This document shows, one piece after another, positions 1 to 64,000 of a stretch of DNA of 64,000 bases (positions within the stretch are counted from its first letter, which is position 1; each line of letters begins with the position of its first letter). A program made the position numbers and the translations under genes. The stretch comes from Escherichia phage vB_EcoP_PAS59. The notes below the pieces were generated by a model, which saw nothing but the letters and a program-made list of their open reading frames with translations, did not search any database and was not told the origin of the DNA. The stretch is taken from sequence record OQ921332.1; one strand, 5' to 3'.

Positions 1-21
1 GAAGAGAATGTTCTCGAAAAC

Positions 22-996
22 ATGATGCCTATGTCCGAAATCAAGTACATCTGGAACTCTGGTACACACCTTCCCGCTTATGGTGTAAAACGTTATGGCG
101 ATAAAGAGCCTATTACCACTCAGTATTTCCGCGAAGGGTTGGAGAATGGAGACCCTCGTCCTCCGTCTCATGTAGAAACATGGGCAGAAGAAAACAACCG
201 TCCTGATATTACTGATCGCGCTGTAATGGAAACCTTTGAAGCATTCATGGATAAAGACCTCGATTCATGTCTGGTGTGGCATGAAGCAGGATTCATGGGT
301 GTTTGTACTGATGGTTGTCCTGCTGATCGCGCTCTGTTCTATCTGATGCTGAATCGCACATTCTATACAGATGATGAAAAATCTGCTGTGTATGAAATGT
401 TGAACAAGATGTATAAGAAGGGCTGGTCTCCTTTAGCCTCTCTTGCATTCAGCCGACTGATCAACTCTTCAGTGGATGTGTTCGGTAACGAACGTGTTGC
501 TTTAACAGGGAATGATTACGATTCCTGTATCTTCCAAGCATCTCTGTATACAGTGGGTGTTGGCAGTACAATGGTTGAACCTCGCCAGACCAAGTGGCGA
601 CAGTGTGAATACACCGAAGGTGAAGGGCATCTTCGTGATGAAGACTTCCCCAGTCTGCTCTACCGTAGTGAAGGTGTGCGAGACTGTCGAGTGAATAACT
701 CAATGTTCTTACCAATCCTTCTTCCTCAGTATTGCAATCTGCCGAATGGTGAACGTCCGGTCATCACAGAGAAGTCACTCTTGGTTGAATTTATCCGAGA
801 AGTAGCTGAATCTGAAACATCTTTTGATAAAATTGTGTTCGGTTATAACTGGAACAATGAAACAGCTTCAGCTCGAAGCTACAACACGTATAACATTATC
901 AGTAGTATGTCCAATGGACTGACAGGTAGTAATTATACAGTACGTCCCTCAGAAGAGTGGGAAAACATTTTGGAAAAATTATTCTTCAATAAATAG
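22..996 (+). CDS. hypothetical protein; frame is open to position 1, so the 5' end may lie outside the window
   Basis: Long ORF, no recognisable motif; no in-frame stop upstream of the first ATG. Confidence 0.45.
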   Translation: MMPMSEIKYIWNSGTHLPAYGVKRYGDKEPITTQYFREGLENGDPRPPSHVETWAEENNRPDITDRAVMETFEAFMDKDLDSCLVWHEAGFMGVCTDGCPADRALFYLMLNRTFYTDDEKSAVYEMLNKMYKKGWSPLASLAFSRLINSSVDVFGNERVALTGNDYDSCIFQASLYTVGVGSTMVEPRQTKWRQCEYTEGEGHLRDEDFPSLLYRSEGVRDCRVNNSMFLPILLPQYCNLPNGERPVITEKSLLVEFIREVAESETSFDKIVFGYNWNNETASARSYNTYNIISSMSNGLTGSNYTVRPSEEWENILEKLFFNK

Positions 997-1004
997 AGGC
1001 GAAT

Positions 1005-1955
1005 ATGTCAATCTCCGCATCGATTGCTCCGGTAACACCGGCAGAGGATTTCGGTGAGTCAGTGTTTAAAGGAAGGGCTTGCTTTGGTACTTTTAACTGT
1101 ATGCACATGTACTCTGTTACAGACATTAATGGCGACAGTCTTAGACAAACAAACCTTCGTGATAGAACTTCAGAAATTGAAGTTATTAACTTCTGGCCTC
1201 ACAATTTTTATGGCGTACCGTCTAAAGATATCGAAAGAGCTTTAGTTGAAGCAACAGACATTTTTAACTCAATGTCTTGCTATAAAGATATGTTCTCTGT
1301 CACTTCGGTGAACTCTATTGCCGTGAACCTTCGAAACCATCCAGCAGACAAGGTGTTTACTGGACTAATGACCATCCGTAGCTATTTGGATGGTGATTTT
1401 AATGGAATGGAGTTCCTTCAGGAAGGCGTACAAGACAAGGAAGAGTTGCTTAAGCGACAACGAATCGGTTTAGCTCTACGCCTAGCTGGTTTAAGTCGTA
1501 ACTTCTTTGGTCGCTGGTGTTATAGTAATGACGTAGACTCAACTGATGAGTCAGCAGCGACTTATTTTGATGGTGACATGAGTGCAATTGCATTTCTGCC
1601 ACTAATTTGCACCACTGATGAATTTTCTGAAAACGTATGGGTTCAGAATGTGTTCGGTGTTGATGATAACCGAGATGGTTATGTACGAAACCATAATGAT
1701 GGAGTTCTCCGTCGTATGGCACGTCGTCGTGACCAAGACCCTGACCATTATGAGAGTATGAGTGAGTGGTTGCGTCTCTGGTCAACTTGTGCAGGTCACA
1801 AGCGAGAAGTATTAGATCAGCGTATGGACAGAATTACTGTTCGCAGTTTTATTGAACGTCTGATGCAAGCAGTACCTTCCTCAATGACACCAGAAGAAGC
1901 TGGTGCCCGTGTTGTTTCCCTTTTTGATGAACTCGTGGAGTATTACAATGACTAA
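1005..1955 (+). CDS. hypothetical protein
   Basis: Long ORF packed between neighbours; no recognisable motif. Confidence 0.45.
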   Translation: MSISASIAPVTPAEDFGESVFKGRACFGTFNCMHMYSVTDINGDSLRQTNLRDRTSEIEVINFWPHNFYGVPSKDIERALVEATDIFNSMSCYKDMFSVTSVNSIAVNLRNHPADKVFTGLMTIRSYLDGDFNGMEFLQEGVQDKEELLKRQRIGLALRLAGLSRNFFGRWCYSNDVDSTDESAATYFDGDMSAIAFLPLICTTDEFSENVWVQNVFGVDDNRDGYVRNHNDGVLRRMARRRDQDPDHYESMSEWLRLWSTCAGHKREVLDQRMDRITVRSFIERLMQAVPSSMTPEEAGARVVSLFDELVEYYND

Positions 1956-2754
1956 GCGCGCTTTCCTTATTGGCTCTGACCCTGAAATGTTTGTTCGTAC
2001 TGCTTCCGGTATTATCACCTCTGTGGCTGGTAAGCTGGGCTGTTCTAAAGATAATAAAATTGATCTGGCTCCTGATGTTCGTCTTCAAGAAGACAACGTT
2101 CTGGCTGAATTCGATATTAACCCACAGAAAGGGTTTGAAGCGTTTGATGATAATATTCAGCGTGGTATTGATCTGACTAACAAAGTTCTCAATGAACGTG
2201 GCATGGAGGCAGCACTTGGGATTAGCTCTCATGTGTTCACTTCAGAAGAACTTGAATCATTCCACCCGTCAGCTTTTGTATTTGGCTGTACTCCTGATTT
2301 CAATGCCTTCACTGGACAAAAGAACCCTTCACCAGTCGCAACCGATAAGGGTTTGCGTACTGCTGGGGGTCATGTGCACCTTGGTGTCTCCGGGACTTTA
2401 GAGATTACTCGACAAACTCAAATGATGTTGGGTGTGTTATGTGATTACTTCCTGTCCTTGCCAGCTGTGATCATGGATAAAGACACTCGTCGTAAAGAGT
2501 TGTACGGAAAGGCTTCTGCCATTCGCTACAAAGATTACGGTATTGAATATCGTTCTCTTTCTAACTTCTGGATTGGTGATAAGTCCACTCGCAAGTTTGT
2601 TTACGAGCAAGTGGATAAGGTTGTTCAGGGTTGTGATATGGAAGTGTTGATGTCACTTCACTCTCGCCTTCCAATTGAAAAGCTTCATAACATCATCAAC
2701 AGCAACGATGTTAAAGAAGCGGATAAATTCTCCTCTAAACTCCAGATTGTATAA
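1948..2754 (+). CDS. GCS2/YbdK-like carboxylate-amine ligase (amidoligase)
   Basis: Start ATG at 1948 overlaps upstream stop (ATGACTAA); 'FLIGSDPEMFV' and 'GGHVHLGV' resemble the G-x-E-x-E strand and GxHVHvG motif of YbdK-type ligases. Confidence 0.5.
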   Translation: MTKRAFLIGSDPEMFVRTASGIITSVAGKLGCSKDNKIDLAPDVRLQEDNVLAEFDINPQKGFEAFDDNIQRGIDLTNKVLNERGMEAALGISSHVFTSEELESFHPSAFVFGCTPDFNAFTGQKNPSPVATDKGLRTAGGHVHLGVSGTLEITRQTQMMLGVLCDYFLSLPAVIMDKDTRRKELYGKASAIRYKDYGIEYRSLSNFWIGDKSTRKFVYEQVDKVVQGCDMEVLMSLHSRLPIEKLHNIINSNDVKEADKFSSKLQIV

Positions 2755-2763
2755 GGTGATATT

Positions 2764-3390
2764 GTGAGCTTGTTAAGAGATTTTCAACACTATTATTGTG
2801 GAACATGGATTGCTCAGCGATCACCTGATGGTAAAAACCTCCCTCTATATGTGCTTGATGTTCGTCAGCAAGGTAACTTTGATATCGACGACTACTCACA
2901 CGACGCTGAAAGGTCTTTAGTGTTTGAGGCGGAACGCTGGACTAAAAACTCTGAAGGTCAGTTTGAACGTCAGATTGTTAGTAATATCCCAGTGTTTGAT
3001 CACAGCCTCATTCTAGAGTCTCCAGATGTAGGATACCTTCAGCATGGTAATAACATGGTGAGCTGGACCCATATCAACCCTGTTCGTCAGCGAGCTAAAG
3101 GCTTGATGGGGAATAAACTTCGTGGTGCTGCACCTTCTCTCGGACGTTCGATTCCGGGTGATTTGGTGTACAACTTGTTTAATCCAGAGTTTGAAGGGTT
3201 GGTTACTCGTTTCATCTATATCAACCCTGTCGATGGAAAAGTGTATTACAAAGGGGCTTACGTTGGAAACGTGCTTCTTGAAGCTGGCTATGGCGACAAC
3301 GGTCGCCAATCTTTAAACCTTCTGGAGAAGTTCAAGCACATTTCTTCAGACCTGTCATCATATAATGTAGAGTTGGTGGAATCACTATGA
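2764..3390 (+). CDS. hypothetical protein (GTG start)
   Basis: ORF embedded in the amidoligase island; no motif recognised. Confidence 0.4.
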   Translation: MSLLRDFQHYYCGTWIAQRSPDGKNLPLYVLDVRQQGNFDIDDYSHDAERSLVFEAERWTKNSEGQFERQIVSNIPVFDHSLILESPDVGYLQHGNNMVSWTHINPVRQRAKGLMGNKLRGAAPSLGRSIPGDLVYNLFNPEFEGLVTRFIYINPVDGKVYYKGAYVGNVLLEAGYGDNGRQSLNLLEKFKHISSDLSSYNVELVESL

Positions 3391-4487
3391 CAACCGTAGC
3401 ACAAGTTTTTGGATACCGTAACCCTCGCTTATCTGAACCGCATCCAAGCATTGCTTTTCAGTGTGGTGTTGGTATTGAGTTAGAAGTCGAAGGTACTACT
3501 GACATTGACGTTGATATGTGGGTTTGTACTGAAGACGGCTCTCTTCGTGATGGTTGTGAGTTAGTGTGTTCACGACCTTACAACGGTGAAGAATTACTTC
3601 GTGCTATTAACAATCTGAGTGAAGCAGTACAGGATTCTGGAGCCGAGGGGACTTGGCGCTGCTCCACTCACGTTCATATGGATATGCGGGACGCTGATAG
3701 TAATATCCTTAAGAAAGTTATTCTTGGGTGGACGTTCTATGAAAAGATGATGTTCAAATGTTCTGGATATCATCGTTACCGTAGTAACTTCTGCCCAGCT
3801 TTTGCTGTTGTTCAAGCTCAAGTTATGAATGCTTCATCAGCGTTCAACCGAGATGGGGAAGATTTCTTCCGTACTCTTGTTAATAGCTGGGACAAGTATA
3901 CCTCCCTTAACCTGTTGCCTCTATCTCAGTTTGGTTCTGTTGAGTTTCGTATTTCAGAGCCGAAGTGGAAAAAGAGTCAGCTGCTAAATCTGGTCAATCG
4001 CTTCTTGGTTCTCAAGAAACTGGCTGTTGAATATGCAGATTTAGATAATGAAGCTTATGTTGAGAAGTTGAATGAGCTGCGCTTCGCTCCTATGATTCAA
4101 CATCTACCTCTAGACTATACTCCAAGAGATAGCGATCTCACTGAAGGGTATCGTCTTGCCCGTGATATTCTGTTCTGTCGTGAGCAATCTGTAACTTTGG
4201 TTGGTCGTGTTCGTGTGCAACAGACTGGCCCTGATGGTGAAGTCCTTATCAACTTACGTGACATGAATGACTTCTATGGTTTCTTGGGATATGTGCGCGG
4301 TAATGCCAACACTGTCTATGAAGAGATCATGACCTACTACACCCCTCAGATTGAAAGCACTCGAATCGCAACGGTTCGTGAAATTCGTCACATGTTTGCA
4401 TTGATGCGTGAATCAGGTAGCAGTGATAATAACATCACTGATTACATTCCAGACCATCTGGAAATGCAATTAGAACGACTGCTGTAA
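3387..4487 (+). CDS. amidoligase-like protein (glutamine-synthetase-like fold)
   Basis: 'GVGIELEVEG', 'DGSLRDGCELV', 'STHVHMD' resemble the amidoligase/GCS2 superfamily. Confidence 0.5.
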   Translation: MTTVAQVFGYRNPRLSEPHPSIAFQCGVGIELEVEGTTDIDVDMWVCTEDGSLRDGCELVCSRPYNGEELLRAINNLSEAVQDSGAEGTWRCSTHVHMDMRDADSNILKKVILGWTFYEKMMFKCSGYHRYRSNFCPAFAVVQAQVMNASSAFNRDGEDFFRTLVNSWDKYTSLNLLPLSQFGSVEFRISEPKWKKSQLLNLVNRFLVLKKLAVEYADLDNEAYVEKLNELRFAPMIQHLPLDYTPRDSDLTEGYRLARDILFCREQSVTLVGRVRVQQTGPDGEVLINLRDMNDFYGFLGYVRGNANTVYEEIMTYYTPQIESTRIATVREIRHMFALMRESGSSDNNITDYIPDHLEMQLERLL

Positions 4488-4564
4488 CACAATGGGCGCT
4501 CTGATAAAGGGCGCATTTAAAGGTTAATTAGATGAAAGGGTTTACCCTTCAGGTGGATTAGAAA

Positions 4565-6598
4565 ATTTGTGGTATCGTATTAGCTGGCGGCAACATGACC
4601 TCAACAGATTTGGATATTTTCAACCAACTTCTGTATGCTGGTGTTTTCCGTGGACAGCACTCAACTGGTGTGTTTGGTCAGCGTAAAGGTGAAAAGCAAG
4701 TCTTCTCTTATAAAGAAGCTCTTCCTTCTTATGCTTTTATGCTCCAGACAGAATATACAAATATTACCAAAGGGCTTACGAACTACGTAGTTCCTCCTTC
4801 GTGGATTGTTGGTCACAGCCGACATGCCACTCGTGGGGCTGTCAATGCTCGAAATGCTCACCCATTTACTCACGGGGATATTACTCTGGTTCATAATGGA
4901 ACCCTGTTAGATCAAGATCTCCTTCCTGACAGTAAGCGTTTCGAAGTTGATAGTGAAAACATCTGCCACTCAATTAATACCATTGGAGCAGCAGAGACTA
5001 TCCAAAAACTGGATGGTGCATTCACTTTGATTTGGCATGATGCTAAAGACAACACGCTTCACATTATCCGTAATGATGAGCGTCCTTTCCACCTAGCCCG
5101 TTGTGGTTTAGATTGGTTTGGGGCTTCTGAAGAAGCTATGCTTATGTGGATTTTAGAGCGTTCTAAATCCCACAAGAACCGTATCAATGACCACTTCGAA
5201 TGTAAAGTGGGAACTGAGTATATCTTTGATGTGTCTAACAGTCGTATGACTCTGGTTCAAGAGGTGGAGCACAAGCTTCCGGTTTTTACGATAACGAGTC
5301 GCTGGGGCGGCTATTACTCGAACTCCTCTCTATATCAGAACCGACAGACAAACAAATCAAGCAGCAGCACAAGCGACATTTACGGAAACAAAGACGACAA
5401 GCCCGGCGTGACAAGCGGAGACATTCGTCGTCGTAAAGCGATTGAAGACCAGAACAAACTGGCTGCCGATCGTGGTCTTCCTTATCGTCGTGATGGTCGT
5501 GTGGATATTATTCCTCACGAGTTCCATGCTTATAACAACACAGATCGTGGTAAGATGGTTGGTTACATCTACGACGATAAAGCCCAAGAGTATGTCGAAG
5601 GGGATGTTCACAACGTAGCCAAAGATGAATATCTTAAGGCTCTTGAAAACCCAAAGGTAGTATATCGCGGGACGATTGCTTGTATCTCCGAAGTGGACAG
5701 TATGATTCGCCTCGTACTAACTTCAGGGCTGTTTGTTGATGCTACAGATAAGGAGCCTCAAAGCACTACTGCTGATTTTGATGATGATATCCCTTTTGAT
5801 GCAGAGGACTCCTTCATCACTAAAAATGGTGTAGAAGTCACTCGTAAGTTCTGGGAATCTCACTCTCATGGAGATTGTGGTGGCTGTGATAAGCACATTG
5901 ACTGGAAAGATGCTCGTAAGGCTGTGTTTGCTTACCAAGCGTACTGGCATCCAGAATGCTTCGAAGCGTTGTCTAAAACCTCTGAAGAGGAAGAAGACGT
6001 ACCTTTGGGTGTATGTGCTGTCTGTGGTGAAGTCAAGACTGATTTCGAGTTTGACAACGAAATGAGTAAACTTCGTGGTGAAGATATTTGTTATATCTGC
6101 TCCAAAGAAATCAAAGATAAAGTAAAAAATGTTACTCTGTCTGAAGGTTATATTTGGACTAAAGCAGTAGACACAACTAATCCGCGTCGTCCTGAAGTGG
6201 CTGTTCGTGTTGATGAACGTATGCTTAGCCGTATGATTGTAATGGTCAGCTCAGCAAAACGTTCAGGGGATATTACACTCGCAGATGTTCCTAACTCATA
6301 TTTGGAAAAACGTGGTGGCGATACTTATGCCATTTCCGTTTACGGTCCAAAGAATGCCCCAAAGGAGGTACCCGCTGAGAAAGCGGAGACATTTCCAGAA
6401 AAATCAACCTCTCTCCGAAAAACAGTTGTCAGTTATGACGGACAACGAACAGCTGAGTTCACAAAAGCCCTCTGGACTTCAATTGGGTTTTGTGCAGTCT
6501 GTTATAAACAAATTCCGTGGCGTGATGCAGAAACTTGCTCACTAAACAAAGAAAATAGAGTGATCTGTAATTCAGATTACTGTAAAGGTAAACACTAA
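4565..6598 (+). CDS. class-II (Ntn) glutamine amidotransferase domain protein with Cys-rich C-terminal region; predicted AUU start
   Basis: In-frame 'I-CGIVLAGG...RGQHSTGV...HPF...LVHNGTL' begins right after an in-frame TAG; AGGTGG 8 nt upstream of ATT at 4565; C-terminal CxxC clusters. Confidence 0.6.
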   Translation: MCGIVLAGGNMTSTDLDIFNQLLYAGVFRGQHSTGVFGQRKGEKQVFSYKEALPSYAFMLQTEYTNITKGLTNYVVPPSWIVGHSRHATRGAVNARNAHPFTHGDITLVHNGTLLDQDLLPDSKRFEVDSENICHSINTIGAAETIQKLDGAFTLIWHDAKDNTLHIIRNDERPFHLARCGLDWFGASEEAMLMWILERSKSHKNRINDHFECKVGTEYIFDVSNSRMTLVQEVEHKLPVFTITSRWGGYYSNSSLYQNRQTNKSSSSTSDIYGNKDDKPGVTSGDIRRRKAIEDQNKLAADRGLPYRRDGRVDIIPHEFHAYNNTDRGKMVGYIYDDKAQEYVEGDVHNVAKDEYLKALENPKVVYRGTIACISEVDSMIRLVLTSGLFVDATDKEPQSTTADFDDDIPFDAEDSFITKNGVEVTRKFWESHSHGDCGGCDKHIDWKDARKAVFAYQAYWHPECFEALSKTSEEEEDVPLGVCAVCGEVKTDFEFDNEMSKLRGEDICYICSKEIKDKVKNVTLSEGYIWTKAVDTTNPRRPEVAVRVDERMLSRMIVMVSSAKRSGDITLADVPNSYLEKRGGDTYAISVYGPKNAPKEVPAEKAETFPEKSTSLRKTVVSYDGQRTAEFTKALWTSIGFCAVCYKQIPWRDAETCSLNKENRVICNSDYCKGKH

Positions 6599-6609
6599 GA
6601 GGTATAGTT

Positions 6610-6843
6610 ATGGAAGTTCGTAAACTGATGTTGGATAACGTGGTAACTACCCGTCGTATTCCGATGACAAGCACAGGATGTGATAACCTCCGAGCAATTC
6701 AGAAGTGGATGCAAGAAGGTATTGGGAAGCTGGTTGACTCTCCAGTAGAAATCCCTTTTCCAACCGTTATCAATAACGTGTTGGCTGACTATGTTAAAAT
6801 GAAGGGGATTAAAGTTGAGCCTCATGTCAAGCAAGGGAGCTAA
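6610..6843 (+). CDS. hypothetical small protein
   Basis: ORF only. Confidence 0.3.
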   Translation: MEVRKLMLDNVVTTRRIPMTSTGCDNLRAIQKWMQEGIGKLVDSPVEIPFPTVINNVLADYVKMKGIKVEPHVKQGS

Positions 6844-7045
6844 GCCTCACCTGACAATGCTGGAGTATCAACAACTCCGACTTCAACAACTGGTAACGGA
6901 GCAGCGAAAGCTGTATCCGTTTGCTTTTAACTTAATCGACTCTCCAAGTGATGCCCAAGAAGACGAAATGTTCGCCGAGTATTGGGCAATCGAAGCTAAA
7001 ATTCAATCCTGTCGTAACGAAATTCTTAAACTAAAAGGTATCTAA
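6815..7045 (+). CDS. hypothetical small protein (start uncertain)
   Basis: ORF only; overlaps the previous ORF. Confidence 0.3.
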   Translation: MSLMSSKGAKPHLTMLEYQQLRLQQLVTEQRKLYPFAFNLIDSPSDAQEDEMFAEYWAIEAKIQSCRNEILKLKGI

Positions 7046-7047
7046 AA

Positions 7048-8295
7048 ATGACTACTCGTATCCGTGTTCTTCCGTATGGCCCGTCTGATTCTGTTAACGC
7101 TCTGGTATCTGCTATCAGTGATACTATCCGTGATGAACGTATCAACGCTAACATAATGGGTCTTCTTTCAGAGAACAGTCGCTGGCGTTCTCGTGAGGAT
7201 GATGTGGTTGTGAACTACGGGAACCGTCGCTATCCTGAATCCTTCTTTGGTTCTGCAACTGTCCTTAACCGTACCGCAGCCTTACATATGGCAGCGAACA
7301 AACGTCGTGCTTTCAGCGTGATGGACCAAGCAGGTGTTAAAACTGTTGAGTATACAGATGTTCAAGAGATTGCTCAGGAGTGGTCAAACTCTGGCAACAT
7401 TGTGTATGAACGTCATGAACTGACTGGTCACTCTGGTTCGGGTATCGTTGTTGTTGAGCCTCGTGATTCAATTGGTCAAGCTGAACTGTACACCAAAGGT
7501 ATTCAAGGTCCACGTCGTGAATGGCGTGTCCATGTGTTCAAAGGTGTTATCACCTATGTTCAGAAGAAGATTCGTCGTAACGGCTATCGTGAAGACCCTA
7601 ACTATCGTGAAGATGTTCGTAACCATCACACTGGTTGGGTTTACTCAAGTTCCTTCACAGACGCTCCAAATGATGCATCTCTGATCAACGCAGTGAAGGC
7701 CGTTGAATCGATGGGTCTGGATTTTGGTGCAGTTGATATCATTACCAAAGGCCGAGAAGCATGGGTACTGGAAGTTAACACAGCACCGGGCCTGACTGGT
7801 ACAACTCTGGATATCTACCGTCACAACATCCTTGAGTTTGTTAAAGCTCAAAATCCTCTCTATACTCCTCAGTATAAAGTGGGTTACCAGACTCCTGTTG
7901 AAGCTCCAATCGAAGACGGAGATGGAGAGTTGGTAGATGACAGCGAAAGCGCTAATGATGAAAACTTTGCACTGGAAGGTCAGGTAGCACAGCCGGTTGA
8001 GTTGGTAGATGTAGTTCCTGAAGAGATGCAACTGGAAGGTCAGATGAATACTCAAACTATTCGTAATGCACCTACTGGTTACACTTTATCTCGTGGTTAT
8101 TGGATTGCAGATATCCGTCATGTCCATAACAACCTGCAACCGAATGCAATGTCTTCCAATGTCATTTTGTTCTGTGATGGTCGTAACTTCTACCGTAGTG
8201 GCTGGAACGTTCCGGTCAATCCAGTCCAGATTCATAACCCTCGCAAGTTAGAATCTGTCAATGTTGAAGGTAGCGAAGTAGCAGTAACTCTGTAA
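7048..8295 (+). CDS. ATP-grasp family ligase
   Basis: 'EWRVHVFKG...LDFGAVDIITKGREAWVLEVNTAPGL' matches the ATP-grasp C-terminal signature. Confidence 0.65.
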   Translation: MTTRIRVLPYGPSDSVNALVSAISDTIRDERINANIMGLLSENSRWRSREDDVVVNYGNRRYPESFFGSATVLNRTAALHMAANKRRAFSVMDQAGVKTVEYTDVQEIAQEWSNSGNIVYERHELTGHSGSGIVVVEPRDSIGQAELYTKGIQGPRREWRVHVFKGVITYVQKKIRRNGYREDPNYREDVRNHHTGWVYSSSFTDAPNDASLINAVKAVESMGLDFGAVDIITKGREAWVLEVNTAPGLTGTTLDIYRHNILEFVKAQNPLYTPQYKVGYQTPVEAPIEDGDGELVDDSESANDENFALEGQVAQPVELVDVVPEEMQLEGQMNTQTIRNAPTGYTLSRGYWIADIRHVHNNLQPNAMSSNVILFCDGRNFYRSGWNVPVNPVQIHNPRKLESVNVEGSEVAVTL

Positions 8296-8321
8296 TTAAA
8301 TTAAACAAAAAGGAATTTGTA

Positions 8322-8564
8322 ATGTTGTCTATCGAAGATTTGATCAGCCGTGGAATGACCGAAGAAAAAGAGCCTCTGATTGTAGGCTCTCGTAAAGCTA
8401 TCAACCAACTCTGTGAAGAGTTCGGTATCACAAATAAGAGAATGATTGGTAATCAGTTCTCTGCAATCATCACCTTCCTCAAACGAGGTGATAAATATTC
8501 AATGGAAAGTGCTGAGCGTATCATCGCAATTGCACAAGCAGATAAGGGAGTAACAAGTCTGTGA
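8322..8564 (+). CDS. hypothetical protein
   Basis: ORF only. Confidence 0.35.
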   Translation: MLSIEDLISRGMTEEKEPLIVGSRKAINQLCEEFGITNKRMIGNQFSAIITFLKRGDKYSMESAERIIAIAQADKGVTSL

Positions 8565-8746
8565 ATAAATATACAATCATGTTTCGTACAGTAACATCAG
8601 AAGGGAATATTCAATCTCTGGATATTCAAGCAGACCGCTTTGAATCACTTGGAACAAATGTCAATTTCTTCCGAGGCGCAGAGCTAGTAGGTACGTTCCA
8701 ATCTGATGTATTAACTGGTGTGATCAAACACTTCGAAGTAGAATAA
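8561..8746 (+). CDS. hypothetical protein
   Basis: ORF overlapping upstream stop. Confidence 0.3.
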   Translation: MNKYTIMFRTVTSEGNIQSLDIQADRFESLGTNVNFFRGAELVGTFQSDVLTGVIKHFEVE

Positions 8747-8812
8747 TTTGCTTTAGCCTCTTCGAAAGAGGAGGCTAGTTCGAATTTAACTGAAACACTA
8801 AAAGGTAATATA

Positions 8813-9244
8813 ATGTCTGATAAAGTACTAGTTGCAACTTACGGAAGCTTGAGAAAAGGTCAACACAACCACGCTATCAATGCTCGTGCAGGTGGTGTGT
8901 CTATTGGTGAAGGGTGGACAGTAAACAACTGTAACCTGTATCAGTATTGCACAGCATACTTCCCAAGTGTATCTTTGGAGCATGACAGCAATGGTAAGCC
9001 TGTTCGTGTAGAAGTCTTTGAAACAACCCAAGCTGGTCTGGAAGGTCCGTATGACGGTCTGGAAGGTCATCGTGGTAATGATAACCCATACACCTTTTAT
9101 AAGCGTACACTGATTCCAGTATTATTGGACAGCGGTGAAACTGTGGAAGCGTGGATTTATCACATCGACGAAGAACAAGATGTTCTGGTTGAATCGGGTG
9201 ACTGGACAGCATATCTGGCAGGTGAGAAGGATGACAGTAACTGA
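8813..9244 (+). CDS. gamma-glutamyl cyclotransferase / AIG2-like protein
   Basis: N-terminal 'VATYGSLRKG' (YGSL motif typical of the GGCT/AIG2 fold), about 140 aa. Confidence 0.5.
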   Translation: MSDKVLVATYGSLRKGQHNHAINARAGGVSIGEGWTVNNCNLYQYCTAYFPSVSLEHDSNGKPVRVEVFETTQAGLEGPYDGLEGHRGNDNPYTFYKRTLIPVLLDSGETVEAWIYHIDEEQDVLVESGDWTAYLAGEKDDSN

Positions 9245-9437
9245 CAGGCAGAAGTTAAGAAAGCTTGAATCTGACTACTTAAAGATGCGGTGGAAGATTA
9301 ATCGCTATGAAAAGTTTGTCAGTATGCTCACACCTGATAAGCACTCTGAAGAGTTTATTCACAGAACAAAGCAAACCTTGCAGGGTTTTCGAAACTTGCA
9401 AGATGACGTGTGGGAAGAAATACGATCGTTTTATTAA
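9230..9437 (+). CDS. hypothetical small protein
   Basis: ATG at 9230 preceded by GAGAAGG; overlaps the end of the upstream gene. Confidence 0.35.
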
Positions 9438-9472
9438 GAAGATTGCTCAAGGAATTCCAAGGAGGATAGAGC

Positions 9473-11263
9473 ATGTCAAAGATCATTTTGGGAGACACAG
9501 GCTGTAAAGAGTGCATCTCTCATGGTCGTGATAAGACCCATAATCACATGATTCTCTTCCGAAATGAAGAGTCCGGTGAGGAGTGGGGTTCATGTAACAG
9601 ATGTGGTGCGTATGAAATCTTCGAGAAAGGAACGACGCCCACTCCTAATGAAAAGAAAGAGCTGTCCCCTGAAGAACTTCGAGAAGTCTTAGACGATTGC
9701 TTAGAGCTTCCTCAGGGAGAGTTGACTCGTCGCTTAATCCCTAAAGCTGTGTCTGAACGCTATGGATGCCGTATTGGTTTAAGTCAAACAGACGGTCAAA
9801 CTCCTGACAGCTACTTCTTCCCTCGTGAACGTGATGGGAATATTGTTGGATATGAAGTAAAACTTCTAGACAGCAAGAAATTCTATTATGTAGGTAATGT
9901 GAAAGAAGCCGACTTATTTGGTATGGCTCAAGCACAACGTGGTGACGTATACAACAAGAAACTCTTCATCTTTGAAGATCCTCTCTCTTGTATGTCTGGG
10001 TTCCACGTACTTACCGCGTTTACAAACGCAACTAACATCAAACCTGCTTGCGTCTCTCTTCCGTTCGGTGCAGGTTCAATCTCTTCTGTCTTATCAAGAA
10101 ACCGTGATTTTATTAATGGTTTCGAGGAGATTGTACTCTGCATGGACAATGATGATGCAGGTGAGATTGCTTTAACTAAGGGTCGTTCTCTGTACCCGCA
10201 TGTTAAGTTTTCAAGGATTCCAAAAGGTACGTTCACTTATAACGGACAAGAAAAGGAAATCAAAGATGCAAACGACATGTTACTGGCAGGGAGAGGTCAA
10301 GAGCTTTTCAATAATCTTAAGTATTCAGCTAAGCGGGAATCTCCTGCTGGAGCTGTTACAGTTTTTGATTGCCTCGAAGATGCTCTGAAGAAAGCGGAAT
10401 GGGGTATTCCTTATCCGTGGAAAACTCTTAACGACATGACCTTTGGTATTCGTTGGGGAGAGATGGTTGCAATCGGCGGTGGTGTTGGTTCAGGTAAAAC
10501 CTTAATCGCACACGAACTGGTAGCATGGCTTTGCCTTGAGCATGGTTTTAATGGTGGTGGCTTCTTCTTGGAAGAGAAGGTAGGCATGTCTGTTAAGAAC
10601 ATTGCTGGTAAGTCTGCATCTGTTCCATTTCACCGACCAGATGTTGAGTATGAAGAAAGCCAGCTACGAGATGAAGCACTTCGATACGCTGATAAGTTTT
10701 TCTTATACGACAACTTTGGACAGAATGAGTGGGAAGACATTAAGCAGTGTATTCGCTTTTGGGTAGTTGAGAATCAATGTAAGTTTATCATCCTTGATAA
10801 CATCACTGCATTGGTATCTCACTTAACTCCATCCGAAGTGAATACAGAAATCAGTAAGATTGCTTCAGAGCTTGCTGGTATGTGTAAGGAATTAGACTTC
10901 ACTGCTTTTGTGTTATCTCACTTGAATGCTCCGGCGGGCGGTGCCCCTCACGAAGAAGGTGGTCAGGTTAAAGAAGTACAGTTTACTGGCTCACGTTCAT
11001 TAATGCGCTGGTGTCAATGTATTATCGGTTTCGAACGTAATAAACAAGCGGATGGGTTAGGTAAAAACTTGTCAATCATACGTCTGCTCAAAGAGCGTAA
11101 CTATGGACAGACGGGGGTTTGCTATACCAAATATATTAACGAAACAGGTCGTCTTGTAGAACGAGAAGATCATGAAGTTGATGAAGATAATCCGTTTACA
11201 GTCACCAACGGAGAAGATGCAGCTTCCTTACTCTCACAAGAAGGGGAGGCGCGTCCGTGGTAA
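9473..11263 (+). CDS. DNA primase/helicase (T7 gp4-like)
   Basis: N-terminal Cys4 zinc ribbon (CKEC...CNRCG), DnaB-type Walker A 'GGGVGSGKT'; AGGAGG before ATG. Confidence 0.85.
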
Positions 11264-11805
11264 AGAAACTGTATGCGTTTGATATTGAAGGTGATAACCT
11301 CTATGACGGTATTCAGAATGTCTGGTGTATATGGATATTTGATGTACTGTCTGGAGAACGGTGGGGGTATCGCCCTCACCAAATTGAAGAAGCACTACAC
11401 AAACTGAAAGAAGCTGATGTAGTAATAGGTCACAATATTATTGATTTTGACCTTCCTGCTTTGTTTAAATTCTATTCTCATGTGATACCTTTTCGTTTTA
11501 ATGTCTTTGATACTCTGTGCCTGAGTCGATACCTCAAGCCTGACCGTATTGGTGACAGTCCAGAATACCCCAAAGGCGACCCTAGACATGGCCCTCGCGG
11601 TCATGGCCTCAAGCAATGGGGTGAATTTCTGGGAGAGCTGAAGGGTGATTATGGTGAACAGGAAGAAGCATGGGACGCATTCACTGAAGACATGTTCACA
11701 TATTGTGAGCAAGACGTTAACTTGACAGTTAAGGTTTACATGTGTCTTTGCCAAATGGCAGGATTTGATTATAAGAATCCCCCATCTCTCAACTGGAAAA
11801 TGTAG
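11257..11805 (+). CDS. DNA polymerase 3'-5' exonuclease domain as a separate gene
   Basis: Exo I 'FDIEGDN', Exo II '[12 protein letters not shown]', Exo III 'YCEQDV'; 182 aa. Confidence 0.75.
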
Positions 11806-11807
11806 AA

Positions 11808-13280
11808 ATGATTAAGATTCCATTATCTGAATTGAACCTTCAAGAAGGAGAAGCCCTCAGTGTAGGGCTTGACCTGATTCGTAATTTGATCAGAGATAAC
11901 GTAGTCCCTGATGGCATCTATCCTGTTATTGCAGGTGGTGCTATCCGTGATACGTTCTTTCAAAATAGAACTCCGAATGATGTTGATATCTTCCTAGTTC
12001 AAGGAGGATTACGTTGGAACGCTCGTCAGGAAAATAGCCCTGCTAACGTAGGTAATGCTGCACTTTTCCTTGACAACTTCTTATCTTGGACAGAAAGTAA
12101 AGGGCTTCAGGTTACATCTCGACTAATTCAGCCTGTTAACGGGACAACCTATGCTGAAGCGCTTTTCACTTTCCAAGAGATTCTGGAAATCGAGATTGAT
12201 CAAGTTAAAATCCAGATGATGATTAATCTACCTTTGGATATGGATACTTTAAGCCGTCGCTTCCCTATGATCTGTCAAGGGTTTATGACTCTTGGTAATC
12301 TGTATGTGTCAAACGAAGGTTTGTTTGCAATGTCATACACTCGTGACATTCCTGTGGTGTCCAGTCGTGAAATGAAGTATGTTCACAAGAAGTGGCCTGA
12401 AGCAACTGTTGCAGTTTATAGCAGTTCTACCGAATATATGCACCTTGCAATGGGAGCTTTCGGTGAGCCAGAAGTTCACCTGATTAGTGATTTAGTTGGA
12501 CCTATGGCTGGTGTAAATTTATATCAGAATCAGCGTCGTCATTATACCCTGAAGATGATGGAAACTACATTAAACATTCCTCAGGAAAGGGGTCGTAGTT
12601 ATCTGGACGAGGAAGTTAACCTACAGACAGAATGGTCTAGTGGATTAACCACTATAGGTGCTGAAGCAATTACACGACCTTGGACTCCGGGAACTAACAG
12701 ACGAGATCTTCAAGCTTTTAATGAAGAAACTTCTCGAACTGTTCGAGGAGGTGTTGTAGGGTATAACGTACAACCTCATGAAAGACCTCGTGATACTTTC
12801 ACTGGTAGTTTTGGTAGTGCACACTCTTCTGGAATGGATACTCGTACATGGCATGTCCAAGGAGGAACTGCTCGTCCTATTCCCTCTCCGTCAATGGATG
12901 ATTTGCAGCGTTCTCGTCGTTCATGGGAAACAGTAAGCTCTGTTGTTCAGGGTCTACGTGCTAGTGATATTGAACGTGTAGAAGTTGGTGATTTGCCAAC
13001 CTCTACAGAAGATCGAGTATCAGCTATAGCGGCTCGTGAAGCTGCTCATATTGGTTTTGCATCATTAGCTAATGACGCTAACGAAGCTCCTCGACCTGTT
13101 GGTCGTCGTAATGGTCTAGCTCACTCTGACACTGCACTTGGTGCAGAACTACGAGCAGCAGCTCGTGAGCTATCTGGTGAGCTTCACAACAACCTGGCAG
13201 GTGTTACACTATCTCGTGAAACAGCTCGTAATATGATTAATAATTTGGCATCATCTGTACAAGGAAACAGAAACTCATGA
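11808..13280 (+). CDS. nucleotidyltransferase-like protein (Pol-beta superfamily head motif) with low-complexity C-terminal half
   Basis: 'IAGGAIRDTFFQNRTPNDVDIF' matches the GGxVRD...DxD motif of CCA-adding/poly(A) polymerase heads. Confidence 0.4.
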   Translation: MIKIPLSELNLQEGEALSVGLDLIRNLIRDNVVPDGIYPVIAGGAIRDTFFQNRTPNDVDIFLVQGGLRWNARQENSPANVGNAALFLDNFLSWTESKGLQVTSRLIQPVNGTTYAEALFTFQEILEIEIDQVKIQMMINLPLDMDTLSRRFPMICQGFMTLGNLYVSNEGLFAMSYTRDIPVVSSREMKYVHKKWPEATVAVYSSSTEYMHLAMGAFGEPEVHLISDLVGPMAGVNLYQNQRRHYTLKMMETTLNIPQERGRSYLDEEVNLQTEWSSGLTTIGAEAITRPWTPGTNRRDLQAFNEETSRTVRGGVVGYNVQPHERPRDTFTGSFGSAHSSGMDTRTWHVQGGTARPIPSPSMDDLQRSRRSWETVSSVVQGLRASDIERVEVGDLPTSTEDRVSAIAAREAAHIGFASLANDANEAPRPVGRRNGLAHSDTALGAELRAAARELSGELHNNLAGVTLSRETARNMINNLASSVQGNRNS

Positions 13281-13810
13281 GTCTTTTAGGTTCTCAAGAA
13301 TTACACAGCGTTATTGATAATGGCTTTTTAGATGCGGAGCATAAATATGTTAACGCTGCTAGTGTGGATATCCGTATTGGTGATACTATCCTTGTTGAAG
13401 AGCAGGCTGATGGTATTGTTGACATTGATGCTAAAGAAAACCTCAAGTGGAAAGAAGTAAAAATCCCTGAAGATGGTATCGTTATCACTCCGGGACAGTT
13501 CTTCTTAGCTCACTCAATGGAAGAGTTTAACCTTCCAGACAATATTTCAAGTCTGTTTGTACTCCGCTCCTCAATGGCTCGTTGTGGTTTAAACCATCTC
13601 CATGCTGGTTGGGCTGATGCAGGGTTTAATAACAGTAAGCTGACCTTTGAGTTCCATAACGTTACTCACAATCACAGCTTACGAGTTCGTGCTGGGATGC
13701 GTGTCGGTCAAATGGTTATGTTTGAACACTCTCACGCTGGTGATGATTCCTATGCAGTGAAGGGTCGTTATAACAACTCCGATGGGGTTGTTGCTTCTAA
13801 AGGTGTATAA
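13277..13810 (+). CDS. dcd: dCTP deaminase (dUTPase superfamily)
   Basis: 'ASVDIRIGD', 'ITPGQFFLAHSMEEFNLP', 'LRSSMARCGL', 'WADAGFNNSKLTFEFHN' track the Dcd signature. Confidence 0.7.
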   Translation: MSLLGSQELHSVIDNGFLDAEHKYVNAASVDIRIGDTILVEEQADGIVDIDAKENLKWKEVKIPEDGIVITPGQFFLAHSMEEFNLPDNISSLFVLRSSMARCGLNHLHAGWADAGFNNSKLTFEFHNVTHNHSLRVRAGMRVGQMVMFEHSHAGDDSYAVKGRYNNSDGVVASKGV

Positions 13811-13813
13811 CTG

Positions 13814-14026
13814 ATGGAGTTTGGAACAATGAAAAGACGTTGGGTTGTTCGTGTTCACTGGAGCAGTGGTACAGAATCAATGGGTATCAGAAACACTCGT
13901 CAAGAAGCTCGCGCTCATAAGAAGTTCCTATTAAGCTGCGAAAGTACTATTGACAAGATCACTATCCACAAAGCTCAGGACTTTAAATCAGGTCGTTTCT
14001 ATATCAGCGGAAAGGTACATTACTAA
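13814..14026 (+). CDS. small protein, tandem paralog A
   Basis: 'WVVRVHWSSG...TRQEARAHKKF...KVHY' parallels the next ORF. Confidence 0.45.
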   Translation: MEFGTMKRRWVVRVHWSSGTESMGIRNTRQEARAHKKFLLSCESTIDKITIHKAQDFKSGRFYISGKVHY

Positions 14027-14232
14027 TGGCTAAATTATGGGCAGTTCGTGTTAAATGGGCTAACAAAGATCTCGGTGGTGACTGTCTTAAATTATTCGAC
14101 ACACGACAAGAAGCTCGTCTTGCTAAGAAAGCTACAAAAGCTTTAGGACTCGCTGAAAAAGTGGATATTCATCGCTGGTTTCAAAATGATAATAACAGTG
14201 CTGGGTCCTTGACTAGCAAGGTCCACTACTAG
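14026..14232 (+). CDS. small protein, tandem paralog B
   Basis: 'WAVRVKWANK...TRQEARLAKKA...KVHY'. Confidence 0.45.
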   Translation: MAKLWAVRVKWANKDLGGDCLKLFDTRQEARLAKKATKALGLAEKVDIHRWFQNDNNSAGSLTSKVHY

Positions 14233-14256
14233 TTGGTAGTAGATATGATAACTCTC

Positions 14257-14265
14257 AAATGTATA
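14257..14265 (+). promoter_or_regulatory. promoter-like element AAATGTATA (8/9 to TAATGTATA)
   Basis: Intergenic, about 40 bp before ATG 14303. Confidence 0.3.
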
Positions 14266-14302
14266 TACAGTATAAGAATATTGTATGAAACAGGAGAGAG
14301 TT

Positions 14303-14632
14303 ATGTTAGATTTGAGTAAAGTGGCCCCGCCATCTGAAGAGATTAGCAAAGCTAAAGTTATGCAGCAGTTCTATCATCGTGACATGCTTGGTCGTTATAT
14401 CAAGAATCGTGATGTTGTTGCATGGTCTATTGGAAACCAAGGCTATCTTCTCAAAGTGTTGCAAGTTACTGGCTCAACAGCCAAGCGAGTCAAAGTCTAT
14501 GACCCTGAGATGGGGCGTTCTAAATCGGTAGACCCACAGAATTGCATTGTTATTACACAGCAGGTCATGGATAACATTGCTCGTAATGTAGCTAATTCAA
14601 CTAACTTAGAAGGGGATGCACCTAATGCATAA
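14303..14632 (+). CDS. hypothetical protein
   Basis: CAGGAGAGAG before ATG at 14303. Confidence 0.4.
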   Translation: MLDLSKVAPPSEEISKAKVMQQFYHRDMLGRYIKNRDVVAWSIGNQGYLLKVLQVTGSTAKRVKVYDPEMGRSKSVDPQNCIVITQQVMDNIARNVANSTNLEGDAPNA

Positions 14633-15191
14633 TAATGTCTTCGACTTACCAGAACTAACAAGAGTGGGTTCTAGTAATCCATTCTCTACTACTGATTCTT
14701 CTATCTCTCGTCTTGAGGGAATGAATAAACTGATTAGCAGTAACAGCCTAGAGCACATTCTTTGTGGTGTGCAGGCTAACCTTGAACTTCTACACATCAA
14801 AGCAAAGAACTACCACTGGAACGTCTCTGGAGCTGGTTTCCAAGGTGTTCATGGGATGTTCGATGAGTTAGAAGATTATGCTCGTGAGGCAGGCGACCGA
14901 ATAGCAGAGCGTATGCGCTTCCATTGTGTTAAGGTGGATGCCACTGCTAGTAACTATTTAGGTCACGCTTGGTTCCGAGAAGGTAACGCTGATCTCGACA
15001 TGGACGGTATGCTTTCCGACATGTGCATGACTCTTATGTGTATCATTGAGAAGATGGACGAGTTTGATTCAGACTTGTGCACCTATCCAGTTGATCAGAG
15101 TATGCTTCAAGAAATTAATGAAGGTCTTGGCAAGTTCTGTTACTTTGTCAAGAGCAACATGTCCCACTCTGGTGGTGATGTGTCTTACTAA
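14625..15191 (+). CDS. Dps-like ferritin-family protein
   Basis: 'KAKNYHWNVSGAGFQGVHGMFDELEDYAREAGDRIAER' closely matches the Dps ferroxidase-region signature. Confidence 0.65.
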   Translation: MHNNVFDLPELTRVGSSNPFSTTDSSISRLEGMNKLISSNSLEHILCGVQANLELLHIKAKNYHWNVSGAGFQGVHGMFDELEDYAREAGDRIAERMRFHCVKVDATASNYLGHAWFREGNADLDMDGMLSDMCMTLMCIIEKMDEFDSDLCTYPVDQSMLQEINEGLGKFCYFVKSNMSHSGGDVSY

Positions 15192-15254
15192 TCAAACCTC
15201 CGCCCTGTCTCGTTTGTTCAAGAGGTGGGGCGAACTTTTTATAAGGATGTGAAT

Positions 15255-15434
15255 ATGTTTTCAGCAATCGTATGGTCTGTGTGGGCAATTCTTGTTGGCG
15301 GTATCGTTTATCTGGCTCAGAAGCAGATGCTTAAAGAGAATCCGAATGATGCCAAACCTATTAAACATGGTAGCATTGCTCTGGTAGTTTTCTCTGTTGT
15401 CATTCCTTTCCTTCTCCACCTGTTGACTGCATAA
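15255..15434 (+). CDS. small two-TM membrane protein, tandem paralog A
   Basis: Two hydrophobic segments flanking 'KENPNDAKPIKHGS'. Confidence 0.4.
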   Translation: MFSAIVWSVWAILVGGIVYLAQKQMLKENPNDAKPIKHGSIALVVFSVVIPFLLHLLTA

Positions 15435-15443
15435 GGGTTTGAT

Positions 15444-15629
15444 ATGATTTCACTGATTGTGTGGGCCGTGTGGTCGTTAATAGTTGGTACTGTTATATAT
15501 AAAGCTCGAAATTTAGCAATTAAAGAAAACCCAGCAGAAGAGGATGTTAAAGCTATCAAGCTAGGTAGTGTTGTTCTGGTACATTTTGCTATAACACTAC
15601 CTCTTGTTATTATTCTTTGTATGCTATAA
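15444..15629 (+). CDS. small two-TM membrane protein, tandem paralog B
   Basis: Same architecture, 'KENPAEEDVKAIKLGS'. Confidence 0.4.
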   Translation: MISLIVWAVWSLIVGTVIYKARNLAIKENPAEEDVKAIKLGSVVLVHFAITLPLVIILCML

Positions 15630-15819
15630 GGAACCCAAAGAGTGAAACTAAACCTACCTGAAGAATTACAAGCACATGCCATTATCGTTAGTGGCTGTGT
15701 GATGGGTCTTGGTCAGACAAAGAAGATTGCTCATGACTTAGCAAAAGGTCAGTATAAATCTTTTATTGTTGTTCCTGCTACCCAGCGTCATATCAATCTG
15801 TTTATTAACAAGGAATAGA

Positions 15820-16095
15820 ATGAGTAAAGTAATTAAGTTTTATAGTGATCAGTGTGCTCCATGTAAAGCAATGGCTCCTACCTTTGAGAAGGTTGTTAAG
15901 GAGTTTGATGTAGAAGTGGAAGAGATTAACATCCTTGAAGGTGATGGTCGTGAACAAGCTGTTAAGTATGGTGTACGAAGTATCCCTGCTTTCGTTGTGC
16001 CTGACCGTAACAGTGGTGCACACTACAGCCTCTCCGGTATGCAGACTGAAGCAAACCTGAAAGCATTTTTGGATACAGCTCTAGGCAATAAATAA
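15820..16095 (+). CDS. thioredoxin-like protein
   Basis: 'KFYSDQCAPCKAMAP' CxxC active site in thioredoxin context; about 90 aa. Confidence 0.6.
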   Translation: MSKVIKFYSDQCAPCKAMAPTFEKVVKEFDVEVEEINILEGDGREQAVKYGVRSIPAFVVPDRNSGAHYSLSGMQTEANLKAFLDTALGNK

Positions 16096-16110
16096 TAAGG
16101 GTATTCACGG

Positions 16111-16602
16111 ATGAATAATATTGACCCGTCAATAAAAGAAGCTCTTGATTACGACCCTTTGACTGGAGATTTCCGATGGGTTAAAACTTATGGAAAAGGA
16201 CACAAAGGGTCTATAGCTGGTTCTGTAAATACCAATGGGTATTTGAGAATCGTTTATAAAGGTGCTAGATACTACGCTCATCGACTTGCTTACTGGTGGG
16301 ACACTGGATTGCTTCCTGAAGAAGTAGATCACATAGACCGCAACAGGATAAACAACAAAAGAGAGAATCTTAGGGGGACTACTAGATCAGGAAATGGCCT
16401 AAACAAAGTAGCTCAGAGTAATAATTTATCAACCGGAGTGATTGGAGTGACTGTCCATAGAAGGAAAAGTGGCTCTATTGCTTACCGGGCGGTATTTAAA
16501 TCTAAGCACATAGGACTCTTCTCAACCATAGAAGAAGCCTCTAGGGAATATAATAAAGTCAAGGAGACTTACATAAATGACAATCAAAGCTTCATTAATT
16601 GA
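16111..16602 (+). CDS. HNH homing endonuclease with AP2-like DNA-binding domain
   Basis: 'LDYDPLTGDFRW...AHRLAYWW...DHIDRNRINNKRENLR' plus 'GVIGVTVHRRKSGSIAYRA'. Confidence 0.7.
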   Translation: MNNIDPSIKEALDYDPLTGDFRWVKTYGKGHKGSIAGSVNTNGYLRIVYKGARYYAHRLAYWWDTGLLPEEVDHIDRNRINNKRENLRGTTRSGNGLNKVAQSNNLSTGVIGVTVHRRKSGSIAYRAVFKSKHIGLFSTIEEASREYNKVKETYINDNQSFIN

Positions 16603-17224
16603 TAACTTCGGTTCAGATCTTACAGTAGTCAATGCTGCTCGTGTAACTATGGGGGTAGAAAGGGAAGAATTAAAAGAAAGTGACACTCGTCTAATAAATT
16701 TTCTAGCTCGGGAACGGCACGTAAGTCCTTTTCGTCACCCACAAGCGAGCTTCAGATGCGAAGCTCCTATAGCAATTGCACGACAGTTACAGAAGCATCA
16801 AGTTGGTTTTTCTTGGAACGAGATGAGTCGTAGATATAAAGATGGAGCAGTGGATATTTTCATACCTAAAGAAATCTTCTCCCGTCCAGATGATCTACAT
16901 TCTGGTTCTGGAATACTTCTTGAAGGGGAGGAAGAGGCAAAAGCTTTAGCTTTGTTTAACTCTGCGTACGAGGCATCTCTTGCTAGTTATGACGAATTGA
17001 TTAAGTTCGTAGCTCCTGAACAAGCTAGATTTGTTTTACCTCAAGGTATGGTAACTACTTGGTACTGGACTGGTAGCTTGTATGGCTGGTTTGAATTGTG
17101 TCGTCAACGACTATCATCCCATGCTCAATATGAAGTTCGACTATTTGCTCAGTCATTAGATGAAGAGATGGCTAAACTCTATCCAATCTCATGGGCAGCT
17201 TTGAAGAAAACTTTGGAGAGTTAA
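16577..17224 (+). CDS. thyX: ThyX-family (flavin-dependent thymidylate synthase-like) protein with variant signature
   Basis: 'HVSPFRH...ARQLQKHQVGFSWNEMSRRY' parallels ThyX 'SPFEH...RHR-x7-S..RY', but RHR is replaced by KHQ. Confidence 0.55.
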   Translation: MTIKASLIDNFGSDLTVVNAARVTMGVEREELKESDTRLINFLARERHVSPFRHPQASFRCEAPIAIARQLQKHQVGFSWNEMSRRYKDGAVDIFIPKEIFSRPDDLHSGSGILLEGEEEAKALALFNSAYEASLASYDELIKFVAPEQARFVLPQGMVTTWYWTGSLYGWFELCRQRLSSHAQYEVRLFAQSLDEEMAKLYPISWAALKKTLES

Positions 17225-17369
17225 TTTTGGAAGAAAACGATGATGATGTTTTCTGTACACGGTGCGGTATGACAGTTGATGATGCTTACGACCCTACAGT
17301 AGAGATTTGTCCTTGCTGCGGAGTTTGTGAGTATTGTTGTAGTCACAATTCAGATGAATAGGTAAAACT

Positions 17370-17555
17370 GTGGACTTATACAAAACATGTAGCTTCTGTC
17401 AAAAGCAGAAGCTTCTTATCAACTTCAAGCTGAACGAGGAAACAGGTTTGGGTCATGCTTTTTGTCATGATTGCAGACACTACCTTGAACAGAAACAATA
17501 TATAAACTGGTTGCATTATTTCAACCCCAGCATCTACGAGCACAAGGTTATCTAA
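17370..17555 (+). CDS. small Cys-rich (zinc-ribbon-like) protein
   Basis: CSFC...CHDC pattern. Confidence 0.4.
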   Translation: MDLYKTCSFCQKQKLLINFKLNEETGLGHAFCHDCRHYLEQKQYINWLHYFNPSIYEHKVI

Positions 17556-17876
17556 ATGATCAACGATAGTACATTTAGGACTGGTAACGGAAATGAAATC
17601 AGTCCTGCTGAAGTGATTAAACGACACAGAACACAGATGCTTATCCACTCCTATTTGTATTATTGGTTGGATGACCCAATCTGGTCTGACGATAAGTGGC
17701 AACAAGTGGCTGATGACTTAACCACCTTGCAAGAGATGTATCCTGAGCCTATTGGATTCTTCGATTCAGAGTTCAATGGATGGAATGGCTCCACTGGTAT
17801 GCATCTTCCTCATGACGAGCGTATAGCTTGTATGGCTACTGAAGTATACCGTTTACATAAGGACAAATCAATCTGA
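17556..17876 (+). CDS. hypothetical protein
   Basis: ORF abutting upstream stop. Confidence 0.4.
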   Translation: MINDSTFRTGNGNEISPAEVIKRHRTQMLIHSYLYYWLDDPIWSDDKWQQVADDLTTLQEMYPEPIGFFDSEFNGWNGSTGMHLPHDERIACMATEVYRLHKDKSI

Positions 17877-18054
17877 AATGTTTTAAATGTGAATCAACTC
17901 TTCTCCATTTGGACTCGAAAGTAATACGGGAGCTTGCCAAAGGCTCCCCGACTAAAGGGAAGAATAAGAAGTTTGTCGAAATTAAGGTTATAGGTATCCA
18001 TTGCTCAGAGTGTAAATCCTGTAGCTTCTTATATGAAGAACACGGAGGTAGGAA

Positions 18055-18792
18055 ATGAGTCGTAGAGAATCTCGGAAAGCATCACGGAGAGAATTACGTC
18101 GTGAAGCTCTCGTCACCAAGAAAGGAAAGCGGGAATTTGAAGAAGTAGTTCTTGCTAAGCCGGTAGTACCTCAGAACCAATTCCAGAGTGAGCTGCTTGA
18201 TGCAATTAAAACCAAACAGGTTGTATTCACAGATGCTCCTGCTGGCTGTGGTAAGACATTCGTAATCACTTCTACAGTGATCGATGCTCTGAAGAGTGGG
18301 AAGATTGAGAAGATTATCCTAAGCCGACCTGCTGTTGGTATGGGTAACAGTCTAGGATTACTTCCCGGTGGGCTTCGTGAGAAATTTGAACCATACCTGA
18401 TGCCAATTGTTGATGTTATCACTCAGCGTTATGGTAAAGGCTTCTATGAGTGTCAAATTGGTAATGGTAACATTGAGTTTGTACCTCTGGAATACCTCCG
18501 TGGCCGTTCATTCAACGATGCTATTGTGATTGTTGATGAGTTCCAGAATACCACTCCTGATGAAGCATATTCAATTATGACTCGTCTTGGTGAAACCTCT
18601 CAGATGTTCTGTATGGGGGACACCAATCAGCACGATATGCGTGGTGAGAGTGGTCTAGATTGGGCTACTGATTTCATATACCGTCACAAATTGTTTGAAT
18701 TTGCCGCTCTAGTAGATGGTGAATCGGATGATATTGTTCGTTCAGGTTTCTGTAAAGCTATTGTCAAAGCAATGGAATCTGAAAAATCATAA
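18055..18792 (+). CDS. phoH: PhoH-like ATPase
   Basis: Walker A 'DAPAGCGKTF', Walker B 'IVIVDEFQN', size typical of PhoH. Confidence 0.75.
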   Translation: MSRRESRKASRRELRREALVTKKGKREFEEVVLAKPVVPQNQFQSELLDAIKTKQVVFTDAPAGCGKTFVITSTVIDALKSGKIEKIILSRPAVGMGNSLGLLPGGLREKFEPYLMPIVDVITQRYGKGFYECQIGNGNIEFVPLEYLRGRSFNDAIVIVDEFQNTTPDEAYSIMTRLGETSQMFCMGDTNQHDMRGESGLDWATDFIYRHKLFEFAALVDGESDDIVRSGFCKAIVKAMESEKS

Positions 18793-18795
18793 ACA

Positions 18796-18804
18796 TAATG
18801 TATA
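18796..18804 (+). promoter_or_regulatory. TAATGTATA promoter-like element
   Basis: Exact 9-mer, 33 bp upstream of ATG 18837. Confidence 0.4.
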
Positions 18805-18836
18805 CTCCTTAGTGTACACTGATATATTAAGGAGTT

Positions 18837-19154
18837 ATGATGACCGATAAGGCGAAAAGAGATTATGCACAAGAACGAAGAACTGCAATCAAACGTGGGG
18901 AGACAGGTGTTGGTAGCAAGAGCGGAGATGCTCAGCGCCACCGTGCACGTCGCATCGTTGAAAAACGCGATGGAAAAGCTGCTGTCCGAGGTAAAGATGT
19001 TGGACACAAACGATCAATCAAGTCGGGAGGTTCTAATGCGTCAAGTAACTTACGTGTTGAATCAGTCTCTCGAAATCGCTCGAACGGCGGCAAAAGTGGA
19101 GATCGTGCTGGAAAATCAGCAGGCGGTCGCAAAGGAGCTTTAAGCTCAAGCTAA
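18837..19154 (+). CDS. basic Gly/Arg/Lys/Ser-rich small protein (frame uncertain; an alternative ORF 18865-19143 overlaps)
   Basis: AAGGAG before ATG at 18837; TAATGTATA element at 18796; terminator follows at 19160. Confidence 0.35.
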   Translation: MMTDKAKRDYAQERRTAIKRGETGVGSKSGDAQRHRARRIVEKRDGKAAVRGKDVGHKRSIKSGGSNASSNLRVESVSRNRSNGGKSGDRAGKSAGGRKGALSSS

Positions 19155-19159
19155 TATAA

Positions 19160-19190
19160 GGCTACCCATTTCGGGTGGCCTTTTCTTTTA
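19160..19190 (+). terminator. intrinsic terminator (8-bp stem with G-U, AUUUC loop, U-run)
   Basis: GGCUACCC-AUUUC-GGGUGGCC then UUUUCUUUU. Confidence 0.6.
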
Positions 19191-19210
19191 TGTAACCTAA
19201 GGTAATAAAT

Positions 19211-19462
19211 ATGTCTAAAGTAACTTATATCACTGTAACTGATTTCCTTCCTTCTCTGAACACAACTGAGAGTTATACTTTTCCTGTAGAAAATGTTACA
19301 AGCTCTGTTGAGATGATTCAGTTTAACAAAACAACAGCTCGTACTAATGTAACCCTTCGTGGCCCTGATGGCAAGTTCATCTCCTTCCGTGATAAGGGTG
19401 TTCCTAAGCGTATTGCTAAATCTATTGAAAATCTGAAACCTTTCCCCAACTTTGGTGCATAA
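19211..19462 (+). CDS. small protein, tandem paralog A
   Basis: 'KTTARTNVTLRGPDGKFISFRD...NLKPFP'. Confidence 0.45.
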   Translation: MSKVTYITVTDFLPSLNTTESYTFPVENVTSSVEMIQFNKTTARTNVTLRGPDGKFISFRDKGVPKRIAKSIENLKPFPNFGA

Positions 19463-19721
19463 TATGAAGATTAGCTTAATCCAAATTCGTGATCATCTCT
19501 TTAATGGTGACGCTCAGACTCATGACTACAAGGTTAATCAAGGACAACACCCTACCAATCACCTGATTGGAGGGATTTCTTTATTGCCTAATAAAACAGC
19601 ACGGACTAATGTAATGATTCGTGGTAAGGATGGTAAATTCCTCTCTTATCGTGACCCTGAAATCTGTGCTATTGTTCGTACAGCCATGAACAACCTAAAA
19701 CCATTCCCGACAGTGGAGTAA
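19452..19721 (+). CDS. small protein, tandem paralog B
   Basis: 'KTARTNVMIRGKDGKFLSYRD...NLKPFP'. Confidence 0.45.
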   Translation: MVHNMKISLIQIRDHLFNGDAQTHDYKVNQGQHPTNHLIGGISLLPNKTARTNVMIRGKDGKFLSYRDPEICAIVRTAMNNLKPFPTVE

Positions 19722-19724
19722 GTT

Positions 19725-20075
19725 ATGCCAGTACCTCAACGCCTAGAACGTCACTGCGTTCTCAAATGGGACAATATTCATGACAACCTCTCTAGTCAAG
19801 AGTTTCGTCAGTTTATTGAATTGACAGCGAAGATTAACCGAAACCGACCAGCTCGAAATTATGTGGTGGTTAGTGACAAGTATCCAGAGCTGTATGAGCA
19901 GGTGTGGGGTATGAAACTTGCACAAGTTCAGAGGAACAGTAACGAACGGAGAGAAGCTCGTAGACAGAGAGCAGAAGATATTCCAGCAGTCTTTTATGTG
20001 GATGAAGCGGAATCCTACGAACAGTTAGATATTGTTGAGGATAACCAAGCGTTCACTGATTTAATATACCGATAA
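19725..20075 (+). CDS. hypothetical protein
   Basis: ORF only. Confidence 0.4.
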   Translation: MPVPQRLERHCVLKWDNIHDNLSSQEFRQFIELTAKINRNRPARNYVVVSDKYPELYEQVWGMKLAQVQRNSNERREARRQRAEDIPAVFYVDEAESYEQLDIVEDNQAFTDLIYR

Positions 20076-20088
20076 CTATAAGGAGTGG

Positions 20089-21783
20089 GTGATGGATAAC
20101 CCTGATAAGTTACCTTTCATAACGGAGATGACAGTCGCTGATATAATCTCAAAACAGGCGAAGCATGGAGTCAACTTCAACAGAAGAAACGCTCGGTGGT
20201 TTGTTCATCTTCTCAAAGAGATTATTGTCAATATTGATAAAGAACTGATTCCTCTCCTCCCCAAAATGCGGGTGGATGGTTCAACTTATTCTAAACCTTT
20301 TAAGAAATCAGGTGCTTTACAGAAGTGGCCTCAGCTCTATTGCGATAGGGTTGGTCTTAAAAGAGAAGATATCGGTGGGGCGTTTACTTGCGTTGAGTAT
20401 GTAGATTTTGACCCATCAAAAGATGCACGTATTAAAGAAGCCTTGATGGATGAAGGTTTTATACCTCCAGAGTGGAATTATTCTAAGAAACCTTGGAATA
20501 CTTTTGAAATTCGTAAAGCTATGAAGAAGTATGGTACATACTCTGCATGGTATTCTGCTTGGATTCGAGGTAACGCTAAAGAGAAACAGACAGCAGAGAT
20601 GATAGATGCTGATATCCGAAGGTTTTTGGATAAGCACTTCCGTTATCACACTGTCAATTATATGAAAGCCTATGTCAGCGGTTTAGGTCTTAACCCTAAC
20701 AGGAAGAAGCCTGTAACCTTTGATGAAATCAAAAAAGCTTTGGCTACATCAAACAAGTGGCCTACAGCCCCTACAAACCTTGAGGAGACTCTTGAAGAGG
20801 GGCTTGGGGGTGAACTAGGGGGTGTAGGAAGTTTGCTTAAGAGACGCGTTGTAGCGGCTCACAGGCTAGGTTTGATTAGCGGGCTTATCGACAAGGAACG
20901 TAAAGATGGTAAACTGTCCGCCGAAGCTAATAGCTGCGCTACTCCGACATTTCGTTTTAAACATCGCATTGTTGTTAATATTCCTTCTCGCGGTTTGTTT
21001 GGTCACGAGTGCCGCAGTCTTTTTCAATCTGACTATTCCTCAGACGATAGTCATAACCATCCTTTCATCATTACCAACCATATCCCTGATGGGTGTTACG
21101 TACGAAAGGGTACTAACATTATCTACGAAATGGGAAAACCGGGCAAGAAAGACAAACCAATAGGTGCTTATAAATTTTATGTACCTGCTGGTCGTGAAGT
21201 CTTCTTAGGTTATGATGGCTCTGGTCTTGAGCTGAGGATGCTTGCTCATTACCTTATCAAAGAGTGTCGTGAGATGCTCGCTGAAGCAGAGCGGGAAAAC
21301 AACCCAGCTAAGAAACGGGAAGCTGAACGCGGTCTAGCTTCTGCTGTTATGTACAGAGATATTCTTTTAGAAGGGGATATTCACTCACATAACCAAAAAC
21401 TTGCTGGCCTTCCTACTCGTGATAATGCTAAAACGTTTATCTACGCATTCAACTACGGAGCTGGTGACGCTAAGTTAGGAAGCATCGTAGGTGGTGGCTC
21501 TGATGAAGGGGCTGTCATGAGGGCAAGATTCTTAGCAGAGAATCCTTGTATTGCAATTCTTATTGAACGTATGACAGAGAAAGCACAAAGTGGATACATC
21601 TACGGTGTGGATGGACGTCGTATTACAATGAGGAGGGATGCAACTGGAAAGGTTATGGTTCATAAAGCCTTAAACACCCTCTTACAGAGCGCTGGGGCGA
21701 TTGTTATGAAGTATGCAATGCTATTCCTTAATAAATGGATTGAGCGTGATGGTGTTCGTTGTGCGAAGGTTATTGACATGCAT
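20089..21783 (+). CDS. DNA polymerase (family A, T7-like), polymerase domain exon 1
   Basis: Motif A 'YDGSGLELRMLAHY', motif B 'RDNAKTFIYAFNYGAGDAKLG', 'ALNTLLQSAGA' as in T7 gp5; frame runs into intron (stop at 21811). Confidence 0.8.
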
Positions 21784-22390
21784 AAACTTCATTGTGCATG
21801 TAAAAGTTGGTGAACTCGGTGAAACCCGACCATTAAGTTGAGGGCAATACCGAGCTAAGCTATTAGGAGGTGATATGGCTAAGAAAGATCTAGTGTTAGA
21901 AACTACTGACACAGGATGTATCATCCCTATCTCACACAAACTTAATAAAGATGGTTACTTCAGAAAGGTAATAGATGGCAAATGGGTCATGTATCACCGA
22001 TACGTCATGGAAGAAAAGTTTGGAAAGATTCCTGATGGGTTTGAAGTAAACCATAAATGCAAGAACAGAGCTTGCTGTAACACAGACCACCTAGAGATTC
22101 TATGGGGGAGTGCTCATGCAATAGAATCCAATACAGGTAGAAACAGAGAAAGACAGGAAGCTGCTAAAGAATTCTGGCTTAATAATGAATGTACCGGTGT
22201 TGCTCTTGCGGAAAGATTTGGTGTGAGCTTTGGAATCGCTTGTAGATGGATTCGAAAGTGGAAAGTGTAGAGACTATCCTTTGGGAGTAGGGGGTTAACA
22301 GGGAAACCCTCGAAGCGCCAACAACAGCAAATTAGCTATGCTGTTATGATATAGTCCGATACCCGAAGTAATTTGGGAATAACATAAATG
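21784..22390 (+). mobile_element. group I intron (IA-like) carrying an HNH endonuclease ORF
   Basis: 5' exon ends in U; P1 pairing of AUGCAU (21778-83) with GUGCAU (21794-99); R-like 'AGAGACUAUC' (about 22266-75) and S-like 'AUGAUAUAGUCC' (about 22346-58); terminal G at 22390. Confidence 0.6.
21875..22270 (+). CDS. intron-encoded HNH homing endonuclease
   Basis: 'EVNHKCKNRACCNTDHLEILWGS'; AGGAGG before ATG. Confidence 0.7.
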   Translation: MAKKDLVLETTDTGCIIPISHKLNKDGYFRKVIDGKWVMYHRYVMEEKFGKIPDGFEVNHKCKNRACCNTDHLEILWGSAHAIESNTGRNRERQEAAKEFWLNNECTGVALAERFGVSFGIACRWIRKWKV

Positions 22391-22543
22391 GATGAAGGTC
22401 AGTTCACTGTACATCGTGATGATGTTAACAAACTTCGTACCCTCACTGAAGAGTGTGTTCGTAAAGCAGGAGAGTACCTCAAGATGGAATGTCCTCTGGC
22501 ATCTGATTGCAAAATTGGATTAAACTGGAATCACACCCACTAA
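22391..22543 (+). CDS. DNA polymerase exon 2 (motif C and C-terminus)
   Basis: Splicing gives '...VIDMH|DEGQF...' restoring HDE; ends 'KIGLNWNHTH' like family-A polymerase C-termini. Confidence 0.6.
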   Translation, partial: DEGQFTVHRDDVNKLRTLTEECVRKAGEYLKMECPLASDCKIGLNWNHTH

Positions 22544-22560
22544 TTTGTAGTGGAGGAATA

Positions 22561-22752
22561 ATGACTAGACATGTACATGAAACATGGGCCATTACGGGAG
22601 CAAAAGATGCAATTGTTTGCTGTAATGGACATTTCTGCATCTATAACACAGAAAGAAAAGCTATTCAAGAAGCGGCTGAGTTAATGGAAGAGTTTCCTGA
22701 TAAAGATTTCTCCATTAAGAATTTAACCATCAATCTCCCGTGGAAGAGCTGA
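22561..22752 (+). CDS. hypothetical small protein
   Basis: GGAGGAATA before ATG at 22561. Confidence 0.4.
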   Translation: MTRHVHETWAITGAKDAIVCCNGHFCIYNTERKAIQEAAELMEEFPDKDFSIKNLTINLPWKS

Positions 22753-23107
22753 ATCGTATTACGAAATGAACTAGTCTTATTGATTAGTTCTTTTTAAGGA
22801 GACAAGGAAGTGGAAGAAGTAAAAAGTTCTGAATGGTGCTTGAAGCAACAAAAACTCGCACAGGAAGAAGGACGTTTTGATGATGCCAAAGTGTATGGGG
22901 AGCTTTTCCGTACATGGGTTGAACGAGAGGAGAAAGATCAATGATGGATTTGATTCGTAAACCTGCTCCAAAATGGAATGTATATTTCCAAGATGCTACA
23001 GGAAAATTTCACAACCAACTGGTTTATTCTGACGAAGAACGCGATGAAGTCGCTGCTCAGATTAAAGCAGGCGGTGGTACAGTTCTCAAAATTTATGAAA
23101 GGGAGTA

Positions 23108-23353
23108 ATGATGACTTTAACATCTAAAGAATTAAAAGAGACTTTGGAAACAACTGAAGGTAAGCAATTCTTTGTTGCACAGATTCATTCTATGGGCAAA
23201 GATTCACTACGTCAGGCTTTGTATGAACTAACTACTGCGGTTCTTCAAACAGAAGCTGACGCTGAAGAAGCTCTAATTAAGCTAGAAGCCGCTCAGGCTG
23301 AAATTAATGGTTTGAAAGTTCGTATCAGTGAACTGGAAACACAGAATAAATAA
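23108..23353 (+). CDS. hypothetical coiled-coil protein
   Basis: ORF followed by terminator. Confidence 0.4.
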   Translation: MMTLTSKELKETLETTEGKQFFVAQIHSMGKDSLRQALYELTTAVLQTEADAEEALIKLEAAQAEINGLKVRISELETQNK

Positions 23354-23378
23354 GCTACCTTCGGGTGGCTTTTCTTGT
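23353..23378 (+). terminator. intrinsic terminator AGCUACC-UUCG-GGUGGCU plus U-run
   Basis: Read directly; after ORF 23108-23353. Confidence 0.6.
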
Positions 23379-23391
23379 CTAAGAGGCTAGT

Positions 23392-23784
23392 ATGAATATT
23401 GGTTTAGATTATGATGATACTTTTACAGTGGACAAGGAGATGTGGACCCACATTGTAGGTCTTATGAAATCTCGTGGACATGATGTTCGTATCGTCACTT
23501 ATCGTTTTGCTCAGCCCAATGGGTATTCAAATGAAGAGCTTCTAGCAGATGCAGCAAGTCTAGATATTCCTGTTATCTTTTGCAACGGTGTTCAGAAGGA
23601 TTCTGTCACTCAGAGCTTGGGTTTCTTTGTGGATGTTTGGATTGATGACTTCCCTGTCGGTATCCCTAAAATGGACCACCTAGATGGAATGCTAAAGGGT
23701 GTAAGACTTAATGACCTTAAAGCAGCACCTCCGGTAGAAATAGCCTCTCCTGTGTACTCTGAAGAGCCTCTGGTGATACGATGA
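23392..23784 (+). CDS. hypothetical protein
   Basis: ORF only. Confidence 0.4.
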   Translation: MNIGLDYDDTFTVDKEMWTHIVGLMKSRGHDVRIVTYRFAQPNGYSNEELLADAASLDIPVIFCNGVQKDSVTQSLGFFVDVWIDDFPVGIPKMDHLDGMLKGVRLNDLKAAPPVEIASPVYSEEPLVIR

Positions 23785-23956
23785 AGAAGTTTCTAATCTG
23801 GTCTATTGTAATTGCTCTGTTTCTTTGGGTGATGGATGCTCTTGGAGATTATAGCAAAGAAGACTGTGAGACTCGAATCTCTCAAGAGTTTAAATCAGAG
23901 ACCAAGTGGGTTGATGGTCGCTGTTACATCAAGGATTGGGGAAGGGTCTTATCAAG

Positions 23957-24136
23957 ATGAAGAAATACAGCGTGTGGTTCAATGAGGTAGAAGAGGGTTT
24001 TGATGAAGTTGGTGGTTGGGTTAATATCCTAAACACAGACGACATAGAAGAGGCCGAGAAATGCGCCCTAAACTACAACTCTGGATATTATGAAAGAAAT
24101 TGGGAGCACGATGAAATACTACAAAGTAGTTTATAA
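23957..24136 (+). CDS. small acidic protein, dispersed paralog A
   Basis: 'KYSVWFNEVEEGFDEVGGWVNILNTDDIEEAEK...YYE'. Confidence 0.4.
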   Translation: MKKYSVWFNEVEEGFDEVGGWVNILNTDDIEEAEKCALNYNSGYYERNWEHDEILQSSL

Positions 24137-24685
24137 GTTAAATTTATACCTTCGTGGAACAGGCAGTCTTGAAGTGTCAGGGTGTAAAGTTGTAGAAGAA
24201 GAAAACCCTATTAAAGCTGTTGAGAAGGTTAAAGAGACTATTAAGCTTGAAGAAATAGGAAGTTTTGAATTAGTTGATATTGAGGAAGTTAAATGATTTG
24301 GGTTCATACTTATAAGATTGGAAAGAAAATAGTTGACCGAATTCACTATGATGAAGCAGAAGCTCAGGCTTCTCTGGCAGTTCTTGGTGGTAAGGTGAGG
24401 AATTATGTAGAGGCTGGTAAGCCAGTTAACAATCCACCTGTTCTAGAGTATCTCGGAACAAACAATCCAATCACAGCAATGTCAATCATCAACAATAAAC
24501 AAAGGGAGTTGTTATAATGACTAATGAATATATTATTAAAAATGATGCGACAGGTTTGTTTCAATTCATCACAGATGCGACAGACTATGGACAACTTATC
24601 AATTTCGTAGAACTTGCAAAGCTCAAGGAAGAAATTGATGCTCTATATGCCGACGAGCAATCTAAACTCCTACAAGAGTCTCTAA

Positions 24686-24871
24686 GTGGAGATTACATCT
24701 GTGATGGTTGCACAATCTAAACGATATAAAGTCTGGCTAGATGAAGGAGCTGAGTATCCTGAAGGTTTTGGCTGGAAAGTTATTCTGGAAACAGATGATA
24801 TGGAGGAGGCTGAAACGAAAGCTGAATCTTTCAACTACTCATATTATGAGGACACATACGAGAATGGCTGA
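24686..24871 (+). CDS. small acidic protein, dispersed paralog B
   Basis: 'RYKVWLDEGAEYPEGFGWKVILETDDMEEAET...YYE'. Confidence 0.4.
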   Translation: MEITSVMVAQSKRYKVWLDEGAEYPEGFGWKVILETDDMEEAETKAESFNYSYYEDTYENG

Positions 24872-25370
24872 AGTTTATTTTGCAGGTGATGGTCACCTAG
24901 GCCATCGTAATATTTGTAACTTTAGAAAGAAGTTTAGTAGTATTGAAGAGCATGACAAAGCTATCTTAGCAGCGTTTGATCATGTTACTAAACGTGATAA
25001 AACTTTCTTTACAGGTGACTGGGTGTTTGAGAAGTATGCACTTGATATTATCGCTGAAGTAAAAGGAGAGAAGCATCTTGTCTTAGGGAACCATGACAGA
25101 TTAGAACTTCTCCCTGATATGATGAAAGTCTTTAGACACATCAGTGGTGATTATAAGTACAAAGAGTTTTGGGTAACTCATATTCCTATTCACTCTGATG
25201 AAATGAGAGGAAAGTATAATATCTATGCTCATACTCATAATCATGTGATTGATGATTGGAGATACTTCTGTACTTCGATGGAACAAATCAACTTTAAAGC
25301 TGTATCTCTGCAAGAGATTAGGAAGACCTTTGATGAAAGAAGAAAAGAACAAAGTATCATCACTATTTAA
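24864..25370 (+). CDS. calcineurin-like metallophosphoesterase
   Basis: 'GDGHLGH...GDW...LVLGNHD' metal-binding motifs; start ATG 24864. Confidence 0.6.
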   Translation: MAEVYFAGDGHLGHRNICNFRKKFSSIEEHDKAILAAFDHVTKRDKTFFTGDWVFEKYALDIIAEVKGEKHLVLGNHDRLELLPDMMKVFRHISGDYKYKEFWVTHIPIHSDEMRGKYNIYAHTHNHVIDDWRYFCTSMEQINFKAVSLQEIRKTFDERRKEQSIITI

Positions 25371-25605
25371 ACCACCTGTTGTTTATAAAGATAGTCTCAG
25401 AGATCAATACAGTAAGATGTTAAAAGATCAAGCTGAATCTAACTTACTTTATCAGCGAATAGTAGAAGAATCTAGATTAAAAGGAATGATGGAGTGGTAA
25501 CTTATGTTCTTTACTTCTTAGCTTTCTTAGGAATAATCTTTTTATCTATTATTATTGAATTTGGTTTAAGTAAGTTAGTTAACTATTTAGGTAGTAAGTA
25601 ATTAA

Positions 25606-25671
25606 TATTCTTTTAAATAGAGAATCAAAGTCCCTAGGAGTCCCCACAACCTAAATCAAGGATTCCTTAAT
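25606..25671. repeat. perfect 11-bp inverted repeat AAATAGAGAAT/ATTCTCTATTT with 44-bp spacer
   Basis: Read directly; lies in a 415-bp non-coding AT-rich region. Confidence 0.6.
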
Positions 25672-25775
25672 TCTCTATTTTTATCTCGCAGGTGTCTCCT
25701 GCCCTTCGGTACTTGCAAGGGTTACAATGATTGCCCAATATACAAGCCTGCAATAGCTTTACTAGCTATACCATA

Positions 25776-25784
25776 TATACATTA
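25776..25784 (-). promoter_or_regulatory. TAATGTATA element in leftward orientation (no obvious target gene)
   Basis: Plus-strand TATACATTA. Confidence 0.25.
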
Positions 25785-25846
25785 CTACTTGTCATTATCT
25801 ACTACCAAAAAGGTTATAGTATAATAGAACCTTATCTGTATAGGTG

Positions 25847-25855
25847 TAATGTATA
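25847..25855 (+). promoter_or_regulatory. TAATGTATA promoter-like element upstream of SSB-like gene
   Basis: Exact 9-mer about 60 bp before ATG 25915; a perfect TATAAT also at 25820-25825. Confidence 0.4.
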
Positions 25856-25914
25856 TAGTATACAAACCGCTCAAAGAGAGCAACAATCTTAAATCTATAT
25901 AAGGAAATATTAAT

Positions 25915-26655
25915 ATGTCTATGATCCCTGAACTGTCTGTATCCCGTAAATCCAACTACGATGTAATCCCTGATGGTGAGTACGAAGCACGTATTGTTCG
26001 TGTTGTAGGTTTGGGTGTTCACAATCGTGACCCTTGGATTGACCCTAAGACCAAAGCAGTTACCCCTAAGAACCCAGCTTTCCGTATGGACTTAGCTTTT
26101 GAGCTGATTGGCGTAGATGCAACAGGGACTGATAATGAAGGCAAACCTCTGGACCCTCGTCCTGCTTGCCAGTTTAAATCTTTCGATGTAAACCCACGAG
26201 CTAAGAACTCTGGTATTCTAAATCTGATTAAAATGATCGACCCAAGTGTTCAAGCACTGAAAGGTGATTTGGGTTGGTTTAAAGATATGCTGTTAGGTCA
26301 GCCTGTTAACATTCTGGTTAACTCTTACACCAATAAAGCTGGTGAGAAGAAAAACTCCATTAAAAGCATCACTCCAATCCCGACTAAATATCGTGACGCG
26401 GTAGGTGCTCCTCGTAGTGAGTTGATCTTCTTCGAACCGTATGCTGAGACTGACGCTAACTTAGCTGCTTATCAAGCAATCTTCCCATTCCAACGTAACC
26501 TCTTGACTCAAGCTAACGATGCTAAGAATATCCCTCTGGCTGGTCGTGAAGTTACTAAAGCTTCTGATACTGAACAGAAAGATGCTACTCCAAGCATCCC
26601 TACCATTAATGAAGAGCCGCAATCAACCTTTGAAGAGGATGATTCGCCTTTCTAA
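25915..26655 (+). CDS. single-stranded DNA-binding protein (putative)
   Basis: Acidic C-terminal tail ending '...EEDDSPF' (as in SSB DDDIPF); sits after a large regulatory region and before a terminator. Confidence 0.5.
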   Translation: MSMIPELSVSRKSNYDVIPDGEYEARIVRVVGLGVHNRDPWIDPKTKAVTPKNPAFRMDLAFELIGVDATGTDNEGKPLDPRPACQFKSFDVNPRAKNSGILNLIKMIDPSVQALKGDLGWFKDMLLGQPVNILVNSYTNKAGEKKNSIKSITPIPTKYRDAVGAPRSELIFFEPYAETDANLAAYQAIFPFQRNLLTQANDAKNIPLAGREVTKASDTEQKDATPSIPTINEEPQSTFEEDDSPF

Positions 26656-26677
26656 GAATCTCTCCTTGTAACAGCTT

Positions 26678-26702
26678 AGCCACCTTCGGGTGGCTTTTTT
26701 CG
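26678..26702 (+). terminator. intrinsic terminator AGCCACC-UUCG-GGUGGCU plus UUUUUU
   Basis: Read directly; after the SSB-like gene. Confidence 0.65.
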
Positions 26703-26713
26703 TTGGAGTTAAA

Positions 26714-27055
26714 ATGGAAAAGCTTCAAAACAATATAGGTTTTTTAATCTTCACAGCTCTGGTTTTCTTTGGTGGTGTCAAGTTTGAGCAATACAGAAGT
26801 GATAGTAATGCTCTTGACCATGAGAAGAAACAGCAAGAGATTGAGGTTGAGAGAGCTAAGGCTGCTGATGAAGTGGCTCAGAAAGTTCTGACTGGTTTAT
26901 CTAACTGGAAGAAGAACACGGAAACTATTTACAAAGAGATGCATTATGAAAAGACTAAGCCAGTTTTTTACAATGTGTGTGCTAGTGATGAGTATGTAGG
27001 ACTTTTCAATGAACGACAGCAACAAGCAGCGGAGGCACTGAAATTAAAGAATTAG
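26714..27055 (+). CDS. i-spanin-like protein (N-terminal TM plus periplasmic coiled coil)
   Basis: 'IGFLIFTALVFFGGV' TM, charged helical remainder; C-terminal 'GLFNERQQQAAEAL' duplicated downstream. Confidence 0.4.
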   Translation: MEKLQNNIGFLIFTALVFFGGVKFEQYRSDSNALDHEKKQQEIEVERAKAADEVAQKVLTGLSNWKKNTETIYKEMHYEKTKPVFYNVCASDEYVGLFNERQQQAAEALKLKN

Positions 27056-27537
27056 TTAAATATCTATCTTACAATGAGGTTTCTGGTCTTCTCTGCTGGA
27101 AACAGTCTGAGGATAAGAGCGCTCAGTGGAATTCAAGATTCGCTGGAAAGGTGGCAGGTTGTAAAGCCACAGATGGCTATACAGTGATTACCTATCAATA
27201 TAAACAGTACAAAGCTCATAGAATTGCTTGGTATATCAAAACTGGAGAGATTCCTGATTTTCAAATAGACCATAAAGATTTAGACAAATCTAATAATTCT
27301 TGGAGCAATCTAAGAAGAGCAACACCTGTCCTTAATAATGCCAACAAAATAGTTCAAAAGAACTCTTTAACTGGAATAAAAGGTGTAGGGTACAGGTCGG
27401 ATATTAACAAATGGAGTGCTCGCATCGGATATCAAAACAAAGTAATTTGGCTTGGTTATCACAGCACTCAAGATGGTGCAGAAAATGCTTACAAAGAAAA
27501 AGCAAAAGAGTTGTTTGGTGATTTTTCTCGCTTCTAG
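27043..27537 (+). CDS. HNH-AP2 homing endonuclease; predicted AUU start
   Basis: Frame open from 27013 with no ATG/GTG/TTG until 27151, yet encodes conserved N-terminus 'IKELVKYLSYNEVSGLLCWK...AHRIAW'; GGAGG 7 nt upstream of ATT 27043. Confidence 0.55.
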   Translation: MKELVKYLSYNEVSGLLCWKQSEDKSAQWNSRFAGKVAGCKATDGYTVITYQYKQYKAHRIAWYIKTGEIPDFQIDHKDLDKSNNSWSNLRRATPVLNNANKIVQKNSLTGIKGVGYRSDINKWSARIGYQNKVIWLGYHSTQDGAENAYKEKAKELFGDFSRF

Positions 27538-27751
27538 TTTGATGGCTTGTTCAACGAGCGACAACAGCAGGCAGCTAATGCCCTTACCAACAAACCTAAA
27601 AGCTGAATGTGATGTAGACCTCCCTTTACTTCAGAGTGGACAGGGAGTAGCACTTGCAACAACACTCGAGTGGTATCAGGACAATTATACAACCTGTGCC
27701 GCTAACCACAACGGTTTGCTTAAAGCTCTCAAGGAGAGAGGAATACAATGA
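27485..27751 (+). CDS. o-spanin-like lipoprotein (putative; start uncertain)
   Basis: 'MLTKKKQKSCLVIFLASSLMAC|STSD' signal/lipobox-like, Pro-containing mature part with further Cys; overlaps HNH 3' end in another frame. Confidence 0.3.
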   Translation: MLTKKKQKSCLVIFLASSLMACSTSDNSRQLMPLPTNLKAECDVDLPLLQSGQGVALATTLEWYQDNYTTCAANHNGLLKALKERGIQ

Positions 27752-27972
27752 TCAGAGCGGAACTTACAATACCAGAAGGTGTTACTCAGTTTCATGCAGT
27801 ATGGGAACACAATAACCAAATCTTTGGTTGTACCTTCAAGTTCTTTATTAATGAAAATGGGTCTTATTGGGCTTATTATGTCCCTGAAGATGATATATGG
27901 TCTCGGATTGGGCATCCAAGTCAACACATTCCTTGCCCTGAAACAGCAATGTATTTATTCTGCGTAGTTTAA
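27748..27972 (+). CDS. hypothetical protein
   Basis: ORF only. Confidence 0.35.
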   Translation: MIRAELTIPEGVTQFHAVWEHNNQIFGCTFKFFINENGSYWAYYVPEDDIWSRIGHPSQHIPCPETAMYLFCVV

Positions 27973-27996
27973 TATAAAGTAAGTTAAGGATGACTT

Positions 27997-28647
27997 ATGA
28001 AGAAAAAGACAACACCCACACGCTATCGTATTCATGGCATACCTATTAAATACTACCCAACCTTCGATGAATTCTATCGAGAGAATTGGAAAGTTGTGCA
28101 TAAGTATTTTATGTACGACATTAAAGATTATCACGAAGCAGAGGATGTTGCTCAGGAAGTGTTACTGAACTCTTGGCGTTTTGTATTTGCAAAGCAAGAA
28201 GAACTGCTGCTTACCGATGAAAAAGATATTGAACACATGACTTATCGTGTGAAGAATATCATCTGGTCGATTCGTTCTAATCGACAGACAGTTGGAGACA
28301 GACGTATCTATTCTATTCCAGAGGCTGATATGTTTAGACCTCCCGAGATGAATTCATGGGAAAGTCCTTTAGAGATTGCTATGGATAAGCATGATTCTAC
28401 TGGAGACCCATTCTTGGAATCTAGAATCTTTTTCTTCTTCCAAGACCTAAGTGATATTATGGAAAACCGCAAGATGGCAAGTATGTTCTCAATGCTCTTC
28501 CTCGGTATTCCTCATGATCACATCCAACAAGAGCTGGGAATTTCACACGGAACCTTCTATCGCCGTTATTCGGAGAATCGTGATCTGTATGAAGCGGTAG
28601 TAGAGAAGCACTTTGATAAAGAAGATCTTCAAGGGATGATTCAATAA
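27997..28647 (+). CDS. phage-encoded sigma-70 family (ECF-like) sigma factor
   Basis: Region-2-like '[17 protein letters not shown]' and C-terminal HTH-like '[22 protein letters not shown]'. Confidence 0.5.
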
Positions 28648-29243
28648 TGAGTAAACCTTTAGTAGTAATCCTAAATGGACCTCCGGGTTGTGGTAAAGAT
28701 ACAATCGCTAATGCTTGGTTAGAGAAGACAGCTGGTAACACTGAGTTTAGACCGCATGTAAAGGCTTTTAAGGAGCCTATGTATCGGGTGGCTGCTGCTG
28801 CATTAGGTCTCCCTCTTTATGAGTTCATGGAGCTGTACAACGACCGTGAGTGGAAAGAACTTGTCCGTCCTGAATGGGGAGGTAAGTCAGTTCGAGATTT
28901 GATGATTGCAACTAGCGAGAATTATCTGAAGCCTATGTTTGGTGAGACCTGCATGGGTAAACTTGCTGTTAGCAGTATCCAACAACATATCCCATCACAG
29001 AATGATGTTATCGTCTTCTCTGATGGTGGTTTTAGAGCAGAAGTTGAAGAACTAGAGAGACACTTCCATGTTCGAGTAGTTCAGGTTCTCCGCGATGGCT
29101 GCTCCTTTGAAGGAGACTCCCGTTCTTATATTGAAGGAACAAACCTACCAACCTACCTCCTCTTTAATGACCGTTCTGTAGAAGAGGCAGTTGAGGATTT
29201 AGAGTGGATTATTGAAGGGACACGGAGAGATCTCTATGTCTGA
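28647..29243 (+). CDS. P-loop nucleotide kinase-like protein
   Basis: Walker A 'LNGPPGCGKDT' near N-terminus, about 200 aa. Confidence 0.5.
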   Translation: MSKPLVVILNGPPGCGKDTIANAWLEKTAGNTEFRPHVKAFKEPMYRVAAAALGLPLYEFMELYNDREWKELVRPEWGGKSVRDLMIATSENYLKPMFGETCMGKLAVSSIQQHIPSQNDVIVFSDGGFRAEVEELERHFHVRVVQVLRDGCSFEGDSRSYIEGTNLPTYLLFNDRSVEEAVEDLEWIIEGTRRDLYV

Positions 29244-30054
29244 TGTAATCTATCCTGAAGTGGCAATTGTGGATGCAGATGTTCTACGATATGAAGTCGG
29301 TGCTCTTACACAAGAGCATCCTTTTCTAGACACAGGTCGTGTTCCAGTTGATTATGGATTCTTGATTGAACGACTTCAACATAAAATAGATGTAATCATT
29401 GCAAGGTCTGGTTGCGAGAAAACAATCTTTTACTTCAGCGAAGGTGGTAATTTTCGGTTTGATATTGCTAAGCAGCAAGGCTATAAAGCTAATCGACCAC
29501 CGGGAGAAAGACCTCACCACTGGCAAAATGTCAGTGATTACATTAAAGAGAATTACGAATACGTAGAAGTTTTTGGGAGAGAGGCGGATGATGCCCTAGC
29601 TGAAAGACAGAGACGTGATAAGAACACTATCATTTGCACCCGTGATAAAGATTTGTTAATCACTCCCGGATGGCATTACCGTTGGGCTTGCGGGGAGAGA
29701 CAGAAAGAAGTACCTCCTCACTATGTATCAGAGGAAGTAGCATGGCAGAACTTCTTCTACCAGATGCTGATCGGGGATAGCACAGATAACATTCCCGGAT
29801 GCGGTGAGAAGGTTGAAATGATGTGGGGTGGCAATCTAGTAATGCGTCGTAAAGGCATTGGTAGTAAGGCTGCAATCAAACTTATTGAGAAGGTATTCGA
29901 TAAGTGGACTCTTTATCATATTATACGAATGGAATACTATAAAAGGTTCGAGGAAGAAGCAGAAGCTAAGATGTTAGAAAATGCTCGATTGCTCTTCGTT
30001 GGACAAGCTGAAGGTGACCTCTTTGATTGGTCATGGTTAAACAAGGAATGGTGA
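29236..30054 (+). CDS. 5'-3' exonuclease / flap endonuclease
   Basis: 'LIGDSTDNIPGCGEKV...GIGSKAAIKLI' H3TH-type motif, acidic clusters. Confidence 0.65.
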   Translation: MSDVIYPEVAIVDADVLRYEVGALTQEHPFLDTGRVPVDYGFLIERLQHKIDVIIARSGCEKTIFYFSEGGNFRFDIAKQQGYKANRPPGERPHHWQNVSDYIKENYEYVEVFGREADDALAERQRRDKNTIICTRDKDLLITPGWHYRWACGERQKEVPPHYVSEEVAWQNFFYQMLIGDSTDNIPGCGEKVEMMWGGNLVMRRKGIGSKAAIKLIEKVFDKWTLYHIIRMEYYKRFEEEAEAKMLENARLLFVGQAEGDLFDWSWLNKEW

Positions 30055-30542
30055 TCTTGGATAGAGAAGAGTTAAAAAGGCTTCTCAAGTATGATCCAAA
30101 TAGTGGTCAGTTTACTTGGAAAGTTAAGAAAGGTAGGAAGAATGTTGGAGATGCGGCTGGATGCTTTTATGGAAAACATAGATACCGCTGCATCAAGTTA
30201 AATCAAATATTGTATCAATCTCATAGACTTGCATACCTTTACATGGAAGGTTACATTCCTGATTGTGTAGACCACATAGACGGAGACCCTTCTAATAACA
30301 AGTGGTGCAATCTAAGAGAAGCAACTTTAAGTCAGAATCAGTGGAACAGAAAGATCTCTATAAACTGCACTTCCGGAATCAAGGGAGTCTCTTTCCATAA
30401 AAGAGCTAATAAGTGGAGAGCTATTATTGGAGTGTCTGGGAAATCTATCCATCTAGGGTATTATGCAACTAAAGAAGAGGCTGAAGAAGCCCTGAGACTG
30501 AAAAGAGAAGACCTACACTTAGGCTTTCATCGTCACAAATAA
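30027..30542 (+). CDS. HNH-AP2 homing endonuclease (start uncertain)
   Basis: 'LKYDPNSGQFTWK...SHRLAYLY...DHIDGDPSNNKWCNLR' plus 'GIKGVSFHKRANKWRA'. Confidence 0.65.
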   Translation: MVMVKQGMVILDREELKRLLKYDPNSGQFTWKVKKGRKNVGDAAGCFYGKHRYRCIKLNQILYQSHRLAYLYMEGYIPDCVDHIDGDPSNNKWCNLREATLSQNQWNRKISINCTSGIKGVSFHKRANKWRAIIGVSGKSIHLGYYATKEEAEEALRLKREDLHLGFHRHK

Positions 30543-30565
30543 AACTTGGGAATAAGGATATTATA

Positions 30566-30757
30566 ATGGGTAAATTTGACTATCGTTCGTATGATGAAAA
30601 CTTCTCTACTCGCGAATCTCGTAAAGATCAAAAGATTAAGCACCAAGCATTTGATCGTCGCACAGGTCGTATCCCTCGTGCTGATAAAGAATCACACCGA
30701 GTCAATAAACGCATTTGGGAAGACGCTGATATGGATGTAGGTTATGGCGAAAGCTGA
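30566..30757 (+). CDS. hypothetical small basic protein
   Basis: ORF only. Confidence 0.35.
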   Translation: MGKFDYRSYDENFSTRESRKDQKIKHQAFDRRTGRIPRADKESHRVNKRIWEDADMDVGYGES

Positions 30758-31148
30758 GAAGACAAGATGCTCTGGTCAGTGGACTGAAGCACGTTATAAC
30801 TCCTTCATTAAGTCAGGGATTCGTTCTCTGACTAGGAAATGGAAACCTATGTTTGATTCTCTCAAAGAGGCTCAGACAGAACGTAAAATCAACCCTAAAA
30901 CTGGCAAACTGGCAATGCACTATAAGTGTGCTATGTGTGGTAATGATTCTCCTCTTAAAGACGTAGCAGTAGACCATATAGAGCCTATTGTTCCAGTGGA
31001 CCATGAAGCTACTTGGGATGAAATCATCGAGAGGGCTTTAGTTGAGAAAGATGGTTTTCAAGTCTTATGCAAAGAGCCTTGCCATAAGATAAAAACTAAG
31101 GAAGAGAATGATGCAAGACGTGAATTTAAAAAATCTAGAGACTCCTGA
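30744..31148 (+). CDS. HNH endonuclease
   Basis: 'CAMCGN...VAVDHIEPIVP...CKEPCH'. Confidence 0.55.
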   Translation: MAKAEKTRCSGQWTEARYNSFIKSGIRSLTRKWKPMFDSLKEAQTERKINPKTGKLAMHYKCAMCGNDSPLKDVAVDHIEPIVPVDHEATWDEIIERALVEKDGFQVLCKEPCHKIKTKEENDARREFKKSRDS

Positions 31149-31410
31149 AGAAAAGGAAGTCTTTGAATCCATGAACAAGGAAAGCACAAATGATCAAGTA
31201 TCTACGAAACAAGTTCTTCGCTTTAGCTATCGTAATTGGAGAGGCGAGATTGCAGACCGCTCCGTTATTCCTATACGAACCTCAGTTGCTTCTTCCCGTT
31301 ATCATAATGGGGGCAAACCTTGTTGGATAATGACCGCTTGGGACAATGACAAGAATGACATTCGAGAGTTTAAGCTCTCTGATATTATTAAGTATTATGA
31401 TTTAATCTAG
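31108..31410 (+). CDS. hypothetical protein (start uncertain)
   Basis: ORF only. Confidence 0.3.
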   Translation: MMQDVNLKNLETPEEKEVFESMNKESTNDQVSTKQVLRFSYRNWRGEIADRSVIPIRTSVASSRYHNGGKPCWIMTAWDNDKNDIREFKLSDIIKYYDLI

Positions 31411-31418
31411 GAGGTCTT

Positions 31419-31922
31419 ATGAATGAAGAGAAGTGGACCCATTTTCTATACTCCTCTGAATCTCCTTCTGGATTTCTCTGGAGGAGTAAACCAGCCCCTT
31501 TTGTAAAAATAGGAAGCGTGGTAGGTACGAAAAACAAGAAAGGTTATTGGGAAATCAACACCAAAAACTCTGGAAGAATTAAAGCTCATCGGTTGGTTTG
31601 GGAGTACCATAATGGACCTATCCCAGAAGGGTTTTTGGTAGACCACATAGATAATAACCTAGACAACAATACAATAGAAAATCTTAGACTTTGTAATGCG
31701 AAGGAAAGTGCTAGGAATACTAGAGGTTGGAGCAGTAAAAGAGATTCTTTACCTAAAGGTATTCATGACAACTCTCATGGAGGAAAGAATCCGGGATACT
31801 ACCAAGCTCGAATTTACATATCAGGTAAATCTTACACGAAATCTTCATACGATATCTTATATTTACACAGATGGCTTAAGAGTAAAAGAGAGGAACATCA
31901 TGGAGAGTTTAAAAAAGATTGA
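31419..31922 (+). CDS. HNH-AP2 homing endonuclease
   Basis: 'SPSGFLWRSK...AHRLVWEY...DHIDNNLDNNTIENLR'. Confidence 0.65.
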   Translation: MNEEKWTHFLYSSESPSGFLWRSKPAPFVKIGSVVGTKNKKGYWEINTKNSGRIKAHRLVWEYHNGPIPEGFLVDHIDNNLDNNTIENLRLCNAKESARNTRGWSSKRDSLPKGIHDNSHGGKNPGYYQARIYISGKSYTKSSYDILYLHRWLKSKREEHHGEFKKD

Positions 31923-31956
31923 TGAATTCGATGGATTCTAACATCTAGAAATAAAG

Positions 31957-31994
31957 AAGCCCCCTTCCTTTTCAGGTTGGGGGCTTTTCTCGTT
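31957..31994. terminator. putative bidirectional terminator between the convergent blocks
   Basis: GAAGCCCC / GGGGCUUU stem with T-run on + strand and A-run upstream. Confidence 0.45.
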
Positions 31995-34900
31995 TTACTC
32001 CTTAGCTCGAACTCTAACACGGAGTTTAGCTTGACGCTTACTTCTCTCCAACTTGTCAGACAGAGAACCACGTTTGACTTTCAACTCTCCCTCGTCATTA
32101 TACTTCTCCAAGAACTGTAAATACTCTTGTCGAGTAGTTGTCTTGTAAGAAGGAATCTTAGCATTAGGATTCGCTTCAATCACACGTCTAATCTTAGCTA
32201 CATCATCCCTCCCTAAAAGTTTCCCTTTAGCTTGTTCTGCTGTAGAACCAAAGATCTTCTCAAGTGCTCGAGATTTGTTACCACCTGCCGAAGCAGCACC
32301 AAGTTTCGCAATAGCAGAATAATCATCAGCACTAAACCAAGCCACTGGATTATCTCCATAACGTTTCTTGTTCTCAGCAGCAGTCTGTAGAGCACGCACA
32401 AATCGACGGTTGTTACCAGCCTTATCTGCACCATGAACCCTATCTAGAACCTCTGCAACACTCGCCAACTCCTGCAAGTCTTTCCCTTCAATAAAAGCTT
32501 TCTCTGCTTTGTTAGCAAAGTCGTCTTCCTGCTTCTTAATACTTTCAAGAATATCAGAGTTAGCCTGAGATCTTTCATCCTCAGGTAGAGCCGAACGAAT
32601 CTTCTCCATTTCTTTCTCTTCATCTAAAAGTTTCTTAAAGTCAGAATCAACTTTACGAGCATCTTCGATAGCTTTTGATGTTTCTGCATCAAGGTCAGAA
32701 GTTTTCCCATCTGCATCACCAGTTGCCTTAGCAATCTCTCTTTCGATTGGAGTAGCTGTTTCATACTTCTTAACAAACTTCTCTACGTCAGATTCGATAC
32801 GAGCACGAGCATTCTGATGTTCCACTGGAGTCATAGGTTTCTCTAACAAAGCATACCGATTGTCCATATAAGAACCAGCATACGCTTCAGCATCCTCCCT
32901 AGAAACCCCCTTCTCTTCCAAAGTGTTGACTAAACGCTTATGAATGTCGTCACGTTGACGTTGAACTGCCATTAGGTCATTCTCTCGTTCCTGAGCTTCT
33001 TTCAGAGCCTTATCTCTCTTCACTCTAGAATCAATATCAAACCTACGGTTCATTTCCTCAGCCTGTTCATACATCCTATTCCACTTAGCCTCACGAGCAT
33101 CTTCCTCTGCTTCGGTCAAACGACGTTTGCGATCGAGGTAATCACTCTCAGCGTTGTGAATACGTTCAATAATACTACGGAAACGCTCTGGTGGTACTGG
33201 AGAGTTTTTATCATGGTGAGCAGCAAGCTGCTTCAAAGTACGACCTTCCTGAGCTTCTCTGACACTTTCAGGCAATTCTTTGAACATCTTCTCCATCTCG
33301 GACTTCTGAGCCGCTATAGCTTCCAAGGACTGCTTTTCAGCTTCCATAGCTGCCTTGGCATCATTACGAGCCTTAGCTCTGTTACGGAGCGTCTCAAGAC
33401 GTTCTTGACGTGCTTGCAAGTGTTTAGCCGCTGCTTCGTATTGAGAGTTCTTGTTAGCCTTGTTGAACATGTTAACTTCTCGGTTATATGTATTGATAAA
33501 CCCATCCCACACATCCTTCATTTGACCAACTTCCAAAGCCTCAACCCTTCCAGCTTTCTCTGAAGATTTAAACTTACTCTCCACGAAGTCTTCCATAATC
33601 CTACGCATAGCATCTTTCTGAGCAGGACGTAACGGTTCTGCATCAAGCAGTGTACCAATTTCATCCTGAAGCTCTTTCTTCTGATCTACCAGTTTAGGAG
33701 CATCTTTCTTGTCAAAAGCTTTATTCTCTTCCAGAGCCTCTCGATAGAGACGGTCAAATTCATCATCTCTCTGTTTCTGATATAAACGCTCAGCTCTTCG
33801 TTTCAGTGAGTCTAGACTTGTGACGTTTCCACCCAAACCCTTCTCTTCAGCACGTAAAGCCTTAGTAGCAATATCAGAAGGCAACCCACGCTCTTTTACC
33901 CAATCAGCAAAAGAAGAACGAACATGTTGAGACTTAGCAGAAGCAATACCTTGCTGTGAAGCTAGCTGGTTTCTAGCCATCTCTTCATGACGCTGTGTGT
34001 TGTTTGCTTGGTCTTCCTGACGGATACGACGCATAAGCTCTTTAGGGTCTCCTTTATAAGAAAGGAAGTTTTCCGCAGTAGCTTTGGCTTTAGCAGCAGC
34101 CGAATACAAAGAACGAGCAAATCGGTCAGCACGATCTTTTGTTGCCTGACGGGCAGCAGTTGACATAGAAGCCAGACGCTCTACACCGAGTGATGGTTTA
34201 ACAGGCTCAGGAGCCTTCTCAGGAGCTTTGGGCGCACGAGCAGGTAATGGCTCAGGTTTCTCTTGAGGTTCCTCTACGGTCTTCTCAGGAGCTTCTTTAG
34301 CACGTTCTGCTTCCTCTGCTTCTTGACGTTTCTTCGCTTCTGCTACAGCTCTGCGCTGAGCTACTAGTTCTCTTGCTGTCAGTGCTTCTTGCTGTGGTTC
34401 AGGTTCTGGAGTAGTGCTTTCTTGAGCCTGAGCAGCTTCCGCTTCTTGACGTCTAAGTTCTGCTTGTTGTAGAGCACGTCTTTGAGCAACTAAATCTCTT
34501 GCCGTAAGAGGTGTTTCAGTAGGAGCTGGAGAGGAAGGAATTTCTTCCGTCACAGTAGTAGCAGAAGGCTCCTCACGAACCGGTTCGGAAGGGGCATCAT
34601 TTTGGGTACGGAATTTGATGTCTTCTGTGGTTGGTTCTTCTTCCATTTTTGCTCTTGCTTCTTCGGCTTGAGTTCTAGCTCGTTGTACTTCTAAATCCGC
34701 TCTAGCCAAAGAACGAATAGCTTCACTATTAGCTGACTGTTGTTTCTCTCGTTGAGCACGAGCACGATCAGAAGTGAAACGATTAAGTACATACTTAGCC
34801 GCACCAAGAGGATTCTTAACCAAGACAGGAGCTGGAGCTTCACGGAAACCATCATCAGTCAGAGAGGTCCAACCGCGATCTTGGTTGCTCATGAACTTAG

Positions 34901-36440
34901 CCGTGTTATTTAAAGTGAAAGCATCTTGAATAGGATTAAACCCTTCAGGCATACCTTTCAGTTTCTTCAACCCACCAATAGCCTTCTTCATCTCTGGAGA
35001 AACATTATCAGAGAGCTTCTGCAACTGAGTAGCTTTCTCAATGAAGTTATTTAGATCTTCGCCATCACGAGCTTTGAAACGATTTGCTTCGCTGTAGAAG
35101 GTCTTGTAGGCATCAATAAAGTCACGGTCAGCTTGTGTACGGTTCTTAATGTCAATAGCACTACCAGTAAAGTCACCACTCGCTCGGAGAGCTACTAACT
35201 CTCGGTCTAGGTTGTCTAGAACATCAGTAAGAGCCTTGGTGTTGTCTTTAGTGTAGTCAGCCATCGCATCTTTCATTGCTACAGCTTGTTTCTGGTTATA
35301 CTCATTGTCAGCAAAAGCTTTACCTTGAGTCTTCTTAGGAGAAGCTAAAGGATTGAGACCGGGAACGTTAGAACTGTCTTTCTGAACAGTAGCAGCCTTC
35401 TCTGCACGACTTTGGTCTGTATTTAAGATGCGCTGAACAGCAGGAGAATCCATAGCAACTGCATCAGTGATACGGAAACCATTTTCATCTAGAAGATTTA
35501 AAGCAGAAGCAGCATTAGCATTCTCAGCTTTAGAGTAGGCTTCACGAAGTTCATCAGCATTAGCAGCTTTACGAATAGCTTCATCTTCAGCAGCAATATC
35601 AGTTTTAACATGCTCAGGAGTACGGTCAAATACTTGAGGGCTAGAACGACTTATCAATCCATGAACCCCACCAATTGCCCCACCATAAGCAGCACCAAGT
35701 GCACCCTCTTCAATAGCCCCTTCTAAGACATTAGCGAGAGTAGTATCATCCCCATATTTGTTCTGAGCTTCAGCAGCACCTACAATAGCACCACCCTTAG
35801 CACCCGCAACTGCGTTGGAAGCTACGCTCTGTCCTACACGACCAAGAGTCGTAGAAGCTGTACCAGTCATACCCGGAAGGATTTTCTGAGCAGCGTAGTT
35901 AGCACCACCAACAAGAGCAGCATCCAGAACTGACTTGTCTTCGTCTTCTTTTGGAGTTTGGTCAGCATATGCACGACCTGTTTCACGAGCCGCAATAACA
36001 GCAGCAGCAACAGCAGGGTTTGCAACTGTCAAACCAATATCAGCAGCAACTCCAGCATACTGACCAGCTGTTTTACCAAAACCATCTTCTATTTTAGATA
36101 AGCGCTCTTCTAACAATTGCTTGGAGTTCTCTTGAATACGCTTACCGTAGCTTGTTTCTGAACCAGTTAAGTTTTCACCAATCTCTACCAGCCCACCTAT
36201 ACCCCTAGCAGCACTAGCTGCAATGTTAGCACCACCAGATTGAAGAGCGTTAGACACACCTTGAGCAAACTCCCCAATAGCACCTCGTTCTTCTTGTTGT
36301 GGTTGCTCTTGTGGTTGAGTCTCAGGAATAGTGCCCCCTGCTGCCTTGTATTGTTCTCTCATTTGAGCCTGTTGCTCTGGAGAGGCATTCAGATACGCAG
36401 GAGCTTTGGAAGCTTCTTCCCACGATTTTAAATTAGCCAT
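31995..36440 (-). CDS. large internal virion / ejection protein (putative)
   Basis: 1481 aa, Gly/Ala-rich N-terminus, long coiled-coil and acidic/basic repeats; last gene of the late operon. Confidence 0.4.
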   Translation of the reverse strand: MANLKSWEEASKAPAYLNASPEQQAQMREQYKAAGGTIPETQPQEQPQQEERGAIGEFAQGVSNALQSGGANIAASAARGIGGLVEIGENLTGSETSYGKRIQENSKQLLEERLSKIEDGFGKTAGQYAGVAADIGLTVANPAVAAAVIAARETGRAYADQTPKEDEDKSVLDAALVGGANYAAQKILPGMTGTASTTLGRVGQSVASNAVAGAKGGAIVGAAEAQNKYGDDTTLANVLEGAIEEGALGAAYGGAIGGVHGLISRSSPQVFDRTPEHVKTDIAAEDEAIRKAANADELREAYSKAENANAASALNLLDENGFRITDAVAMDSPAVQRILNTDQSRAEKAATVQKDSSNVPGLNPLASPKKTQGKAFADNEYNQKQAVAMKDAMADYTKDNTKALTDVLDNLDRELVALRASGDFTGSAIDIKNRTQADRDFIDAYKTFYSEANRFKARDGEDLNNFIEKATQLQKLSDNVSPEMKKAIGGLKKLKGMPEGFNPIQDAFTLNNTAKFMSNQDRGWTSLTDDGFREAPAPVLVKNPLGAAKYVLNRFTSDRARAQREKQQSANSEAIRSLARADLEVQRARTQAEEARAKMEEEPTTEDIKFRTQNDAPSEPVREEPSATTVTEEIPSSPAPTETPLTARDLVAQRRALQQAELRRQEAEAAQAQESTTPEPEPQQEALTARELVAQRRAVAEAKKRQEAEEAERAKEAPEKTVEEPQEKPEPLPARAPKAPEKAPEPVKPSLGVERLASMSTAARQATKDRADRFARSLYSAAAKAKATAENFLSYKGDPKELMRRIRQEDQANNTQRHEEMARNQLASQQGIASAKSQHVRSSFADWVKERGLPSDIATKALRAEEKGLGGNVTSLDSLKRRAERLYQKQRDDEFDRLYREALEENKAFDKKDAPKLVDQKKELQDEIGTLLDAEPLRPAQKDAMRRIMEDFVESKFKSSEKAGRVEALEVGQMKDVWDGFINTYNREVNMFNKANKNSQYEAAAKHLQARQERLETLRNRAKARNDAKAAMEAEKQSLEAIAAQKSEMEKMFKELPESVREAQEGRTLKQLAAHHDKNSPVPPERFRSIIERIHNAESDYLDRKRRLTEAEEDAREAKWNRMYEQAEEMNRRFDIDSRVKRDKALKEAQERENDLMAVQRQRDDIHKRLVNTLEEKGVSREDAEAYAGSYMDNRYALLEKPMTPVEHQNARARIESDVEKFVKKYETATPIEREIAKATGDADGKTSDLDAETSKAIEDARKVDSDFKKLLDEEKEMEKIRSALPEDERSQANSDILESIKKQEDDFANKAEKAFIEGKDLQELASVAEVLDRVHGADKAGNNRRFVRALQTAAENKKRYGDNPVAWFSADDYSAIAKLGAASAGGNKSRALEKIFGSTAEQAKGKLLGRDDVAKIRRVIEANPNAKIPSYKTTTRQEYLQFLEKYNDEGELKVKRGSLSDKLERSKRQAKLRVRVRAKE

Positions 36441-36476
36441 AACGTCTCCTTATAAATAAAAATGTCCTACCTCCTA

Positions 36477-36485
36477 TATACATTA
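36477..36485 (-). promoter_or_regulatory. TAATGTATA promoter-like element upstream of the 1481-aa gene
   Basis: Plus-strand TATACATTA in the 70-bp gap between 36511 and 36440. Confidence 0.4.
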
Positions 36486-36510
36486 TAAGAGATAGGACTT
36501 AGGTCTTAGA

Positions 36511-38178
36511 TTACTGTAACATCCAACTTGTGTCCGCTGGAGCAGAAGAAAGAGCACCTGTTAATCGAGGATTTGTAGCATCCCCACCAACAGCTGCTTC
36601 AGCTTCACTCTCAAACGTACCGAATGGGTCATAGAAACCAGCAGAAGGAATAGCACGGTTGACAAGAGCTGTCGCTCGTTTCTTATCCATACCAGAGCCA
36701 ATATACGCTTCGATCGTTGCTTTCTTAGCATCCTTAACACCCTTCTCAGCGGAAGTAGCACCAACAGTTGCCTGCTTACGAGCATATGACAGAGCAGCAT
36801 CAGAGGGACGATAACCTGCTTTAAGTGACCATGTATTACCCAACTTAACAAAGATGGACGGGTCTTCTGCAAAGTGGGCTAAGTCATCAGCTTGGAGAGA
36901 ACGGTTAGCACCGATTTCTGCCCTTGCGGAGTTCATAATAGCCTGCATGTAAGCAGAACGAGCAGTTTGGTAATCCTTATCCTTAACAGCTTTGTCTGCC
37001 AAATCCAAGTCCTTATGAGACTGGTTGAACAGACCTGCTTTCTCTGCCCACTGCTTAGCAACTGTACCTTCTGCTGTGTTCTGAGCCAGACGAACTTCTT
37101 TCGGATTGAAAGTAAAGCTCTGAGCAGCTTTCTCTGCACGATCTGCTTTAACTTGATCACGATATCCAATAAGTTCTTTCTGTTTCTCAAACTGAGCATT
37201 AGCACGTTCTTCAGCAGCACGGCGAGTTTCAGCAGCACGCTCCCGCATAGAGTTCTCTTGAATCTGCTGACGTCTATCCCATTCACGGTTAGCACGTTCT
37301 TCATCTTGAGCAGCAAGAGCCATTTTCTCCTGAGGACTAATTTGACGCATTTTAAGAAGAGAAGGATCTCCTGAAGCAATTGCAGCAGCAACCGAGTCTT
37401 GAGAGTAGCCTTGCTCTAACAGAGCGTCACGATTAGCTTCTAACTGTTGTTTAGTTTCATCCTGAGCAGCCAAACCAGAGCCAATCTGGAAAGCTTCAAT
37501 AGGGGACTTACCAGACATAATAGAAAGACCAACACCCATCAACCCTGTATAGAAACTAGACTTCTGATAGAAAGGTTGTTTTTGAAGTTCATTCCAAGCT
37601 TGAGCTGGGTCTTTGGCTTTAGCAACTTCCATAATATCATTATTGATACGCTCTTGATCTTTAGCACGGGTAGCACCAGCCATACCTTCAGGAGCAGGAT
37701 TACTATTAGCTAGAGTATTAATAACGTTCTGAGCCTGTTCCACCTGAACTGGAGAAAACTCTTTATCTGTTTCTTCCAGAGGTTTACGAGGGGGGGTAAC
37801 AGGAAGAGGATCACTAGGCATTAATCCAGCAGCCTGTAAACCTTCATCAGAGGAAAGATCTGGATTAGCCACAGCAGGAGCTGGTTCACCGATATCAATA
37901 CCCTGAAGGCTCGTAGGGGTTCCTTGATTCTCTGATTCCAGAAGTCTCTGTCTGAATCCTGGGTTTAACATAGCCTCTTGATCTTCCTGAGCAGTAGCAA
38001 CAAGAGAAGATAAACCTACAGGAGAGGCAGGAGGTCTCTGACTATACATTGAAACATCAGCAGCTGGGTAAGCAGGTCTTGCCATGTATGGAGAGGCCGA
38101 AGCGGCCCCTTGTTTAACACCATAAATCTGATTTCTTGGGTCTTGACTGCGAAGATACGCATAAGAAGTTTGTTGCAT
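36511..38178 (-). CDS. internal virion protein (putative)
   Basis: 555-aa ORF in the structural block; no motif. Confidence 0.35.
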   Translation of the reverse strand: MQQTSYAYLRSQDPRNQIYGVKQGAASASPYMARPAYPAADVSMYSQRPPASPVGLSSLVATAQEDQEAMLNPGFRQRLLESENQGTPTSLQGIDIGEPAPAVANPDLSSDEGLQAAGLMPSDPLPVTPPRKPLEETDKEFSPVQVEQAQNVINTLANSNPAPEGMAGATRAKDQERINNDIMEVAKAKDPAQAWNELQKQPFYQKSSFYTGLMGVGLSIMSGKSPIEAFQIGSGLAAQDETKQQLEANRDALLEQGYSQDSVAAAIASGDPSLLKMRQISPQEKMALAAQDEERANREWDRRQQIQENSMRERAAETRRAAEERANAQFEKQKELIGYRDQVKADRAEKAAQSFTFNPKEVRLAQNTAEGTVAKQWAEKAGLFNQSHKDLDLADKAVKDKDYQTARSAYMQAIMNSARAEIGANRSLQADDLAHFAEDPSIFVKLGNTWSLKAGYRPSDAALSYARKQATVGATSAEKGVKDAKKATIEAYIGSGMDKKRATALVNRAIPSAGFYDPFGTFESEAEAAVGGDATNPRLTGALSSAPADTSWMLQ

Positions 38179-38192
38179 AATTATTCTCCTAA

Positions 38193-39164
38193 TTAAGAGC
38201 TAGCTAAGCCACCGATAACACCGCCAGCTAAAGCACCCCAAGGGCCAAAAGCTGAACCAGCAGCAGCACCACTCGCAGCACCGCCTAGGAAGCCTCCACT
38301 ACCACCAGATGTTTTAGTAGTTGTGGTTGTTCCCAAAGCCCCGTTAAGAACCCCGGCAGCACCTAGTTGATTGTTAATATCCTGCCAACCCCAATTAGCA
38401 GCATTCTGAGCATTCTCATAAGCATTGTTCAAATCAGACTGCTGTTGTTGCTGCTGTTGCAGTCCTGCATTCCACTGATTCATCATTTGCTGTTGTGATA
38501 GCTGACCAGCTTGGTTTCCTAGATTAGCAAGGTTGGAGCCAATGTTAGATAAACCACCTAAAGCAGATGCTTGTGTTTGTCTATTACCAGAAAGAATGTT
38601 CTGTGCTTGAGTTAGAGCAGAGTCATAGGCACTATTAGTAATATTAGTTGCTGTGTTCTGCATCTGGTTCAGAGCATCACCCTGAGCAAAAGATTTAGCC
38701 ATACGTGCACCAGAACCTTGCTGACCAGCAAACTGCTGAGAGATTTGAGGAAGTGCATTCCTAGCCAAACTCTGTTGGGTTTGTTCATTATTCGCTGCAA
38801 TAGCTGCTTGCACAGCCTCGTCGTCATAGAGCTGGCCTGCAAGAGCCCCAATCTGTTCTCCAGTGATTTGACCAGAGTTTGCAAGGTTGTTATATCCAGA
38901 GTATGTGTTATCTAGATACCCTAAACCAGATTGAGCAGCATCCATGTATTGAGAAGAAAGTGCACCTAATGCACCAGATTGTGATAGGTTGTTCAGAGCC
39001 TCTTGCTGGTTTTGATTAAGTCCAACATTTTCTCGATACACATAATCGCCTGAACTAGTGTTATTAACCTGATTGACCAGCTGATCAATATAGGATTGAA
39101 TGTAGTCAGGTCTTGTCATTTTAGAAGTAGTCTTGCTACTCCCACCACCAAATAAACCTGCCAT
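38193..39164 (-). CDS. Gln/Asn/Gly-rich virion protein, tandem paralog 1
   Basis: 'M-x-x-FG...KTT', 'EALNNLSQS', 'NAGLQQQQQ...NWGWQ', Gly-rich hydrophobic C-terminus. Confidence 0.4.
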   Translation of the reverse strand: MAGLFGGGSSKTTSKMTRPDYIQSYIDQLVNQVNNTSSGDYVYRENVGLNQNQQEALNNLSQSGALGALSSQYMDAAQSGLGYLDNTYSGYNNLANSGQITGEQIGALAGQLYDDEAVQAAIAANNEQTQQSLARNALPQISQQFAGQQGSGARMAKSFAQGDALNQMQNTATNITNSAYDSALTQAQNILSGNRQTQASALGGLSNIGSNLANLGNQAGQLSQQQMMNQWNAGLQQQQQQQSDLNNAYENAQNAANWGWQDINNQLGAAGVLNGALGTTTTTKTSGGSGGFLGGAASGAAAGSAFGPWGALAGGVIGGLASS

Positions 39165-39613
39165 TATTTACCTCCTCGCAGATATTTAATTGCATTTTCT
39201 AGGTTTTCTGGTGAATCTTTAAAAAGACCTAAACCAGTGTTACAACTAGAACACAGCAAACCTCTAATGTGAAGACCTTCATGACAATGATCGACAGCAA
39301 GTCTCTTAACAACCCCTTTCAGGGTTGCTGTCTCTGGTTGACCACAGATTGCACAAAGTCCTTCTTGCTTTTCAAACAGTGCATCATATTCTGCAAGAGT
39401 TATTCCATAAAGTCTTCTCAGGTTTCGGTCTGTTATATTCTCAACAGGTTCACCATAGAGTTTTTTATAGTATGACGGACTGGTTGTTTCTAAACCAGAG
39501 CTTTTGAGTTTTCTTTTTTCTTTCTCTCTCTGGCGGCTAGCCAGATATTTAGATACATCCCTATAACCTTTCTTACGAGCAGCAGCTATAGTGGATTCTG
39601 AGTATTCTTCCAT
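39164..39613 (-). CDS. endonuclease VII-like (His-Me finger) nuclease, putative junction resolvase
   Basis: 'CAICGQ...LAVDHCHEGLHIRGLLCSSCNTGLG' matches the endo VII signature. Confidence 0.55.
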   Translation of the reverse strand: MEEYSESTIAAARKKGYRDVSKYLASRQREKEKRKLKSSGLETTSPSYYKKLYGEPVENITDRNLRRLYGITLAEYDALFEKQEGLCAICGQPETATLKGVVKRLAVDHCHEGLHIRGLLCSSCNTGLGLFKDSPENLENAIKYLRGGK

Positions 39614-39622
39614 AGCTCCTCC

Positions 39623-40675
39623 TTAATTTGCTCCAAAGGCTCCTAGAACACCACCTAAGATATTACTCCCTGCGGTAGATAGCCAGTTGCTCTGACCGTT
39701 CTGTTGAGACAGGTTTGAGCCACCAATCATAGGACCAGCCATCCCAGCTTGACCTCCAGAAGCATTGTACGAATTCCAAGCATTAGTAGTTTGCTGGTTA
39801 GGGGTAAAAGCACCTAGACGACCAGCAATACCAAGACCAGTAATCCCAGCACCAAGGATTTGTTGTGAAGCATTAGGGGCAGCACCTCTATTAGTAATAG
39901 TGTACCCAGCCATTGGACTTACTGAGTTTAATACATTAAGCTGATTGTTAAGCTGATTCCAACCATACTGCTGACTACCAATAGCATTCTCCCAATTGTT
40001 GTTAGCTTGGAGTTGATCTTGCTGCTGTTGAAGGTTTCCAGCAATGAGCTGATTCTGTATTGCCTGTTGACCAGCTTGTACTCCAGCAGCACCTAGATTC
40101 AAGTTCTGACCTGCTAAACCAGATTGAGCATTTAGCAAACCTTGCTGATAAGAGTTGTTATTCAGAAGATTACTAACACCCATATTTTTACCCTGAATAG
40201 AGCGAGAGAGGTTAGTATTCGCTGAAGAAAGAGCAGCACCTTGGGCAGCAGCACGTCTCAGAGAACCTGAGTCAGATCCATTGCCAAGGGATACATTAGC
40301 AGCAGCTTTACCTGTAGACTTAGCTAGTGCAGAATTATTCAATCCAGAACTAAAGTTATTAACATCCTGAGCAGAGATACCACCTTTATTAACTAGGTTT
40401 TGGTATTTCTGAGCCAACTCATTCATCTGGTCTAGCCCTTGTTGAGTTCGAGGAGTATACATCTGACTAAGTTGGTTAAGTGTATTAGAGTTTGCTAAAT
40501 TAGAAAGAGCTGCCGTTTGGCCTTCATTAAAGCCCGCTATATTACGACTGATGAACCCTTGGTCATTTTGATTCATAGCTTGGGCATTGGCTACAATCTG
40601 TTTCAGAAGAGCATCAACCTGAGAAGACGGAGCTACCGTAGTCTTAGATTTAGGAGCAGAACCGAAAAGAGACAT
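39623..40675 (-). CDS. Gln/Asn/Gly-rich virion protein, tandem paralog 2
   Basis: 'MSLFG...KSKTT', 'TAALSNLANSN', 'LQQQQDQLQANNNWEN', Gly-rich C-terminus. Confidence 0.4.
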   Translation of the reverse strand: MSLFGSAPKSKTTVAPSSQVDALLKQIVANAQAMNQNDQGFISRNIAGFNEGQTAALSNLANSNTLNQLSQMYTPRTQQGLDQMNELAQKYQNLVNKGGISAQDVNNFSSGLNNSALAKSTGKAAANVSLGNGSDSGSLRRAAAQGAALSSANTNLSRSIQGKNMGVSNLLNNNSYQQGLLNAQSGLAGQNLNLGAAGVQAGQQAIQNQLIAGNLQQQQDQLQANNNWENAIGSQQYGWNQLNNQLNVLNSVSPMAGYTITNRGAAPNASQQILGAGITGLGIAGRLGAFTPNQQTTNAWNSYNASGGQAGMAGPMIGGSNLSQQNGQSNWLSTAGSNILGGVLGAFGAN

Positions 40676-40684
40676 ATGTCCTCC

Positions 40685-41482
40685 TTATCTGTAAATGTCA
40701 GTGCCTATGCTAGACAGACGTCTAAGCACGGCTTGTGTTTGTGGACTATATCGAGAACCTGCCTGAGTGGGAGCATGTGCTCTTTGCACAGTTTGAGAGT
40801 TAGGTTGCTTTCCTGCAAGCATAGAGGCAGCTGCCAATACAGCATTACCAAAATTCTGTTGAGGTTTTTGATCCTCTCCGGAAGATTGTTCGTCAGAGTA
40901 AAACTCTACAGGACTACCACCTAAAGCTCCAGCCTTACTTGCAGCTATCTCTGCCTGAGTTGGAGCATTAGCAGCTCCTTCTTTAGTAAGTGTGTTAGAG
41001 CCGAATTGGTCTACAGGTTGTGCTGCTTTCAAAGCACCGACAGGGTTAGCCACTTGAGATGCTGCTGTATTCTTATCAAAGAATGGTAGGAACAGTTTGT
41101 TATTCATCGAATCCAAAGCCTGAGGCGTAAACCCCTTCTTACCAGAGAACATCTGTTTAGCACCGCCAGTCCCTTCTGAATATCCCACCAAAGCCTTCCT
41201 CACATCGCCATCAAAAGCTTTTAGATTATCTCTTAAATATCTAGCACCCATGTCAATATTCTTTGCAGGGTCTAGCCTATCTTCAAGTTTGTACCCATAA
41301 TCTTTAGCCAACCCCTTACTAATTTGCATTAAACCTACTGGCCCTGTACCTGATGCAACAGAGGGTCTACCACTAGACTCCCTCTGGATAACTGCATGGA
41401 TAAGAGCAGCAGGAATGCCGTACTTCTTAGAAGCTTGCTGGACCATAGGATCTAGCTCAGACACTCCCATTCTTATTGTCAT
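40685..41482 (-). CDS. virion protein with lytic transglycosylase (SLT) domain
   Basis: 'QRESSGRPSVASGTGPVGLMQI' SLT catalytic motif. Confidence 0.6.
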   Translation of the reverse strand: MTIRMGVSELDPMVQQASKKYGIPAALIHAVIQRESSGRPSVASGTGPVGLMQISKGLAKDYGYKLEDRLDPAKNIDMGARYLRDNLKAFDGDVRKALVGYSEGTGGAKQMFSGKKGFTPQALDSMNNKLFLPFFDKNTAASQVANPVGALKAAQPVDQFGSNTLTKEGAANAPTQAEIAASKAGALGGSPVEFYSDEQSSGEDQKPQQNFGNAVLAAASMLAGKQPNSQTVQRAHAPTQAGSRYSPQTQAVLRRLSSIGTDIYR

Positions 41483-41494
41483 ACGTCCTCCTTG

Positions 41495-42529
41495 TTATAT
41501 ACTTGCAAAAACTTTAGTTGCATCTAATACAGGAACGGAGATCCCTATAGTTGAGTTAGAGCCTAGGTCGTAGGAGTTATCCCACTGGAACATATACCTC
41601 CCATACCCTGTACCAAAAGAAGAACCATTCATAGTGTGTGACCTAGCATGTTGGAAATACCAACCACTACCACTACCTCGGATAGCACCTACACCAGAAG
41701 ATAAAGGTATCATTGGGTATGAGATTCCTGTATTCCCACCACTATAAGGCATGAAATTGTGAATCATCATTGGTGTTCTGTAAGTAGAGAATACACACTG
41801 AGAGCCGTTAGGAGAATAAATGTTTAGTCCTCCATTGTGAGTAGGGACACTACCACCATCACAGAATACTGCAACCCTAACTGTTCCAATGTTACCACCT
41901 GCGTTGTTGTTTCCGTTATTGTAAGATCTGTTCTGATACACACGGATAGTTCTATCACCAGCTGTGTAGAGAAGACCTGCACCACTATTTGACCAGTTAG
42001 CAAATACCATGTATCTATTTGAGTCAAACCCGCTAATTGCTGGTATTTGCATAGAGCCGTTGATTGTTCCCTCCCAAGCATAGATACACTGACCAACTGT
42101 ACCACTATCAGAGATGGAGAAATAGTCAGCTGTGTTTGAAAAAGTAATACCGTAATTTCTATTAGCTCTAGGCCAAATCTGATATACGTTAAACCCACAA
42201 TCAAACAAAGGGTTGCTTCCGGGGTTTTGATTGATACTGACCCTAAAGGTAGAATTGTTAACCACAGATATTCCGGTGACACAATAAACATCAGGAACCA
42301 AGTTAGGAGGGACTTCCCATTGCCAACACAAACTACCAATCGGAGCAATAACAATCTGACCTGAACCATCCCAGCCAGATATAGGAAAATCTCTACTCCC
42401 ACCATTGAAGTTGTAATTACCACTTACTCTGTTCTTAAACTGAGGGAATGTTGAATCGCTATCAATATATAAGTCAGCTGGAGAAGCTGGTCCCGGACCT
42501 ACCGGAGTTGTCCAAATCCCATATGCCAT
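41495..42529 (-). CDS. structural protein (tail/receptor-binding candidate)
   Basis: Gly/Asn/Ser-rich composition typical of tail proteins. Confidence 0.35.
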   Translation of the reverse strand: MAYGIWTTPVGPGPASPADLYIDSDSTFPQFKNRVSGNYNFNGGSRDFPISGWDGSGQIVIAPIGSLCWQWEVPPNLVPDVYCVTGISVVNNSTFRVSINQNPGSNPLFDCGFNVYQIWPRANRNYGITFSNTADYFSISDSGTVGQCIYAWEGTINGSMQIPAISGFDSNRYMVFANWSNSGAGLLYTAGDRTIRVYQNRSYNNGNNNAGGNIGTVRVAVFCDGGSVPTHNGGLNIYSPNGSQCVFSTYRTPMMIHNFMPYSGGNTGISYPMIPLSSGVGAIRGSGSGWYFQHARSHTMNGSSFGTGYGRYMFQWDNSYDLGSNSTIGISVPVLDATKVFASI

Positions 42530-42530
42530 A

Positions 42531-43544
42531 TTACCATGTCCCTATTCTGATTCTCAAAACACCATTACCGTCATAGAAATCTATACGGCTTCCATTCATC
42601 CACAGCCTGTTACCACCAGAGCTTGGACCTAGTTGGAAATCTCCACCAACTGTAAGTCTCCAGTTAGTTCCGCTCATTGCACCAGCAGTGATTTTATTAG
42701 CTGCCAAGTTTTGAATCTGAGCATTACTAACAGACACATTATCAATTTGTGCCCATTGGATTCTAGCATTTGCTATCATTGCTGTCGTTATATTGACATT
42801 CTTGATGTCCGCAAATTCCATCCTAGCTCGACCGTTCTCAAAAACAAAAGGAGTGTTACCTGTTGTTCCGTTACCAACTATAAACTTGTTAGCAGTAACT
42901 TGAAATTGGCTATTAGTTCCGTTGTTGGTCAGCTTAACACCAGCATACTGACCGTTGACAGAAGAGTTGACACCCCAAGTAGCCTCATATGAAGAAAGTT
43001 TCATATATTGAGATAAAGAGTTCTGAACTGTAGTAACTTTACCATCTACCGTTGCTATCTGTTGACCTTGAGCGGTAAGCTCTGTTTGAACTAAAGCAAT
43101 CTCTTGACCTTGGTCATTTACAATACCTTCTACCGTTTGAATCTTAAGATTAGCCCCTTCAATAGAGGTCTTGAAGCCTGCTACCGTCCCATCTAGTTTG
43201 GTAGGAGGAACAGTTGAGTTATCCCAAATATCTTCAGTGGACAGATTACCCATTTGTGTCTGGATATCAGCAATAGCTGTTTCAATCTCTGTAGTAATTC
43301 TATTCTCAAGTTCGTCAAATTGAAGATTCATTGCATTAAGAGCTTTGATTCGAACATCAATCTCATCATGTATCTCATCAATTGCTTGGAACATTTGGTT
43401 TGTAGCGGTGCTGACTTTCTGGAGTTCATCATAAACCGCAACGTTGTATTTATCCGTATCCTCTACATTGTTGAGAAAGCCAACGTTGTAGGGAAGCGTG
43501 GTGTTGTTTCTTCCAGTATTCTTACGAAAACCTCCAGCACCCAT
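42531..43544 (-). CDS. structural protein (tail fiber/needle-like, coiled coil)
   Basis: ORF in structural block. Confidence 0.35.
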   Translation of the reverse strand: MGAGGFRKNTGRNNTTLPYNVGFLNNVEDTDKYNVAVYDELQKVSTATNQMFQAIDEIHDEIDVRIKALNAMNLQFDELENRITTEIETAIADIQTQMGNLSTEDIWDNSTVPPTKLDGTVAGFKTSIEGANLKIQTVEGIVNDQGQEIALVQTELTAQGQQIATVDGKVTTVQNSLSQYMKLSSYEATWGVNSSVNGQYAGVKLTNNGTNSQFQVTANKFIVGNGTTGNTPFVFENGRARMEFADIKNVNITTAMIANARIQWAQIDNVSVSNAQIQNLAANKITAGAMSGTNWRLTVGGDFQLGPSSGGNRLWMNGSRIDFYDGNGVLRIRIGTW

Positions 43545-43560
43545 AAGTACCTCCCATTAT

Positions 43561-43587
43561 AAACAATAAAAGGGGCCGAAGCCCCTT
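43561..43587 (-). terminator. hairpin GGGGC-UUCG-GCCCC followed by U-rich tract
   Basis: Immediately after stop of 43592-46591. Confidence 0.45.
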
Positions 43588-43591
43588 GTCG

Positions 43592-46591
43592 TTACCTTCG
43601 ACCGCCAACAGCAAACTCTATAGTGAGTCCATTCATAGAGGCATTACTATTAACATCATTATCTATAACATTATAGAATAGGTATGGATGGTTCAATCTG
43701 ACCGATACGTGACGATCTACACCAACCCTAAACTCTTTAGTTGAGTGATTATGTCCATACTCATTAGAGAATTGACTTCCACCTGCTTCGAACACATAAG
43801 TACCTGTTCCAGTTACTTGTGGTCTAAACTTGTTGATGTGTTTTTGATTCCATTCATTAGTGACATTATCAAAGTCAATACCAGTCCTCTCTAGCCTCAT
43901 TTCTAAAGGCCTTTCTATAACTGTATCATTTGATCTGTCATAAAAATAATCTAAAGCACCAACATCTACTTGATAGAACCCTCTCAAGAAAGAACCTACT
44001 ATTGTAACCCTCTGACGGAAGTTTGTTGCATCCTTTCTCCAGACAAGTTTGTCAATAGATGGATCATCCCAAGTGACTTCTTGAAAGTCTGCCCAAATAG
44101 GACCACGCTCAAGAACAGGAGGATCAACCAAACCAATACAGTAAGAGTATGGAATAGTACGGAAAGACCAAGTATCAAATTCGTAGTTCCAAACAGCAGC
44201 TTTGGTACAAGCGAAACTCTCTTTTGGCTCTCCCGGTCCTACATATAGAATCCAAACTTCTTTCTTATCTTGATGTAGATGGACTTTGGTAGCTATAGGA
44301 TTTACTAGGCATATTTCATTGATTAGCATATTCTTAACACGGTTAGAAGCAATAGACTTCTTAGATGCCCCATTATGAAGAATAACATCGTTCTGAGTAA
44401 CTACAAAATGACCACCCTCTACTTCCACAACACATTCGGGAGCAAGAATTCCTGAATCGTTAAACAACTTCTTAAACATCAGAGGTTGATATGTGTTATT
44501 AGTGGGTGACCCAATGTATGTCTCAAATTCAGTGTAAACAAACAAATAGTCCTTCAGAGGTAACACTTCTATAAGACTACCGTTCGAATCTGCAAGATCA
44601 ATATACCCTGCATACCCATTCTCAAGAGCTTCAGTCTGTCCGACAATATTAGCAGCAAGATCAGAGCTGACAGCCCTATCATATGCATAATCATCCCACA
44701 GCTCTGGAGCCTTGTTCTCTTCTGCAAAATTAGACCAACGAAGACGCAACGGGTAATGTGTTGTAACGCCAGAAGCATTAGATTCTCTCATATTCAGAGC
44801 AAACAATCTGTTGTTAAATGCACGAATGCGCTCACACTTCCAGTTATACTTCTTAACAGAAGGGTTCCCTGATGCATCTACTACTGTCTGTTCACCCCAT
44901 CCCGGCAAGTCAACAAAGTATTCAGAATCAAACTCTTTAACTTGAGGAGTTTCATAATGGGTGGTTGCAACTGCACAGTTAGAGATGATAGTATGATACC
45001 ACGGGTAATCTTCAAAAGCATCGTAGTCTTTTTGAACCATCTGACTTACAGTGCAGGTAACTTTCACTTCACCCTTACGGAGAGCTGTGAGCTTGAGAGT
45101 AGGACTACTGGTGTTGGTAGTAGACACATAACCACTCTTATCTACGGTCCATTTATAGGAATAGTTACCAGTCGGAGAAGCTGTTGCTGTCAATACAATC
45201 TCTTCACCAACATCCAGAGAGGCATCTATAATATCCAAAGTCACGCCACTTAAAGGAGGATCATTAGCTAGAAGAGCAGCTCTGCCAAAACCTTCAAGGT
45301 CCATTACGTTAGAGTAGTCATAGAAATTGTTACCTTCTGCCATACCTGTTGTATCAATTCCAGTGTTCTCTGATGCAAAATATACCACATCTTCTTTCTC
45401 AATCACAGGCTCTTCTACCGGAGCTTCAGGAGTAATAGAGTAAGACAAAGAACGAGCCATTCTAGAAGCCAAACCAACTTGAACTTCACAAGTAGCGGTA
45501 CGATTACCTTCTACAGTTGTTGCTGTAATTTGAGTATACCCCGCTACTAAACCAGTAATAGTTGCTTCTGTACTAGAACCACTAACAGTAGCAATGTTGG
45601 GGTTAGAACTTGTCCAAGTGATTGCTTTGTTAGGGGCATTGGCTGGATTAACCGTAGCTGTTAGTATGTACTGAGTCCCTCTATTCATTGTTACATTCTC
45701 TTGACTTAGAGAGATGCTATCAATCTGAGGAATTGCAGAAACTACACAAGATGCAGTTTTTGTCCCATTATCAGCTGTAATGGTTACGTTACCTTCTCCT
45801 GAAGCCCTCAATACTGCGGTTAAAGAGTTTGAGTTAGGTGTGACTGACACAATACTTGGGTTAGAGCTTGTCCAAGTGACGCTTGGTTTTCCTGTAATAG
45901 CAGTAAGTGTTGAAGTTCCTCCTTTTCTCACTGTCAATGTATCCTGACTTAAGAAGATTCCAGAATCTCCATCAATAATGTTAACAGCAATCTGAGTGGA
46001 CACAGATTCATCTGCTGTTCGAACTGTAACTACTAGATTTCCTTCAACAGCTTTAGAAGTAAGTGTTGCTTTTTTGGAATCTGTAGGGTCAACAACAATG
46101 CTACCATATGCTGAATTACTTACTGACCAAACTAGATTAGTATTCTGTGCATCTTCCGGGGTTATACTGACTTCTAAAACCTTTGTCTTGTTGAAAGTCA
46201 TTGAGACAGAAGACTCTTTAGGGGTAATAGAAGATACAACCGGATAGATCTTGAGTGTCGCTGTTGCTTTCTTAGTTGCCGTAGCAACCTTGCGGCTGAT
46301 ATCAGTAAGCCCTTCATCAGTTAATTTGTACAACTTCTTGTCTGTACCAACTACAAGGAAACTATTGCCAGCACTGTAATAATCAAAAGGCATAGAGATA
46401 AAAGAAAGAGGGGTTAGGTCTTTATCTTCATCAACGTAAGAAAGAGGGGCATTGCCCCCCGTCTTAAATACCCTCTGCTCTACAAAGCGAGCATTAATAG
46501 CGTTAGTGAAAGCATTTGGTGCTAAGTCAGTAGGTGCTTGGTCAGCGATAACCCCAACTGCCCCTAATGATTTTATTGGATATAAAGCCAT
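43592..46591 (-). CDS. large structural protein with tandem Ig-like (Big_2-type) domains
   Basis: At least three repeats such as 'VSITPEDAQNTNLVWSVSNSAYGSIVVDPT', 'SVTWTSSNPSIVSVTPNSN', 'AITWTSSNPNIATVSGSS'. Confidence 0.5.
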   Translation of the reverse strand: MALYPIKSLGAVGVIADQAPTDLAPNAFTNAINARFVEQRVFKTGGNAPLSYVDEDKDLTPLSFISMPFDYYSAGNSFLVVGTDKKLYKLTDEGLTDISRKVATATKKATATLKIYPVVSSITPKESSVSMTFNKTKVLEVSITPEDAQNTNLVWSVSNSAYGSIVVDPTDSKKATLTSKAVEGNLVVTVRTADESVSTQIAVNIIDGDSGIFLSQDTLTVRKGGTSTLTAITGKPSVTWTSSNPSIVSVTPNSNSLTAVLRASGEGNVTITADNGTKTASCVVSAIPQIDSISLSQENVTMNRGTQYILTATVNPANAPNKAITWTSSNPNIATVSGSSTEATITGLVAGYTQITATTVEGNRTATCEVQVGLASRMARSLSYSITPEAPVEEPVIEKEDVVYFASENTGIDTTGMAEGNNFYDYSNVMDLEGFGRAALLANDPPLSGVTLDIIDASLDVGEEIVLTATASPTGNYSYKWTVDKSGYVSTTNTSSPTLKLTALRKGEVKVTCTVSQMVQKDYDAFEDYPWYHTIISNCAVATTHYETPQVKEFDSEYFVDLPGWGEQTVVDASGNPSVKKYNWKCERIRAFNNRLFALNMRESNASGVTTHYPLRLRWSNFAEENKAPELWDDYAYDRAVSSDLAANIVGQTEALENGYAGYIDLADSNGSLIEVLPLKDYLFVYTEFETYIGSPTNNTYQPLMFKKLFNDSGILAPECVVEVEGGHFVVTQNDVILHNGASKKSIASNRVKNMLINEICLVNPIATKVHLHQDKKEVWILYVGPGEPKESFACTKAAVWNYEFDTWSFRTIPYSYCIGLVDPPVLERGPIWADFQEVTWDDPSIDKLVWRKDATNFRQRVTIVGSFLRGFYQVDVGALDYFYDRSNDTVIERPLEMRLERTGIDFDNVTNEWNQKHINKFRPQVTGTGTYVFEAGGSQFSNEYGHNHSTKEFRVGVDRHVSVRLNHPYLFYNVIDNDVNSNASMNGLTIEFAVGGRR

Positions 46592-46602
46592 TATAGCCCT
46601 CC

Positions 46603-47406
46603 TTAGCTAATACGTCTCCAAATGTGTGCTGCTCGGAACGGCGGCAATGTGTTAATAGGTTGGCGAGATGTATCATCACGACCAAAACTAACAGAACCTG
46701 TGATTGTGTGTGAGTGAGTATTAGTGTCAGTCACCTGAGTGTAACCACTACCCGGACTATACCAGTTAGGGCTGCTGTTATGACCACTTGCATCACCTCG
46801 TCCCATTCTGATATTGTGTGAGTGGGAATAAGAACTAACTTGGAAGCTAGAGCCATTGATTGTGGTTAGAGGTATGTTATCAGCACGAATCGTATTGAAT
46901 ACGCGACCACCTGTACCACCTGCTTGAAATTCTACACGTTGGGCGTTAGGAACAGACCCATCAGGGTTAACAACACCAGTACCCATAATAACACCTGTTA
47001 CTTTAGCCCAAGAGCCAAAACCAAGAGATGCAGAATCACCGGGGTTAATATCTTCTTCAGTGATGTAATAAGAACCAATACGGTACAACTTATTCTGCAT
47101 CCAGTTCAACATGAAAGCTTCCATCTGACCTTTTGTTACAGCATCCCTATCCCCGGTTCCCGGAGTAAGGTTCTTAATCATGAGATTACCAACATCCATA
47201 GCATCACCAGTAAAAGTGATCTTCTCTGATAGAGCTTTAAAAGATTCAGAAGAAAGGTTTACTGGTTCTGTAATATTTGGGAATGTGTTAATCAAAACCT
47301 GCTTAATAAGGCGGAGTTGAGCCGCCCCTTCATAAATGTAATCTCTGTCTCTAGGGTACAGAGGGTTTAAATCGGTAGTCACTACCGCAGTTGTTTCGAT
47401 AGCCAA
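46603..47406 (-). CDS. tail fiber-like protein
   Basis: 'TGDRDAVTKGQMEAF' resembles the D-A-V-x-x-Q-L motif in both large fibers. Confidence 0.4.
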   Translation of the reverse strand: MAIETTAVVTTDLNPLYPRDRDYIYEGAAQLRLIKQVLINTFPNITEPVNLSSESFKALSEKITFTGDAMDVGNLMIKNLTPGTGDRDAVTKGQMEAFMLNWMQNKLYRIGSYYITEEDINPGDSASLGFGSWAKVTGVIMGTGVVNPDGSVPNAQRVEFQAGGTGGRVFNTIRADNIPLTTINGSSFQVSSYSHSHNIRMGRGDASGHNSSPNWYSPGSGYTQVTDTNTHSHTITGSVSFGRDDTSRQPINTLPPFRAAHIWRRIS

Positions 47407-47418
47407 AAGGCACCTCCA

Positions 47419-47943
47419 TTAATATTTTCCTGTGGTGTATAGGTCTGCTTCTGCAACCCTACGATTGTGAAGTCCCGGACTCTGTTGTTTTACACCCTTA
47501 ACAGTTATCTTATCCCAACGCAAGAATTCTGAATAAACATCACCCTTTACGTCCCCGTTAATCACTTTCCTAAGTTTTGAGGTTGATAGAGCACCACCAC
47601 CAACATTAAAGTTGAACGAGGTGACAGCATCAAACTCATGAGCTAACATAGGAACTCTTATGTTTTTCTGAGTAGCACGAACAGAGTCTTGTGTGTCTCT
47701 ATCTAGCAGAGCTAGACAATCCTCTATAGAATACGTTAATCCTTGTCTTACTGGATACCCATTCATATCGCGCGTAGCCCCTACACATATTGTCCAGATT
47801 CCAGCGGAGTCTTTATAGGCTTTAGTTCTCATGCCTTCATGTTTCATGATAAACTCCATACCGTCCGGACTCAGGCTCATTTGTACAGGTGGCAATGCGA
47901 TAGCGTCCATCTTGACCTCCTTTTTGTTATTATGATAGGTCAA
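47419..47943 (-). CDS. lysozyme (GH24, T4 e-like) endolysin
   Basis: 'MKHEGMRTKAYKDSAGIWTICVGAT' catalytic motif; start may be the internal Met near 47910. Confidence 0.7.
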   Translation of the reverse strand: MTYHNNKKEVKMDAIALPPVQMSLSPDGMEFIMKHEGMRTKAYKDSAGIWTICVGATRDMNGYPVRQGLTYSIEDCLALLDRDTQDSVRATQKNIRVPMLAHEFDAVTSFNFNVGGGALSTSKLRKVINGDVKGDVYSEFLRWDKITVKGVKQQSPGLHNRRVAEADLYTTGKY

Positions 47944-48162
47944 TTAAGGAAGAATTTTTCTCAGAGCTGAAGATTGAGCATCTGGGCAAATAACAACCAA
48001 ATTATTTTGAATGGTCCTTTGTTTACATTGAGAACTAAGCTTCTCTACGGGAGCTTCTATAACAGAATGAGAGCTTACCGCATTTACAGGCACTGCCGTA
48101 GAAATCACAAAACCAGTCCCTAAGCAAGCAAGACCATAAGTTACTTGTTTCATCATTTTCAT
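47944..48162 (-). CDS. small hydrophobic-N-terminus protein (possible holin or signal-anchored protein)
   Basis: 'VTYGLACLGTGFVISTAVPVNA'; abuts lysozyme gene. Confidence 0.3.
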   Translation of the reverse strand: MKMMKQVTYGLACLGTGFVISTAVPVNAVSSHSVIEAPVEKLSSQCKQRTIQNNLVVICPDAQSSALRKILP

Positions 48163-48229
48163 TTTCTTCTCCTTTTCGTTTTCCTTTTGGATATAATAGT
48201 TTCATTACTTATTCATCAGTTTCACTCCT

Positions 48230-48249
48230 AAAAGCCCCCGAAGGGGCTG
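48230..48249 (-). terminator. hairpin AGCCCC-UUCG-GGGGCU (weak U-tract)
   Basis: After stop of 48254-50377. Confidence 0.3.
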
Positions 48250-48253
48250 TTAA

Positions 48254-50377
48254 TCATTTAGCAGCTTTCAGCGTAGCAACCTCCTTCTTCAACTCATCAA
48301 CCTGCTTCATCAACTCTAAAATAGCTTCATGATGAAGTGCCGCAGCAACACCATAAGTGTCTACAGACTTTGTATCTTTAACAATCGAACCATCTTGAAG
48401 CTCTGTATCCCCGGTAACTTTGACAGCATCAGGGAAGATTTTTTCCACATCTTGTGCAATAAACCCATAACCCACTTTATCACCGGATGTTTTAAGTTTC
48501 CAAGAAACACCTTTTATCTCTTTCATCTTGTCCAAAGGTTTTTCTATTCTAGAAATATCATCTTTTATTCTTTCATCAGAATCAGTGCTCCAACCACCCG
48601 GGCAAACAGCTCTTCCATCCTTGAGAAATTGAAAATGTTTTAGATTAGTTCCGGCTGTAGATGTTGATATGGTAACGTCACCATCACGCTCTGTGTAAAG
48701 TCTTCCATATATAGCAGTGTTAGCGCTGTTTTTAAATTCAATGAAAGATTGATTATTGTTGTTACCTACAAAAGTTGCTTTACCTTCACGAGAAATTAAC
48801 TGACCTTTAGCATCAACGTTCCCACTGCGAACAATTAAGTTAGTTGGAACGTTTAAGTTACCATCACTGCCAAAATCAAAGGCTTCATTAGCACCCGAAG
48901 TTTTATTGAAAACAGTAACACGGGCAGCATAGGTAGATCCAACAGTCCCTACCATCCTGAACGAAGCATACCCTTCAACATCAGTGCCAGTTTTATATTC
49001 AGATATAATAGAGCCGCCGTTAATAGAAGTTCCAGTGTTTGGAAGAACACTATCACTGTTAATGACGGACCAAGAGGTATTAGCTGCTACGAAACCACCT
49101 TTAGCTCGAATAACCCAAACACCTACGAAAGAGTTAGGGCGGATTTCTGATACGTTTTGTCGTCCGTAAACGGCGCTGGAGTTGGATGCTTTGAAGTTAA
49201 CAGCAAGACCCCTGTTGGAACCAGTTCCTGCTCCAGTACTTGCCTGCAAGAGTTGAAGGTCGAGACCTGTGTCGGTCACATAAAGAGAACCACTCGCAGA
49301 GTTTGCAACAAATAGCCTAGCAAAGTTACTACTCGACCCAGTAGATACAGCACCAGTAATCTCCGGGGCCGCAGACTCGTGTATCTTCTGGGTAAAATCC
49401 CCACTACCCCGACCGAACAATCCTTTTAGAGAACCGCTTTGAACACCATTCTTATCTGGAACACGGAAAGTAGTAGAACCGTCCCCTAAAGAGTATTGAG
49501 AGCGTTTAAGAGGGTCTGCCAGCCAATCAGCATCAGAGATAGGTGTTATCATTTGCGCATATGCCCAAAGCTCTGGATAATCTGTACGAGAAAGAAGTTG
49601 ACCATCTGACGGGATATCATTAGATGGGATATAAGCCCTACTGTCAATTAAACGGAAATCACCAATGTTGAAATTGGAGATACCATTCATGGTAGGGCCA
49701 CCAGAACCTCCACCACTGTTACGAAGCTGCCTTAGTGTGACTGCATCATAGTCACCTACAGCATCTGCTACAGTAACCGGTTGCTGAAAGGTAACTTTCT
49801 CGGTAAATTGTTTGATATCAGAGTTGATACCAGTTCGAGTTACACCAATGGTGCGTCCTTTGGAATCTTTTACATAGGAACCGATTGAAGCGAAAGGTAA
49901 ATCCTCAATCTCAGGACGATAACGTTTAGAGTAAATAGGATACTTGGTTTCTACACCACCATCATTCAAATCTACAACTTGAAGACGACCAGCAGTATGA
50001 ACTTCTACTCCCTGAACAGAAGAAGCATAGCTCCCAATCTTAATTGCGTTCTCTGGTGTAACTTTAATCATATCTACAGATTCTACACCATTAGCCCCTT
50101 CTGACCGGAAAGGTACATCATTAGCTACAAATGGATCAGCTTTGAATAAAGCACCTTCCATAACAGGGTCAATAGCATCCGTAACATATTGCTTGGTTGC
50201 ACCTTCTGCCTTGGTCATATAAGTTGCGCTCGCATCAGACTTCTGGAGGTACTTGTCAGTCAGATCAATAGCACCAGCAACACCATCTACAGTAGATACG
50301 CCCACCACAGCAGCATCACGAGTCACAACCACATGTGGCATCATAATGCCAGATTTGGGCATTAATTCTCTAGACAT
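48254..50377 (-). CDS. tail fiber with collar-like domain and C-terminal intramolecular chaperone (S74-like) domain
   Basis: 'DAVGDYDAVTLRQL', 'DGQLLSRTDYPELWAYAQ...GSTTFRVPDKNGVQ', C-terminal 'DERIKDDISRIEKP...GFIAQDVEKIFPDAV...'. Confidence 0.6.
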   Translation of the reverse strand: MSRELMPKSGIMMPHVVVTRDAAVVGVSTVDGVAGAIDLTDKYLQKSDASATYMTKAEGATKQYVTDAIDPVMEGALFKADPFVANDVPFRSEGANGVESVDMIKVTPENAIKIGSYASSVQGVEVHTAGRLQVVDLNDGGVETKYPIYSKRYRPEIEDLPFASIGSYVKDSKGRTIGVTRTGINSDIKQFTEKVTFQQPVTVADAVGDYDAVTLRQLRNSGGGSGGPTMNGISNFNIGDFRLIDSRAYIPSNDIPSDGQLLSRTDYPELWAYAQMITPISDADWLADPLKRSQYSLGDGSTTFRVPDKNGVQSGSLKGLFGRGSGDFTQKIHESAAPEITGAVSTGSSSNFARLFVANSASGSLYVTDTGLDLQLLQASTGAGTGSNRGLAVNFKASNSSAVYGRQNVSEIRPNSFVGVWVIRAKGGFVAANTSWSVINSDSVLPNTGTSINGGSIISEYKTGTDVEGYASFRMVGTVGSTYAARVTVFNKTSGANEAFDFGSDGNLNVPTNLIVRSGNVDAKGQLISREGKATFVGNNNNQSFIEFKNSANTAIYGRLYTERDGDVTISTSTAGTNLKHFQFLKDGRAVCPGGWSTDSDERIKDDISRIEKPLDKMKEIKGVSWKLKTSGDKVGYGFIAQDVEKIFPDAVKVTGDTELQDGSIVKDTKSVDTYGVAAALHHEAILELMKQVDELKKEVATLKAAK

Positions 50378-50390
50378 ATTTAATTCTCCT

Positions 50391-50410
50391 TAAAGCTCCC
50401 CGAAGGGAGC
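50391..50410 (-). terminator. hairpin GCUCCC-UUCG-GGGAGC between the two fiber genes
   Basis: Followed by UUUAAGGAG (SD of the next gene), so more likely a stabilising hairpin than a full terminator. Confidence 0.3.
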
Positions 50411-50419
50411 ATTGTTAGT

Positions 50420-53400
50420 TTATTTAGCAGCCAGCTTAGCTTCCAGCTCTTCTACTTTCTCAGACAAGCACTTAATTGCTGCAAGAGCATCTAATAAAAG
50501 CGGGTTAGTGTCGAGAGTCATAACTCCACTTTTTTCCGCACTGTGAACATACTGAGGGTCAACCTGTTCTGCCTGTTGTGCAATCACCCCTCGACGTGGA
50601 GATTTCTTCTCATCACTCTTATATGTAAAATTCTTAAACTCAAGAGCTTTAATGTTACTTAGAGCGACACTTAAATCTAAATCGTCTCCAATGTCCTTAA
50701 CACTCGCGTCAGAGGTTCCAGCATTCTGAAGAGTTGTCCACGGAAGGTTGGTTTTGAGTTCTTTTGGATTGTTGTTTATGGTGTTAGTTCTAACATAAGC
50801 CGAACCATTCAAGCTTATCCAAAACTGGCAGATTCTGTTTACGGCATAAGAAGTTTGGAAACCTCCCCCATTTGCAGCTGCCCACGGCGAATTACCATCC
50901 GAGTCTGTTATGAACTGGTTATAGTTAGAATCAGGTAACACTGTACCACCCTGAACACCAACACCATAATCATCCTTCACCAAAACACGACCCCTAGGAG
51001 TCTCTATATTCCCAGCTTCAGTGAAATCAAAAGTTGTACCTTTCGAAGAAGTTTTATTATAAACCCCAATTCTTGCAGAGTATGAACCACCAACAATGCC
51101 TTGCATTTTGAACTCAGCTGATCCTTCTGGCTCTGTGCCAACCCTATAATCGGATATCAAGTTGCCACCTGTAACGGTTGTACCGTCCGACGGTCTTATG
51201 TCATCGCTATTAATAACAGACCAAGAAGTGTTAGCTGCAATGAAAGCACCCTTAGCACGAATCACCCATACACCGACGAAAGATCTAGGCCTAACTTCGT
51301 CTGCCTGTCCATAAATAGGGTTATAAGAATTAGCATTAAAATACACATAAGTGTATCGGTTTGGTGTGCTGGTAGCCGCTGTCGTAACAAATCCGTTTGT
51401 GAGATCAGTCTCGCGAACACTAAAGGCATCTGTCCCGCTGGATATTACCGCCCTCCCGTTTGCATCAACAGCACCAATACGCCCTGATATGTTAGGCGCG
51501 GCACTTTCGTAAACGTTACCCGCTGTCAATAATCCACCCTGATCGCCCCGACCAAATAGCCCCGGAATTGACCCGCTTTGAACCCCGTTGCGGTCAGGAA
51601 CTCGGAAGGTCGTTGTTCCGTTCCCTGAAGAGTATTTACCCCTCTGTTGGGGGTCTGCCAACCAAGCTGAATCCGTTATGGGGGTGAGCATTTGAGCATA
51701 TGCCCATAACTCAGGGTAATCAGCACGGTTAAGAAGCTGTCCGTCTGATGTTACATCATTTGGGTGAATAAAAGCACGACTGTCTACTAGTCGGAAGTCT
51801 CCAATATTGAAGTTGGAGATACCATTCATTGTAGCCCCACCACCGCCACCACCTTGGTTCTTCAACTGACGATAAGTAACAGCGTCGTAATCACCTACAG
51901 CATCAGGAACAGTAACCGGTTGCTGGAAAGTAGCTTTCTGTGTAAACGTTTTAAGATCAGAGTTTACACCGTCAGTAGTTACAGCAGCAGCACCTATAGC
52001 AGCAGGTGTTGGCTTATTGTTCTCTGCATAGAACAAATAGTCCCCAGAGGGTGTTGACAGATAAGGTACACTGGAACTAGCAATAACTGTACGGGCTAAG
52101 TGATCACCAAACACAGATGAATCTGAACCACTTCTAGAAACCATGTTGACTTGACTGCTGTCATCTTTAATACGTCTTAAAGAGATTCCATTGTTCAGAA
52201 CCAAGTTACCATCCATGATACCACCAGCTTTGGCAATAGCTCCAATTGTTGCAGGGGTGAGATTTACATTACCAGTATTGTCATTAGGGGATAACCCATT
52301 AACTGTTACAATATAAGGCTTCTGAGCTTGCACTTGGCCTTTGTATTCAGTATCTGTAGCCGAGTTAGGAGATCGAATTGTTTCACCACCAGTCCAGTCT
52401 GGGAGTCGGATGTTAACATAGTTAGTAGAATCTGCATCAGTAATACCGTCAGCTTGCTTACCCCAAGAGAAGTATTGCTTAGCACCTGCTTGCCATTCTG
52501 TTTCACTGACAACAGGGAGCTGACCACTGAGTAAAGATGGACCCAAATCTGCTGCCGATTCTTTAGAAACAAGACGACCATCAGCAGGAAGAATCCCGGG
52601 ATATGAAATATTCTTAGCTGGGTCATAAGGGAACATTACCATTTCACCAAGATACAGAGAAGGGTTTCCTGTAGGAATGGTGATATCAATGTTACCAGTG
52701 GAGTCTGGGATTCTAGAGTTAACAGTAACAACGCGAGGTTCTGTTTTCAAAGGCTCTAAGATTTTATCAGAAGCCACGGTGTAGAATGAATACTTAGTAT
52801 CTTCCCAAACTAGAATTGTCTCACCAGCCTTTCGGTTAATCGCATCAGCATCAGCATCAGCTTTAGTATTATAGGCTTTGATGAACCTGTCAACTTTCTT
52901 GTCGGTTTCTTCTTTACTGTAAGAAGCTACGTTTTCTACTTTATCCAACCCTACCGTGCTTTTATCAATAGTCAAAGAGACGTTACCGCTTTCGGCAGGT
53001 CCACCATTAACACTGATATCTCTAACAGAAGGGATTAGGTTTGCAATGTTTTCCAAAGTGGTTTTATGGACTGTGTTATCAGTTTGGTCTACGTAAAAAC
53101 CTAAATCCCCAGCGACAGGAACACCAGTATCAACAGTATTTAAATCTTTAACCGATCCATCTTTACCCGGAAGACCCTCAGGAATACCAAGGCTGATCTT
53201 ACCAGTGGTGGGGTCAAAATCTCCAGTAGCAGGTTGTCCCGGACTTAAAGTTGTCACTTCTACAGTCATTCCTAACAAGATATCCAGCTGTTTGTCAACT
53301 TCTACTAACTTTTGATTGATTAATGCGATAGCATTATTGGCATTAGCAACGGCAGCGTTAGATTGAGCAACAAGTTGCATCAAACGAGCATCTTGATCTC

Positions 53401-53641
53401 TGAAGTCTTGTTTAAGAGCTTCAATATCTTCACGTAACAGAACACCTTGCTGGTAGAGCTTCTCAACTTCTGCAATCAGATCATCAACCGTACCAAATTT
53501 AGCCTCTGCCAACAGTGACCAATATTTAGCATCAGCAGCATATTCAGCTGCTTGCTTATAGGCTCCAATAGAGCCTTCTGTTGCACCAAACTGACCAACG
53601 TTGTTAGGATTAGTTGGCTCTTGGTTGTTATAAACGATCAT
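50420..53641 (-). CDS. large tail fiber/spike, paralog of 48254-50377 with about 530-aa N-terminal extension
   Basis: Shares about 300 aa of collinear blocks with the neighbour; C-terminal S74-like domain 'GVIAQQAEQVDPQYV...'. Confidence 0.6.
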   Translation of the reverse strand: MIVYNNQEPTNPNNVGQFGATEGSIGAYKQAAEYAADAKYWSLLAEAKFGTVDDLIAEVEKLYQQGVLLREDIEALKQDFRDQDARLMQLVAQSNAAVANANNAIALINQKLVEVDKQLDILLGMTVEVTTLSPGQPATGDFDPTTGKISLGIPEGLPGKDGSVKDLNTVDTGVPVAGDLGFYVDQTDNTVHKTTLENIANLIPSVRDISVNGGPAESGNVSLTIDKSTVGLDKVENVASYSKEETDKKVDRFIKAYNTKADADADAINRKAGETILVWEDTKYSFYTVASDKILEPLKTEPRVVTVNSRIPDSTGNIDITIPTGNPSLYLGEMVMFPYDPAKNISYPGILPADGRLVSKESAADLGPSLLSGQLPVVSETEWQAGAKQYFSWGKQADGITDADSTNYVNIRLPDWTGGETIRSPNSATDTEYKGQVQAQKPYIVTVNGLSPNDNTGNVNLTPATIGAIAKAGGIMDGNLVLNNGISLRRIKDDSSQVNMVSRSGSDSSVFGDHLARTVIASSSVPYLSTPSGDYLFYAENNKPTPAAIGAAAVTTDGVNSDLKTFTQKATFQQPVTVPDAVGDYDAVTYRQLKNQGGGGGGATMNGISNFNIGDFRLVDSRAFIHPNDVTSDGQLLNRADYPELWAYAQMLTPITDSAWLADPQQRGKYSSGNGTTTFRVPDRNGVQSGSIPGLFGRGDQGGLLTAGNVYESAAPNISGRIGAVDANGRAVISSGTDAFSVRETDLTNGFVTTAATSTPNRYTYVYFNANSYNPIYGQADEVRPRSFVGVWVIRAKGAFIAANTSWSVINSDDIRPSDGTTVTGGNLISDYRVGTEPEGSAEFKMQGIVGGSYSARIGVYNKTSSKGTTFDFTEAGNIETPRGRVLVKDDYGVGVQGGTVLPDSNYNQFITDSDGNSPWAAANGGGFQTSYAVNRICQFWISLNGSAYVRTNTINNNPKELKTNLPWTTLQNAGTSDASVKDIGDDLDLSVALSNIKALEFKNFTYKSDEKKSPRRGVIAQQAEQVDPQYVHSAEKSGVMTLDTNPLLLDALAAIKCLSEKVEELEAKLAAK

Positions 53642-53650
53642 AATCTCTCC

Positions 53651-54421
53651 TTAACTGTAATGTTTAATTCCGTATAATTCACGAGAGCTGTGAAGACGGT
53701 CGATAGTTCGAGGGATAACTAGAGGAGAACCTGAATACTCAGCTTTCTTGCTCTGTTCAACTACTTCATCTAAGATGGCTTTCCCTAAAGCCGACCACTT
53801 CTGAACCCCATTATCATCTTGAACAAACAAGCTTGCATGACGTAATGTGAAATATAGAAGAAGCTCTGGAGCTATTGTTAAAATTGCACTTGTATCAGAA
53901 TCCTCATGAAACTCCGGAGGGTCTGCATAATAGCTAAGAATTACCGAATTCTCCGCTGGAATAAGAGGGCTTCCATCATCAGGGTAGACCGGAGTATCGG
54001 CGTTGATGGCTGGGTAGAACAGGAACCGACTTCCCAACCTAGTAAAACTCACCTCTCCCTGATTCCATTTAGTTGGGTTTACTGAGTTATTTCTTTTCAG
54101 CCAATCTAACTCTTCTGGAGAAGTTACTCGGAACATATGTCCATTACTTGCTCTCATCATCCACTGAGCTTCTAAGTAGTCTGGTGGAATAAAAGCCACA
54201 CCATCTTTAATATCTAAATATACTTCTTTTTCCAGAGGAGGAATTCGTAAGTTACGATAGATTTCTTTCTCTGCAAAGTTAATAAAGTTTGGAATCTGAT
54301 TAACAAATTCATCATCATCCCTGTCAGCCCAGAGGGACACAGCTTTCTTGAGCCATCCGTAGGTATTGATGGGATATTGAACGTCAGGCAACATAGGATA
54401 CCTCCTTCCAGTTTGTGCCAT
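53651..54421 (-). CDS. tail/adaptor structural protein (putative)
   Basis: Position between capsid and fibers. Confidence 0.3.
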   Translation of the reverse strand: MAQTGRRYPMLPDVQYPINTYGWLKKAVSLWADRDDDEFVNQIPNFINFAEKEIYRNLRIPPLEKEVYLDIKDGVAFIPPDYLEAQWMMRASNGHMFRVTSPEELDWLKRNNSVNPTKWNQGEVSFTRLGSRFLFYPAINADTPVYPDDGSPLIPAENSVILSYYADPPEFHEDSDTSAILTIAPELLLYFTLRHASLFVQDDNGVQKWSALGKAILDEVVEQSKKAEYSGSPLVIPRTIDRLHSSRELYGIKHYS

Positions 54422-54896
54422 TGATTATTAGGCTTATTGTGCTTGAAGAGACTCCAAACTTCCTAGCTAAAGCTCTAGCTCCGAACTGTCTGTCCCTCGG
54501 TTTATAGTTCTCTAAACAGAAAAGAACTTGTTCTTTAGTAAGTTTGGAATTAGGATTATCCTCAAGATTCCTTGGTGTTGAGAGTTTTGTTTCATAAGCA
54601 TGTACACAGTTTTCTTGTTGAGTACACCACTCTAGATTCTCAATCCTGTTGTCATCTTTTATTCCATTCTTATGGTTGACATACTCCTTCCCTTCTACTT
54701 TAGGAAGAAAGAGTTCAGCTATGACTCTATGTTCTAGGTAAGATTTCTTCTTGAAGGTTAACACACGATATCCCTTACTATTAATACATCCAGCACGTTG
54801 ACCTTTCTGTTTATTGAATATGTTACTCATAGACCAGAAAAGATGCCCTGTATTCGGGTTATATGTAAAAGCTCCTCTGAAATCTGGCATTGCCAT
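54384..54896 (-). CDS. HNH homing endonuclease with C-terminal HTH
   Basis: 'YVNHKNGIKDDNRIENLEWCTQQEN'; C-terminal 'ALARKFGVSSSTISLIINGTNWKEV'. Confidence 0.65.
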   Translation of the reverse strand: MAMPDFRGAFTYNPNTGHLFWSMSNIFNKQKGQRAGCINSKGYRVLTFKKKSYLEHRVIAELFLPKVEGKEYVNHKNGIKDDNRIENLEWCTQQENCVHAYETKLSTPRNLEDNPNSKLTKEQVLFCLENYKPRDRQFGARALARKFGVSSSTISLIINGTNWKEVSYVA

Positions 54897-54929
54897 AGGT
54901 TGTCCTCCTTGTTATATGTAGACAAAGAA

Positions 54930-54938
54930 TATACATTA
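54930..54938 (-). promoter_or_regulatory. TAATGTATA promoter-like element after the capsid terminator
   Basis: Plus-strand TATACATTA between terminator 54961-54991 and HNH start 54896. Confidence 0.4.
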
Positions 54939-54960
54939 CACACTAGCTTGTATAGGTCTT

Positions 54961-54991
54961 AAAACGAAAAAACCCCGCCCGAAGGCAGGGT
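54961..54991 (-). terminator. strong intrinsic terminator CCCUGCC-UUCG-GGCGGGG plus UUUUUUCGUUUU
   Basis: Immediately after the capsid/Ig-extension stop. Confidence 0.65.
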
Positions 54992-54998
54992 CTAGTTT

Positions 54999-55511
54999 TT
55001 AAACAGGTGTTACACCAGTAAAAGTGCATGTTGCATTGATGGACGGGTCAGCTGTCAAACTTGCTTGAACAGTAACTTCGCCACTTGCAGCAGCATCTAA
55101 GGTTAACGCACCAGCGGCGCTTACTGTACCAGCTTCTGTAGGAGTTACAACAAACGTGTAATCCGCAGCAGCAGAATTAGTTACAGTAAACATGGTAGTG
55201 AAGTTAGTGGAAGAACCACCAGTTTTACCCGTAATTGGACCCTTAGCTACAATAGTAGGAGCAGGAGCAACAATTTCAGAAATGGTTGCTGTACCAGAAA
55301 CACCTTCTAAAGTTGCAGTAATGGATACATCAGTGGATTGAGACGCACTCGGAGCAGTATACAAACCCGACTGAGTGATAGAACCACCTCCTGTCACTGA
55401 CCAAGTAAAGCCAGTTGTTTCGGTAGAACCATCACTTTTCTCCGCGCTTGCAGTGAACTGCCGAGTAGCCCCTGTCTCTAGGCTTGCTAAAGACGCAGGG
55501 CTAACAGTCAC
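54999..55511 (-). CDS. Ig-like (Big_2-type) domain, probably made as a C-terminal capsid extension by -1 frameshifting
   Basis: In the -1 frame relative to the capsid ORF and open across its stop; 'SPASLASLETGATRQFTA...TWSVTGGGSITQSGLYTA'. Confidence 0.55.
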   Translation of the reverse strand: MTVSPASLASLETGATRQFTASAEKSDGSTETTGFTWSVTGGGSITQSGLYTAPSASQSTDVSITATLEGVSGTATISEIVAPAPTIVAKGPITGKTGGSSTNFTTMFTVTNSAAADYTFVVTPTEAGTVSAAGALTLDAAASGEVTVQASLTADPSINATCTFTGVTPV

Positions 55512-55522
55512 ACTGTCTACTG

Positions 55523-56578
55523 TTACGCCGCCACCTTTCCCGCAGCAGTGAACAGAACGCCGGAAGCATACGGGTTGCGGTGACGCAGACCAACTTCCAT
55601 TTCAATCATCCACTTCTCGTAAGAACCATCTTTAGCCAGTTCAGTACGTTTCGGAGCACGAAGAACCATCTGAGTCCAGTCAGAGCTGCGGAAGAAGTAA
55701 ACTGCATCAGCAGGCATCCAACGGTTAACGATGATTTTATAGCTCTGGCCCAGCGGGTCAGTGATGCTGTTAACTTCATAGATGAACTGTTTGGTGTTCT
55801 CAAAGATACGCTGACGAGAACCAACAGAGTTTTCCTGAAGCTTAGCAAAGATGCTAGCGTGAGCAGGGTTGATCATGATGATATCTGCTTCAGAACCAGC
55901 GGTATACAGTTGCAGAGTCATATCAAAGATATCAGCTTCATCAAAACCGATGTTCGTAGTCGGGTTAGAAGCATTCTGTGCAACTTTAACAGTTACTGCA
56001 CCAGTATCCGGGTCAGCAGGACCATTTTCTTTCTTAACAACACCGCCAGCAACACCATTGTGTGCACACAGGAACTGGAAAGCACCAGTCTTACGAGCAG
56101 CTGAAGTGTCGTTCTGGCCTACAACAGCAGGATCAGTTGCAGAGTTGGTCAGATACTGGTCTGCCAGAATATCGGTACGAGCCTGACCGGACAGCAAGAT
56201 TTTCTCGAGGTCACGTTTAATCTCTTTACCTTTCTTCTCCAGCTGATACATCAGTTCACGACCACGACCGTAGTTAGCGGTGGTGTTAGCAGTATCAGAA
56301 ACACGAACAACTTTACGCAGGATCTGAGTAACGTTGGACTTGATTACAGTCGGTTTCATTTCGCCGTCTTCAGCACGAGAGCCTTCGACGTGGGCGTTGT
56401 TAGCATCTACGCTCGCCAGAGCATCGGTCTGCCAGCTGAAAATAGTCTGATTGATAGACTCTTTACCAGTCATAGACACAAACGGAGTGTCTTGCGGAGA
56501 CAGGACAGAAATCCAGTTAGCAAAAGAAAGTTTTTTACCATTCTGGTCGTAAGATACAAATAAAGTTGGATTTGCCAT
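55523..56578 (-). CDS. major capsid protein
   Basis: 351 aa after scaffold, before strong terminator; frameshift extension. Confidence 0.6.
   Translation of the reverse strand: MANPTLFVSYDQNGKKLSFANWISVLSPQDTPFVSMTGKESINQTIFSWQTDALASVDANNAHVEGSRAEDGEMKPTVIKSNVTQILRKVVRVSDTANTTANYGRGRELMYQLEKKGKEIKRDLEKILLSGQARTDILADQYLTNSATDPAVVGQNDTSAARKTGAFQFLCAHNGVAGGVVKKENGPADPDTGAVTVKVAQNASNPTTNIGFDEADIFDMTLQLYTAGSEADIIMINPAHASIFAKLQENSVGSRQRIFENTKQFIYEVNSITDPLGQSYKIIVNRWMPADAVYFFRSSDWTQMVLRAPKRTELAKDGSYEKWMIEMEVGLRHRNPYASGVLFTAAGKVAA
55535..55541 (-). promoter_or_regulatory. candidate -1 slippery heptamer G_GGA_AAG, 4 codons before the capsid stop
   Basis: Plus-strand CTTTCCC at 55535-55541; possible hairpin AACAGU...ACUGUU about 10 nt downstream. 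Confidence 0.5.
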
Positions 56579-56618
56579 GTTATATTAGCTCCTATACTAT
56601 TAAAAATAAATTTGTCGA

Positions 56619-57701
56619 TTAATCTACGAGATACTTAAATGCGTCTTCGTGACGAATACGACCCTCTGAGAATGCCTTGGCAACCTTAGCGTTGTCTGGC
56701 GTATTGGAAGAACGAGACTTAGAAGCATCGGACTTCACAACCTTGCGTGGAGAGCCGGGACGTTTAATCTTAGCCATCACTTGCTGCTTACCTTTATCAA
56801 ATTGGTATGCTTTGTGCAGAGCTAGGAAAATTGACGGACGGTTCTCTTTCAGCACTTCTTCTTCTGTAGCACCTAAGTCGATTGCATACTGCATCAGGTT
56901 CTGATACAAGTTGTCATCCCAATTAGGAATCTCACGTTTAAGTACGCTTACACATTCGGTACACTTAGCTTGGAAGAGCTGTTGTTCTTTTGCTTGTGCT
57001 TCCTGCTTGATTTTAAGCTGAGCTTGTTCAAGCTGTTGGCGACGAGCTGTATATTTTTCTAAGAAACGTTTGTTTTCTACATAAGCTTGAGGATCTTCTT
57101 GTGCGAGTTTGTCCCAATCAAAACCGTTGTAATCTTCAATTACTCGGTCTGCTTCTAGGGCAGCTAGTTCTAATACATCACCCAAACCAGAAACACGTTC
57201 TTCAAAAGCTTCAACATGACGCTGCAAAGTAGTCTCACGTTCGGACATTTCTGCACCAGTCAAATAGCCATTAGACAACTCTTCAATAGTCATCTCACGA
57301 CCATCAGGAAGGGTGATAACAGTTTCGTAATCTACGTCAAAGACTTCGCCTTCTTCGCCATCTTCATCACTGTCAGCAGCTTCATCGTGATCTGCTTCAC
57401 TGGAATCATCATCTTCATCTTCTCCATCAGAGAACTCAGACTCTTCCTCTTCTTCTTCACCTTCCTCTTCACGATCTTCCCAACCATCTTCATCTTCGAA
57501 CGCTAACGTATCGTCATCACCGAGAAGGTCGGAAGCATCAAGATCAAAAGTCTCAGACTGTTCTGGGAATTCATCATCAATGTTCACTTCTGGTTCACGT
57601 TCTGATTCTAATTGACTAAGCTCTTCTTTGAAGGAGCCTTTTAAGTCGTCTAGTTGGAGGAAAGATTTAAAATCGTTCGGGTCAATATAATCATTTGCCA
57701 T
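56619..57701 (-). CDS. scaffolding protein
   Basis: Highly acidic with long D/E runs and helical C-terminus, between portal and capsid. Confidence 0.55.
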   Translation of the reverse strand: MANDYIDPNDFKSFLQLDDLKGSFKEELSQLESEREPEVNIDDEFPEQSETFDLDASDLLGDDDTLAFEDEDGWEDREEEGEEEEEESEFSDGEDEDDDSSEADHDEAADSDEDGEEGEVFDVDYETVITLPDGREMTIEELSNGYLTGAEMSERETTLQRHVEAFEERVSGLGDVLELAALEADRVIEDYNGFDWDKLAQEDPQAYVENKRFLEKYTARRQQLEQAQLKIKQEAQAKEQQLFQAKCTECVSVLKREIPNWDDNLYQNLMQYAIDLGATEEEVLKENRPSIFLALHKAYQFDKGKQQVMAKIKRPGSPRKVVKSDASKSRSSNTPDNAKVAKAFSEGRIRHEDAFKYLVD

Positions 57702-57937
57702 TAGGAATTATCTCCTGCATTATTGATAGCAGCTTTTATGACCTCTTTTAAGCTACCAACCATTTTATACTTTTGATAACACTCTTCGCGTTTCTTATTC
57801 TCATGAGCCTCGGTTAGTACGATATCTTTCATGAGGGTTTCTTTCAATGCCTCTAATGCTGCGTCAAGAATGCCGTTGTGATTGAGAGCCGCCAAAGCGG
57901 CGGCGTGCTCTTTATTGAATTGCTGTCTTGTATTCAT
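57701..57937 (-). CDS. hypothetical small protein
   Basis: ORF between portal and scaffold. Confidence 0.35.
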   Translation of the reverse strand: MNTRQQFNKEHAAALAALNHNGILDAALEALKETLMKDIVLTEAHENKKREECYQKYKMVGSLKEVIKAAINNAGDNS

Positions 57938-57946
57938 TCAGTATCC

Positions 57947-60190
57947 TTATTTTCTACTACCAAGACGACGGTTAGGAATCCGTGAATCTTTGATTGAACT
58001 TTGCTGTTCTTTCTTAGTTTCATTTGCTTCTTTCTTTTGGAGTTCCAAAGTCTTATCTTGAATTTTAGCCTGATTTGCAACTTTCTCAACATCGACCTGA
58101 TGATCAAGAGTCATCTGCAATTCTTTAAGTACAGATTCATACTGACGGACCTGTTGCTGGAGTAAAGCCAACTTATGCTTAGCTTGTTCAAGTGTAGCAC
58201 TGTTATCTTCTTTACGATTCTCCAGAGTCATCTGATCAGCAGCATTCTCTTGCTTAAATTGCAGTTCTTCTTGACGTAAGCTAAACTCGTCCGCAGCTTT
58301 CTGCTGTTCAAACGTAGTACGTTCACGCTGGTCGAATGCATCAGCAATCATCTTCTGAGAAGAAGCCTGTACGTTCTCAACCTGTGCTTTAGTCATCTCA
58401 AGCTGGAGGATTTCCATCGGAGTTGGCTCAGGAGGTTGATACTGTTCCAGAGGCATCAAGTATTTGTGAGTATCTTTAATTCCCATCAACTCAAAGATCT
58501 GTGCAGTCATATAACGATCCTGTTCTAGAGTAAACAGAGGTGCTAACTGAGCATCAGCAGCAATCAATTGCTTCAGGCTAATGAGTTTCTGTGCACGTTC
58601 TGATTTCTCACTAGGAGAGATAGCTACAACAACCTGTAAGTTATGACGAGCAGGTAATTGTTTAGGGTGAACCTGAACCATACCACGAGGAGTTTGTACC
58701 TGTAAAGGAACTTCACCATTTTCTCGAACTAAATTATAAATACCACGCATCAATTCAACCATACCGTTGTGAGCAATGTTACGACAGACCATACGGAGAC
58801 GGTTCTGAGCAGCATTCATCATCAACCCAACAGTTGCATACGCGTTATCATTCTTAAACACATCAGGGTTAATACCCATACCGAGTTTAGTAACACCAGT
58901 ACGAGTTTCTTTCAATTCATCAGACATTCCCAGCAAGCCATCAATACCTTGAGGTAGATTATGGTATGGGAAGAGATCAATCGCATCCTGACGCTCCATT
59001 TCTACTACACCACCCGGACGGTTGTCTAACAAAGAACGACGGTCATACGCGCCTACAAGCGCCTTATATCGACCATAGTTAGCGTTATTTACGTTATCAA
59101 TGTAACCACGGACCAAAGCGGTACGTAAATCCTGAATATCTTTAGTAATATCATAAACCGACTGTCCATAGAATGAACCCGGAATAGGATAAGGGCAGAA
59201 AGTTACAAAAGGAATGCTAGTTACTTCCTCACAAGAGAGAATATGCTCACCTGCTTGAATGACTTGGTAGAGTTTTGATTCTTTATTCTTATCAAGTACA
59301 CCAGTACGGATATAGTGTTCATAAACCCATACCATACTTGCAATATCATCAGTATCAACACCGATATCAGCATCAGTGTCCTGTCTCCAGTCAGTACGTG
59401 ACCATGCAACAGTAGACTGAGTGGTGTCCATTGTGTCAGTCCAGTCGTTAAAAGCTTCGATTTCATCTTTAGGGAAGCCCATAGCAACCAAATCTTCTTT
59501 AGATTTACGTGTGCGATGACAGAAATATTGAGCATCTGCAAAAGAGGTAGCGTGTTCATCAACAAAGATCTGCTCTGAAGGAACATATTCTACTTTAACA
59601 CGTTTTACTGTTTGTTTGTAAGTTACTTTAACGTCCACTGTACCATCTTCATTGTCAGTGGTAAAAATTTCTAAATCTTGAAGCCCACCAGCTTCTAAAC
59701 CTTGGACATATGCAGCCAAAGCTTCCGGAGGAACACCCTCTGCTTCTTCTGTTTGAGTAGAAGTCTGTTCATCCCAATAGTATTTAATAAAAGAGTTACG
59801 TGTAACCAGACACTCTTGTGCCGCTGAAGAGATAATATTGTATCCCGGATTATCACGTAACAAAATTTGATTGACAAGTTTAGTGGCTACATCAGCAGCA
59901 TCACTATCTTCTTGGTTATCGGCTACGAAAGTTACCGCTTCGTCACCAGAACAGAACACGTTAATGATATCTTGGAGCGTACCATTCACTGATTCCCATA
60001 CCGTACGGTCTACCCAACTAGAACTACCAGCAGTAACTGGAGCAGGAAGGTTCCCATAGAAGTATTCCCAAGCCTCACGAGCATAGCCTTTTACAGCTAA
60101 GTCTACATAGCCTTGAGCATAATTGAATCGACGTTGAAGGTCAACGCGTAATTCATCCAAAACATCTTCACTAAATTTCTTCTTAGCCAT
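57947..60190 (-). CDS. portal protein (T7 gp8-like) with C-terminal coiled-coil extension
   Basis: 'FCPYPIPGSFYGQSVYD' resembles T7 gp8 'CPYIPIRMVRLDGESYGRSY'; size and position. Confidence 0.7.
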   Translation of the reverse strand: MAKKKFSEDVLDELRVDLQRRFNYAQGYVDLAVKGYAREAWEYFYGNLPAPVTAGSSSWVDRTVWESVNGTLQDIINVFCSGDEAVTFVADNQEDSDAADVATKLVNQILLRDNPGYNIISSAAQECLVTRNSFIKYYWDEQTSTQTEEAEGVPPEALAAYVQGLEAGGLQDLEIFTTDNEDGTVDVKVTYKQTVKRVKVEYVPSEQIFVDEHATSFADAQYFCHRTRKSKEDLVAMGFPKDEIEAFNDWTDTMDTTQSTVAWSRTDWRQDTDADIGVDTDDIASMVWVYEHYIRTGVLDKNKESKLYQVIQAGEHILSCEEVTSIPFVTFCPYPIPGSFYGQSVYDITKDIQDLRTALVRGYIDNVNNANYGRYKALVGAYDRRSLLDNRPGGVVEMERQDAIDLFPYHNLPQGIDGLLGMSDELKETRTGVTKLGMGINPDVFKNDNAYATVGLMMNAAQNRLRMVCRNIAHNGMVELMRGIYNLVRENGEVPLQVQTPRGMVQVHPKQLPARHNLQVVVAISPSEKSERAQKLISLKQLIAADAQLAPLFTLEQDRYMTAQIFELMGIKDTHKYLMPLEQYQPPEPTPMEILQLEMTKAQVENVQASSQKMIADAFDQRERTTFEQQKAADEFSLRQEELQFKQENAADQMTLENRKEDNSATLEQAKHKLALLQQQVRQYESVLKELQMTLDHQVDVEKVANQAKIQDKTLELQKKEANETKKEQQSSIKDSRIPNRRLGSRK

Positions 60191-60231
60191 CTAATCTCTC
60201 CCTCGGTGATAGCTTGGAAGGAACTACTAAA

Positions 60232-60259
60232 GGGAGGACAAAGCCTCCCCTATTTTTAG
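60232..60259. terminator. hairpin GGGAGG...CCTCCC between terminase and portal (orientation ambiguous)
   Basis: T-run follows on the + strand, not the - strand. Confidence 0.25.
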
Positions 60260-61809
60260 TAGGTCTGATTCCATCTGTTAATATTGTCTTGATAAAGCGA
60301 TGAACTACCATAACTAGCATCATGCTTACTACGTCCACGATGTGTTACAGAACAAGCTGAATATCGCATAGCATCCATCAAGTCATCATGTTCCTTAACA
60401 ATCTTGCCAACCTTACGGTGATAGCGAGCTTTCTCTTCAAAGAGTTTAGCACACGAAGCAATGTTAAAGATTTTGAAACGACCTGACATCATACGTTCAC
60501 GAATATCAGTAATTCCTGGCTCTACAAAGAAGTTCTTCTTACCATCCATTCCAATCTTGTTGTAGAAGGTCTCACTCTGTACATTAACTCCTGCATTCTT
60601 ATAGAATTGAGCAACAGATGAACCACTTCCCTTCTCAGTGTTATCGGCATCATGAGGAAGAATCACTGGAATCCACTGACCACGACCATTAATAGCTGGT
60701 GCATGATACACTGGAGTAAACCCACCTTCTTTATAGCAGTCATAAACATAAATCGTATCAGTGTTAGCATCATATGCTGTCCAAACAGCGGCTGTCGGGT
60801 GATCAATACCAATATCAATAGCACAAACACGTTTCCACGTATCTGGTATTTCGAAAGGATCGCACTTAACCATGTCATCTGATACATCATAAATTAAACC
60901 AGAACCAAGCAACGGCATACCTTTTGAACGCATCTCTAACTGCCATGCTGGAATACCTTCAGTCATATCTTTAATATCTTGGTCAGTGATGTGTCCACCT
61001 AAATCTACGTGAGCATCCCACCAAGAAGCGTTCTGGAAATATAGAGAACCTGTGTTCTCGTCCCCTTCACCTTTCATAAATTTATCCACCAGTTCTGTTA
61101 AACCGTTCTCTGGTGTAGCTGTAATAGTAACTAAACCTTTAGTTGTAAGTGTACGTGTTACACACTGAGAGAAGATTGCCATAGATTCATATGGATCTTC
61201 TTCGTCCAGCCAAATGTAATCAACCGTAGCACCCATCAATGTATGTTCACCCTGTTGGGTAGAACGGAACTCCAGTGTACTCAGACCGTCAAACTCGCCT
61301 CTCGCGTTTTGATGCTTAATCTGTACAATCTGTAATTTGTTCCCATCTCGTTCTATTGTGTCAATGACAATAGCATCACGAGGAATAACACCTGTTCCTA
61401 TTAGATTCATATCCTTTCCGATAGGTGTTCCAAACAATTCCTTTTGCAATACCTTTCTTGTAGAGTCCCCTGTAATCCCTACTGCCCAAGCCAATATGGG
61501 TCGATTAAATCTATAACCTGTCCACCAAGTTGGATAGCGACCTGTGACATGACAAGCAAACTCGTATGCCTCGCTGTAAGATTTACCAACACGGTTAGCT
61601 GCACACAGGAATCGGAAGCGATGCTTCAACCCTGCTGCATAGAATTTCTTCTGAAAGTCATAAGCTTTAAAAGCTAACATCTTGTTATATTTTCTCCACT
61701 GGTCCCTTTCTTTTAACATATTGAGCAAAGCTTTCTTTTCCTCTATACTCAACTTGTCTCCAGTTAGAGCTTCATAAATTTCTTTATCTAACGACATATA
61801 TTCCTCCAA
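60256..61809 (-). CDS. terminase large subunit
   Basis: Walker A-like 'LCAANRVGKS', 517 aa, directly upstream of portal. Confidence 0.7.
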   Translation of the reverse strand: MEEYMSLDKEIYEALTGDKLSIEEKKALLNMLKERDQWRKYNKMLAFKAYDFQKKFYAAGLKHRFRFLCAANRVGKSYSEAYEFACHVTGRYPTWWTGYRFNRPILAWAVGITGDSTRKVLQKELFGTPIGKDMNLIGTGVIPRDAIVIDTIERDGNKLQIVQIKHQNARGEFDGLSTLEFRSTQQGEHTLMGATVDYIWLDEEDPYESMAIFSQCVTRTLTTKGLVTITATPENGLTELVDKFMKGEGDENTGSLYFQNASWWDAHVDLGGHITDQDIKDMTEGIPAWQLEMRSKGMPLLGSGLIYDVSDDMVKCDPFEIPDTWKRVCAIDIGIDHPTAAVWTAYDANTDTIYVYDCYKEGGFTPVYHAPAINGRGQWIPVILPHDADNTEKGSGSSVAQFYKNAGVNVQSETFYNKIGMDGKKNFFVEPGITDIRERMMSGRFKIFNIASCAKLFEEKARYHRKVGKIVKEHDDLMDAMRYSACSVTHRGRSKHDASYGSSSLYQDNINRWNQTY

Positions 61810-61863
61810 TAAAATAAAAAAGGGAGAGATCCCTCGCGAAAAGAACCCTCCCCTCTATTCCTA

Positions 61864-62331
61864 TTAACTCTCGTCCGCTTCCTCCTCCTTTTCAGCGTCC
61901 TCAGAGTCCTCTGGAGGTAGCACATCCACTTTCAGTGCACCAGTCAAGAAGTCTCGAATCTGTGCGTTCAGTGATTCTTCATTGATTACATTCTCTTCCT
62001 CAATCTTAACCTCAACAGAAGCTGCCTTAGGATATACCAGATCAGCGACTTTACTTGCAGCCTTGAATCTAAGATCAGGTGGAATATTTGGATCTTCATA
62101 AATCTGAATCAACACTTCATCAGGAGACAGATGACTAGCAGCAACACGATCGAGCATGAGCTGTGTCAATTTACCTCTACTACCTTTGGGACGTCCAAAT
62201 TTATTACCTTTAGTGAACTTCCCTGTGTTTGGCTCCATACCCTTGGATTCAAGTTCTTCCGTTACTCCGGGTAATCTTCCTGTAATCTCAGCTACCTGTG
62301 CAGGCGTGAGTTCTCCTTTTTCTCCAAACAT
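61864..62331 (-). CDS. terminase small subunit (putative)
   Basis: 'GNKFGRPKGSRGK' DNA-binding-like motif, acidic C-terminus. Confidence 0.45.
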   Translation of the reverse strand: MFGEKGELTPAQVAEITGRLPGVTEELESKGMEPNTGKFTKGNKFGRPKGSRGKLTQLMLDRVAASHLSPDEVLIQIYEDPNIPPDLRFKAASKVADLVYPKAASVEVKIEEENVINEESLNAQIRDFLTGALKVDVLPPEDSEDAEKEEEADES

Positions 62332-62396
62332 CTTATACTCCTTCTACATTATCGTTATAACAAAAAGCCTCCCACGAGAGGAGGCAACACCTTTTA

Positions 62397-62897
62397 TTAG
62401 TCTACATCACCTACGTGTAGGTTGAACAAAGTCTGGAGAGCTACAGTTTCACCTTCCCAGCCAACTGGAATAGATTTGTCATTCTCTACCTCAAAAGAAG
62501 AGGACGCCAAAATTTTTTTGTATTCTTCAAGCTCGGGGTCCAGAGCTTGTTCACTAACATGCACCCACGTAACTACTTCATTACCTTCTTCATCAATTAC
62601 TACATTACGAGACCATTGCTCTTTTGAATTTAAATAATTATTCAGAGCCTCATACTCGGCTTCTTCAATCATCTCAATCATCTCACGGGCATAATCCGGT
62701 AGGTGTGCATGTTTGTCAGCTACATACGGAACAACTTCTAAATTGGATGGACACTTACGTTTAACTTCTGTGCAAAGAATGTCCTCTGATAAAGGACGAA
62801 GGTGGTCGAGAGCTGCATACTTAATATCGCCTTTACATCCCATGTTCTCATAGATTGCATTCAGTGTAGTAGTTCCTGTCATATTGTTATTCATCAT
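62397..62897 (-). CDS. hypothetical protein
   Basis: ORF only. Confidence 0.4.
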   Translation of the reverse strand: MMNNNMTGTTTLNAIYENMGCKGDIKYAALDHLRPLSEDILCTEVKRKCPSNLEVVPYVADKHAHLPDYAREMIEMIEEAEYEALNNYLNSKEQWSRNVVIDEEGNEVVTWVHVSEQALDPELEEYKKILASSSFEVENDKSIPVGWEGETVALQTLFNLHVGDVD

Positions 62898-63204
62898 TCT
62901 CTCCTTCAGTATTTACGTTATCACTATAACGATAATCTTTAAACGTCTCAGCCTTGTAACTCACAAAGCATCTCATGTATAACCAGCCCAATGAACTAAT
63001 GTCCATCGTAGCATCAAAATCTTCATCATCGTCTAGGTCTACTAATCTACCCAAACAAGTTATTACTTCAGTGTCTCCAACTTCTTCAACTTTAAATGCA
63101 CATTTCTCAGTGCGGAAGTAAGGAAGCAGCTCTGATAAAAAGTCTAGAATCATTTTATATCTCCTCTGATAAAGGGAGTGATCAACCCATAAAGGCGTAC
63201 TCAT
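62887..63204 (-). CDS. hypothetical acidic protein
   Basis: ORF only. Confidence 0.35.
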   Translation of the reverse strand: MSTPLWVDHSLYQRRYKMILDFLSELLPYFRTEKCAFKVEEVGDTEVITCLGRLVDLDDDEDFDATMDISSLGWLYMRCFVSYKAETFKDYRYSDNVNTEGENDE

Positions 63205-63735
63205 CTAAAGGCCTACCCATGTATGAACCCATGTACGCTGATGTAAAGGGGACTCCATAAAGGCCATGTCATGTTAAGGCTTACCCATTAAGGCTTATCC
63301 ACCCATTTACTATTCCTCACCTTACCACAGTCTGCACATCTCCATGTACTCTTGTAATAAGCGTGTAATCGTTCATCACCTCTTGATATCCGGATTGGAT
63401 AGTACTCGTGATTACATTTAATCTGTCGAATAATCATCTTCAATTTCCACATAAAGTTGTTCCTCACTCTTAAATCCACAACTAACGTTGGGGCATATAG
63501 TTATATATAAGGGTTTAAAATTCTGATTTGACCGGATGGACCTAGCCTCTCCGAGCGCGTTTCCTAAAAAGGGGGAGTCCTCATTTAAAAAAGGGTTATT
63601 ACCGATGCAATTGCCTTTAGGAAAACAACCAGCCTTTAAGCCCTAAGCCCTAGCTCCCTTGCTACCAGTGGTATGCCTACCCATTAATACCCTACCCATT
63701 GATATTAGACATTGATTATCTACCCATGTATATCT
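63184..63735. repeat. dispersed CTACCCAT(G/T)-type short repeats (at least 5 copies)
   Basis: Copies near 63214, 63282, 63677, 63692, 63721. Confidence 0.45.
63288..63479 (-). CDS. small Cys-containing (zinc-ribbon-like) protein
   Basis: 'CNHEY...CADCGK'. Confidence 0.35.
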   Translation of the reverse strand: MDLRVRNNFMWKLKMIIRQIKCNHEYYPIRISRGDERLHAYYKSTWRCADCGKVRNSKWVDKP

Positions 63736-63845
63736 AACCAGTGAATACATACCCGTATTTCTCTTACTCATGTTGAGAAGGGATGAAAGGCTAGACTCTG
63801 ATGTACTGTACAGGCATACTGATAGTGACTATAATAACTGACATA

Positions 63846-63926
63846 ATAACCTATGATAACTAATGATAACCTATGTAAACTATATCAATCCTCACACTAC
63901 CCCAAGTTTAATAGTGATAACCTATG
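63846..63926 (+). repeat. direct repeats GATAACCTATG (2 exact, 1 lacking the first G, 1 degenerate)
   Basis: 63846-55, 63865-75, 63916-26. Confidence 0.5.
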
Positions 63927-64000
63927 TTAATGTTTCATGAGTGGATTATTGATGTATGTATCATTAGACTGGTATTAGTTTCTTTTATCATTCTTTTAGG

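Follow-up and report, generated by a model that had tools for sequence, protein, structure and literature searches.

[quoted passage not shown] We examined this gene within the window, which is the whole 64,000-nucleotide stretch of DNA analysed here, from the Suseptimavirus-like phage vB_EcoP_PAS59 (OQ921332.1). A sequence-only reading had proposed a CCA-type NTase with a disordered Ser/Arg/Ala-rich tail, situated inside the replication module.

Gene setting and protein family

The NTase gene belongs to a tightly packed block (Table 1). Two nucleotides separate the stop codon of the exonuclease-subunit gene from the NTase start codon, and the dCTP deaminase ATG lies within the NTase TGA in an ATGA overlap. 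Together with the primase/helicase, these neighbours bear out the proposed location in the replication module. We compared the arrangement in the window, Bas86, phiEco32, and nine metagenomic contigs, one of which is short (L023) and covers the upstream side only. The exonuclease subunit was directly upstream in 12 of 12 contexts covering that side, and the dCTP deaminase was the next gene downstream in all contexts covering the other side (11 of 11). The phage also encodes a 5'-3' exonuclease and ThyX. Because there is a separate PolA polymerase-domain subunit, the NTase is not the replicative polymerase, and the idea that it stands in for a missing polymerase was ruled out. When the larger neighbouring ORFs were scanned for an RNA-repair set, no RNA ligase or polynucleotide kinase was found, and of such genes there was only a calcineurin-like phosphoesterase. 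No tRNA genes were found in the window.

Table 1. Features of the NTase gene, its product, and its neighbours in the window
Feature	Position	Strand	Remarks
T7 gp4-like primase/helicase	9473..11263	+	First gene in the tightly packed block
PolA-type 3'-5' exonuclease subunit, 182 aa	11257..11805	+	Upstream neighbour of the NTase gene
NTase ORF	11808..13280	+	ATG start, 490 codons (490 aa), TGA stop; phiEco32 gp73 orthologue, phrog_12715 member
Folded NTase domain, residues 1-282	11808..12653	+	Class-II-like head plus remodelled helical 'neck'
Motif A, residues 41-62	11928..11993	+	IAGGAIRDTFFQNRTPNDVDIF
Asp58	11979-11981	+	Putative metal-binding residue
Asp60	11985-11987	+	Putative metal-binding residue
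Low-confidence loop, residues 109-117	12132..12158	+	Invariant Tyr115; pLDDT <50
Beta-hairpin, residues 122-143	12171..12236	+	Acidic position 124; invariant Gln136 (motif hQhM)
Putative motif-B equivalent, residues 152-156	12261..12275	+	FPMIC; from weak alignment and spacing
Residues 182-196	12351..12395	+	PVVSSREMKYVHKKW; motif P-x4-R-[DE]-x2-Y-x2-K-K; Y191 and K195 invariant
WSSGL, residues 276-280	12633..12647	+	Conserved [WY]-[ST]-x-G-[LR]; end of the family common core
Linker, residues 283-345	12654..12842	+	Hypervariable, indel-rich, predicted disordered
C-terminal region, residues 346-490	12843..13277	+	Genus-conserved, Ala/Arg/Ser-rich
dCTP deaminase	13277..13810	+	Downstream neighbour of the NTase gene
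Separate PolA polymerase-domain subunit	20089..21813	+	

The first homologue search was filled by near-identical proteins, and it was an exhaustive search of representatives that revealed the family. The window protein matches the phrog_12715 profile over its full length (E 4e-163; its residues 1-483 align to positions 1-456 of the 457-position profile). This family, 28 clusters among 1.84 billion representatives, is restricted to phiEco32-like phages and ranges from 274 to 490 aa, the window protein being its longest form. Its members keep the same genomic position; identity to the window protein is 84-96% for Suseptimavirus members and, over residues 1-283, 31-33% for Kuravirus members. Also in the family are phiEco32 gp73, Bas86_0066, the RefSeq proteins of EK010 and SU7, and SU10 CDS74, an annotated NTase seen by mass spectrometry in a phage preparation (PMC4281155). 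The gene is already annotated 'nucleotidyltransferase' in related phages, and the present analysis is a correct rediscovery to which structural and evolutionary detail is added. A repeat-rich surface protein of 3044 aa (P0045), with 15 matching stretches, was discarded as a false positive. For the window protein itself, Pfam, NCBIfam, and PADLOC gave no meaningful match, and single-sequence phmmer against the PDB gave only chance matches, in the tail.

The NTase domain and class II enzymes

Residues 1-282 were modelled confidently as a Pol-beta-type alpha/beta NTase fold, with an AlphaFold2 pLDDT of ~90 over most of their length, and the top structural matches of the model were E. coli poly(A) polymerase I and class II CCA-adding enzymes. 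Motif A reads GGAIRD-x9-DVD, its E. coli Cca counterpart being GGAVRD-x8-DRD. The Pol-beta signature hG[GS]-x(9-13)-Dh[DE]h is present as VIAGGAIRDTFFQNRTPNDVDIF; in the model it lies across a strand (37-42), a helix (44-51), and a second strand (58-65). A six-frame search of the window for GG-x-[VIL]-RD-x(7-11)-D-x-[DE] gave a single match, at 11934, and 200 shuffles gave none, so the GGxVRD...DxD motif claimed earlier stands, with its sequence as quoted. Across 29 family members with identity down to 21%, G43, G44, R47, D48, D58, D60, and F62 are invariant; the paired carboxylates that an enzyme of this type should have are therefore retained on alignment as D58 and D60. The domain has a dN/dS of 0.04-0.07, indicating strong purifying selection.

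The profile searches bore on the earlier assignment in two ways. The window protein had no match to PF01743 at E up to 1, and that part of the expectation failed; the full-length phrog_12715 match, to a profile labelled 'nucleotidyltransferase', agreed with it. Among the 29 relatives, 18 matched PF01743, all below threshold (best E 2.5e-4), and hhalign of the family against class II enzymes gave 77.4% (E 2e-5).

The window protein and class II enzymes have the Pol-beta NTase fold and motif A in common, and class II enzymes provide its best solved-structure matches. However, motif B (RRD) is not conserved, its two Arg being present in the window protein but not conserved across the family, and the neck, body, and tail domains for tRNA/RNA binding are lacking. 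The folded part ends near residue 282 with no body or tail domain to hold a tRNA, and a helix and loop of ~50 residues are inserted after motif A, unlike in class II. EDxxR, the class II motif D that serves as the nucleotide-selecting 'protein template', is absent from the protein; the candidate region for it is residues 182-195, where, as everywhere past motif A, the alignment is unreliable. Canonical CCA enzymes are common in phages (423 matching records), and even the 257-aa Arthrobacter phage Mimi gp184 keeps RRDFTMNA and EDSLRMLR, unlike the window protein. Judged by these comparisons of sequence and domains, the window protein is not a canonical CCA-adding enzyme.

Head-only relatives and the C-terminal tail

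We also compared the family with two other groups of phage proteins. Those of the LIMEzero/phiAS7 type (phrog_1614), from Autographiviridae, include LIMEzero ORF22, phiAS7 gene 3, and Pectobacterium phage PP47 gp28; they are small class-II-derived heads of 137-254 aa without tRNA-binding domains or a tail. The other is Gad2, an AF2-predicted NTase (10.1101/2023.05.01.538930). A deletion of Gad2 (SPbetaL7 ORF_159) makes phage SPbetaL7 sensitive to Gabija, and a homologue from Brevibacillus laterosporus blocks this defence system (10.1101/2023.05.01.538930). By hhalign, the family aligned to a home-made profile of 9 Gad2 sequences at 90.4% (E 1.4e-6, 202 columns) and to phrog_1614-type proteins at 87.3% (E 3.8e-6, 181 columns), while reversed and column-shuffled controls gave at most 1.5%. 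At the level of sequence profiles, the links to Gad2, to the Autographiviridae head-only proteins, and to class II are about equal and rest mostly on motif A; once motif A was removed, similarity to all three was no better than that of shuffled controls. Because no signal is left without motif A, placement of the family beyond 'class-II-derived head' rests on fold and motif order.

The window protein matched phrog_1614 over residues 32-66 only (E 8.4e-6), relatives reaching 2e-8, and structural matches to phrog_1614-type proteins reached a target-normalised TM of ~0.6. On this evidence of profile matching, phrog_1614 is a sister family and not the same family as the window protein. Its genes lie in T7-type replication modules adjoining the DNA polymerase gene, directly upstream of it in LIMEzero and phiAS7, and between helicase and DNAP in Pectobacterium phages (PMC7693777). 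They were found in 37 of 46 Pectobacterium Autographiviridae phages but in only 60 of >500 other Autographiviridae (PMC7693777), and are scattered, host-associated accessory genes, whereas the phiEco32-like NTase is a core gene of its lineage.

Gad2 and the window protein each consist of an N-terminal NTase of ~200 aa and a variable C-terminal extension. Gad2 and the family also have the same motif order: hAGGxh...NDhDhaF, a Gln strand (IQMM in the window family, LQMI or IQLI in Gad2), F-[PD]-x-x-x-C, and P-x4-5-R-x2-K-Y-x2-K. In contrast to the window protein, Gad2 has no RD in its counterpart of GGxxRD, its C-terminal domain looks structured where the window protein has a polar tail, and its gene lies in an anti-defence locus of SPbeta-like phages rather than in a replication operon. 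Precomputed matches to PF26128 ('Gad2') cover LIMEzero-like proteins; among our family, a match was listed for one of the eight distant members looked up (P0033), weakly, and for none of the close relatives. As to CD-NTases and other defence-type NTases, there was no PADLOC model match and the best fold match was not cGAS/DncV-like.

The hhalign mapping of class II motifs B to E had zero confidence beyond motif A, so we infer the motif correspondences that follow. The loop at residues 109-117 may be the counterpart of the class II 'flexible loop', and its Tyr115 aligns with a conserved Tyr/Trp of phrog_1614-type and Gad2 proteins. Two positions bear on the third catalytic carboxylate, which Pol-beta-type NTases have on a neighbouring strand: position 124 is always Asp or Glu in the family and aligns with Lys in Gad2, and Gln136 aligns with Gln in Gad2 and with Asp in the Autographiviridae head-only enzymes, the register in both cases coming from low-confidence parts of the alignment. 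At the putative motif B, the comparators are RRDFTINA in class II, FDFNINQ in phrog_1614-type proteins, and FDFTVC in Gad2; the family segment is xxFPxMC, and the motif-B Asp, which phrog_1614-type proteins keep, appears in this weak alignment to be replaced by the invariant Pro153. Residues 182-196 resemble the Gad2 segment YPIVSLLRVQKYxDKGY.

We also examined the tail. Its 208 residues contain A 12%, R 12%, S 10%, G 9%, and T 8%; hydrophobic residues make up 22%, compared with 38% of the N-domain, and the net charge of the tail is ~0, so it is not basic. AlphaFold2 pLDDT is <50 for residues 283-441 and at most in the 50s beyond. The linker has in-frame indels, a dN/dS of 0.24-0.51, and a dS 3-8 times that of the N-domain. 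Residues 346-490 have a dN/dS of 0.16-0.26, predicted amphipathic helices, and an invariant final 24 residues, and are conserved within the genus; between genera, tails differ wholly and cannot be aligned (BLASTP E 0.69). A homologue search with residues 346-490 alone recovered no protein, the known full-length homologues included, and we give it no weight. The tail is thus translated and under purifying selection (dN/dS 0.16-0.51) despite its mostly predicted disorder. The composition and disorder of the earlier description were upheld, with the correction that the last 145 residues are genus-conserved with predicted helices and that hypervariability is confined to residues 283-345.

Possible functions

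The explanation that we favour, tentatively and at slightly under an even chance, is that the protein is a catalytically competent minimal NTase derived from a class II head, belonging to a phage 'head-only' clade with the Autographiviridae proteins and Gad2. By two-metal chemistry, such an enzyme would move a nucleoside monophosphate from an NTP or dNTP donor onto the hydroxyl of an acceptor, the 3' end of a nucleic acid being the most probable site. Having neither motif B nor the domains that measure a tRNA, it would not be expected to rebuild CCA. By analogy with Gad2, the predicted active enzyme probably has a counter-defence role; it would weaken a host defence or act in some other way on nucleic acid of the host or the phage early to middle in infection, and the tail, which evolves fast, could recruit or bind partners. 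The mechanism of Gad2 is itself not known (PMC12904381), so the analogy supplies no biochemical mechanism, and anti-defence genes are not usually core genes that, like this one, are strictly conserved and fixed in place within a replication operon. A more specific form strikes us as quite unlikely: a core counter-defence NTase, built into the replication operon, that alters the ends of phage nucleic acid, or some other acceptor, and thereby defeats nuclease or DNA-end-sensing defences such as Gabija. If true, this specific form would help to explain why Gordonclarkvirinae are unusually resistant to restriction-modification systems (PMC11990801, in a panel of systems without Gabija) and would give a tractable E. 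coli model for a Gad2-type mechanism.

These considerations extend beyond one phage. Head-only class-II-type NTases are widespread in podophages, usually beside T7-type DNA polymerase genes; their distant relative Gad2 defeats Gabija; and the phiEco32-like NTase is strictly conserved in its lineage. Isolates that infect E. coli K-12 now exist (BASEL Bas86-93), and thus its function is directly testable. A functional result would show whether RNA, DNA, or protein is the target of head-only NTases and what, if anything, this one contributes to the broad restriction resistance of the phage group.

Set against the minimal counter-defence NTase is an enzyme linked to DNA, which we consider unlikely, though it is the strongest of the rivals. 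Working alongside the dCTP deaminase and the split T7-type polymerase, it would extend primers or DNA 3' ends, or perform one step of an unrecognised DNA modification. The invariant synteny with the exonuclease subunit and the deaminase, with overlapping or 2-nt junctions, fits this idea. So does the apparent loss of the motif-B Asp, which in class II enzymes is part of a ribose-recognition motif. Related head-only NTases adjoin the DNA polymerase gene in LIMEzero and phiAS7 and in Pectobacterium phages (PMC7693777), and the BASEL authors suggested that deaminase and NTase point to DNA modification (PMC11990801). However, gene order may merely reflect the common ancestry of T7-type replication modules, and the complete PolA polymerase subunit, the 5'-3' exonuclease, and ThyX argue against a dU genome. 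The window shows a strong avoidance of palindromic hexamers (648 observed, ~1077 expected), which suggests DNA that is exposed to restriction and not chemically masked; given this avoidance and ThyX, the dU-DNA idea was judged unlikely. It also counts against a DNA substrate that we know of no class II-type enzyme that acts on DNA.

A genuine tRNA 3'-end (CCA) repair or maturation enzyme is very doubtful. CCA-adding enzymes are the nearest solved structures, related phages have one tRNA-Arg gene, and phages commonly encode canonical CCA enzymes, down to the small Mimi form; yet body and tail domains are missing from the window protein, as are a PF01743 match, a conserved RRD in motif B, and EDxxR. 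In addition, the SU7 tRNA-Arg(UCU) gene ends in GGGTGC-A-CCA, so no CCA synthesis is needed, and the host has its own Cca. With the CCA encoded in SU7 and no tRNA gene in the window, we rejected a role in tRNA maturation. Of the original CCA-type reading, the NTase fold and motif A therefore survive, and repair of tRNA ends is disfavoured by the missing domains.

We give as little credence to an NTase with a non-nucleic-acid acceptor, acting in protein nucleotidylylation, nucleotide signalling, or small-molecule modification, since motif A has the GGxxRD form that typifies class II enzymes, the best matches in sequence and in structure all fall within class II or its offshoots in phages, and PADLOC gave no match. 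Finally, an inactive scaffold whose NTase fold binds only a nucleotide or partner while the tail does the work is highly improbable: Gln136 where the sister family has Asp and purifying selection on the tail would suit it, but GG, RD, and both DxD carboxylates are invariant across ~20% identity, and this, with the low dN/dS of the domain, is the pattern of a working active site.

A class II head domain in the NTase

The nucleotidyltransferase (NTase) is encoded by a real open reading frame whose start lies 2 nt past the preceding gene's stop and whose TGA shares bases with the following gene's ATG. The CCA-enzyme-head motif that the sequence-only reading had claimed for it (motif A, GGxxRD...DxD) is present, and a six-frame translation of the window contains its pattern a single time, against none in 200 shuffles. 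Over 3 kb around the gene, DNA identity is 92 to 95% with Escherichia phages E20-1, EK010, SU7, Bas86, and ECBP2, all Gordonclarkvirinae of the genus Suseptimavirus. As phiEco32-like podophages, these relatives have elongated heads. Records of related phages already label the gene a nucleotidyltransferase.

Features of the window in and around the NTase gene
Feature	Position	Strand	Remarks
Upstream enzyme cluster	22..9244		
PolA 3'-5' exonuclease subunit	11257..11805		182 aa
NTase	11808..13280	+	490 aa
Motif A of NTase	residues 41-62	+	IAGGAIRDTFFQNRTPNDVDIF
Tail-coding region	12654..13277		
Terminator-like hairpin and two sigma-70-like promoter matches	13028..13046 and 13183..13244		consensus matches only
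HNH homing-endonuclease-like ORFs	16111..16602, 30027..30542, 31419..31922		AP2 domain in one
PolA polymerase subunit	20089..21813		separate, 574 aa; 8 kb downstream of NTase gene
Calcineurin-like metallophosphoesterase	24741..25370		Pfam E 1.9e-4; transcribed in NTase direction

AlphaFold2, run on a 29-sequence alignment, gave a pLDDT of ~90 for residues 1 to 282. With Foldseek against the PDB, the best 18 matches were all class II CCA-, CC-, or A-adding enzymes, and a search of PDB sequences with the family's profile returned CCA-adding enzymes as its top five (best E 0.003, motif A covered). Of 29 relatives, 18 had sub-threshold matches to PF01743; the window protein itself had no match in Pfam, NCBIfam, or PADLOC scans. 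Taken together, these matches show that the CCA/poly(A)-polymerase head type proposed earlier is the correct assignment; the original observation is correct, and its class assignment holds as regards fold and motif. The paired carboxylates on which that reading depended, D58 and D60, are invariant in the 29 sequences, as are G43, G44, R47, D48, F62, Y115, I125, Q136, P153, Y191, and K195, and position 124 is acidic in all 29.

The window protein matched phrog_12715 'nucleotidyltransferase' in PHROGs (E 4e-163). A tblastn search located the NTase in 97 phage records, all of which come from Escherichia phages, Shigella phages, or unnamed 'phage' entries: 22 matched over the full length (84 to 96% identity), and the remainder, phiEco32 gp73 (437 aa) among them, aligned solely over the first 200 to 290 residues (31 to 42% identity). 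When residues 1 to 290 were run exhaustively with phmmer against 1.84 billion representative proteins, only 28 clusters were recovered (274 to 490 aa), one of them an artefact: P0045, a 3044-aa repeat-rich metagenomic protein from outside the window (E 1.7e-9 against residues 87 to 166), was rejected as a false positive driven by its 15 repeated stretches.

Head-only relatives and Gad2

Foldseek against predicted viral structures found many phage proteins of 137 to 254 aa (target-normalised TM 0.5 to 0.64), mostly from Autographiviridae and named 'Poly A polymerase head domain' or 'nucleotidyltransferase'. One such group, phrog_1614, includes LIMEzero ORF22 and phiAS7 gene 3, each immediately upstream of its phage's DNA polymerase gene; in Pectobacterium phages, the same head-only gene has helicase on one side and polymerase on the other (PMC7693777). 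Proteins closely homologous to LIMEzero ORF22 have a precomputed match to PF26128 (Gad2), and P0033, a member of the window protein's family, matches it weakly. Gad2, from Bacillus phage SPbetaL7, is 400 aa long, and AlphaFold predicts a nucleotidyltransferase domain in it; its deletion sensitised SPbetaL7 to Gabija, a defence that a homologue from Brevibacillus blocks (10.1101/2023.05.01.538930). Its mechanism was given as unknown in 2026 (PMC12904381).

In hhalign, the family had a match probability of 90.4% against a Gad2 profile built from nine homologues in Supplementary Table 10 of that preprint (E 1.4e-6, 202 columns), 87.3% against the LIMEzero/phiAS7 type (E 3.8e-6, 181 columns), and 77.4% against class II (E 2e-5, 129 columns); reversed and column-shuffled profiles reached at most 1.5%. 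The family's IQxM strand, FPxxC, and P-x4-R-x2-K-Y-x2-K segments align opposite similar Gad2 segments. With motif A cut from both profiles, all three comparisons failed to beat the shuffled controls; therefore, the evidence that the family is closer to Gad2 than to the other two is only suggestive. The family is securely a class-II-derived phage head-only enzyme.

Candidate roles

Active-site residues that never vary, together with strong purifying selection, speak for the NTase being a working enzyme, and its nearest studied relative, Gad2, points by analogy to a counter-defence role. The defence systems tested on Gordonclarkvirinae did not include Gabija (PMC11990801).

A DNA-linked role is kept alive by the gene's fixed place in the replication operon and by the suggestion of the BASEL authors that the deaminase and NTase might mark a DNA modification behind Gordonclarkvirinae restriction resistance (PMC11990801). 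We inspected 12 contexts (the window, Bas86, phiEco32, and nine metagenomic contigs). In all 12, the place of the PolA 3'-5' exonuclease subunit directly upstream is taken by an ORF of ~180 to 190 aa, identified by a PHROG or Pfam match in six, named by annotation in two more, and inferred from size and position elsewhere; a dCTP deaminase of 177 to 180 aa lies downstream in all 11 reaching that side. Against DNA modification stand the presence of ThyX and a strong avoidance of palindromic hexamers, the latter suggesting that the DNA is exposed rather than masked. Across positions 1..64000 there are 648 such hexamers versus ~1077 expected from base composition, 13 hexamer palindromes have no site, and GATC occurs 132 times versus ~238 expected; 14 EcoRI and 30 EcoRV sites are still present. 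This avoidance is relevant to the so far unexplained restriction resistance published for Gordonclarkvirinae.

Among the activities proposed, the tRNA 3'-end repair suggested earlier ranks as least likely. Against it speak the lack, in the window protein, of the body and tail domains that bind tRNA and the apparent loss of motif B. When E. coli Cca, PcnB, and six viral class II enzymes are aligned, motifs B (RRDFTINA) and D (EDPLR) are plain to see, and the phage Mimi class II enzyme, only 257 aa long, retains both. In the family, the segment at motif-B distance from motif A reads xxFPxMC, its invariant Pro taking the position of the class II Asp, and EDxxR was not found in the 29-sequence alignment; these correspondences come from spacing and weak alignment, and hhalign extensions past motif A carry no confidence. 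The host carries its own Cca, and there is no tRNA gene in the window. The single tRNA of SU7, tRNA-Arg(UCU), lies in its early region (SU7 positions 7051..7126), which the window does not cover, and its gene encodes its own 3' CCA. The NTase was rejected as the replicative polymerase because a separate PolA polymerase subunit is encoded downstream.

The tail and the wider neighbourhood

The predicted disorder of the tail agrees with a pLDDT of <50 over residues 283 to 441, with low-confidence helices in 363 to 489. The last 208 residues are Ser/Arg/Ala-rich as described (A 12%, R 12%, S 10%, G 9%, T 8%), with scarce hydrophobic residues and a net charge of ~0. Within Suseptimavirus, a hypervariable, indel-rich linker (~283 to 345) precedes 145 conserved C-terminal residues, the last 24 invariant. 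Nei-Gojobori dN/dS for pairs among the window, Bas86, and ECBP2 was 0.04 to 0.07 in the domain, 0.24 to 0.51 in the linker, and 0.16 to 0.26 in the C-terminal part; the tail is therefore translated and under selection, not junk. In the same phages, dS in the tail was 3 to 8 times that of the N-terminal domain. The tail-coding region, which may mark a hot spot of recombination or mosaicism, has a GC3 of 0.17 versus 0.35 in the N-terminal domain, despite a higher overall GC. The hairpin and promoter matches within it lie just 5' of the dCTP deaminase gene; promoter-like sites are rarer in the real sequence than in shuffles.

The T7-type DNA polymerase is split, with 8 kb and ~20 genes between its subunits. 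The conserved upstream cluster, named from annotations in Bas86 and phiEco32, comprises a COOH-NH2 ligase, an amidoligase, a glutamine-fructose-6-phosphate aminotransferase-like protein, a RimK-like ATP-grasp protein, and a gamma-glutamyl cyclotransferase; parts of such a cluster also adjoin the primase/helicase block in distant metagenomic relatives. The HNH ORFs are dispersed in the replication and nucleotide-metabolism region. Some calcineurin-like metallophosphoesterases can heal nucleic-acid 3' ends.

Family tails extend 54 to 275 residues beyond the core and are all polar and near-neutral, with no alignment between those of different genera. Several short members have aromatic C-termini (e.g., GGWTF, IRWQW, TTWDW, RRFNF, and SEYDF), phiEco32- and Nieuwekanaalvirus-type tails have acidic ends (FEIDENN and VDESDSIAD), and the window protein ends in NRNS. 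Such ends may be docking motifs.

Follow-up and report, generated by a model that had tools for sequence, protein, structure and literature searches.

The gp36-type promoters of a phiEco32-like phage and a conserved divergent copy predicted to yield a structured RNA

In phiEco32, the phage sigma factor gp36 recognises middle and late promoters that share the consensus tAATGTAtA, and transcription starts 6-8 nt downstream (PMC8948821, PMC4281155, PMC4331800). Six such promoters are recorded, upstream of genes 6, 13, 26, 40, 58 and 68 (Pavlova et al. 2012 as cited in PMC8948821, PMC4331800, PMC4281155). P68 is the promoter of the cryo-EM open complex and the only one for which the requirement for contacts in the -35 region has been shown experimentally (PMC12276001). 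The relation of gp36 to sigma-2 and sigma-4 is structural only, and gp79 of the same phage acts both as an inhibitor of the sigma-70 holoenzyme and as a co-activator of the gp36 holoenzyme (PMC12276001). In Salmonella phage 7-11, the late promoters follow the pattern GTAAtg-16-aCTA and are read by the sigma factor SaPh711_gp47 (PMC8948821).

The DNA analysed here (the window) comprises 64,000 nt of Escherichia phage vB_EcoP_PAS59 (OQ921332.1), a phiEco32-like podophage that matches 98 phiEco32-like records and is closest to vB_EcoP_SU7 (95.4% identity). The TAATGTATA element that recurs in it is the already-described gp36-type promoter signal, ordinary except for one divergent copy. The exact 9-mers reported in a preliminary description of the sequence are indeed present at 18796 (+), 25847 (+), 25776 (-), 36477 (-) and 54930 (-), and the 8/9 copy at 14257 (+) reads AAATGTATA. 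We find a further copy that this description did not include, TAATGTAGA, which comes immediately behind a terminator (62385-62367). Of the seven sites, six are one-to-one positional orthologues of P68, P58, P40, P26, P13 and P6 of phiEco32:

14233 to 14245, plus strand: -35-region box of P68, TTGGTAGTAGATA, which includes -37G and -34A, the contacts of the gp36 C-terminal domain.
14257 to 14265, plus strand: P68-type middle core AAATGTATA, spanning -15 to -7; predicted +1 at 14272, gp68 orthologue from 14303.
18796 to 18804, plus strand: P58-type middle core TAATGTATA; predicted +1 at 18811, gene from 18837, phiEco32 counterpart at 42937 (-).
25847 to 25855, plus strand: P40-type middle core TAATGTATA; predicted +1 at 25862, operon from 25915 towards the sigma gene.
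36477 to 36485, minus strand: P26-type late core; predicted +1 at 36470, gene of 1481 aa from 36440, phiEco32 counterpart at 26014 (+).
54930 to 54938, minus strand: P13-type late core; predicted +1 at 54923, gene from 54896, phiEco32 counterpart at 9101 (+).
62343 to 62351, minus strand: P6-type late core TAATGTAGA; predicted +1 at 62336, ATG at 62331.

Since five of the six sites first described, together with TAATGTAGA, are orthologues of the six mapped promoters, the original interpretation of the element as a promoter read by a phage sigma factor is right and already known: the published gp36 consensus matches, and the window sites align with the mapped phiEco32 promoters. The deviant bases are common to both phages, namely the A-for-T of AAATGTATA at P68 and the T-to-G variant of TAATGTAGA at P6, which phiEco32 carries at 1677 (+). 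At P40, the 9-mer is identical across all related loci aligned and exact in every locus checked.

The distance of four sites from their genes, given beforehand as 30-60 bp upstream of a start, agrees with motif-to-ATG gaps of 32 nt (18796), 59 nt (25847), 36 nt (36477) and 33 nt (54930). At 14257 the gap to the ATG at 14303 is 37 nt, and a Shine-Dalgarno sequence stands ahead of that ATG. The predicted +1 is a purine in 7/7 window sites. The statement that two sites closely follow a terminator is no more than approximately correct: it holds for 54930, which follows a hairpin and T-run at 54993-54970, whereas the core at 36477 lies within a 15-bp hairpin (36464-36498) that is followed by ATTTTTATTT, with a T-run after the hairpin. 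At P6, the predicted leader is only 5 nt long, which cuts off the Shine-Dalgarno sequence and counts against the prediction.

Alignment of the window sites with those of phiEco32 shows that AATGTA (-14 to -9) is invariant in all 14. An A at -34 is present in 7/7 window sites and in 14/14 of the aligned promoters, while -37G is found in only 4/7 window sites (P68, P58, the divergent copy and P6), with A at this position in the late P13 and P26. When the phiEco32 P68 is aligned, its G and A fall at -37 and -34, matching the numbering in PMC12276001. The notion of a single -10-like element was revised in 2025 by the cryo-EM structure, in which the C-terminal domain of gp36 reads -37G and -34A as well (PMC12276001).

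Orthologues of both phiEco32 regulators are encoded in the window:

8322 to 8564, plus strand: gp79 orthologue, 75% identical to phiEco32 gp79.
27997 to 28647, plus strand: phage sigma factor, the gp36 orthologue reading these promoters.

The earlier assignment of a sigma factor to 27997-28647 is supported by 80% identity to gp36 and to chain F of PDB 9M7Y, the latter matched with E = 2.8e-117. All published DNA-contact and clamp-contact residues of gp36 are retained in this protein, which keeps E79, H80, Y83, R84, W90, S91, S94 and N95 as well as the Y-R pair of the C-terminal domain. A comparison of the protein with Pfam returns zero families at E <= 0.01, so that sigma-2 and sigma-4 domains go unrecognised by sequence profile. 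The PDB homologue (9M7Y_F) was named 'ECF sigma factor' by its depositors. In the published annotation of SU7, the sigma factor is left as a hypothetical protein, the promoters are predicted generically and the gp36-type sites are unrecognised.

We consider it very probable that the (T/A)AATGTA(T/G)A elements are -10-like promoter cores for the E. coli core polymerase carrying the 27997-28647 sigma factor, aided by the gp79 orthologue, and we infer promoter activity and start sites in this phage accordingly from phiEco32. By analogy with the phiEco32 structure, the N-terminal domain of the sigma factor would read -14A, -13A, -12T and -11G and melt the DNA from -11, its C-terminal domain would touch the -37/-34 region, and transcription would start about 7 nt past the 9-mer. 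The plus-strand sites at 14257, 18796 and 25847 would drive middle operons, the sigma gene's own included, and the minus-strand sites at 36477, 54930 and 62343 would drive late structural operons, with transcription at two of the latter starting afresh immediately behind a terminator.

The seventh gp36-type core, which we call Pdiv, is divergent from P40 and is not among the six gp36 promoters as these are given in PMC8948821 and PMC4331800:

25776 to 25784, minus strand: Pdiv core; predicted +1 at 25769 (A).
25796 to 25808, minus strand: -35-region box of Pdiv, TTGGTAGTAGATA, identical to the P68 box.

This 13-nt box, common to Pdiv and P68, is separated from the 9-mer by 11 nt in both. The Pdiv core is exact in 27/28 related loci, including phiEco32 itself at 36704 (+), and one metagenomic relative has TAATATATA in its place. 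Across the aligned related loci, conservation at Pdiv forms a footprint of two boxes (box 0.89, spacer 0.41, core 0.89), and the distance between Pdiv and P40 is 61, 71-72 or 190-192 bp among relatives. No conserved ORF follows Pdiv across the related loci because of a cassette swap and 1-nt indels. Judging from these comparisons, Pdiv most likely functions as a promoter and belongs to the P68 subclass; it would be a conserved seventh promoter that is apparently undescribed. As cited in later papers, the group that mapped the phiEco32 promoters counted six and not seven; Pdiv may therefore have been tried and found inactive.

Downstream of Pdiv, two folds are predicted along its transcript:

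25753 to 25769, minus strand: hairpin at the 5' end of the predicted Pdiv RNA, +1 to +17 (ATAGCU-AGUAA-AGCUAU).
25616 to 25680, minus strand: long irregular hairpin of 65 nt, a nearly invariant block with a pairwise identity of 0.96.

In the 5' hairpin, 97.6% of the alignment cells are paired, two pairs show compensatory changes, and three sequences have a G·U pair that is possible on the Pdiv strand only. Each of the two hairpins folds more stably on the Pdiv strand than on the plus strand, with a difference of 4.5-9.6 kcal/mol for the long one in 7/7 natural variants, and between them lies a cassette that occurs in two alternative versions among relatives. The long hairpin probably forms the 3' domain, or the 3' end, of the predicted RNA. 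Its stem is A/U-rich and irregular, and it is followed by TTTTTAT on the plus strand; the 3' end is uncertain because only 2-3 U follow on the Pdiv strand. Intrinsic terminators typically combine a G+C-rich stem with a loop of 3-8 nt and an immediately adjoining T-run, and a terminator scan reports this hairpin on neither strand. A search of the window with Rfam gives no hit at the gathering score, with chance-level matches only (E > 2) in 25450-25950, and a search for tRNA and tmRNA with ARAGORN gives no match.

Read in this way, Pdiv would probably transcribe leftwards a structured non-coding RNA of ~150-160 nt, from about 25769 to 25612. The preliminary suggestion that the leftward copy at 25776 could drive an antisense or small RNA thereby gains comparative support, from the conserved promoter boxes, the covarying hairpin and the invariant block; we infer the existence, ends and role of the RNA. 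The full proposal is that Pdiv is an undescribed, group-wide seventh gp36 promoter making a modular middle/late non-coding RNA of ~150-160 nt, with a 5' covarying hairpin, a swappable cassette and a 65-nt 3' hairpin. It is put forward tentatively, at slightly under even likelihood in our estimate.

The same promoter evidence (P68-like box, core conservation and footprint) applies equally to a Pdiv that is active and yields no discrete small RNA. Polymerase would then pass the weak hairpin and continue leftwards from 25600 along the antisense strand of the upstream genes, where convergent transcription, or cutting of the duplex by RNase III, would silence or insulate early read-through driven by sigma-70. 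A strong U-tract is absent after the hairpin on the minus strand, and we find no minus-strand terminator for several kb. The hairpin with its TTTTTAT faces the plus strand, and two transcripts would therefore overlap there. However, a covarying hairpin at +1 and a nearly invariant structured block suggest selection on an RNA and not on the passage of polymerase, and the upstream genes vary among relatives while the RNA block is constant. We regard this antisense role as unlikely.

Pdiv could also be a 'replication promoter' without a gene of its own, whose transcript might open or prime an origin in the adjoining AT-rich DNA, in analogy with the primary origin of T7 and its orphan promoters phiOL and phiOR. 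It is an orphan with no ORF, the GC content falls to 18-22% at 25500-25620, just past the hairpin along the direction of Pdiv transcription, and primase/helicase and DNA polymerase are encoded (phiEco32 annotation). Yet the AT-rich stretch overlaps an annotated small ORF, the GC skew here goes with the way transcription runs and shows no sign of an origin, and the strand-specific G·U pairs favour a folded RNA over a DNA element. Such a role is, in our judgement, distinctly improbable.

Pdiv might also be non-functional as a promoter, the copy surviving only because it makes up half of a 12-nt inverted repeat (GTAATGTATATA) with a function for P40, or because a duplication left it behind. The repeat that links the Pdiv and P40 cores is perfect, the published count of gp36 promoters, as far as the citing papers relay it, is six, and the metagenomic relative has TAATATATA at Pdiv. 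A fixed joint architecture of the two sites is nevertheless incompatible with the distance between them, which ranges over 61-192 bp in the relatives. Moreover, conservation reaches the separate P68-like -35-region box while the spacer between box and core is variable, and the downstream hairpin covaries. We therefore consider a silent Pdiv very unlikely and retain the reading of Pdiv as a working promoter.

For the element as a whole, one may ask whether the sites are, or are also, host sigma-70 extended -10 promoters (TGTATAT-like) that do not require the phage sigma factor. The authors of the SU10 paper proposed that middle promoters may serve both holoenzymes and took the TTGGTA of P68 as a -35 element, and a TATAAT stands upstream of P40. 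On the other hand, in vitro transcription that depended on gp36 served to define the phiEco32 promoters, and the sigma-70 holoenzyme is shut off by gp79. A scan with the sigma-70 consensus gives no good matches at these sites, and a TTGACA-like hexamer is absent from all late sites. Recognition by sigma-70 is thus highly improbable.

Finally, we assessed the recurrence itself. The preliminary description had proposed shuffled controls, and against dinucleotide shuffles the 5 exact copies compare with 0.53 expected, 0/100 shuffles reaching 5. The one-mismatch neighbours of TAATGTATA, taken together, show no enrichment in the window (22 vs 18 expected). The raw count of TAATGTATA, picked post hoc, is not unusual because 438 different 9-mers, mostly codon-biased coding words, have at least 5 copies in the window. 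Intergenic DNA amounts to ~3.0 kb, or 4.7% of the window, and there no 9-mer is commoner than TAATGTATA, which occurs 5 times, the next unrelated word occurring 3 times; only 1/500 shuffles reaches 5. AATGTA cores number 44 in the window, and those in non-coding DNA are the 7 promoter-type sites only, the other 37 lying in coding sequence (sites 25776 and 25847 were counted as non-coding by the SU7 annotation, a reassignment). Location in non-coding DNA is the decisive evidence that the recurrence of the motif is real. Although so many 9-mers reach 5 copies and the one-mismatch variants are not enriched, an origin by chance or as a by-product of AT-rich intergenic composition is next to inconceivable, being effectively refuted by the shuffle counts, the positional matches in phiEco32, the promoter alignment and the intergenic ranking, and at odds with a motif orientation that fits the downstream genes and with same-place conservation in phiEco32 and 27 other loci.

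Six of the seven sites teach nothing new; the gp36/gp79 transcription programme of phiEco32 holds unchanged in SU7-like phages, and the SU7 annotation is corrected. Pdiv matters more than the other six, given that phiEco32 is a structural and biochemical model for phage sigma factors. If the proposal for Pdiv is true, its conserved orphan promoter and structured RNA would add a non-coding output to the six-promoter regulon. In the phiEco32 model system, no earlier non-coding RNA would have been placed under a sigma factor encoded by the phage, and the role of this one could lie in regulation, RNA processing or replication priming. Pdiv would also be useful as a natural P68-subclass promoter for tests, with no gene attached.

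Compared with the gp36 promoters of phiEco32, the window has the same 9-bp core, the same genomic positions by orthologous genes, the same sigma factor and gp79, and the same -34A. The window differs in belonging to another phage species, SU7-like and of the genus Suseptimavirus. With respect to the published phiEco32 list, both the window and phiEco32 itself carry the seventh, divergent copy.

The promoters of 7-11 are explicitly bipartite with another downstream half, 7-11 is without a gp79 homologue or a middle class, and SaPh711_gp47 is only ~15% identical to gp36 (PMC8948821). In both systems, a distant phage-encoded factor of the sigma-70 family guides the core polymerase of the host and the promoters occupy equivalent places in the genome; the GTAATG core of 7-11 also overlaps (G)TAATG here.

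The late promoters of T4 consist of a single -10-like element, TATAAATA, read by gp55, which needs gp33 and the sliding clamp and is without a sigma-4-like domain. As in the present system, the phage supplies a small and divergent sigma factor that reads a compact -10-type element, rich in A and T, on the host core polymerase, whereas gp36 has a sigma-4-like C-terminal domain contacting -37 and -34 and uses gp79.

In T7, a single-subunit phage RNA polymerase recognises orphan phage-specific promoters without a gene to express, such as phiOL and phiOR as well as 1.1A and 1.1B at the origin. The sequence downstream of Pdiv differs in resembling a conserved folded RNA, and a replication role is a candidate only. 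Pdiv, alone among the seven sites, is like these T7 promoters in being phage-specific, in preceding no ORF and in facing AT-rich DNA.

The window belongs to a phiEco32-like podophage of the Gordonclarkvirinae, with vB_EcoP_SU7 as its closest relative (95.4% identity over 4 kb) and 98 related records matching. Early and middle genes lie on the + strand from 1 to ~31,900, and late structural genes on the - strand from ~32,000 to 64,000. Near the window end, non-coding DNA at 63843-63930 (+) holds three to four direct repeats, ATAACCTATG / ATGATAAC, with a 10-bp period, and a second repeat pair, CCTACCCATT(A/G)ATA, is present at 63676 and 63691; these repeats look like iterons.

In the parts of the phiEco32 literature consulted here (PMC8948821, PMC4281155, PMC4331800), the phage sigma factor gp36, a distant sigma-70-family protein, takes the host core RNA polymerase to six middle/late promoters located upstream of genes 6, 13, 26, 40, 58 and 68. 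The sole element common to them is tAATGTAtA, with transcription starting 6-8 nt downstream, and such sequences are present at the expected places in every phage of the phiEco32 subgroup (PMC8948821). A 2025 cryo-EM study of the promoter P68 shows that the gp36 N-terminal domain reads -14A, -13A, -12T and -11G, while -37G and -34A are read by its C-terminal domain, which is stabilised by the co-activator gp79 (PMC12276001). The window encodes a sigma at 27997-28647 with 80% identity to gp36 and to PDB 9M7Y chain F, which retains all the published DNA-contact and clamp-contact residues, and a gp79 orthologue at 8322-8564 (75% identity). Pfam returned no families for the window sigma, the gp79 orthologue or the gp40 orthologue; for the sigma, this blank is expected of so distant a member of its family. 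According to the SU7 genome paper, the unknown genes "may" include an alternative sigma; the paper recognised neither the sigma nor gp36-type promoters. The SU7 record MZ342906 annotates the sigma (SU7_29) as a hypothetical protein, and its generic "promoter" features do not coincide with gp36-type sites.

The preliminary description had reported a recurring 9-mer, TAATGTATA, and had read it as a promoter element of the phage sigma. All five exact copies that it listed, at 18796 (+), 25847 (+), 25776 (-), 36477 (-) and 54930 (-), are present, as is the 8/9 copy at 14257 (+), which reads AAATGTATA. The comparison with shuffled controls also came out in its favour: 0.53 exact copies are expected after dinucleotide shuffling, and five copies were seen in 0 of 100 shuffles. 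However, the raw count is weaker evidence than it appears, because one-mismatch neighbours of the 9-mer are not enriched as a class (22 in the window against 18 expected) and 438 distinct 9-mers, mainly codon-biased coding words, occur at least five times in the window. It is the intergenic location, and not copy number alone, that settles the significance of the motif. Intergenic DNA makes up ~3.0 kb (4.7%) of the window, and TAATGTATA, with five copies, is its commonest 9-mer; the next unrelated 9-mer has three copies, and only 1 of 500 shuffles reached five. Similarly, only seven of the 44 AATGTA cores in the window are non-coding, each of them fitting (T/A)AATGTA(T/G)A; the sites at 25776 and 25847 were assigned as non-coding from the SU7 annotation. 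The set includes a seventh copy, TAATGTAGA at 62343-62351 (-), which the preliminary description had missed and which is the orthologue of phiEco32 P6.

We mapped the motif copies of the phiEco32 genome and aligned them, from -60 to +30, with those in the window. The mapped phiEco32 promoters, named after their downstream genes, correspond one-to-one to window copies, and we designate as Pdiv the leftward copy that diverges from P40.

Motif copies in the window and their phiEco32 counterparts
14257 (+): P68, AAATGTATA in the window and in phiEco32 alike
18796 (+): P58, counterpart of phiEco32 P58 by alignment
25776-25784 (-): Pdiv, divergent from P40, predicted +1 at 25769
25847 (+): P40, counterpart of phiEco32 P40 by alignment
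36477 (-): P26, counterpart of phiEco32 P26 by alignment
54930 (-): P13, counterpart of phiEco32 P13 by alignment
62343 (-): P6, TAATGTAGA in the window and in phiEco32 alike

The register of the alignment was checked on phiEco32 P68, whose G and A at -37 and -34 match the published numbering. All 14 aligned sequences have an A at -34, and a purine occupies the predicted +1 at all seven window sites. We are highly confident that all seven are gp36-type promoters. The reading of the motif as a phage-sigma element was thus right, given the promoter orthology with phiEco32 and the 80% identical sigma, and it was already known.

The -35 regions appear, from their sequence, to contain boxes specific to promoter subclasses. 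P68 (14233-14245, +) and Pdiv (25796-25808, -) share the 13-nt box TTGGTAGTAGATA, in both cases 11 nt from the core (the 9-mer at -15 to -7), while a "late box", TAAGACCTA, is common to P26 (36500-36508, -) and P13 (54953-54961, -) in both the window and phiEco32. TAAGACCTA has four copies in the window; the two outside promoters (20684 and 23456) have no AATGTA at the right spacing, and support for the late box therefore comes from P13 and P26 only. The box subclass may be tied to middle versus late timing.

The promoters also differ in their local context. P58 starts 4 nt past the stop codon of the preceding gene, and P13 and P6 are each preceded by a strong terminator with a T-run (54993-54970 for P13; 62385-62367 for P6). 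P26 has its core in a 15-bp hairpin (36498-36464, -), partly in the loop and partly in the stem; the T-run ATTTTTATTT comes next, and this terminator-like hairpin is kept in phiEco32 with several pairs changed. Upstream transcripts could end at the hairpin, while those started at P26, which would not include its 5' arm, would not. The P6 core and the Shine-Dalgarno sequence (GAAGGAG) of the gene at 62331 overlap, so that the leader would be only 5 nt long, given a start 7 nt downstream; P6-started and read-through transcripts would then have different ribosome-binding sites. Separately, TAATGTATT occurs at 39930-39938 (-) in sense orientation inside the late gene 39623-40675; it has A at -34 and, at -38, the TGGAATC that P58 also carries. 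This site is also found in phiEco32 at 23028 (+), and conservation over the ~50 nt around it is unusually high. The site may mark an internal promoter, a signal that cannot be told apart here from coding constraint.

Pdiv is conserved beyond the window. phiEco32 carries the same copy at 36704 (+), 72 bp from P40. Of 28 related loci, drawn from GenBank phages, IMG/VR and metagenomes, 27 have the exact 9-mer; protein and pattern searches of IMG/VR returned the same five contigs only, and a metagenome scan added six further close relatives. The distance between Pdiv and P40 varies among relatives (61, 71-72 or 190-192 bp). Mean pairwise identity across relatives is 0.89 in the box, 0.41 in the spacer and 0.89 from -15 to -1, compared to 0.70 in the adjacent gp40 coding sequence. 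In sequence terms, this pattern is a two-box promoter footprint. The sole altered core, TAATATATA in L025 (metagenome contig ERZ1034915 NODE-75), carries a G to A change at -11, the base read by gp36 residues E79 and H80, and is a candidate natural loss-of-function variant. In some relatives, a ~120-bp insertion separates Pdiv from P40; in phage EcM-vB1 this insertion is annotated as a 47-aa ORF. We consider it likely that Pdiv is an active promoter.

Our preferred reading is that Pdiv would yield a discrete, structured RNA, non-coding and ~150-160 nt long. No conserved ORF was found downstream of Pdiv among the relatives, which carry one or the other of two unrelated central cassettes as well as 1-nt indels; a 27-codon UUG frame in the window was rejected, as the cassette swap and these indels destroy it in relatives. 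The predicted transcript opens exactly at a 6-bp hairpin (+1 to +17), in which 97.6% of cells are paired and compensatory changes replace C-G by U-A or A-U, and U-A by G-C; a G·U variant is able to pair on the Pdiv strand only. Its covariation score is 0.413 compared to 0.164 when shuffled (reached in 1 of 500), and slid controls collapse. The central part (~25713-25752) exists in two unrelated versions of ~45 and ~70 nt, with ATTGCA... and ...ACCGAAGGGCAGGAG as conserved flanks of both (comparison of loci L004, L006, L015, L017-L019 and L025-L029). Past the cassette, an ~80-nt block (25612-25690) is almost invariant in all sampled relatives, with an identity of 0.96 against 0.70 in adjacent coding sequence. 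It holds a 65-nt irregular A/U-rich hairpin (25616-25680), unlike the ordinary GC-rich terminators of the phage. In each of the seven natural variants, G·U pairs give this hairpin an advantage of 4.5-9.6 kcal/mol in stability on the Pdiv strand. The whole 170-nt RNA folds at -46.8 kcal/mol on the minus strand (z = -2.6) and at -39.3 kcal/mol on the plus strand.

The 3' end of the predicted RNA is uncertain: the 65-nt hairpin is followed by only 2-3 U on the minus strand, as opposed to TTTTTAT on the plus strand. The invariant block may serve for RNase III-type processing or as a bidirectional terminator. Directly beyond the hairpin, 25500-25620 has 18-22% GC and overlaps a 35-codon hydrophobic ORF of SU7 (SU7_35). 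A rival explanation for Pdiv is antisense read-through into the upstream genes; another is an orphan promoter that primes replication in the manner of T7, and the least likely of the three is a non-functional inverted-repeat arm. For the predicted non-coding RNA, nothing under Pdiv matched a known RNA family or tRNA, whether in Rfam at gathering thresholds over the whole window, in a permissive scan limited to 25450-25950 or with ARAGORN. Complementary 12-mers elsewhere in the window were at chance level (two compared to 1.2 expected, on non-transcribed strands), and a blastn search with the locus returned nothing from 5,426 E. coli genomes, indicating that a host mimic or target recognisable by similarity is absent.

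The main caution on Pdiv is that the published promoter count is six, and the primary 2012 paper (Pavlova), which lies outside the sources consulted, could have tested the seventh copy. The motif class, the sigma and the mechanism are known, and six of the sites are orthologues of mapped promoters; Pdiv alone goes beyond the published picture. Relative to the sources consulted, it appears to be a further promoter of this kind that the published list lacks, with a predicted non-coding product.

Follow-up and report, generated by a model that had tools for sequence, protein, structure and literature searches.

Flavin-dependent thymidylate synthases (ThyX) are identified by the signature RHRX7S (Myllykallio 2002, as quoted in a citing paper). 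Arg78, Arg80, Ser88, and Arg90 of ThyX are reported to form direct hydrogen bonds to dUMP, and Arg78 and Arg80 have been described as conserved in the family. In the Mycobacterium tuberculosis enzyme, the first arginine of the motif (Arg95) is likewise among the dUMP contacts. The ThyX active site is assembled from three subunits, and in an inhibitor complex of the PBCV-1 enzyme, residue 89 has its side chain in the pocket for the dUMP phosphate, so a residue at this position can reach the phosphate. No biochemically or structurally characterized ThyX with a K-H-x triad and an S-R-R-Y loop was found in the PDB or in the literature searched, and, PolB aside, all PDB chains matching the motif peptide of the phage enzyme described here have the canonical RHR.

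The window analyzed here is a stretch of 64,000 nucleotides from Escherichia phage vB_EcoP_PAS59 (sequence record OQ921332.1). The phage is a Kuravirus; over 8 kb, the source region shares 95.5% identity with Escherichia phage OliverMaurmann_Bas86, and its identity to many other phiEco32-like podoviruses of the Gordonclarkvirinae (Kuravirus, Suseptimavirus) is 90–95%. Among the matches listed, every annotated Gordonclarkvirinae relative has thyX in the matching stretch. Bas86_0055 and the vB_EcoP_PAS59 protein annotated as 'thymidylate synthase' match the ThyX protein of the window at 100% identity. The features discussed are collected in Table 1.

Table 1 Positions of thyX, its active-site segments, and neighboring genes in the window
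Feature	Position	Strand	Basis
thyX, predicted flavin-dependent thymidylate synthase, 215 aa, K-H-x...S-R-R-Y subclass	16577..17224	+	ATG-started ORF, PF02511, TIGR02170
HVSPFRH segment, residues 48–54 (His48 = T. maritima His53, His54 = His59)	16718..16738	+	Alignments
Variant signature K73-H74-Q75-VGFSWNEM-S84-R85-R86-Y87	16793..16837	+	phmmer alignments
E148-Q-A-R151 (T. maritima E144...R147)	17018..17029	+	Columns invariant across both ThyX classes
R178...H182-A-Q184-Y-E186 (T. maritima R174, H178, Q180, E182)	17108..17134	+	Alignments
HNH homing-endonuclease ORF, 26-nt overlap with thyX start	16111..16602	+	HNH_3 E = 2.9e-10; HNH in Bas86
dCTP deaminase (dCTP to dUTP)	13277..13810	+	Pfam DCD E = 1.1e-34
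Deoxynucleoside monophosphate kinase (dTMP to dTDP)	28647..29243	+	phrog_139 E = 5.3e-41; Bas86 annotation agrees
phiEco32-type cluster: COOH-NH2 ligase, amidoligase, glutamine amidotransferase, ATP-grasp enzyme, gamma-glutamyl cyclotransferase	1.9–9.2 kb

Family assignment and structure prediction gave the same picture. The Pfam family Thy1 (PF02511) spans residues 7–203 of the protein (E = 4.7e-43), the score against the NCBIfam thyX equivalog TIGR02170 is above the cutoff (126.1 bits vs 87.9), and PHROGs assigns the ORF to phrog_85, 'thymidylate synthase'. A phmmer search against PDB sequences matched Thermus thermophilus Thy1 (6j61, E = 3e-30) and Thermotoga maritima ThyX (E = 3e-22), and the phage protein is similar in length and 28–31% identical to these two enzymes (TM0449, 1O26 and 8REO; 6J61). 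The AlphaFold2 model was very confident (pLDDT 96.6, pTM 0.90), and Foldseek superposed it on the dUMP complexes of T. maritima ThyX (1O26, 8REO) with a TM-score of 0.85 and on T. thermophilus ThyX with 0.80. The best 50 structural matches listed were all ThyX, which speaks against a ThyA fold. A ThyA-family nucleotide hydroxymethylase of the T4 gp42/SPO1 gp29 type was also rejected, since PF02511 was the only significant Pfam match and Thymidylat_synt was not found.

The ORF is thus predicted to encode a working thymidylate synthase that converts dUMP to dTMP, to which we assign a probability of about 0.85. The product would be a catalytically competent homotetrameric FAD enzyme in which flavin N5 relays the methylene group of CH2-H4folate to C5 of dUMP, the adduct then being reduced to dTMP with NADPH. 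The fold, family membership, conservation, distribution, covariation, and orthologue context reported here are observations; the catalytic activity, the roles of Lys73 and Arg85, and the flux through the pathway we infer.

A sequence-only reading of this DNA had recognized the ThyX layout with its HVSPFRH segment, which the Pfam match confirmed, and had pointed out that the RHR-x7-S signature reads KHQ. The motif it used agrees with the published one, as quoted in the citing paper. ThyX residues 72–87 are QKHQVGFSWNEMSRRY, and phmmer places K73-H74-Q75 exactly under R78-H79-R80 of both T. maritima (1kq4/1o26) and T. thermophilus (6j61) ThyX. No RHR tripeptide occurs elsewhere in the 215 residues. 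The counterpart in T. maritima is R78-H79-R80-IASYNEL-S88-G89-R90-Y91. The spacing of seven residues did not hold for the phage protein: its spacer between triad and serine (VGFSWNEM) has eight residues, one more than IASYNEL. The residue after the serine is arginine (S-R-R-Y), whereas T. maritima and T. thermophilus have glycine (S-G-R-Y). In place of the literal RHR-x7-S, the phage enzyme therefore has KHQ-x8-S, with the histidine and serine kept and the first basic residue of the triad conservatively replaced (R to K).

Apart from this motif, the active site is intact. Among the aligned ligand-binding and catalytic residues of T. maritima ThyX, only R78K, R80Q, and G89R differ in the phage enzyme; the equivalents of H53, R74, Q75, H79, N85, E86, S88, R90, Y91, E144, R147, R174, H178, Q180, and E182 are all kept. 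At the T. maritima positions that were tested, the phage residues are H48, Q70, E82, S84, R86, Y87, E148, R151, R178, H182, Q184, and E186. A joint alignment of canonical and variant sequences has invariant columns at T. maritima H53, E86, S88, R90, and Y91, as well as at E144, R147, R174, Q180, and E182, and within the subclass alignment His48 is nearly invariant and His54 invariant. Differences from T. maritima ThyX outside these positions include PEQAR for REVAR and VLPQG for VLPLN. T. maritima R174, variants of which (R174A, R174K) are present among PDB entries, is the arginine that polarizes the uracil.

These residues bear on the suggestion of the sequence-only reading that the substrate or the chemistry might differ. 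An enzyme acting on another nucleotide, either dCMP (as a methylase or hydroxymethylase) or UMP, is conceivable in that two residues reported to hydrogen-bond dUMP are changed. PolB of Streptomyces cacaoi (4P5A/4P5B), a ThyX-like UMP/dUMP C5-methylase of polyoxin biosynthesis, provides a precedent for altered substrate scope within the family and is a detectable homologue (match over query residues 3–208, E = 4.4e-20). However, PolB matched the phage ThyX less well than the true thymidylate synthases did, and against the motif peptide its spacing was one residue shorter and its score lower than that of T. maritima ThyX. According to the literature, it is the dUMP phosphate that the altered residues face, rather than the base or the 2' position, and the S-x-R-Y loop is conserved together with the uracil-holding R174 equivalent. 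The retention of this arginine (R178) argues against a cytosine substrate. In addition, the phage has a dCTP deaminase of its own that shifts the pool in favor of dU nucleotides, and the motif recurs in chromosomal genes of probable housekeeping function (see below). The motif thus lends the suggestion no support, and we regard a different nucleotide substrate as highly improbable.

The KHQ substitution is shared by close and distant homologues. KHQ-x8-S-x-RY recurs in 119 of the top 120 homologues from 5.8 billion proteins (53–100% identity), and its retention down to 53% identity places the KHQ string, as judged by these alignments, far beyond chance. A HMMER scan of 1.84 billion cluster representatives retrieved 6,846 clusters with E <= 1e-3, 311 of them with E <= 1e-30; the best 150 (50%-identity clustering, 37–56% identity to the query) were inspected. 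Most of these representatives, and nearly every parsed one, had K or R, then H (sometimes S, Y, or T), then a variable residue (Q, T, K, V, H, and others), followed by eight residues and S-R-R-Y. KHQ was the commonest triad (60 of 150), followed by RHT, KHK, RHQ, KHT, and others. Judging from these sequences, the KHQ substitution is the signature of a large ThyX subclass and not a peculiarity of phage PAS59. The marks of the subclass are a first arginine usually replaced by lysine, the loss of the third arginine, one extra loop residue, and an arginine after the serine. We take the RHR-x7-S definition to be too narrow, rather than the phage protein to lie outside the ThyX family, because the same deviation recurs in hundreds of clusters, including chromosomal bacterial thyX genes.

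Both types of motif occur in cultured phages. Breeniome, OhMyWard, phiYS40, BL5, P60, and L5 (gp48) have the canonical RHR with S-G/Q-R-Y. A non-RHR triad with SRRY was found in Bp7 (Chaseviridae), Aeromonas phage 2L372D, roseophage CRP-1, Rheinheimera phage Barba15S, the N4-like Klebsiella phage K17alpha62, Streptomyces phage LukeCage, and Bacillus phage Blastoid. Mycobacteriophage L5 gp48, which has been cited among phage thyX genes 'shown to be functional' and adjoins ribonucleotide reductase genes, is phage-encoded like the PAS59 enzyme; unlike the latter, it carries the canonical RHR-x7-S-Q-R-Y, and therefore does not validate the KHQ class. Clavibacter phage CMP1, also cited for a functional thyX, was set aside, as no thymidylate synthase is annotated in its 25–58.6 kb half. 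Borrelia thyX was considered as an experimentally tested spirochaete example and found uninformative for the KHQ class, as the Borrelia hermsii gene has the canonical RHR and BBA76 of Borrelia burgdorferi has RHR with S-G-C-Y.

A decayed or inactive ThyX that is kept for a non-catalytic role would also have a broken canonical motif, and BBA76 of B. burgdorferi shows that thyX genes lacking conserved residues exist. However, the motif and 57 other columns were conserved at 80% or above among homologues of 37–78% identity, and the phage ThyX departs from these columns only at S24T and in the K-Q-G-S loop. This loop, which reads H-S-G-S in the phage enzyme and its nearest relatives (the Kuravirus clade), is also absent from T. 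maritima ThyX, a true thymidylate synthase. Inteins tend to lodge in functionally critical sites, and in three relatives they sit inside the signature motif itself. Together with the very confident structural model, these observations make loss of activity extremely improbable.

The changes within the motif are correlated. Among non-redundant sequences in which the third position of the triad is not arginine, an arginine flanks the serine in 181 of 189 (directly before the serine in three), compared with only 11 of 132 sequences with RHR (p = 3e-64, Fisher's exact test, a value inflated by shared ancestry). In a sample of 120 canonical clusters, the residue after the serine was G in 56, Q in 34, L in 12, A in 6, and R in 6. 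One clade has the arginine on the other flank of the serine (NER-S-MRY vs NEM-S-RRY). This covariation of third-arginine loss with the gain of an arginine beside the serine suggests that the phosphate-binding charge has been relocated to the latter. In the phage enzyme, Lys73 would keep the contact of Arg78 with the dUMP phosphate, and Arg85 would provide, from the opposite flank of the loop, the guanidinium group that Arg80 contributes in canonical enzymes. The subclass is an obvious target for studies of dUMP-phosphate recognition or for the design of ThyX inhibitors.

KHQ-type thyX genes were also found in bacterial chromosomes. One genome per species was scanned with motif-derived patterns from 15 sequences; these patterns contain KHQ, so the scan is silent on the frequency of other variants in cells. 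It yielded 49 loci, of which about two thirds were phage-like (short co-directional ORFs) and were excluded from the cellular count. The phage-like loci look like prophages or mis-binned phage contigs. All parsed loci, including those of four bacterial lineages, read KHQ-x8-SRRY. In Spirochaetia, two loci (L008 and L016, the latter in the complete 1.79 Mb chromosome OZ251568.1) share 11 genes; thyX is flanked on one side by genes for citrate synthase, an aldo-keto reductase, and an SDR, and on the other by dihydroorotate dehydrogenase (pyrD) and an OMP decarboxylase-phosphoribosyltransferase fusion (pyrF-pyrE). Four Nitrospinaceae loci share 9–13 genes, among them AcrB/HlyD efflux genes, IspH, and MlaA. 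In five syntenic loci of Chloroflexota/Dehalococcoidia, thyX is accompanied by the four genes of a 2-oxoacid dehydrogenase and by an MFS transporter; 4–5 genes are common to the whole class, and the two most similar loci share up to 14. Three loci in Poribacteria share genes including an enolase-superfamily gene and an aminotransferase.

The chromosomal enzymes of these four lineages are 41–47% identical to the phage ThyX and have the identical signature ARQLxKHQVGxxWNExSRRY. They lie in cellular neighborhoods and keep the K-Q-G-S loop, in contrast to the H-S-G-S of the Kuravirus clade. The divergence of ThyX across the four-lineage loci resembles that of the flanking genes, and the ThyX proteins of L016, L013, and L011 score 129–150 bits against TIGR02170 (cutoff 87.9). 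On plasmids of staphylococci and enterococci, a related thyX with K-Y-V...SRRY immediately follows the DHFR gene dfrE, a pairing that mirrors the known dfrA-thyE arrangement. By its syntenic, non-phage context, KHQ-type ThyX would be a housekeeping gene in the four lineages, and the chromosomal and plasmid contexts fit an ordinary thymidylate synthase and not a DNA-hypermodification enzyme. The other possibility raised by the sequence-only reading, that the enzyme tolerates the substitution, is supported by the subclass signature, the retention of the other aligned residues, the TIGR02170 score, and the syntenic chromosomal genes.

On the available sequences, the phage ThyX is a further member of a known family and belongs to a widespread subclass with a non-textbook motif, which spans phages of many hosts and some bacterial chromosomes. 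The 'universal' signature RHR-x7-S is therefore not universal, as a large subclass uses [K/R]-[H/S]-x, eight residues, and S-R-R-Y. Its abundance may be underestimated where surveys select for the classical motif; one such filter is described in the paper that quotes RHRX7S.

In the phage, the most economical reading of thyX is that of a dTTP-supply module. The sequence-only reading had placed a dCTP deaminase in the neighborhood, and this assignment was upheld by the Pfam DCD match and by a score above the TIGR02274 equivalog cutoff (106.7 bits vs 92.8). The deoxynucleoside monophosphate kinase ORF had no Pfam or NCBIfam match and was identified through PHROGs. The phage dCTP deaminase would convert dCTP to dUTP, from which host Dut, or the deaminase itself if bifunctional, would produce dUMP; ThyX would then form dTMP, and the kinase dTDP. 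The GC content of the window is 42.2%, and that of the host is ~51%. Such a pathway would raise the supply of dTTP for a 42% GC genome in a host of higher GC content. Other phages with a KHQ-type thyX also have nucleotide-metabolism genes nearby (a dUTPase in Bp7 and ribonucleotide reductase genes in 2L372D). In all likelihood, the phage ThyX is an ordinary flavin-dependent thymidylate synthase making dTMP for phage DNA.

This reading has consequences for the restriction resistance of the group. In its passages on the subject, the BASEL-2 paper reports a remarkable resistance of the Gordonclarkvirinae to restriction-modification systems, although no DNA-modification pathway is known in them; the authors suspect a covalent DNA modification, and thyX is not discussed in these passages. 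They speculate on dU-DNA in the Gordonclarkvirinae (PMC11990801), based on the dCTP deaminase and the nucleotidyltransferase. The conserved thyX with its intact active-site residues argues against plain dU-DNA, although the presence of thymine is not thereby proven. The dU-DNA phages PBS1 and PBS2 are not known to synthesize thymidylate; they exclude dTTP and use dUTP. The cause of the resistance is thus more likely to lie elsewhere than in plain dU-DNA.

The resistance would be accounted for if the enzyme were a neofunctionalized flavin-dependent C5-transferase, for example a dUMP hydroxymethylase in which the exocyclic-methylene intermediate is given up to water rather than reduced, with the product entering DNA and perhaps being further modified. 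According to the literature, dUMP carries an exocyclic methylene at an intermediate stage of ThyX catalysis, which makes the chemistry of a hydroxymethylating derivative conceivable. The Kuravirus clade has left the K-Q-G-S loop consensus, and the set of dCTP deaminase, thymidylate synthase homologue, and deoxynucleoside monophosphate kinase resembles that of phages with 5-hmdU. However, the loop is missing from T. maritima ThyX as well, the aligned ligand-binding and catalytic residues including His48 are otherwise intact, and the annotation of the corresponding region in the closely related Bas86 genome includes no gene for a 5-hmdU kinase or of the transferase type. Moreover, KHQ...SRRY is common to the probable housekeeping ThyX of four lineages and to many unrelated phages, and for this reason cannot mark a special chemistry. 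We therefore consider such a C5-transferase very unlikely. The specific form in which the Gordonclarkvirinae ThyX skips the reduction and releases C5-hydroxymethyl or otherwise substituted dUMP, which the deoxynucleoside monophosphate kinase would pass on for incorporation into DNA, is likewise very unlikely. If true, it would be the first ThyX-family enzyme feeding DNA hypermodification and would explain the restriction resistance.

The sequence-only reading had also connected thyX with unexplained amide-bond enzymes nearby. These belong to the known phiEco32-type amidoligase set, 7–15 kb upstream of thyX, and the connection was rejected, as KHQ-type ThyX occurs in other phages and in chromosomes without such neighbors within about 9 kb. 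The amidoligase cluster is followed by genes for a primase-helicase, an exonuclease, and a nucleotidyltransferase, then by the dCTP deaminase, a ferritin-like protein, and a thioredoxin. From the HNH endonuclease onward, the order is thyX, an Nlig-Ia domain protein, PhoH, and DNA polymerase, with the deoxynucleoside monophosphate kinase further on. The HNH ORF upstream of thyX is part of the genomic context and not of the enzyme.

The thyX alleles of the Gordonclarkvirinae were far more diverged than the DNA on either side of them. ThyX amino-acid identity was 72-80% in ECBP2, CHD5UKE1, and EK5, while the flanks of thyX kept 93-95% nucleotide identity in ECBP2 and most close relatives. An HNH endonuclease ORF overlaps the start of thyX. 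The pattern suggests that thyX alleles have been replaced, or co-converted, in the neighbourhood of a homing site.

Features of the window around thyX and in the interrupted DNA polymerase gene
Feature	Coordinates	Evidence or remark
phiEco32-type cluster	1903-9244	COOH-NH2 ligase (PF14395), Amidoligase_2, class-II glutamine amidotransferase, RimK-like ATP-grasp enzyme, gamma-glutamyl cyclotransferase
'Nucleotidyltransferase', 490 aa	11808-13280	phrog_12715, E = 4e-163
HNH endonuclease ORF	16111-16602	26-nt overlap with start of thyX (16577-17224)
Stand-alone ORF, 106 aa	17556-17876	PF22745, E = 1e-33
DNA polymerase residues 1-564	20092-21783	Mapped against Bas86
HNH endonuclease ORF in polymerase insert	21875-22270	phrog_6254
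Group I intron match (Rfam), following the HNH ORF	22271-22378	30.9 bits, E = 1e-5; below threshold
DNA polymerase residues 565-614	22391-22540	Mapped against Bas86

The K-Q-G-S loop motif is kept in most ThyX proteins of both classes. The corresponding position of the window ThyX (residues 108-111; 16898-16909) reads H-S-G-S, and the motif is similarly replaced in its closest relatives, namely Kuravirus, Salmonella phage SeKF_80, and Plateaulakevirus. Three distant ThyX homologues (proteins P0121, P0124, and P0264), 352-480 aa long, carry an intein-like insertion. These insertions sit exactly inside the ThyX signature loop, after the conserved Gly and before the (S/C)WNE segment, with ends and junctions reading ...GNGFVVHN|SWNE or |CWNE.

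Outside the window, a dfrE (DHFR)-thyX operon was found on a mobilisable resistance plasmid of S. aureus (NZ_CP113048.1; locus L065, 3471-4669), and an E. faecium plasmid gave the same thyX match. The plasmid thyX is of a non-RHR type (K-Y-V...SRRY), with a loop longer by 12 residues. The ThyX of B. burgdorferi B31 lp54 (BBA76; locus L063, 109-906) reads RHR...S-G-C-Y, in which Cys replaces the equivalent of Arg90 (T. maritima numbering). It also lacks the H-A-Q-x-E segment, which is present in B. hermsii ThyX. BBA76 may be a decayed enzyme.

In the loci examined, the phiEco32-type amidoligase cluster showed no co-distribution with KHQ-type thyX. The 'nucleotidyltransferase', which had no match in Pfam or NCBIfam, reads GGAIRD...DVDIF at its N-terminus, and this string looks like the head motif of CCA-adding enzymes or poly(A) polymerases. 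The authors of the BASEL-2 paper (PMC11990801) suspected the nucleotidyltransferase of a DNA-modification role. Of an NAD-dependent DNA ligase, the 106-aa ORF comprises nothing beyond the Ia domain, which lies at the N-terminus and binds NAD+; the counterpart of this ORF in the close relative Escherichia phage OliverMaurmann_Bas86 is annotated as 'DNA ligase'.

With Bas86 as the reference, the DNA polymerase gene of the window (20089-22540) was found to be interrupted by an insert of 607 bp. The intron match in the insert fell short of the Rfam gathering score of 50 bits, but a mobile group I intron is the probable identity of the insert.

Follow-up and report, generated by a model that had tools for sequence, protein, structure and literature searches.

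How many of the nuclease genes scattered through this genome are mobile, and how could they settle between and inside other genes without breaking them? The window, i.e., the whole 64-kb stretch of DNA that was analysed, is a Suseptimavirus genome (Gordonclarkvirinae), a subfamily in which homing-endonuclease insertions are the chief break in synteny (PMC11990801). It closely matches the published E. coli phage vB_EcoP_PAS59, which has a protein 100% identical to the endo VII protein of the window. The original prediction counted at least eight nuclease genes, and all eight open reading frames (ORFs) are present, each with Pfam or PHROG matches to nuclease families. We scored gene presence or absence among about 98 related records, with junctions precise to the base, and found that seven of the eight are variably present. 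It is very probable that seven independently acquired homing-endonuclease genes have accumulated here, the eighth (ORF 30744) being a conserved core HNH gene. With the same high confidence, we class five of the seven as free-standing HNH_3 genes of the I-HmuI type, whose DNA-binding tails are AP2-like or helix-turn-helix, and, no less firmly, one as a free-standing endo VII-motif gene of the F-CphI/Hpy99I type. A local HMM made from the HNH_3 copies retrieved exactly six HNH_3 ORFs among the 612 six-frame ORFs of the window, and no further copy or relic.

The insertion-free alleles that had been called for as a check exist. Indeed, comparison with Bas86, Bas87, 101114UKE3 and SU7 revealed precise empty sites. 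The identity of the nuclease genes is decoupled from that of their flanks, with sharp steps at gene edges, and their distribution is patchy and incongruent with genome relatedness, none of the seven variable genes being fixed in the subfamily. The free-standing genes lie exactly at gene boundaries, are oriented as their neighbours, and either co-opt a neighbouring ribosome-binding site or start codon or overlap the 3′ end of the adjacent gene. At five junctions, the gene end that the insertion displaces is duplicated within it in recoded form, and the neighbour therefore stays intact. The duplicates at the exonuclease and ejection-protein junctions are short (5–15 nt) and could reflect chance or microhomology.

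The first of these genes is associated with a divergent allele of its neighbour:

16111..16602, + strand: free-standing HNH_3 nuclease gene (Pfam HNH_3, 2.9e-10; PHROG 99, 5.3e-44)
16577..17224, + strand: thyX allele linked to the 16111 nuclease

The nuclease gene, which has a weak ribosome-binding site, sits between a thioredoxin-like gene and thyX, overlapping the thyX start by 26 nt. It occurs in 8 phage records; 101114UKE3 has, in place of window positions 16083–16579, 252 bp with a 71-aa ORF. The thyX allele shares 69–70% nucleotide and 71% amino-acid identity with those of 101114UKE3 and Bas87, whereas neighbouring regions reach 87–97%. It is found at ≥80% identity in nine records, at least six of which also belong to the eight carrying the nuclease. 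The endonuclease-driven mosaicism that had been proposed for the genome is thus narrowed: among flanking host genes, it is clearly suggested only at thyX. This tight linkage is also the pattern expected for localized marker exclusion, and an intron endonuclease of PhiPA3 is reported to interfere with a competing phage (PMC11620839). It is therefore possible, if somewhat doubtful, that the variable nuclease genes are kept mainly for the benefit of the phage, by interference competition or exclusion of co-infecting relatives, a reading that adds to homing and does not replace it. However, sequence does not tell benefit from selfish spread, and several close relatives, 101114UKE3 among them, carry the core HNH gene only.

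Four copies had been described as HNH-AP2 (16111, 27043, 30027 and 31419). Three of them, and the last free-standing HNH_3 gene, are as follows:

27043..27537, + strand: free-standing HNH-AP2 nuclease in the Rz/Rz1 overlap (Pfam HNH_3, 6.3e-14, over 27151–27537; PHROG 99)
30033..30542, + strand: free-standing HNH-AP2 nuclease (ORF 30027; Pfam HNH_3, 4.3e-12; 499-bp insertion)
31419..31922, + strand: free-standing HNH_3 nuclease at the very end of the + block (Pfam HNH_3, 1.8e-18)
54384..54896, − strand: free-standing HNH_3 nuclease with a C-terminal helix-turn-helix (Pfam HNH_3, 5.1e-14; I-HmuI, PDB 1U3E, E 1.7e-4)

PHROG 99 matches the four HNH-AP2 copies along their entire length, and their HNH_3 assignment stands. 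The AP2 domain is less secure: it scores 25.8 bits in 27043 and 30.5 bits in 30027, both under the Pfam cut-off of 33.3, and in 16111 and 31419 no Pfam match to it was obtained even at E ≤ 5. The proposal that the four copies offer an internal record of their divergence was rejected, since they are only 27–38% identical to one another and the three copies tested have closer homologs outside (52% for 30027, 61–62% for 31419, 40–43% for 27043), in a family found in 2,057 phage records. We interpret them as independent acquisitions.

Alignment to I-HmuI gave a mixed answer as to the catalytic residues. The D-H, N and N positions are intact in 16111. On the other hand, 31419 carries Ser at the position of the metal-binding Asn96, as do its four closest homologs, and both 54384 and the polymerase-located ORF 21875 carry Asn at the position of Asp74; their activity is therefore less certain. 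Degeneration is expected of homing genes once fixed, and the Ser of 31419, the lack of a canonical start codon in 27043 and the weak ribosome-binding site of 16111 could all be taken as its signs. We nevertheless find it improbable that most of the ORFs are inactive remnants in decay, left by earlier invasions: all are full length, no frameshifted relics were found, and none of the seven variable genes has reached fixation. Moreover, a whole clade that has diverged to 55–90% identity keeps the Ser variant, and it is this very copy that shows the most recent transfer, being common to Bas89 only, at 98–100% identity versus 53–90% (mostly 70–85%) in the flanks. As for 27043, six phages keep an AUU or AUC codon downstream of a strong ribosome-binding site.

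ORF 21875 differs from the other mobile genes by its location within a predicted intron:

20089..21783, + strand: DNA polymerase exon 1 (last residues ...VIDMH; U21783 marks the 5′ splice site)
21784..22390, + strand: putative group I intron in polymerase motif C, between H and DE (607-bp insertion, splice sites, covariation)
21875..22270, + strand: intron-encoded HNH nuclease with a C-terminal helix-turn-helix (Pfam HNH_3, 9.2e-12; PHROG 6254, 2.8e-41)
22391..22543, + strand: DNA polymerase exon 2 (DEGQFTV...NHTH, then stop)

The 607-bp insertion is precise with respect to the uninterrupted polymerases of Bas86, Bas87 and 101114UKE3, and the predicted spliced polymerase matches that of Bas86 at 613 of 614 positions. 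Rfam Intron_gpI gives 30.9 bits (E 6.8e-6), under the gathering score of 50. The boundaries are canonical (exon final base U, intron final base G22390), the internal guide GUGCAUGU pairs with exon ACAUGCAU, and P1 and P9 covary across six homologs. Over nearly its whole length, the intron is 66–69% identical to elements of 13a, JeanTinguely and others, in which gene 5 is annotated as a two-piece join. The nuclease ORF separates the two halves of the ribozyme core, is preceded by a strong ribosome-binding site (aggaggtgatATG) and has homologs in SU7, PE006, 13a, VSG32, Vp_R1 and JeanTinguely; the element is present in 10 relatives as well as in T7-like phages. Compared with PE006, the intron is 87–98% identical, save one 76% stretch in the ORF, and the exons about 80%. 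An intron at 21875 had been predicted correctly; we regard the segment as a genuine group I intron, homologous to those of T7-like phages. Self-splicing would remove it from the polymerase message, restoring ...MH joined to DE...

The spanin locus offers the clearest case of an insertion resupplying its neighbour's end:

26714..27055, + strand: i-spanin (Rz), complete without splicing (113 aa; 115 aa in 101114UKE3)
27485..27751, + strand: o-spanin (Rz1), with a signal peptide (MLTKKKQKSCLVIFLASSLMAC) from another frame of the nuclease 3′ end
27544..27606, + strand: original Rz 3′ end, near-identical to the nuclease-less allele (first base G versus A)

The nuclease ORF has no ATG, GTG or TTG before 27151, and position 27043 is an ATT codon. 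The PHROG 99 match covers residues 2–163 and tblastn homologs align from residue 1–2. GGAGG (27031–27035) precedes the ATT, and this arrangement (GGAGG, 7 nt, ATT) is kept in four phages, with GAGGG, 7 nt and ATC as its equivalent in EK010 and KM01; translation probably starts at this AUU behind GGAGG. The gene occurs in about 8 records, and most relatives lack it and are 545 bp shorter here. The last 19 codons of Rz (26999–27055) repeat the original 3′ end in recoded form, 8 of the 11 codons of the duplicated GLFNERQQQAA being changed synonymously; SU7, Bas86 and Bas87 keep this alternative C-terminus, of which EK010 and KM01 have a diverged version. In phages without the nuclease gene, the o-spanin signal (MKRLSQFFTMCVLVMSMSAC) is encoded inside Rz, and a truncated relic of it persists in the window at 26946–27002. 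The new start agrees with the SU7 annotation, which has the o-spanin begin at the equivalent ATG. The insertion would have converted overlapped Rz/Rz1 into separated genes, Rz gaining a recoded C-terminus and the o-spanin a new signal peptide from another frame of the nuclease gene, and the original Rz 3′ end would now serve the o-spanin reading frame only.

In GenBank, the Rz-like spanin of Bas86 and Bas87 is joined from two pieces that enclose the HNH gene, and the persisting original Rz 3′ end would fit a self-splicing intron, Rz being spliced from about 27030 to about 27575 and ending ...NALTNKPKS. This is highly unlikely, as Rz is complete unspliced with its C-terminal 11 residues preserved by synonymous recoding, and four phages share the position of its stop codon, EK010 and KM01 having a diverged equivalent. 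Moreover, the nuclease ORF fills 27043–27537 of the 545-bp insert, in which a ribozyme core would not fit, and no Intron_gpI signal appears at this locus even at E ≤ 1 in the same search that detects the polymerase intron. In any case, the o-spanin requires the downstream copy for its own coding sequence.

Three nuclease ORFs (30027–30542, 30744–31148 and 31419–31922) lie within the final 1.9 kb of the + block, in line with the predicted cluster in the last 2 kb. The start of 30027, likely the ATG at 30033, falls inside the 3′ end of the exonuclease gene, whose C-terminus shifts from LDKTWE to LNKEW. Its 499-bp insertion (30040–30538) is precise and absent from Bas86, SU7, Bas87 and 101114UKE3. 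The gene has no real DNA match among 50,697 phage records; one SRA contig encodes a 99% identical protein in the same context, without 31419 or the endo VII gene. ORF 31419, 98.2% identical to its Bas89 counterpart, borrows the ribosome-binding site and ATG that in 101114UKE3 belong to a mini-ORF of 11 codons. Between them lies a gene of another kind:

30744..31148, + strand: conserved classical HNH gene (CxxC...DH...CxxCH; PHROG 3106 'HNH endonuclease', 2e-37)

This ORF also matches seven other HNH PHROGs, and its searches against Pfam, NCBIfam and PDB sequences gave no match. Its distribution marks it as a core gene and not a homing gene, because 97 of about 98 related records have it in the same position; the heavy homing load that had been announced holds for the seven mobile genes and not for this one. 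That all eight are homing-endonuclease genes is most improbable, for despite its HNH matches and its two mobile HNH flanks, no empty site of 30744 was seen among these records and its identity tracks relatedness (99.5% with Bas86, 90% with 101114UKE3, 77–79% with Kuravirus-type phages).

The expected insertions in the minus-strand structural block are real as well, ORFs 39164 and 54384 both having empty alleles in relatives:

39164..39613, − strand: free-standing endo VII-motif nuclease (Pfam Endonuclease_7, 5.2e-25)

Its neighbours on both sides encode internal-virion (ejection) proteins; the ribosome-binding site and ATGG of the downstream one now serve the nuclease, and the insertion supplies GGAGGTAAATAATG. 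Its endo VII-like nature is borne out by the DHHRN residues and the C-terminal placement of the motifs CAIC...DHCH...R...CSSCN, the closest solved structure being the restriction enzyme Hpy99I (E 3e-9), a member of the 'endonuclease clade' (PMC6083498). The 453-bp insertion (39157–39609) is precise and absent from Bas86, Bas87 and 101114UKE3. The gene has no real DNA match in GenBank phages, and the only other occurrence found is one SRA contig with the same context. ORF 54384, present in 11 related records, is flanked by the genes for an Ig-like head protein and a virion structural protein; its 492-bp insertion (54391–54882) is absent from 101114UKE3 and Bas87. Its N-terminus, MAMPD, is that of the structural protein in the empty allele, and the junction provides a new ribosome-binding site together with a start codon, the ATG at 54394.

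The window itself holds empty sites (+ strand) for insertions of Bas86. At 18794..18839, Bas86 has a 445-bp HNH insertion (Bas86_0049, after phoH). At 1947..1977, it has one of 487 bp (Bas86_0080), which follows codon 10 of a ligase-like gene that restarts further on in recoded form; the GenBank records of Bas86 and Bas87 describe this ligase case, like the spanin one, as a two-piece join.

We infer cleavage, homing and splicing from these comparisons. During co-infection with a related phage lacking the gene, the enzyme would nick or cut the empty allele near its own insertion point, and recombinational repair would then transfer a copy of the nuclease gene, in some cases together with flanking DNA, the linked thyX allele being one example. 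The duplicate would break up the original target sequence and may thereby confer immunity to self-cleavage, and recoding would probably make it a poor substrate for repeat-mediated deletion. The homing-nuclease load itself is ordinary and of a known kind; the insertions are built so that the interrupted genes stay intact.

T4-like phages carry free-standing seg and mob homing genes ('intronless homing'), and mobE splits nrdA in Aeh1. As there, the nucleases stand between or inside conserved genes, vary among relatives and can be linked to divergent alleles of a neighbouring gene. Unlike these genes, the insertions described here consistently exploit the translation signals of the neighbour and bring along recoded copies of displaced gene ends, a combination for which our literature search found no description. 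Relatives without the spanin-locus nuclease keep the standard overlapped Rz/Rz1 two-component arrangement, annotated in phage Paul with SPII cleavage at 19/20, whereas here the pair is separated by the nuclease gene and the o-spanin signal is a non-homologous replacement. [quoted passage not shown] The polymerase intron shares with such T7-like introns this site, after the motif C His, the exon end UGCAU, the intron start AAAC, the GAUAUAGUCC core element, the terminal G and a homologous 131-aa HNH ORF between the core halves; it differs by its host polymerase (Gordonclarkvirinae instead of Autographiviridae), by the length of its P5 and P8 regions, and in that splicing is here predicted from sequence. 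ORF 39164 shares with Hpy99I and the F-CphI/'DHHRN' homing endonucleases (PMC6083498) the C-terminal CxxC...DH(D/C)H...R...CxxC-N motif and, with that family, presence or absence at a precise junction, but it has no associated intron and lies between internal-virion protein genes. Finally, the HNH_3 core aligns with I-HmuI (PDB 1U3E), an HNH nicking endonuclease that Bacillus phage SPO1 encodes in an intron, over D/N-H, the structural Asn and the distal Asn, with the same order of an N-terminal catalytic and a C-terminal DNA-binding part. Unlike I-HmuI, five of the six HNH_3 copies are free-standing, four have AP2-like tails (sub-threshold or undetected by Pfam) in place of its helix-turn-helix, and one, 31419, has Ser instead of Asn96.

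All eight nuclease ORFs of the original prediction, each called here by its start position, are real. Six of them (16111, 21875, 27043, 30033, 31419 and 54384, where 30033 is the likely ATG of the ORF at 30027) match Pfam HNH_3 at 40-66 bits for a cut-off of 24.8, while 39164 matches Endonuclease_7 and 30744 matches HNH PHROGs; NCBIfam gave zero matches among the eight proteins. A profile built from the HNH_3 copies and run against every six-frame ORF of the window recovered the same six only and no pseudogene remnants, and a tRNA scan of the window found none. The three-gene cluster expected at the end of the + block is present (30027-31922), and the expected insertions in the structural block correspond to two genes of the minus-strand structural block. 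The seven mobile insertions together represent 3,568 bp, i.e., 5.6% of the window, with a G+C content of 0.37-0.41 in all seven vs 0.42 for the window. None of the relatives examined reaches this load of seven mobile genes: Bas86 carries five plus the core gene (30744), and 101114UKE3 carries zero plus the core gene.

Window 16000-32000 matched 98 records by megablast, all from E. coli/Shigella podophages of the phiEco32/SU7 type (Gordonclarkvirinae), the closest being Bas86 (96.5%), SU7 (94%) and then Bas87. The junctions were determined by local blastn of the window against Bas86, SU7, Bas87 and 101114UKE3, and the search for insertion-free alleles in related genomes revealed close relatives with precisely empty sites. 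Over the compared region, the sole gene of this kind in 101114UKE3 is the counterpart of 30744, which bears the label "terminase small subunit"; no gene there carries a nuclease annotation.

Nuclease insertions in the window and empty sites for insertions of Bas86
16083-16579, HNH16111 junction; 252 bp with a small ORF instead in 101114UKE3
21784-22390, intron (ORF 21875); 607 bp, inserted precisely into the polymerase gene
27043-27537, spanin-locus nuclease gene, after the i-spanin gene Rz; cassette of 545 bp (26999-27543)
30040-30538, HNH30033 junction; precise, 499 bp
31414-31919, HNH31419 junction; absent or replaced in relatives
39157-39609, endo VII gene (39164) junction; precise, 453 bp
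54391-54882, HNH54384 junction; 492 bp
18794-18839, empty site for a Bas86 HNH gene
about 1947-1977, empty site for a second Bas86 HNH gene

The insertions alone were then searched against 50,697 GenBank phage records, the counts including GenBank/RefSeq duplicates. The HNH16111 insertion was found in 8 records, the 54384 insertion in 11, the spanin HNH in about 8 (as two sequence types) and the intron in 57, ten of them from Gordonclarkvirinae and the remainder mostly from T7-like phages. The 31419 insertion was found in Bas89 only. Neither the 30027 insertion nor the endo VII gene was found in any of these 50,697 records: a 99% identical copy of 30027 lies in equal context on one SRA contig, which is devoid of 31419 and of the endo VII gene, and the endo VII gene is otherwise present in PAS59 itself, whose protein is 100% identical, and in one SRA contig.

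Windowed identity changes in steps at the edges of several of these genes. HNH31419 is 98-100% identical to its Bas89 copy, with both flanks at 53-90% (mostly 70-85%); HNH54384 and its capsid side are 95-100% (mostly 99-100%) identical to IME267, with the tail side at 55-89%. The intron is 87-98% identical to that of PE006, apart from one 76% stretch in its ORF, with exons at about 80%, and in the comparison with SU7 the exons reach 89-100% and the middle of the intron ORF 68-69%. These steps argue for recent movement, which would proceed by homing through break repair during co-infection, the encoded proteins presumably being active nucleases. Two other variable regions were observed. The tail-fibre region (window 48249-52262) diverges from all relatives (unaligned, or 70-81% identical) far more than the remaining structural block does, a pattern consistent with mosaicism of receptor-binding proteins that has no relation to the nuclease genes. 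Directly after HNH31419, the switch between the + and - blocks (window 31920-31960) is a variable spot, occupied by an 88-aa ORF in Bas86 and Bas87, by an 11-codon mini-ORF in 101114UKE3 and by an annotated bidirectional terminator in SU7.

Eight homing genes had been proposed; seven are mobile, and the exception is 30744. This gene is present in 97 of about 98 relatives with an identity that tracks genome relatedness, and is thus a core gene that cannot be counted as a homing gene. Positioned where the early/middle + block ends, it matches eight HNH PHROGs (best 2e-37), with no Pfam match, nothing meaningful in Pfam at E<=5, and chance-level matches only in a PDB sequence search; its single-sequence AlphaFold2 model has a mean pLDDT of 45. 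We considered a terminase-associated HNH protein of the HK97 gp74 type, whose gene would adjoin the terminase genes and the cos site, and rejected it: according to the Bas86 annotation, 30744 is located tens of kb from the portal/terminase region. Some records bear the label "terminase small subunit," for which no support was found here. We also observed that 30744 (30744-31148) has a Gly in place of the middle Asn of classical HNH proteins (DGFQVLCKEPCH), and that a conserved 100-aa ORF (31108-31410) with a weak WYL-domain match (E 9e-6) overlaps the end of the gene.

The four copies classed as HNH-AP2 (16111, 27043, 30027 and 31419) had been expected to offer an internal record of divergence. 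They do not: they share 27-38% identity pairwise, and the three copies tested have closer homologs outside the genome, at 52% for 30027, 61-62% for 31419 and 40-43% for 27043 (in Pseudomonas, Vibrio and Klebsiella phages). All four belong to PHROG 99, to which 16111 and 31419 align over their full length, and members of their family occur in 2,057 phage records. The AP2 domain itself is only matched below the Pfam cut-off of 33.3 bits in 27043 (25.8) and 30027 (30.5), the latter also showing a weak match to the plant AP2 protein WRI1 (E 0.007); 16111 and 31419 have no AP2 match in Pfam at E<=5. The four copies are independent acquisitions, drawn from a pool of very large size.

The catalytic residues, whose loss would have refuted the original prediction, are largely kept in the aligned copies. 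The six HNH_3 copies have the beta-beta-alpha-metal core by sequence match and were aligned to I-HmuI (1U3E), using as reference D74 and N96 (metal ligands), N87 (structural) and H75 (catalytic). Every aligned copy has the catalytic His, and all four residues are kept in 16111, 27043 and 30033. N87 is kept in five copies; the intron ORF 21875, placed in one alignment only, has a His there (...NTDHLE). The D74 position is an Asn in 54384 and 21875, and the N96 equivalent of 21875 is not placeable in the alignment. In 31419, N96 is replaced by a Ser, as in its four closest homologs, one from a Pectobacterium phage, and the next Asn is nearly invariant. The Ser (residue ~97) makes the activity of 31419 less certain; this copy is nevertheless the one with the most recent-looking transfer. 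The 149-aa protein of 39164 (Endonuclease_7, 87.6 bits; best PDB match, Hpy99I) carries CAIC...DHCH...R...CSSCN in its C-terminal part, at about residues 87-126. The "endonuclease clade" of endo VII-motif "DHHRN" homing endonucleases is defined by those residues and by their C-terminal placement (PMC6083498), and 39164 presents all of them (CX2-4C, DH(D)H, R, CX2C and N), with the motif C-terminal.

HNH16111 lies directly upstream of thyX (window stretch 16577-17382), for which two allele classes exist in the subfamily, with about 71% protein identity. One allele is common to the window and Bas86; it is 69-70% (nt) and 71% (aa) identical to that of 101114UKE3 and Bas87, while the regions adjoining thyX are 87-97% identical to these two phages. 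Nine records carry the window's allele at >=80% identity and eight carry HNH16111, at least six being common to both lists. The window's thyX class occurs in tight linkage with the HNH gene upstream of it, and in Bas87, a different HNH gene (40% identical) precedes the other class. Such linkage is the pattern expected if the HNH16111 enzyme targets the other thyX allele, a specificity we infer.

The insertion in the polymerase gene has the features of a group I intron. Exon 1 ends at U21783 and the intron at G22390, and the internal guide GUGCAUGU pairs with the exon ACAUGCAU, P1 being paired at 8/8 positions with the U before the 5' splice site facing a G of the guide. No Rfam family was matched anywhere in the window at gathering thresholds; in permissive mode, the intron matches Intron_gpI at 30.9 bits (gathering score, 50; local E 6.8e-6, whole-window E 5.4e-4), the match including the core element GAUAUAGUC. 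In six homologs (window, SU7, PE006, 13a, VSG32 and Vp_R1), P1 shows compensatory changes, exon A/G being matched by guide U/C, and P9 is formed by three different helices with one common closing GUAA loop. The intron is 66-69% identical over almost its full length to elements of 13a, JeanTinguely (Bas64), VSG32, Vp_R1 and others, whose gene 5 is a two-piece join according to RefSeq and the BASEL authors; ECBP2 also carries the element. Its removal yields a polymerase identical at 613/614 positions to the uninterrupted Bas86 polymerase, with the junction MH|DE. This junction falls in motif C at Pol I site 881, where the phi-I and W31 introns, with their ORF in P6a, are reported to lie (PMC3428280); self-splicing of these homologs is reported in that article by way of a citation. 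Segment 21784-22390 is predicted to self-splice, and the annotation of the SU7 (L002, 5818-8269) and PE006 (L014, 1345-3760) polymerases as a pair of distinct CDS and an HNH gene, in these stretches of their records, is probably wrong. The intron of T7-like DNA polymerase genes provides here evidence for crossing into an unrelated podovirus subfamily. On the strand opposite to the polymerase gene (window 20418-20500, minus strand), a sub-threshold Rfam match to the alphaproteobacterial sRNA ar15 (30.7 bits, E 0.023) is probably due to chance.

Read at their junctions, the free-standing insertions share one recurring design. The endo VII gene takes the ribosome-binding site and the ATGG of the downstream ejection-protein gene, and its own 3' end is GGAGGTAAATAATG, which restarts that gene. 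HNH54384 opens with MAMPD, which in empty alleles makes up codons 1-5 of the virion structural protein; a fresh ribosome-binding site and a recoded start (ATGTTGCCTGAC, ATG at 54394) are provided by the 3' end of the nuclease gene. HNH30033 starts at an ATG pre-existing in the exonuclease 3' end, the exonuclease tail changing from LDKTWE to LNKEW. In Bas86, the HNH gene Bas86_0080 lies after codon 10 of a ligase-like gene and is itself followed by a recoded restart.

The spanin locus presents the clearest case. In nuclease-free relatives (101114UKE3, Paul), Rz and the o-spanin gene Rz1 are overlapped, the o-spanin signal MKRLSQFFTMCVLVMSMSAC lying inside Rz, and phage Paul is annotated with overlapped spanins and SPII cleavage at 19/20. 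In contrast to this overlapped two-component arrangement, the nuclease gene of the window separates the pair, and the o-spanin start lies inside the nuclease gene. Rz (26714-27055) closes with a second copy of its 3' terminus, in which GLFNERQQQAA is kept with 8/11 codons synonymously changed. The old o-spanin frame is interrupted by a stop, the ancestral signal peptide persisting as a truncated 17-codon relic inside Rz (26946-27002), and the original sequence comes back from 27544, now as o-spanin only. The new signal peptide MLTKKKQKSCLVIFLASSLMAC (window 27485-27550) is read from another frame of the nuclease C-terminal codons (KEKAKELFGDFSRF) and bears no homology to its counterpart in relatives. 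It conforms to the usual lipobox pattern and is predicted to be functional. Since unrelated nuclease homologs align as far as residues 162-164 of the 27043 protein, the nuclease C-terminus is ancestral and the signal peptide an overprinted novelty. A second cassette type (EK010, KM01; nuclease 63% identical) has an identical anatomy.

The homologous N-terminus of the 27043 nuclease lacks ATG, GTG and TTG. Entry into the nuclease frame by a -1 frameshift from Rz could account for the missing start, and was rejected on the absence of a slippery heptamer at 27035-27050. GGAGG lies 7 nt ahead of an ATT in four phages (window 27031-27045), and GAGGG 7 nt ahead of an ATC in two more distant ones; the nuclease would hence use a weak non-canonical AUU start, and this conserved spacing suggests deliberately weak non-AUG initiation.

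In GenBank, the Rz-like spanin of Bas86 and Bas87 and the COOH.NH2 ligase of Bas86 are two-piece joins around a nested HNH gene (L001, 11093-11985; L005, 28441-29333; L006, 12410-13718). An intron, as the spanin join would imply, was rejected, since the unspliced Rz is complete, the insert leaves no space for a ribozyme and the group I signal is absent there. The joined spanin and ligase genes look instead like free-standing insertions with recoded duplicates of gene ends.

We lean slightly towards a general form of this "seamless insertion," in which cassettes carry a recoded duplicate of the gene end that they displace, the spanin locus being further un-overlapped and endowed with a new signal peptide and an AUU/AUC-start nuclease. 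The recoded duplicate would keep the host gene functional, would destroy the target site, conferring immunity through its disruption, and would avoid repeat-mediated loss. Such duplicates explain how genes that overlap or are tightly coupled could take in a nuclease gene and not be killed by it. If this is true, several intron-like two-piece joins of these phages in GenBank are misread duplications; split polymerase genes, together with joined spanin and ligase genes, are flagged as likely annotation errors. A literature search of limited coverage returned nothing relevant on recoded duplications beside free-standing homing genes, which is weak evidence of novelty; what might appeal to specialists is the insertion design alone, above all that of the spanin locus.

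PAS59 is a published Suseptimavirus of 79,199 bp, and its paper makes no mention of HNH, homing, endonucleases or introns. For this therapeutic-candidate phage, the analysis adds the positions, to the base, of seven mobile nuclease genes and of their empty sites, a map usable for the design of homing crosses or the engineering of insertion sites. The headline finding is ordinary, because homing-endonuclease genes are well known in virulent phages and their insertions have already been recorded as the main departure from synteny in Gordonclarkvirinae (PMC11990801). The window is a well-supported new instance of this known phenomenon, in which both the intron and the endo VII-motif nuclease belong to families already described.
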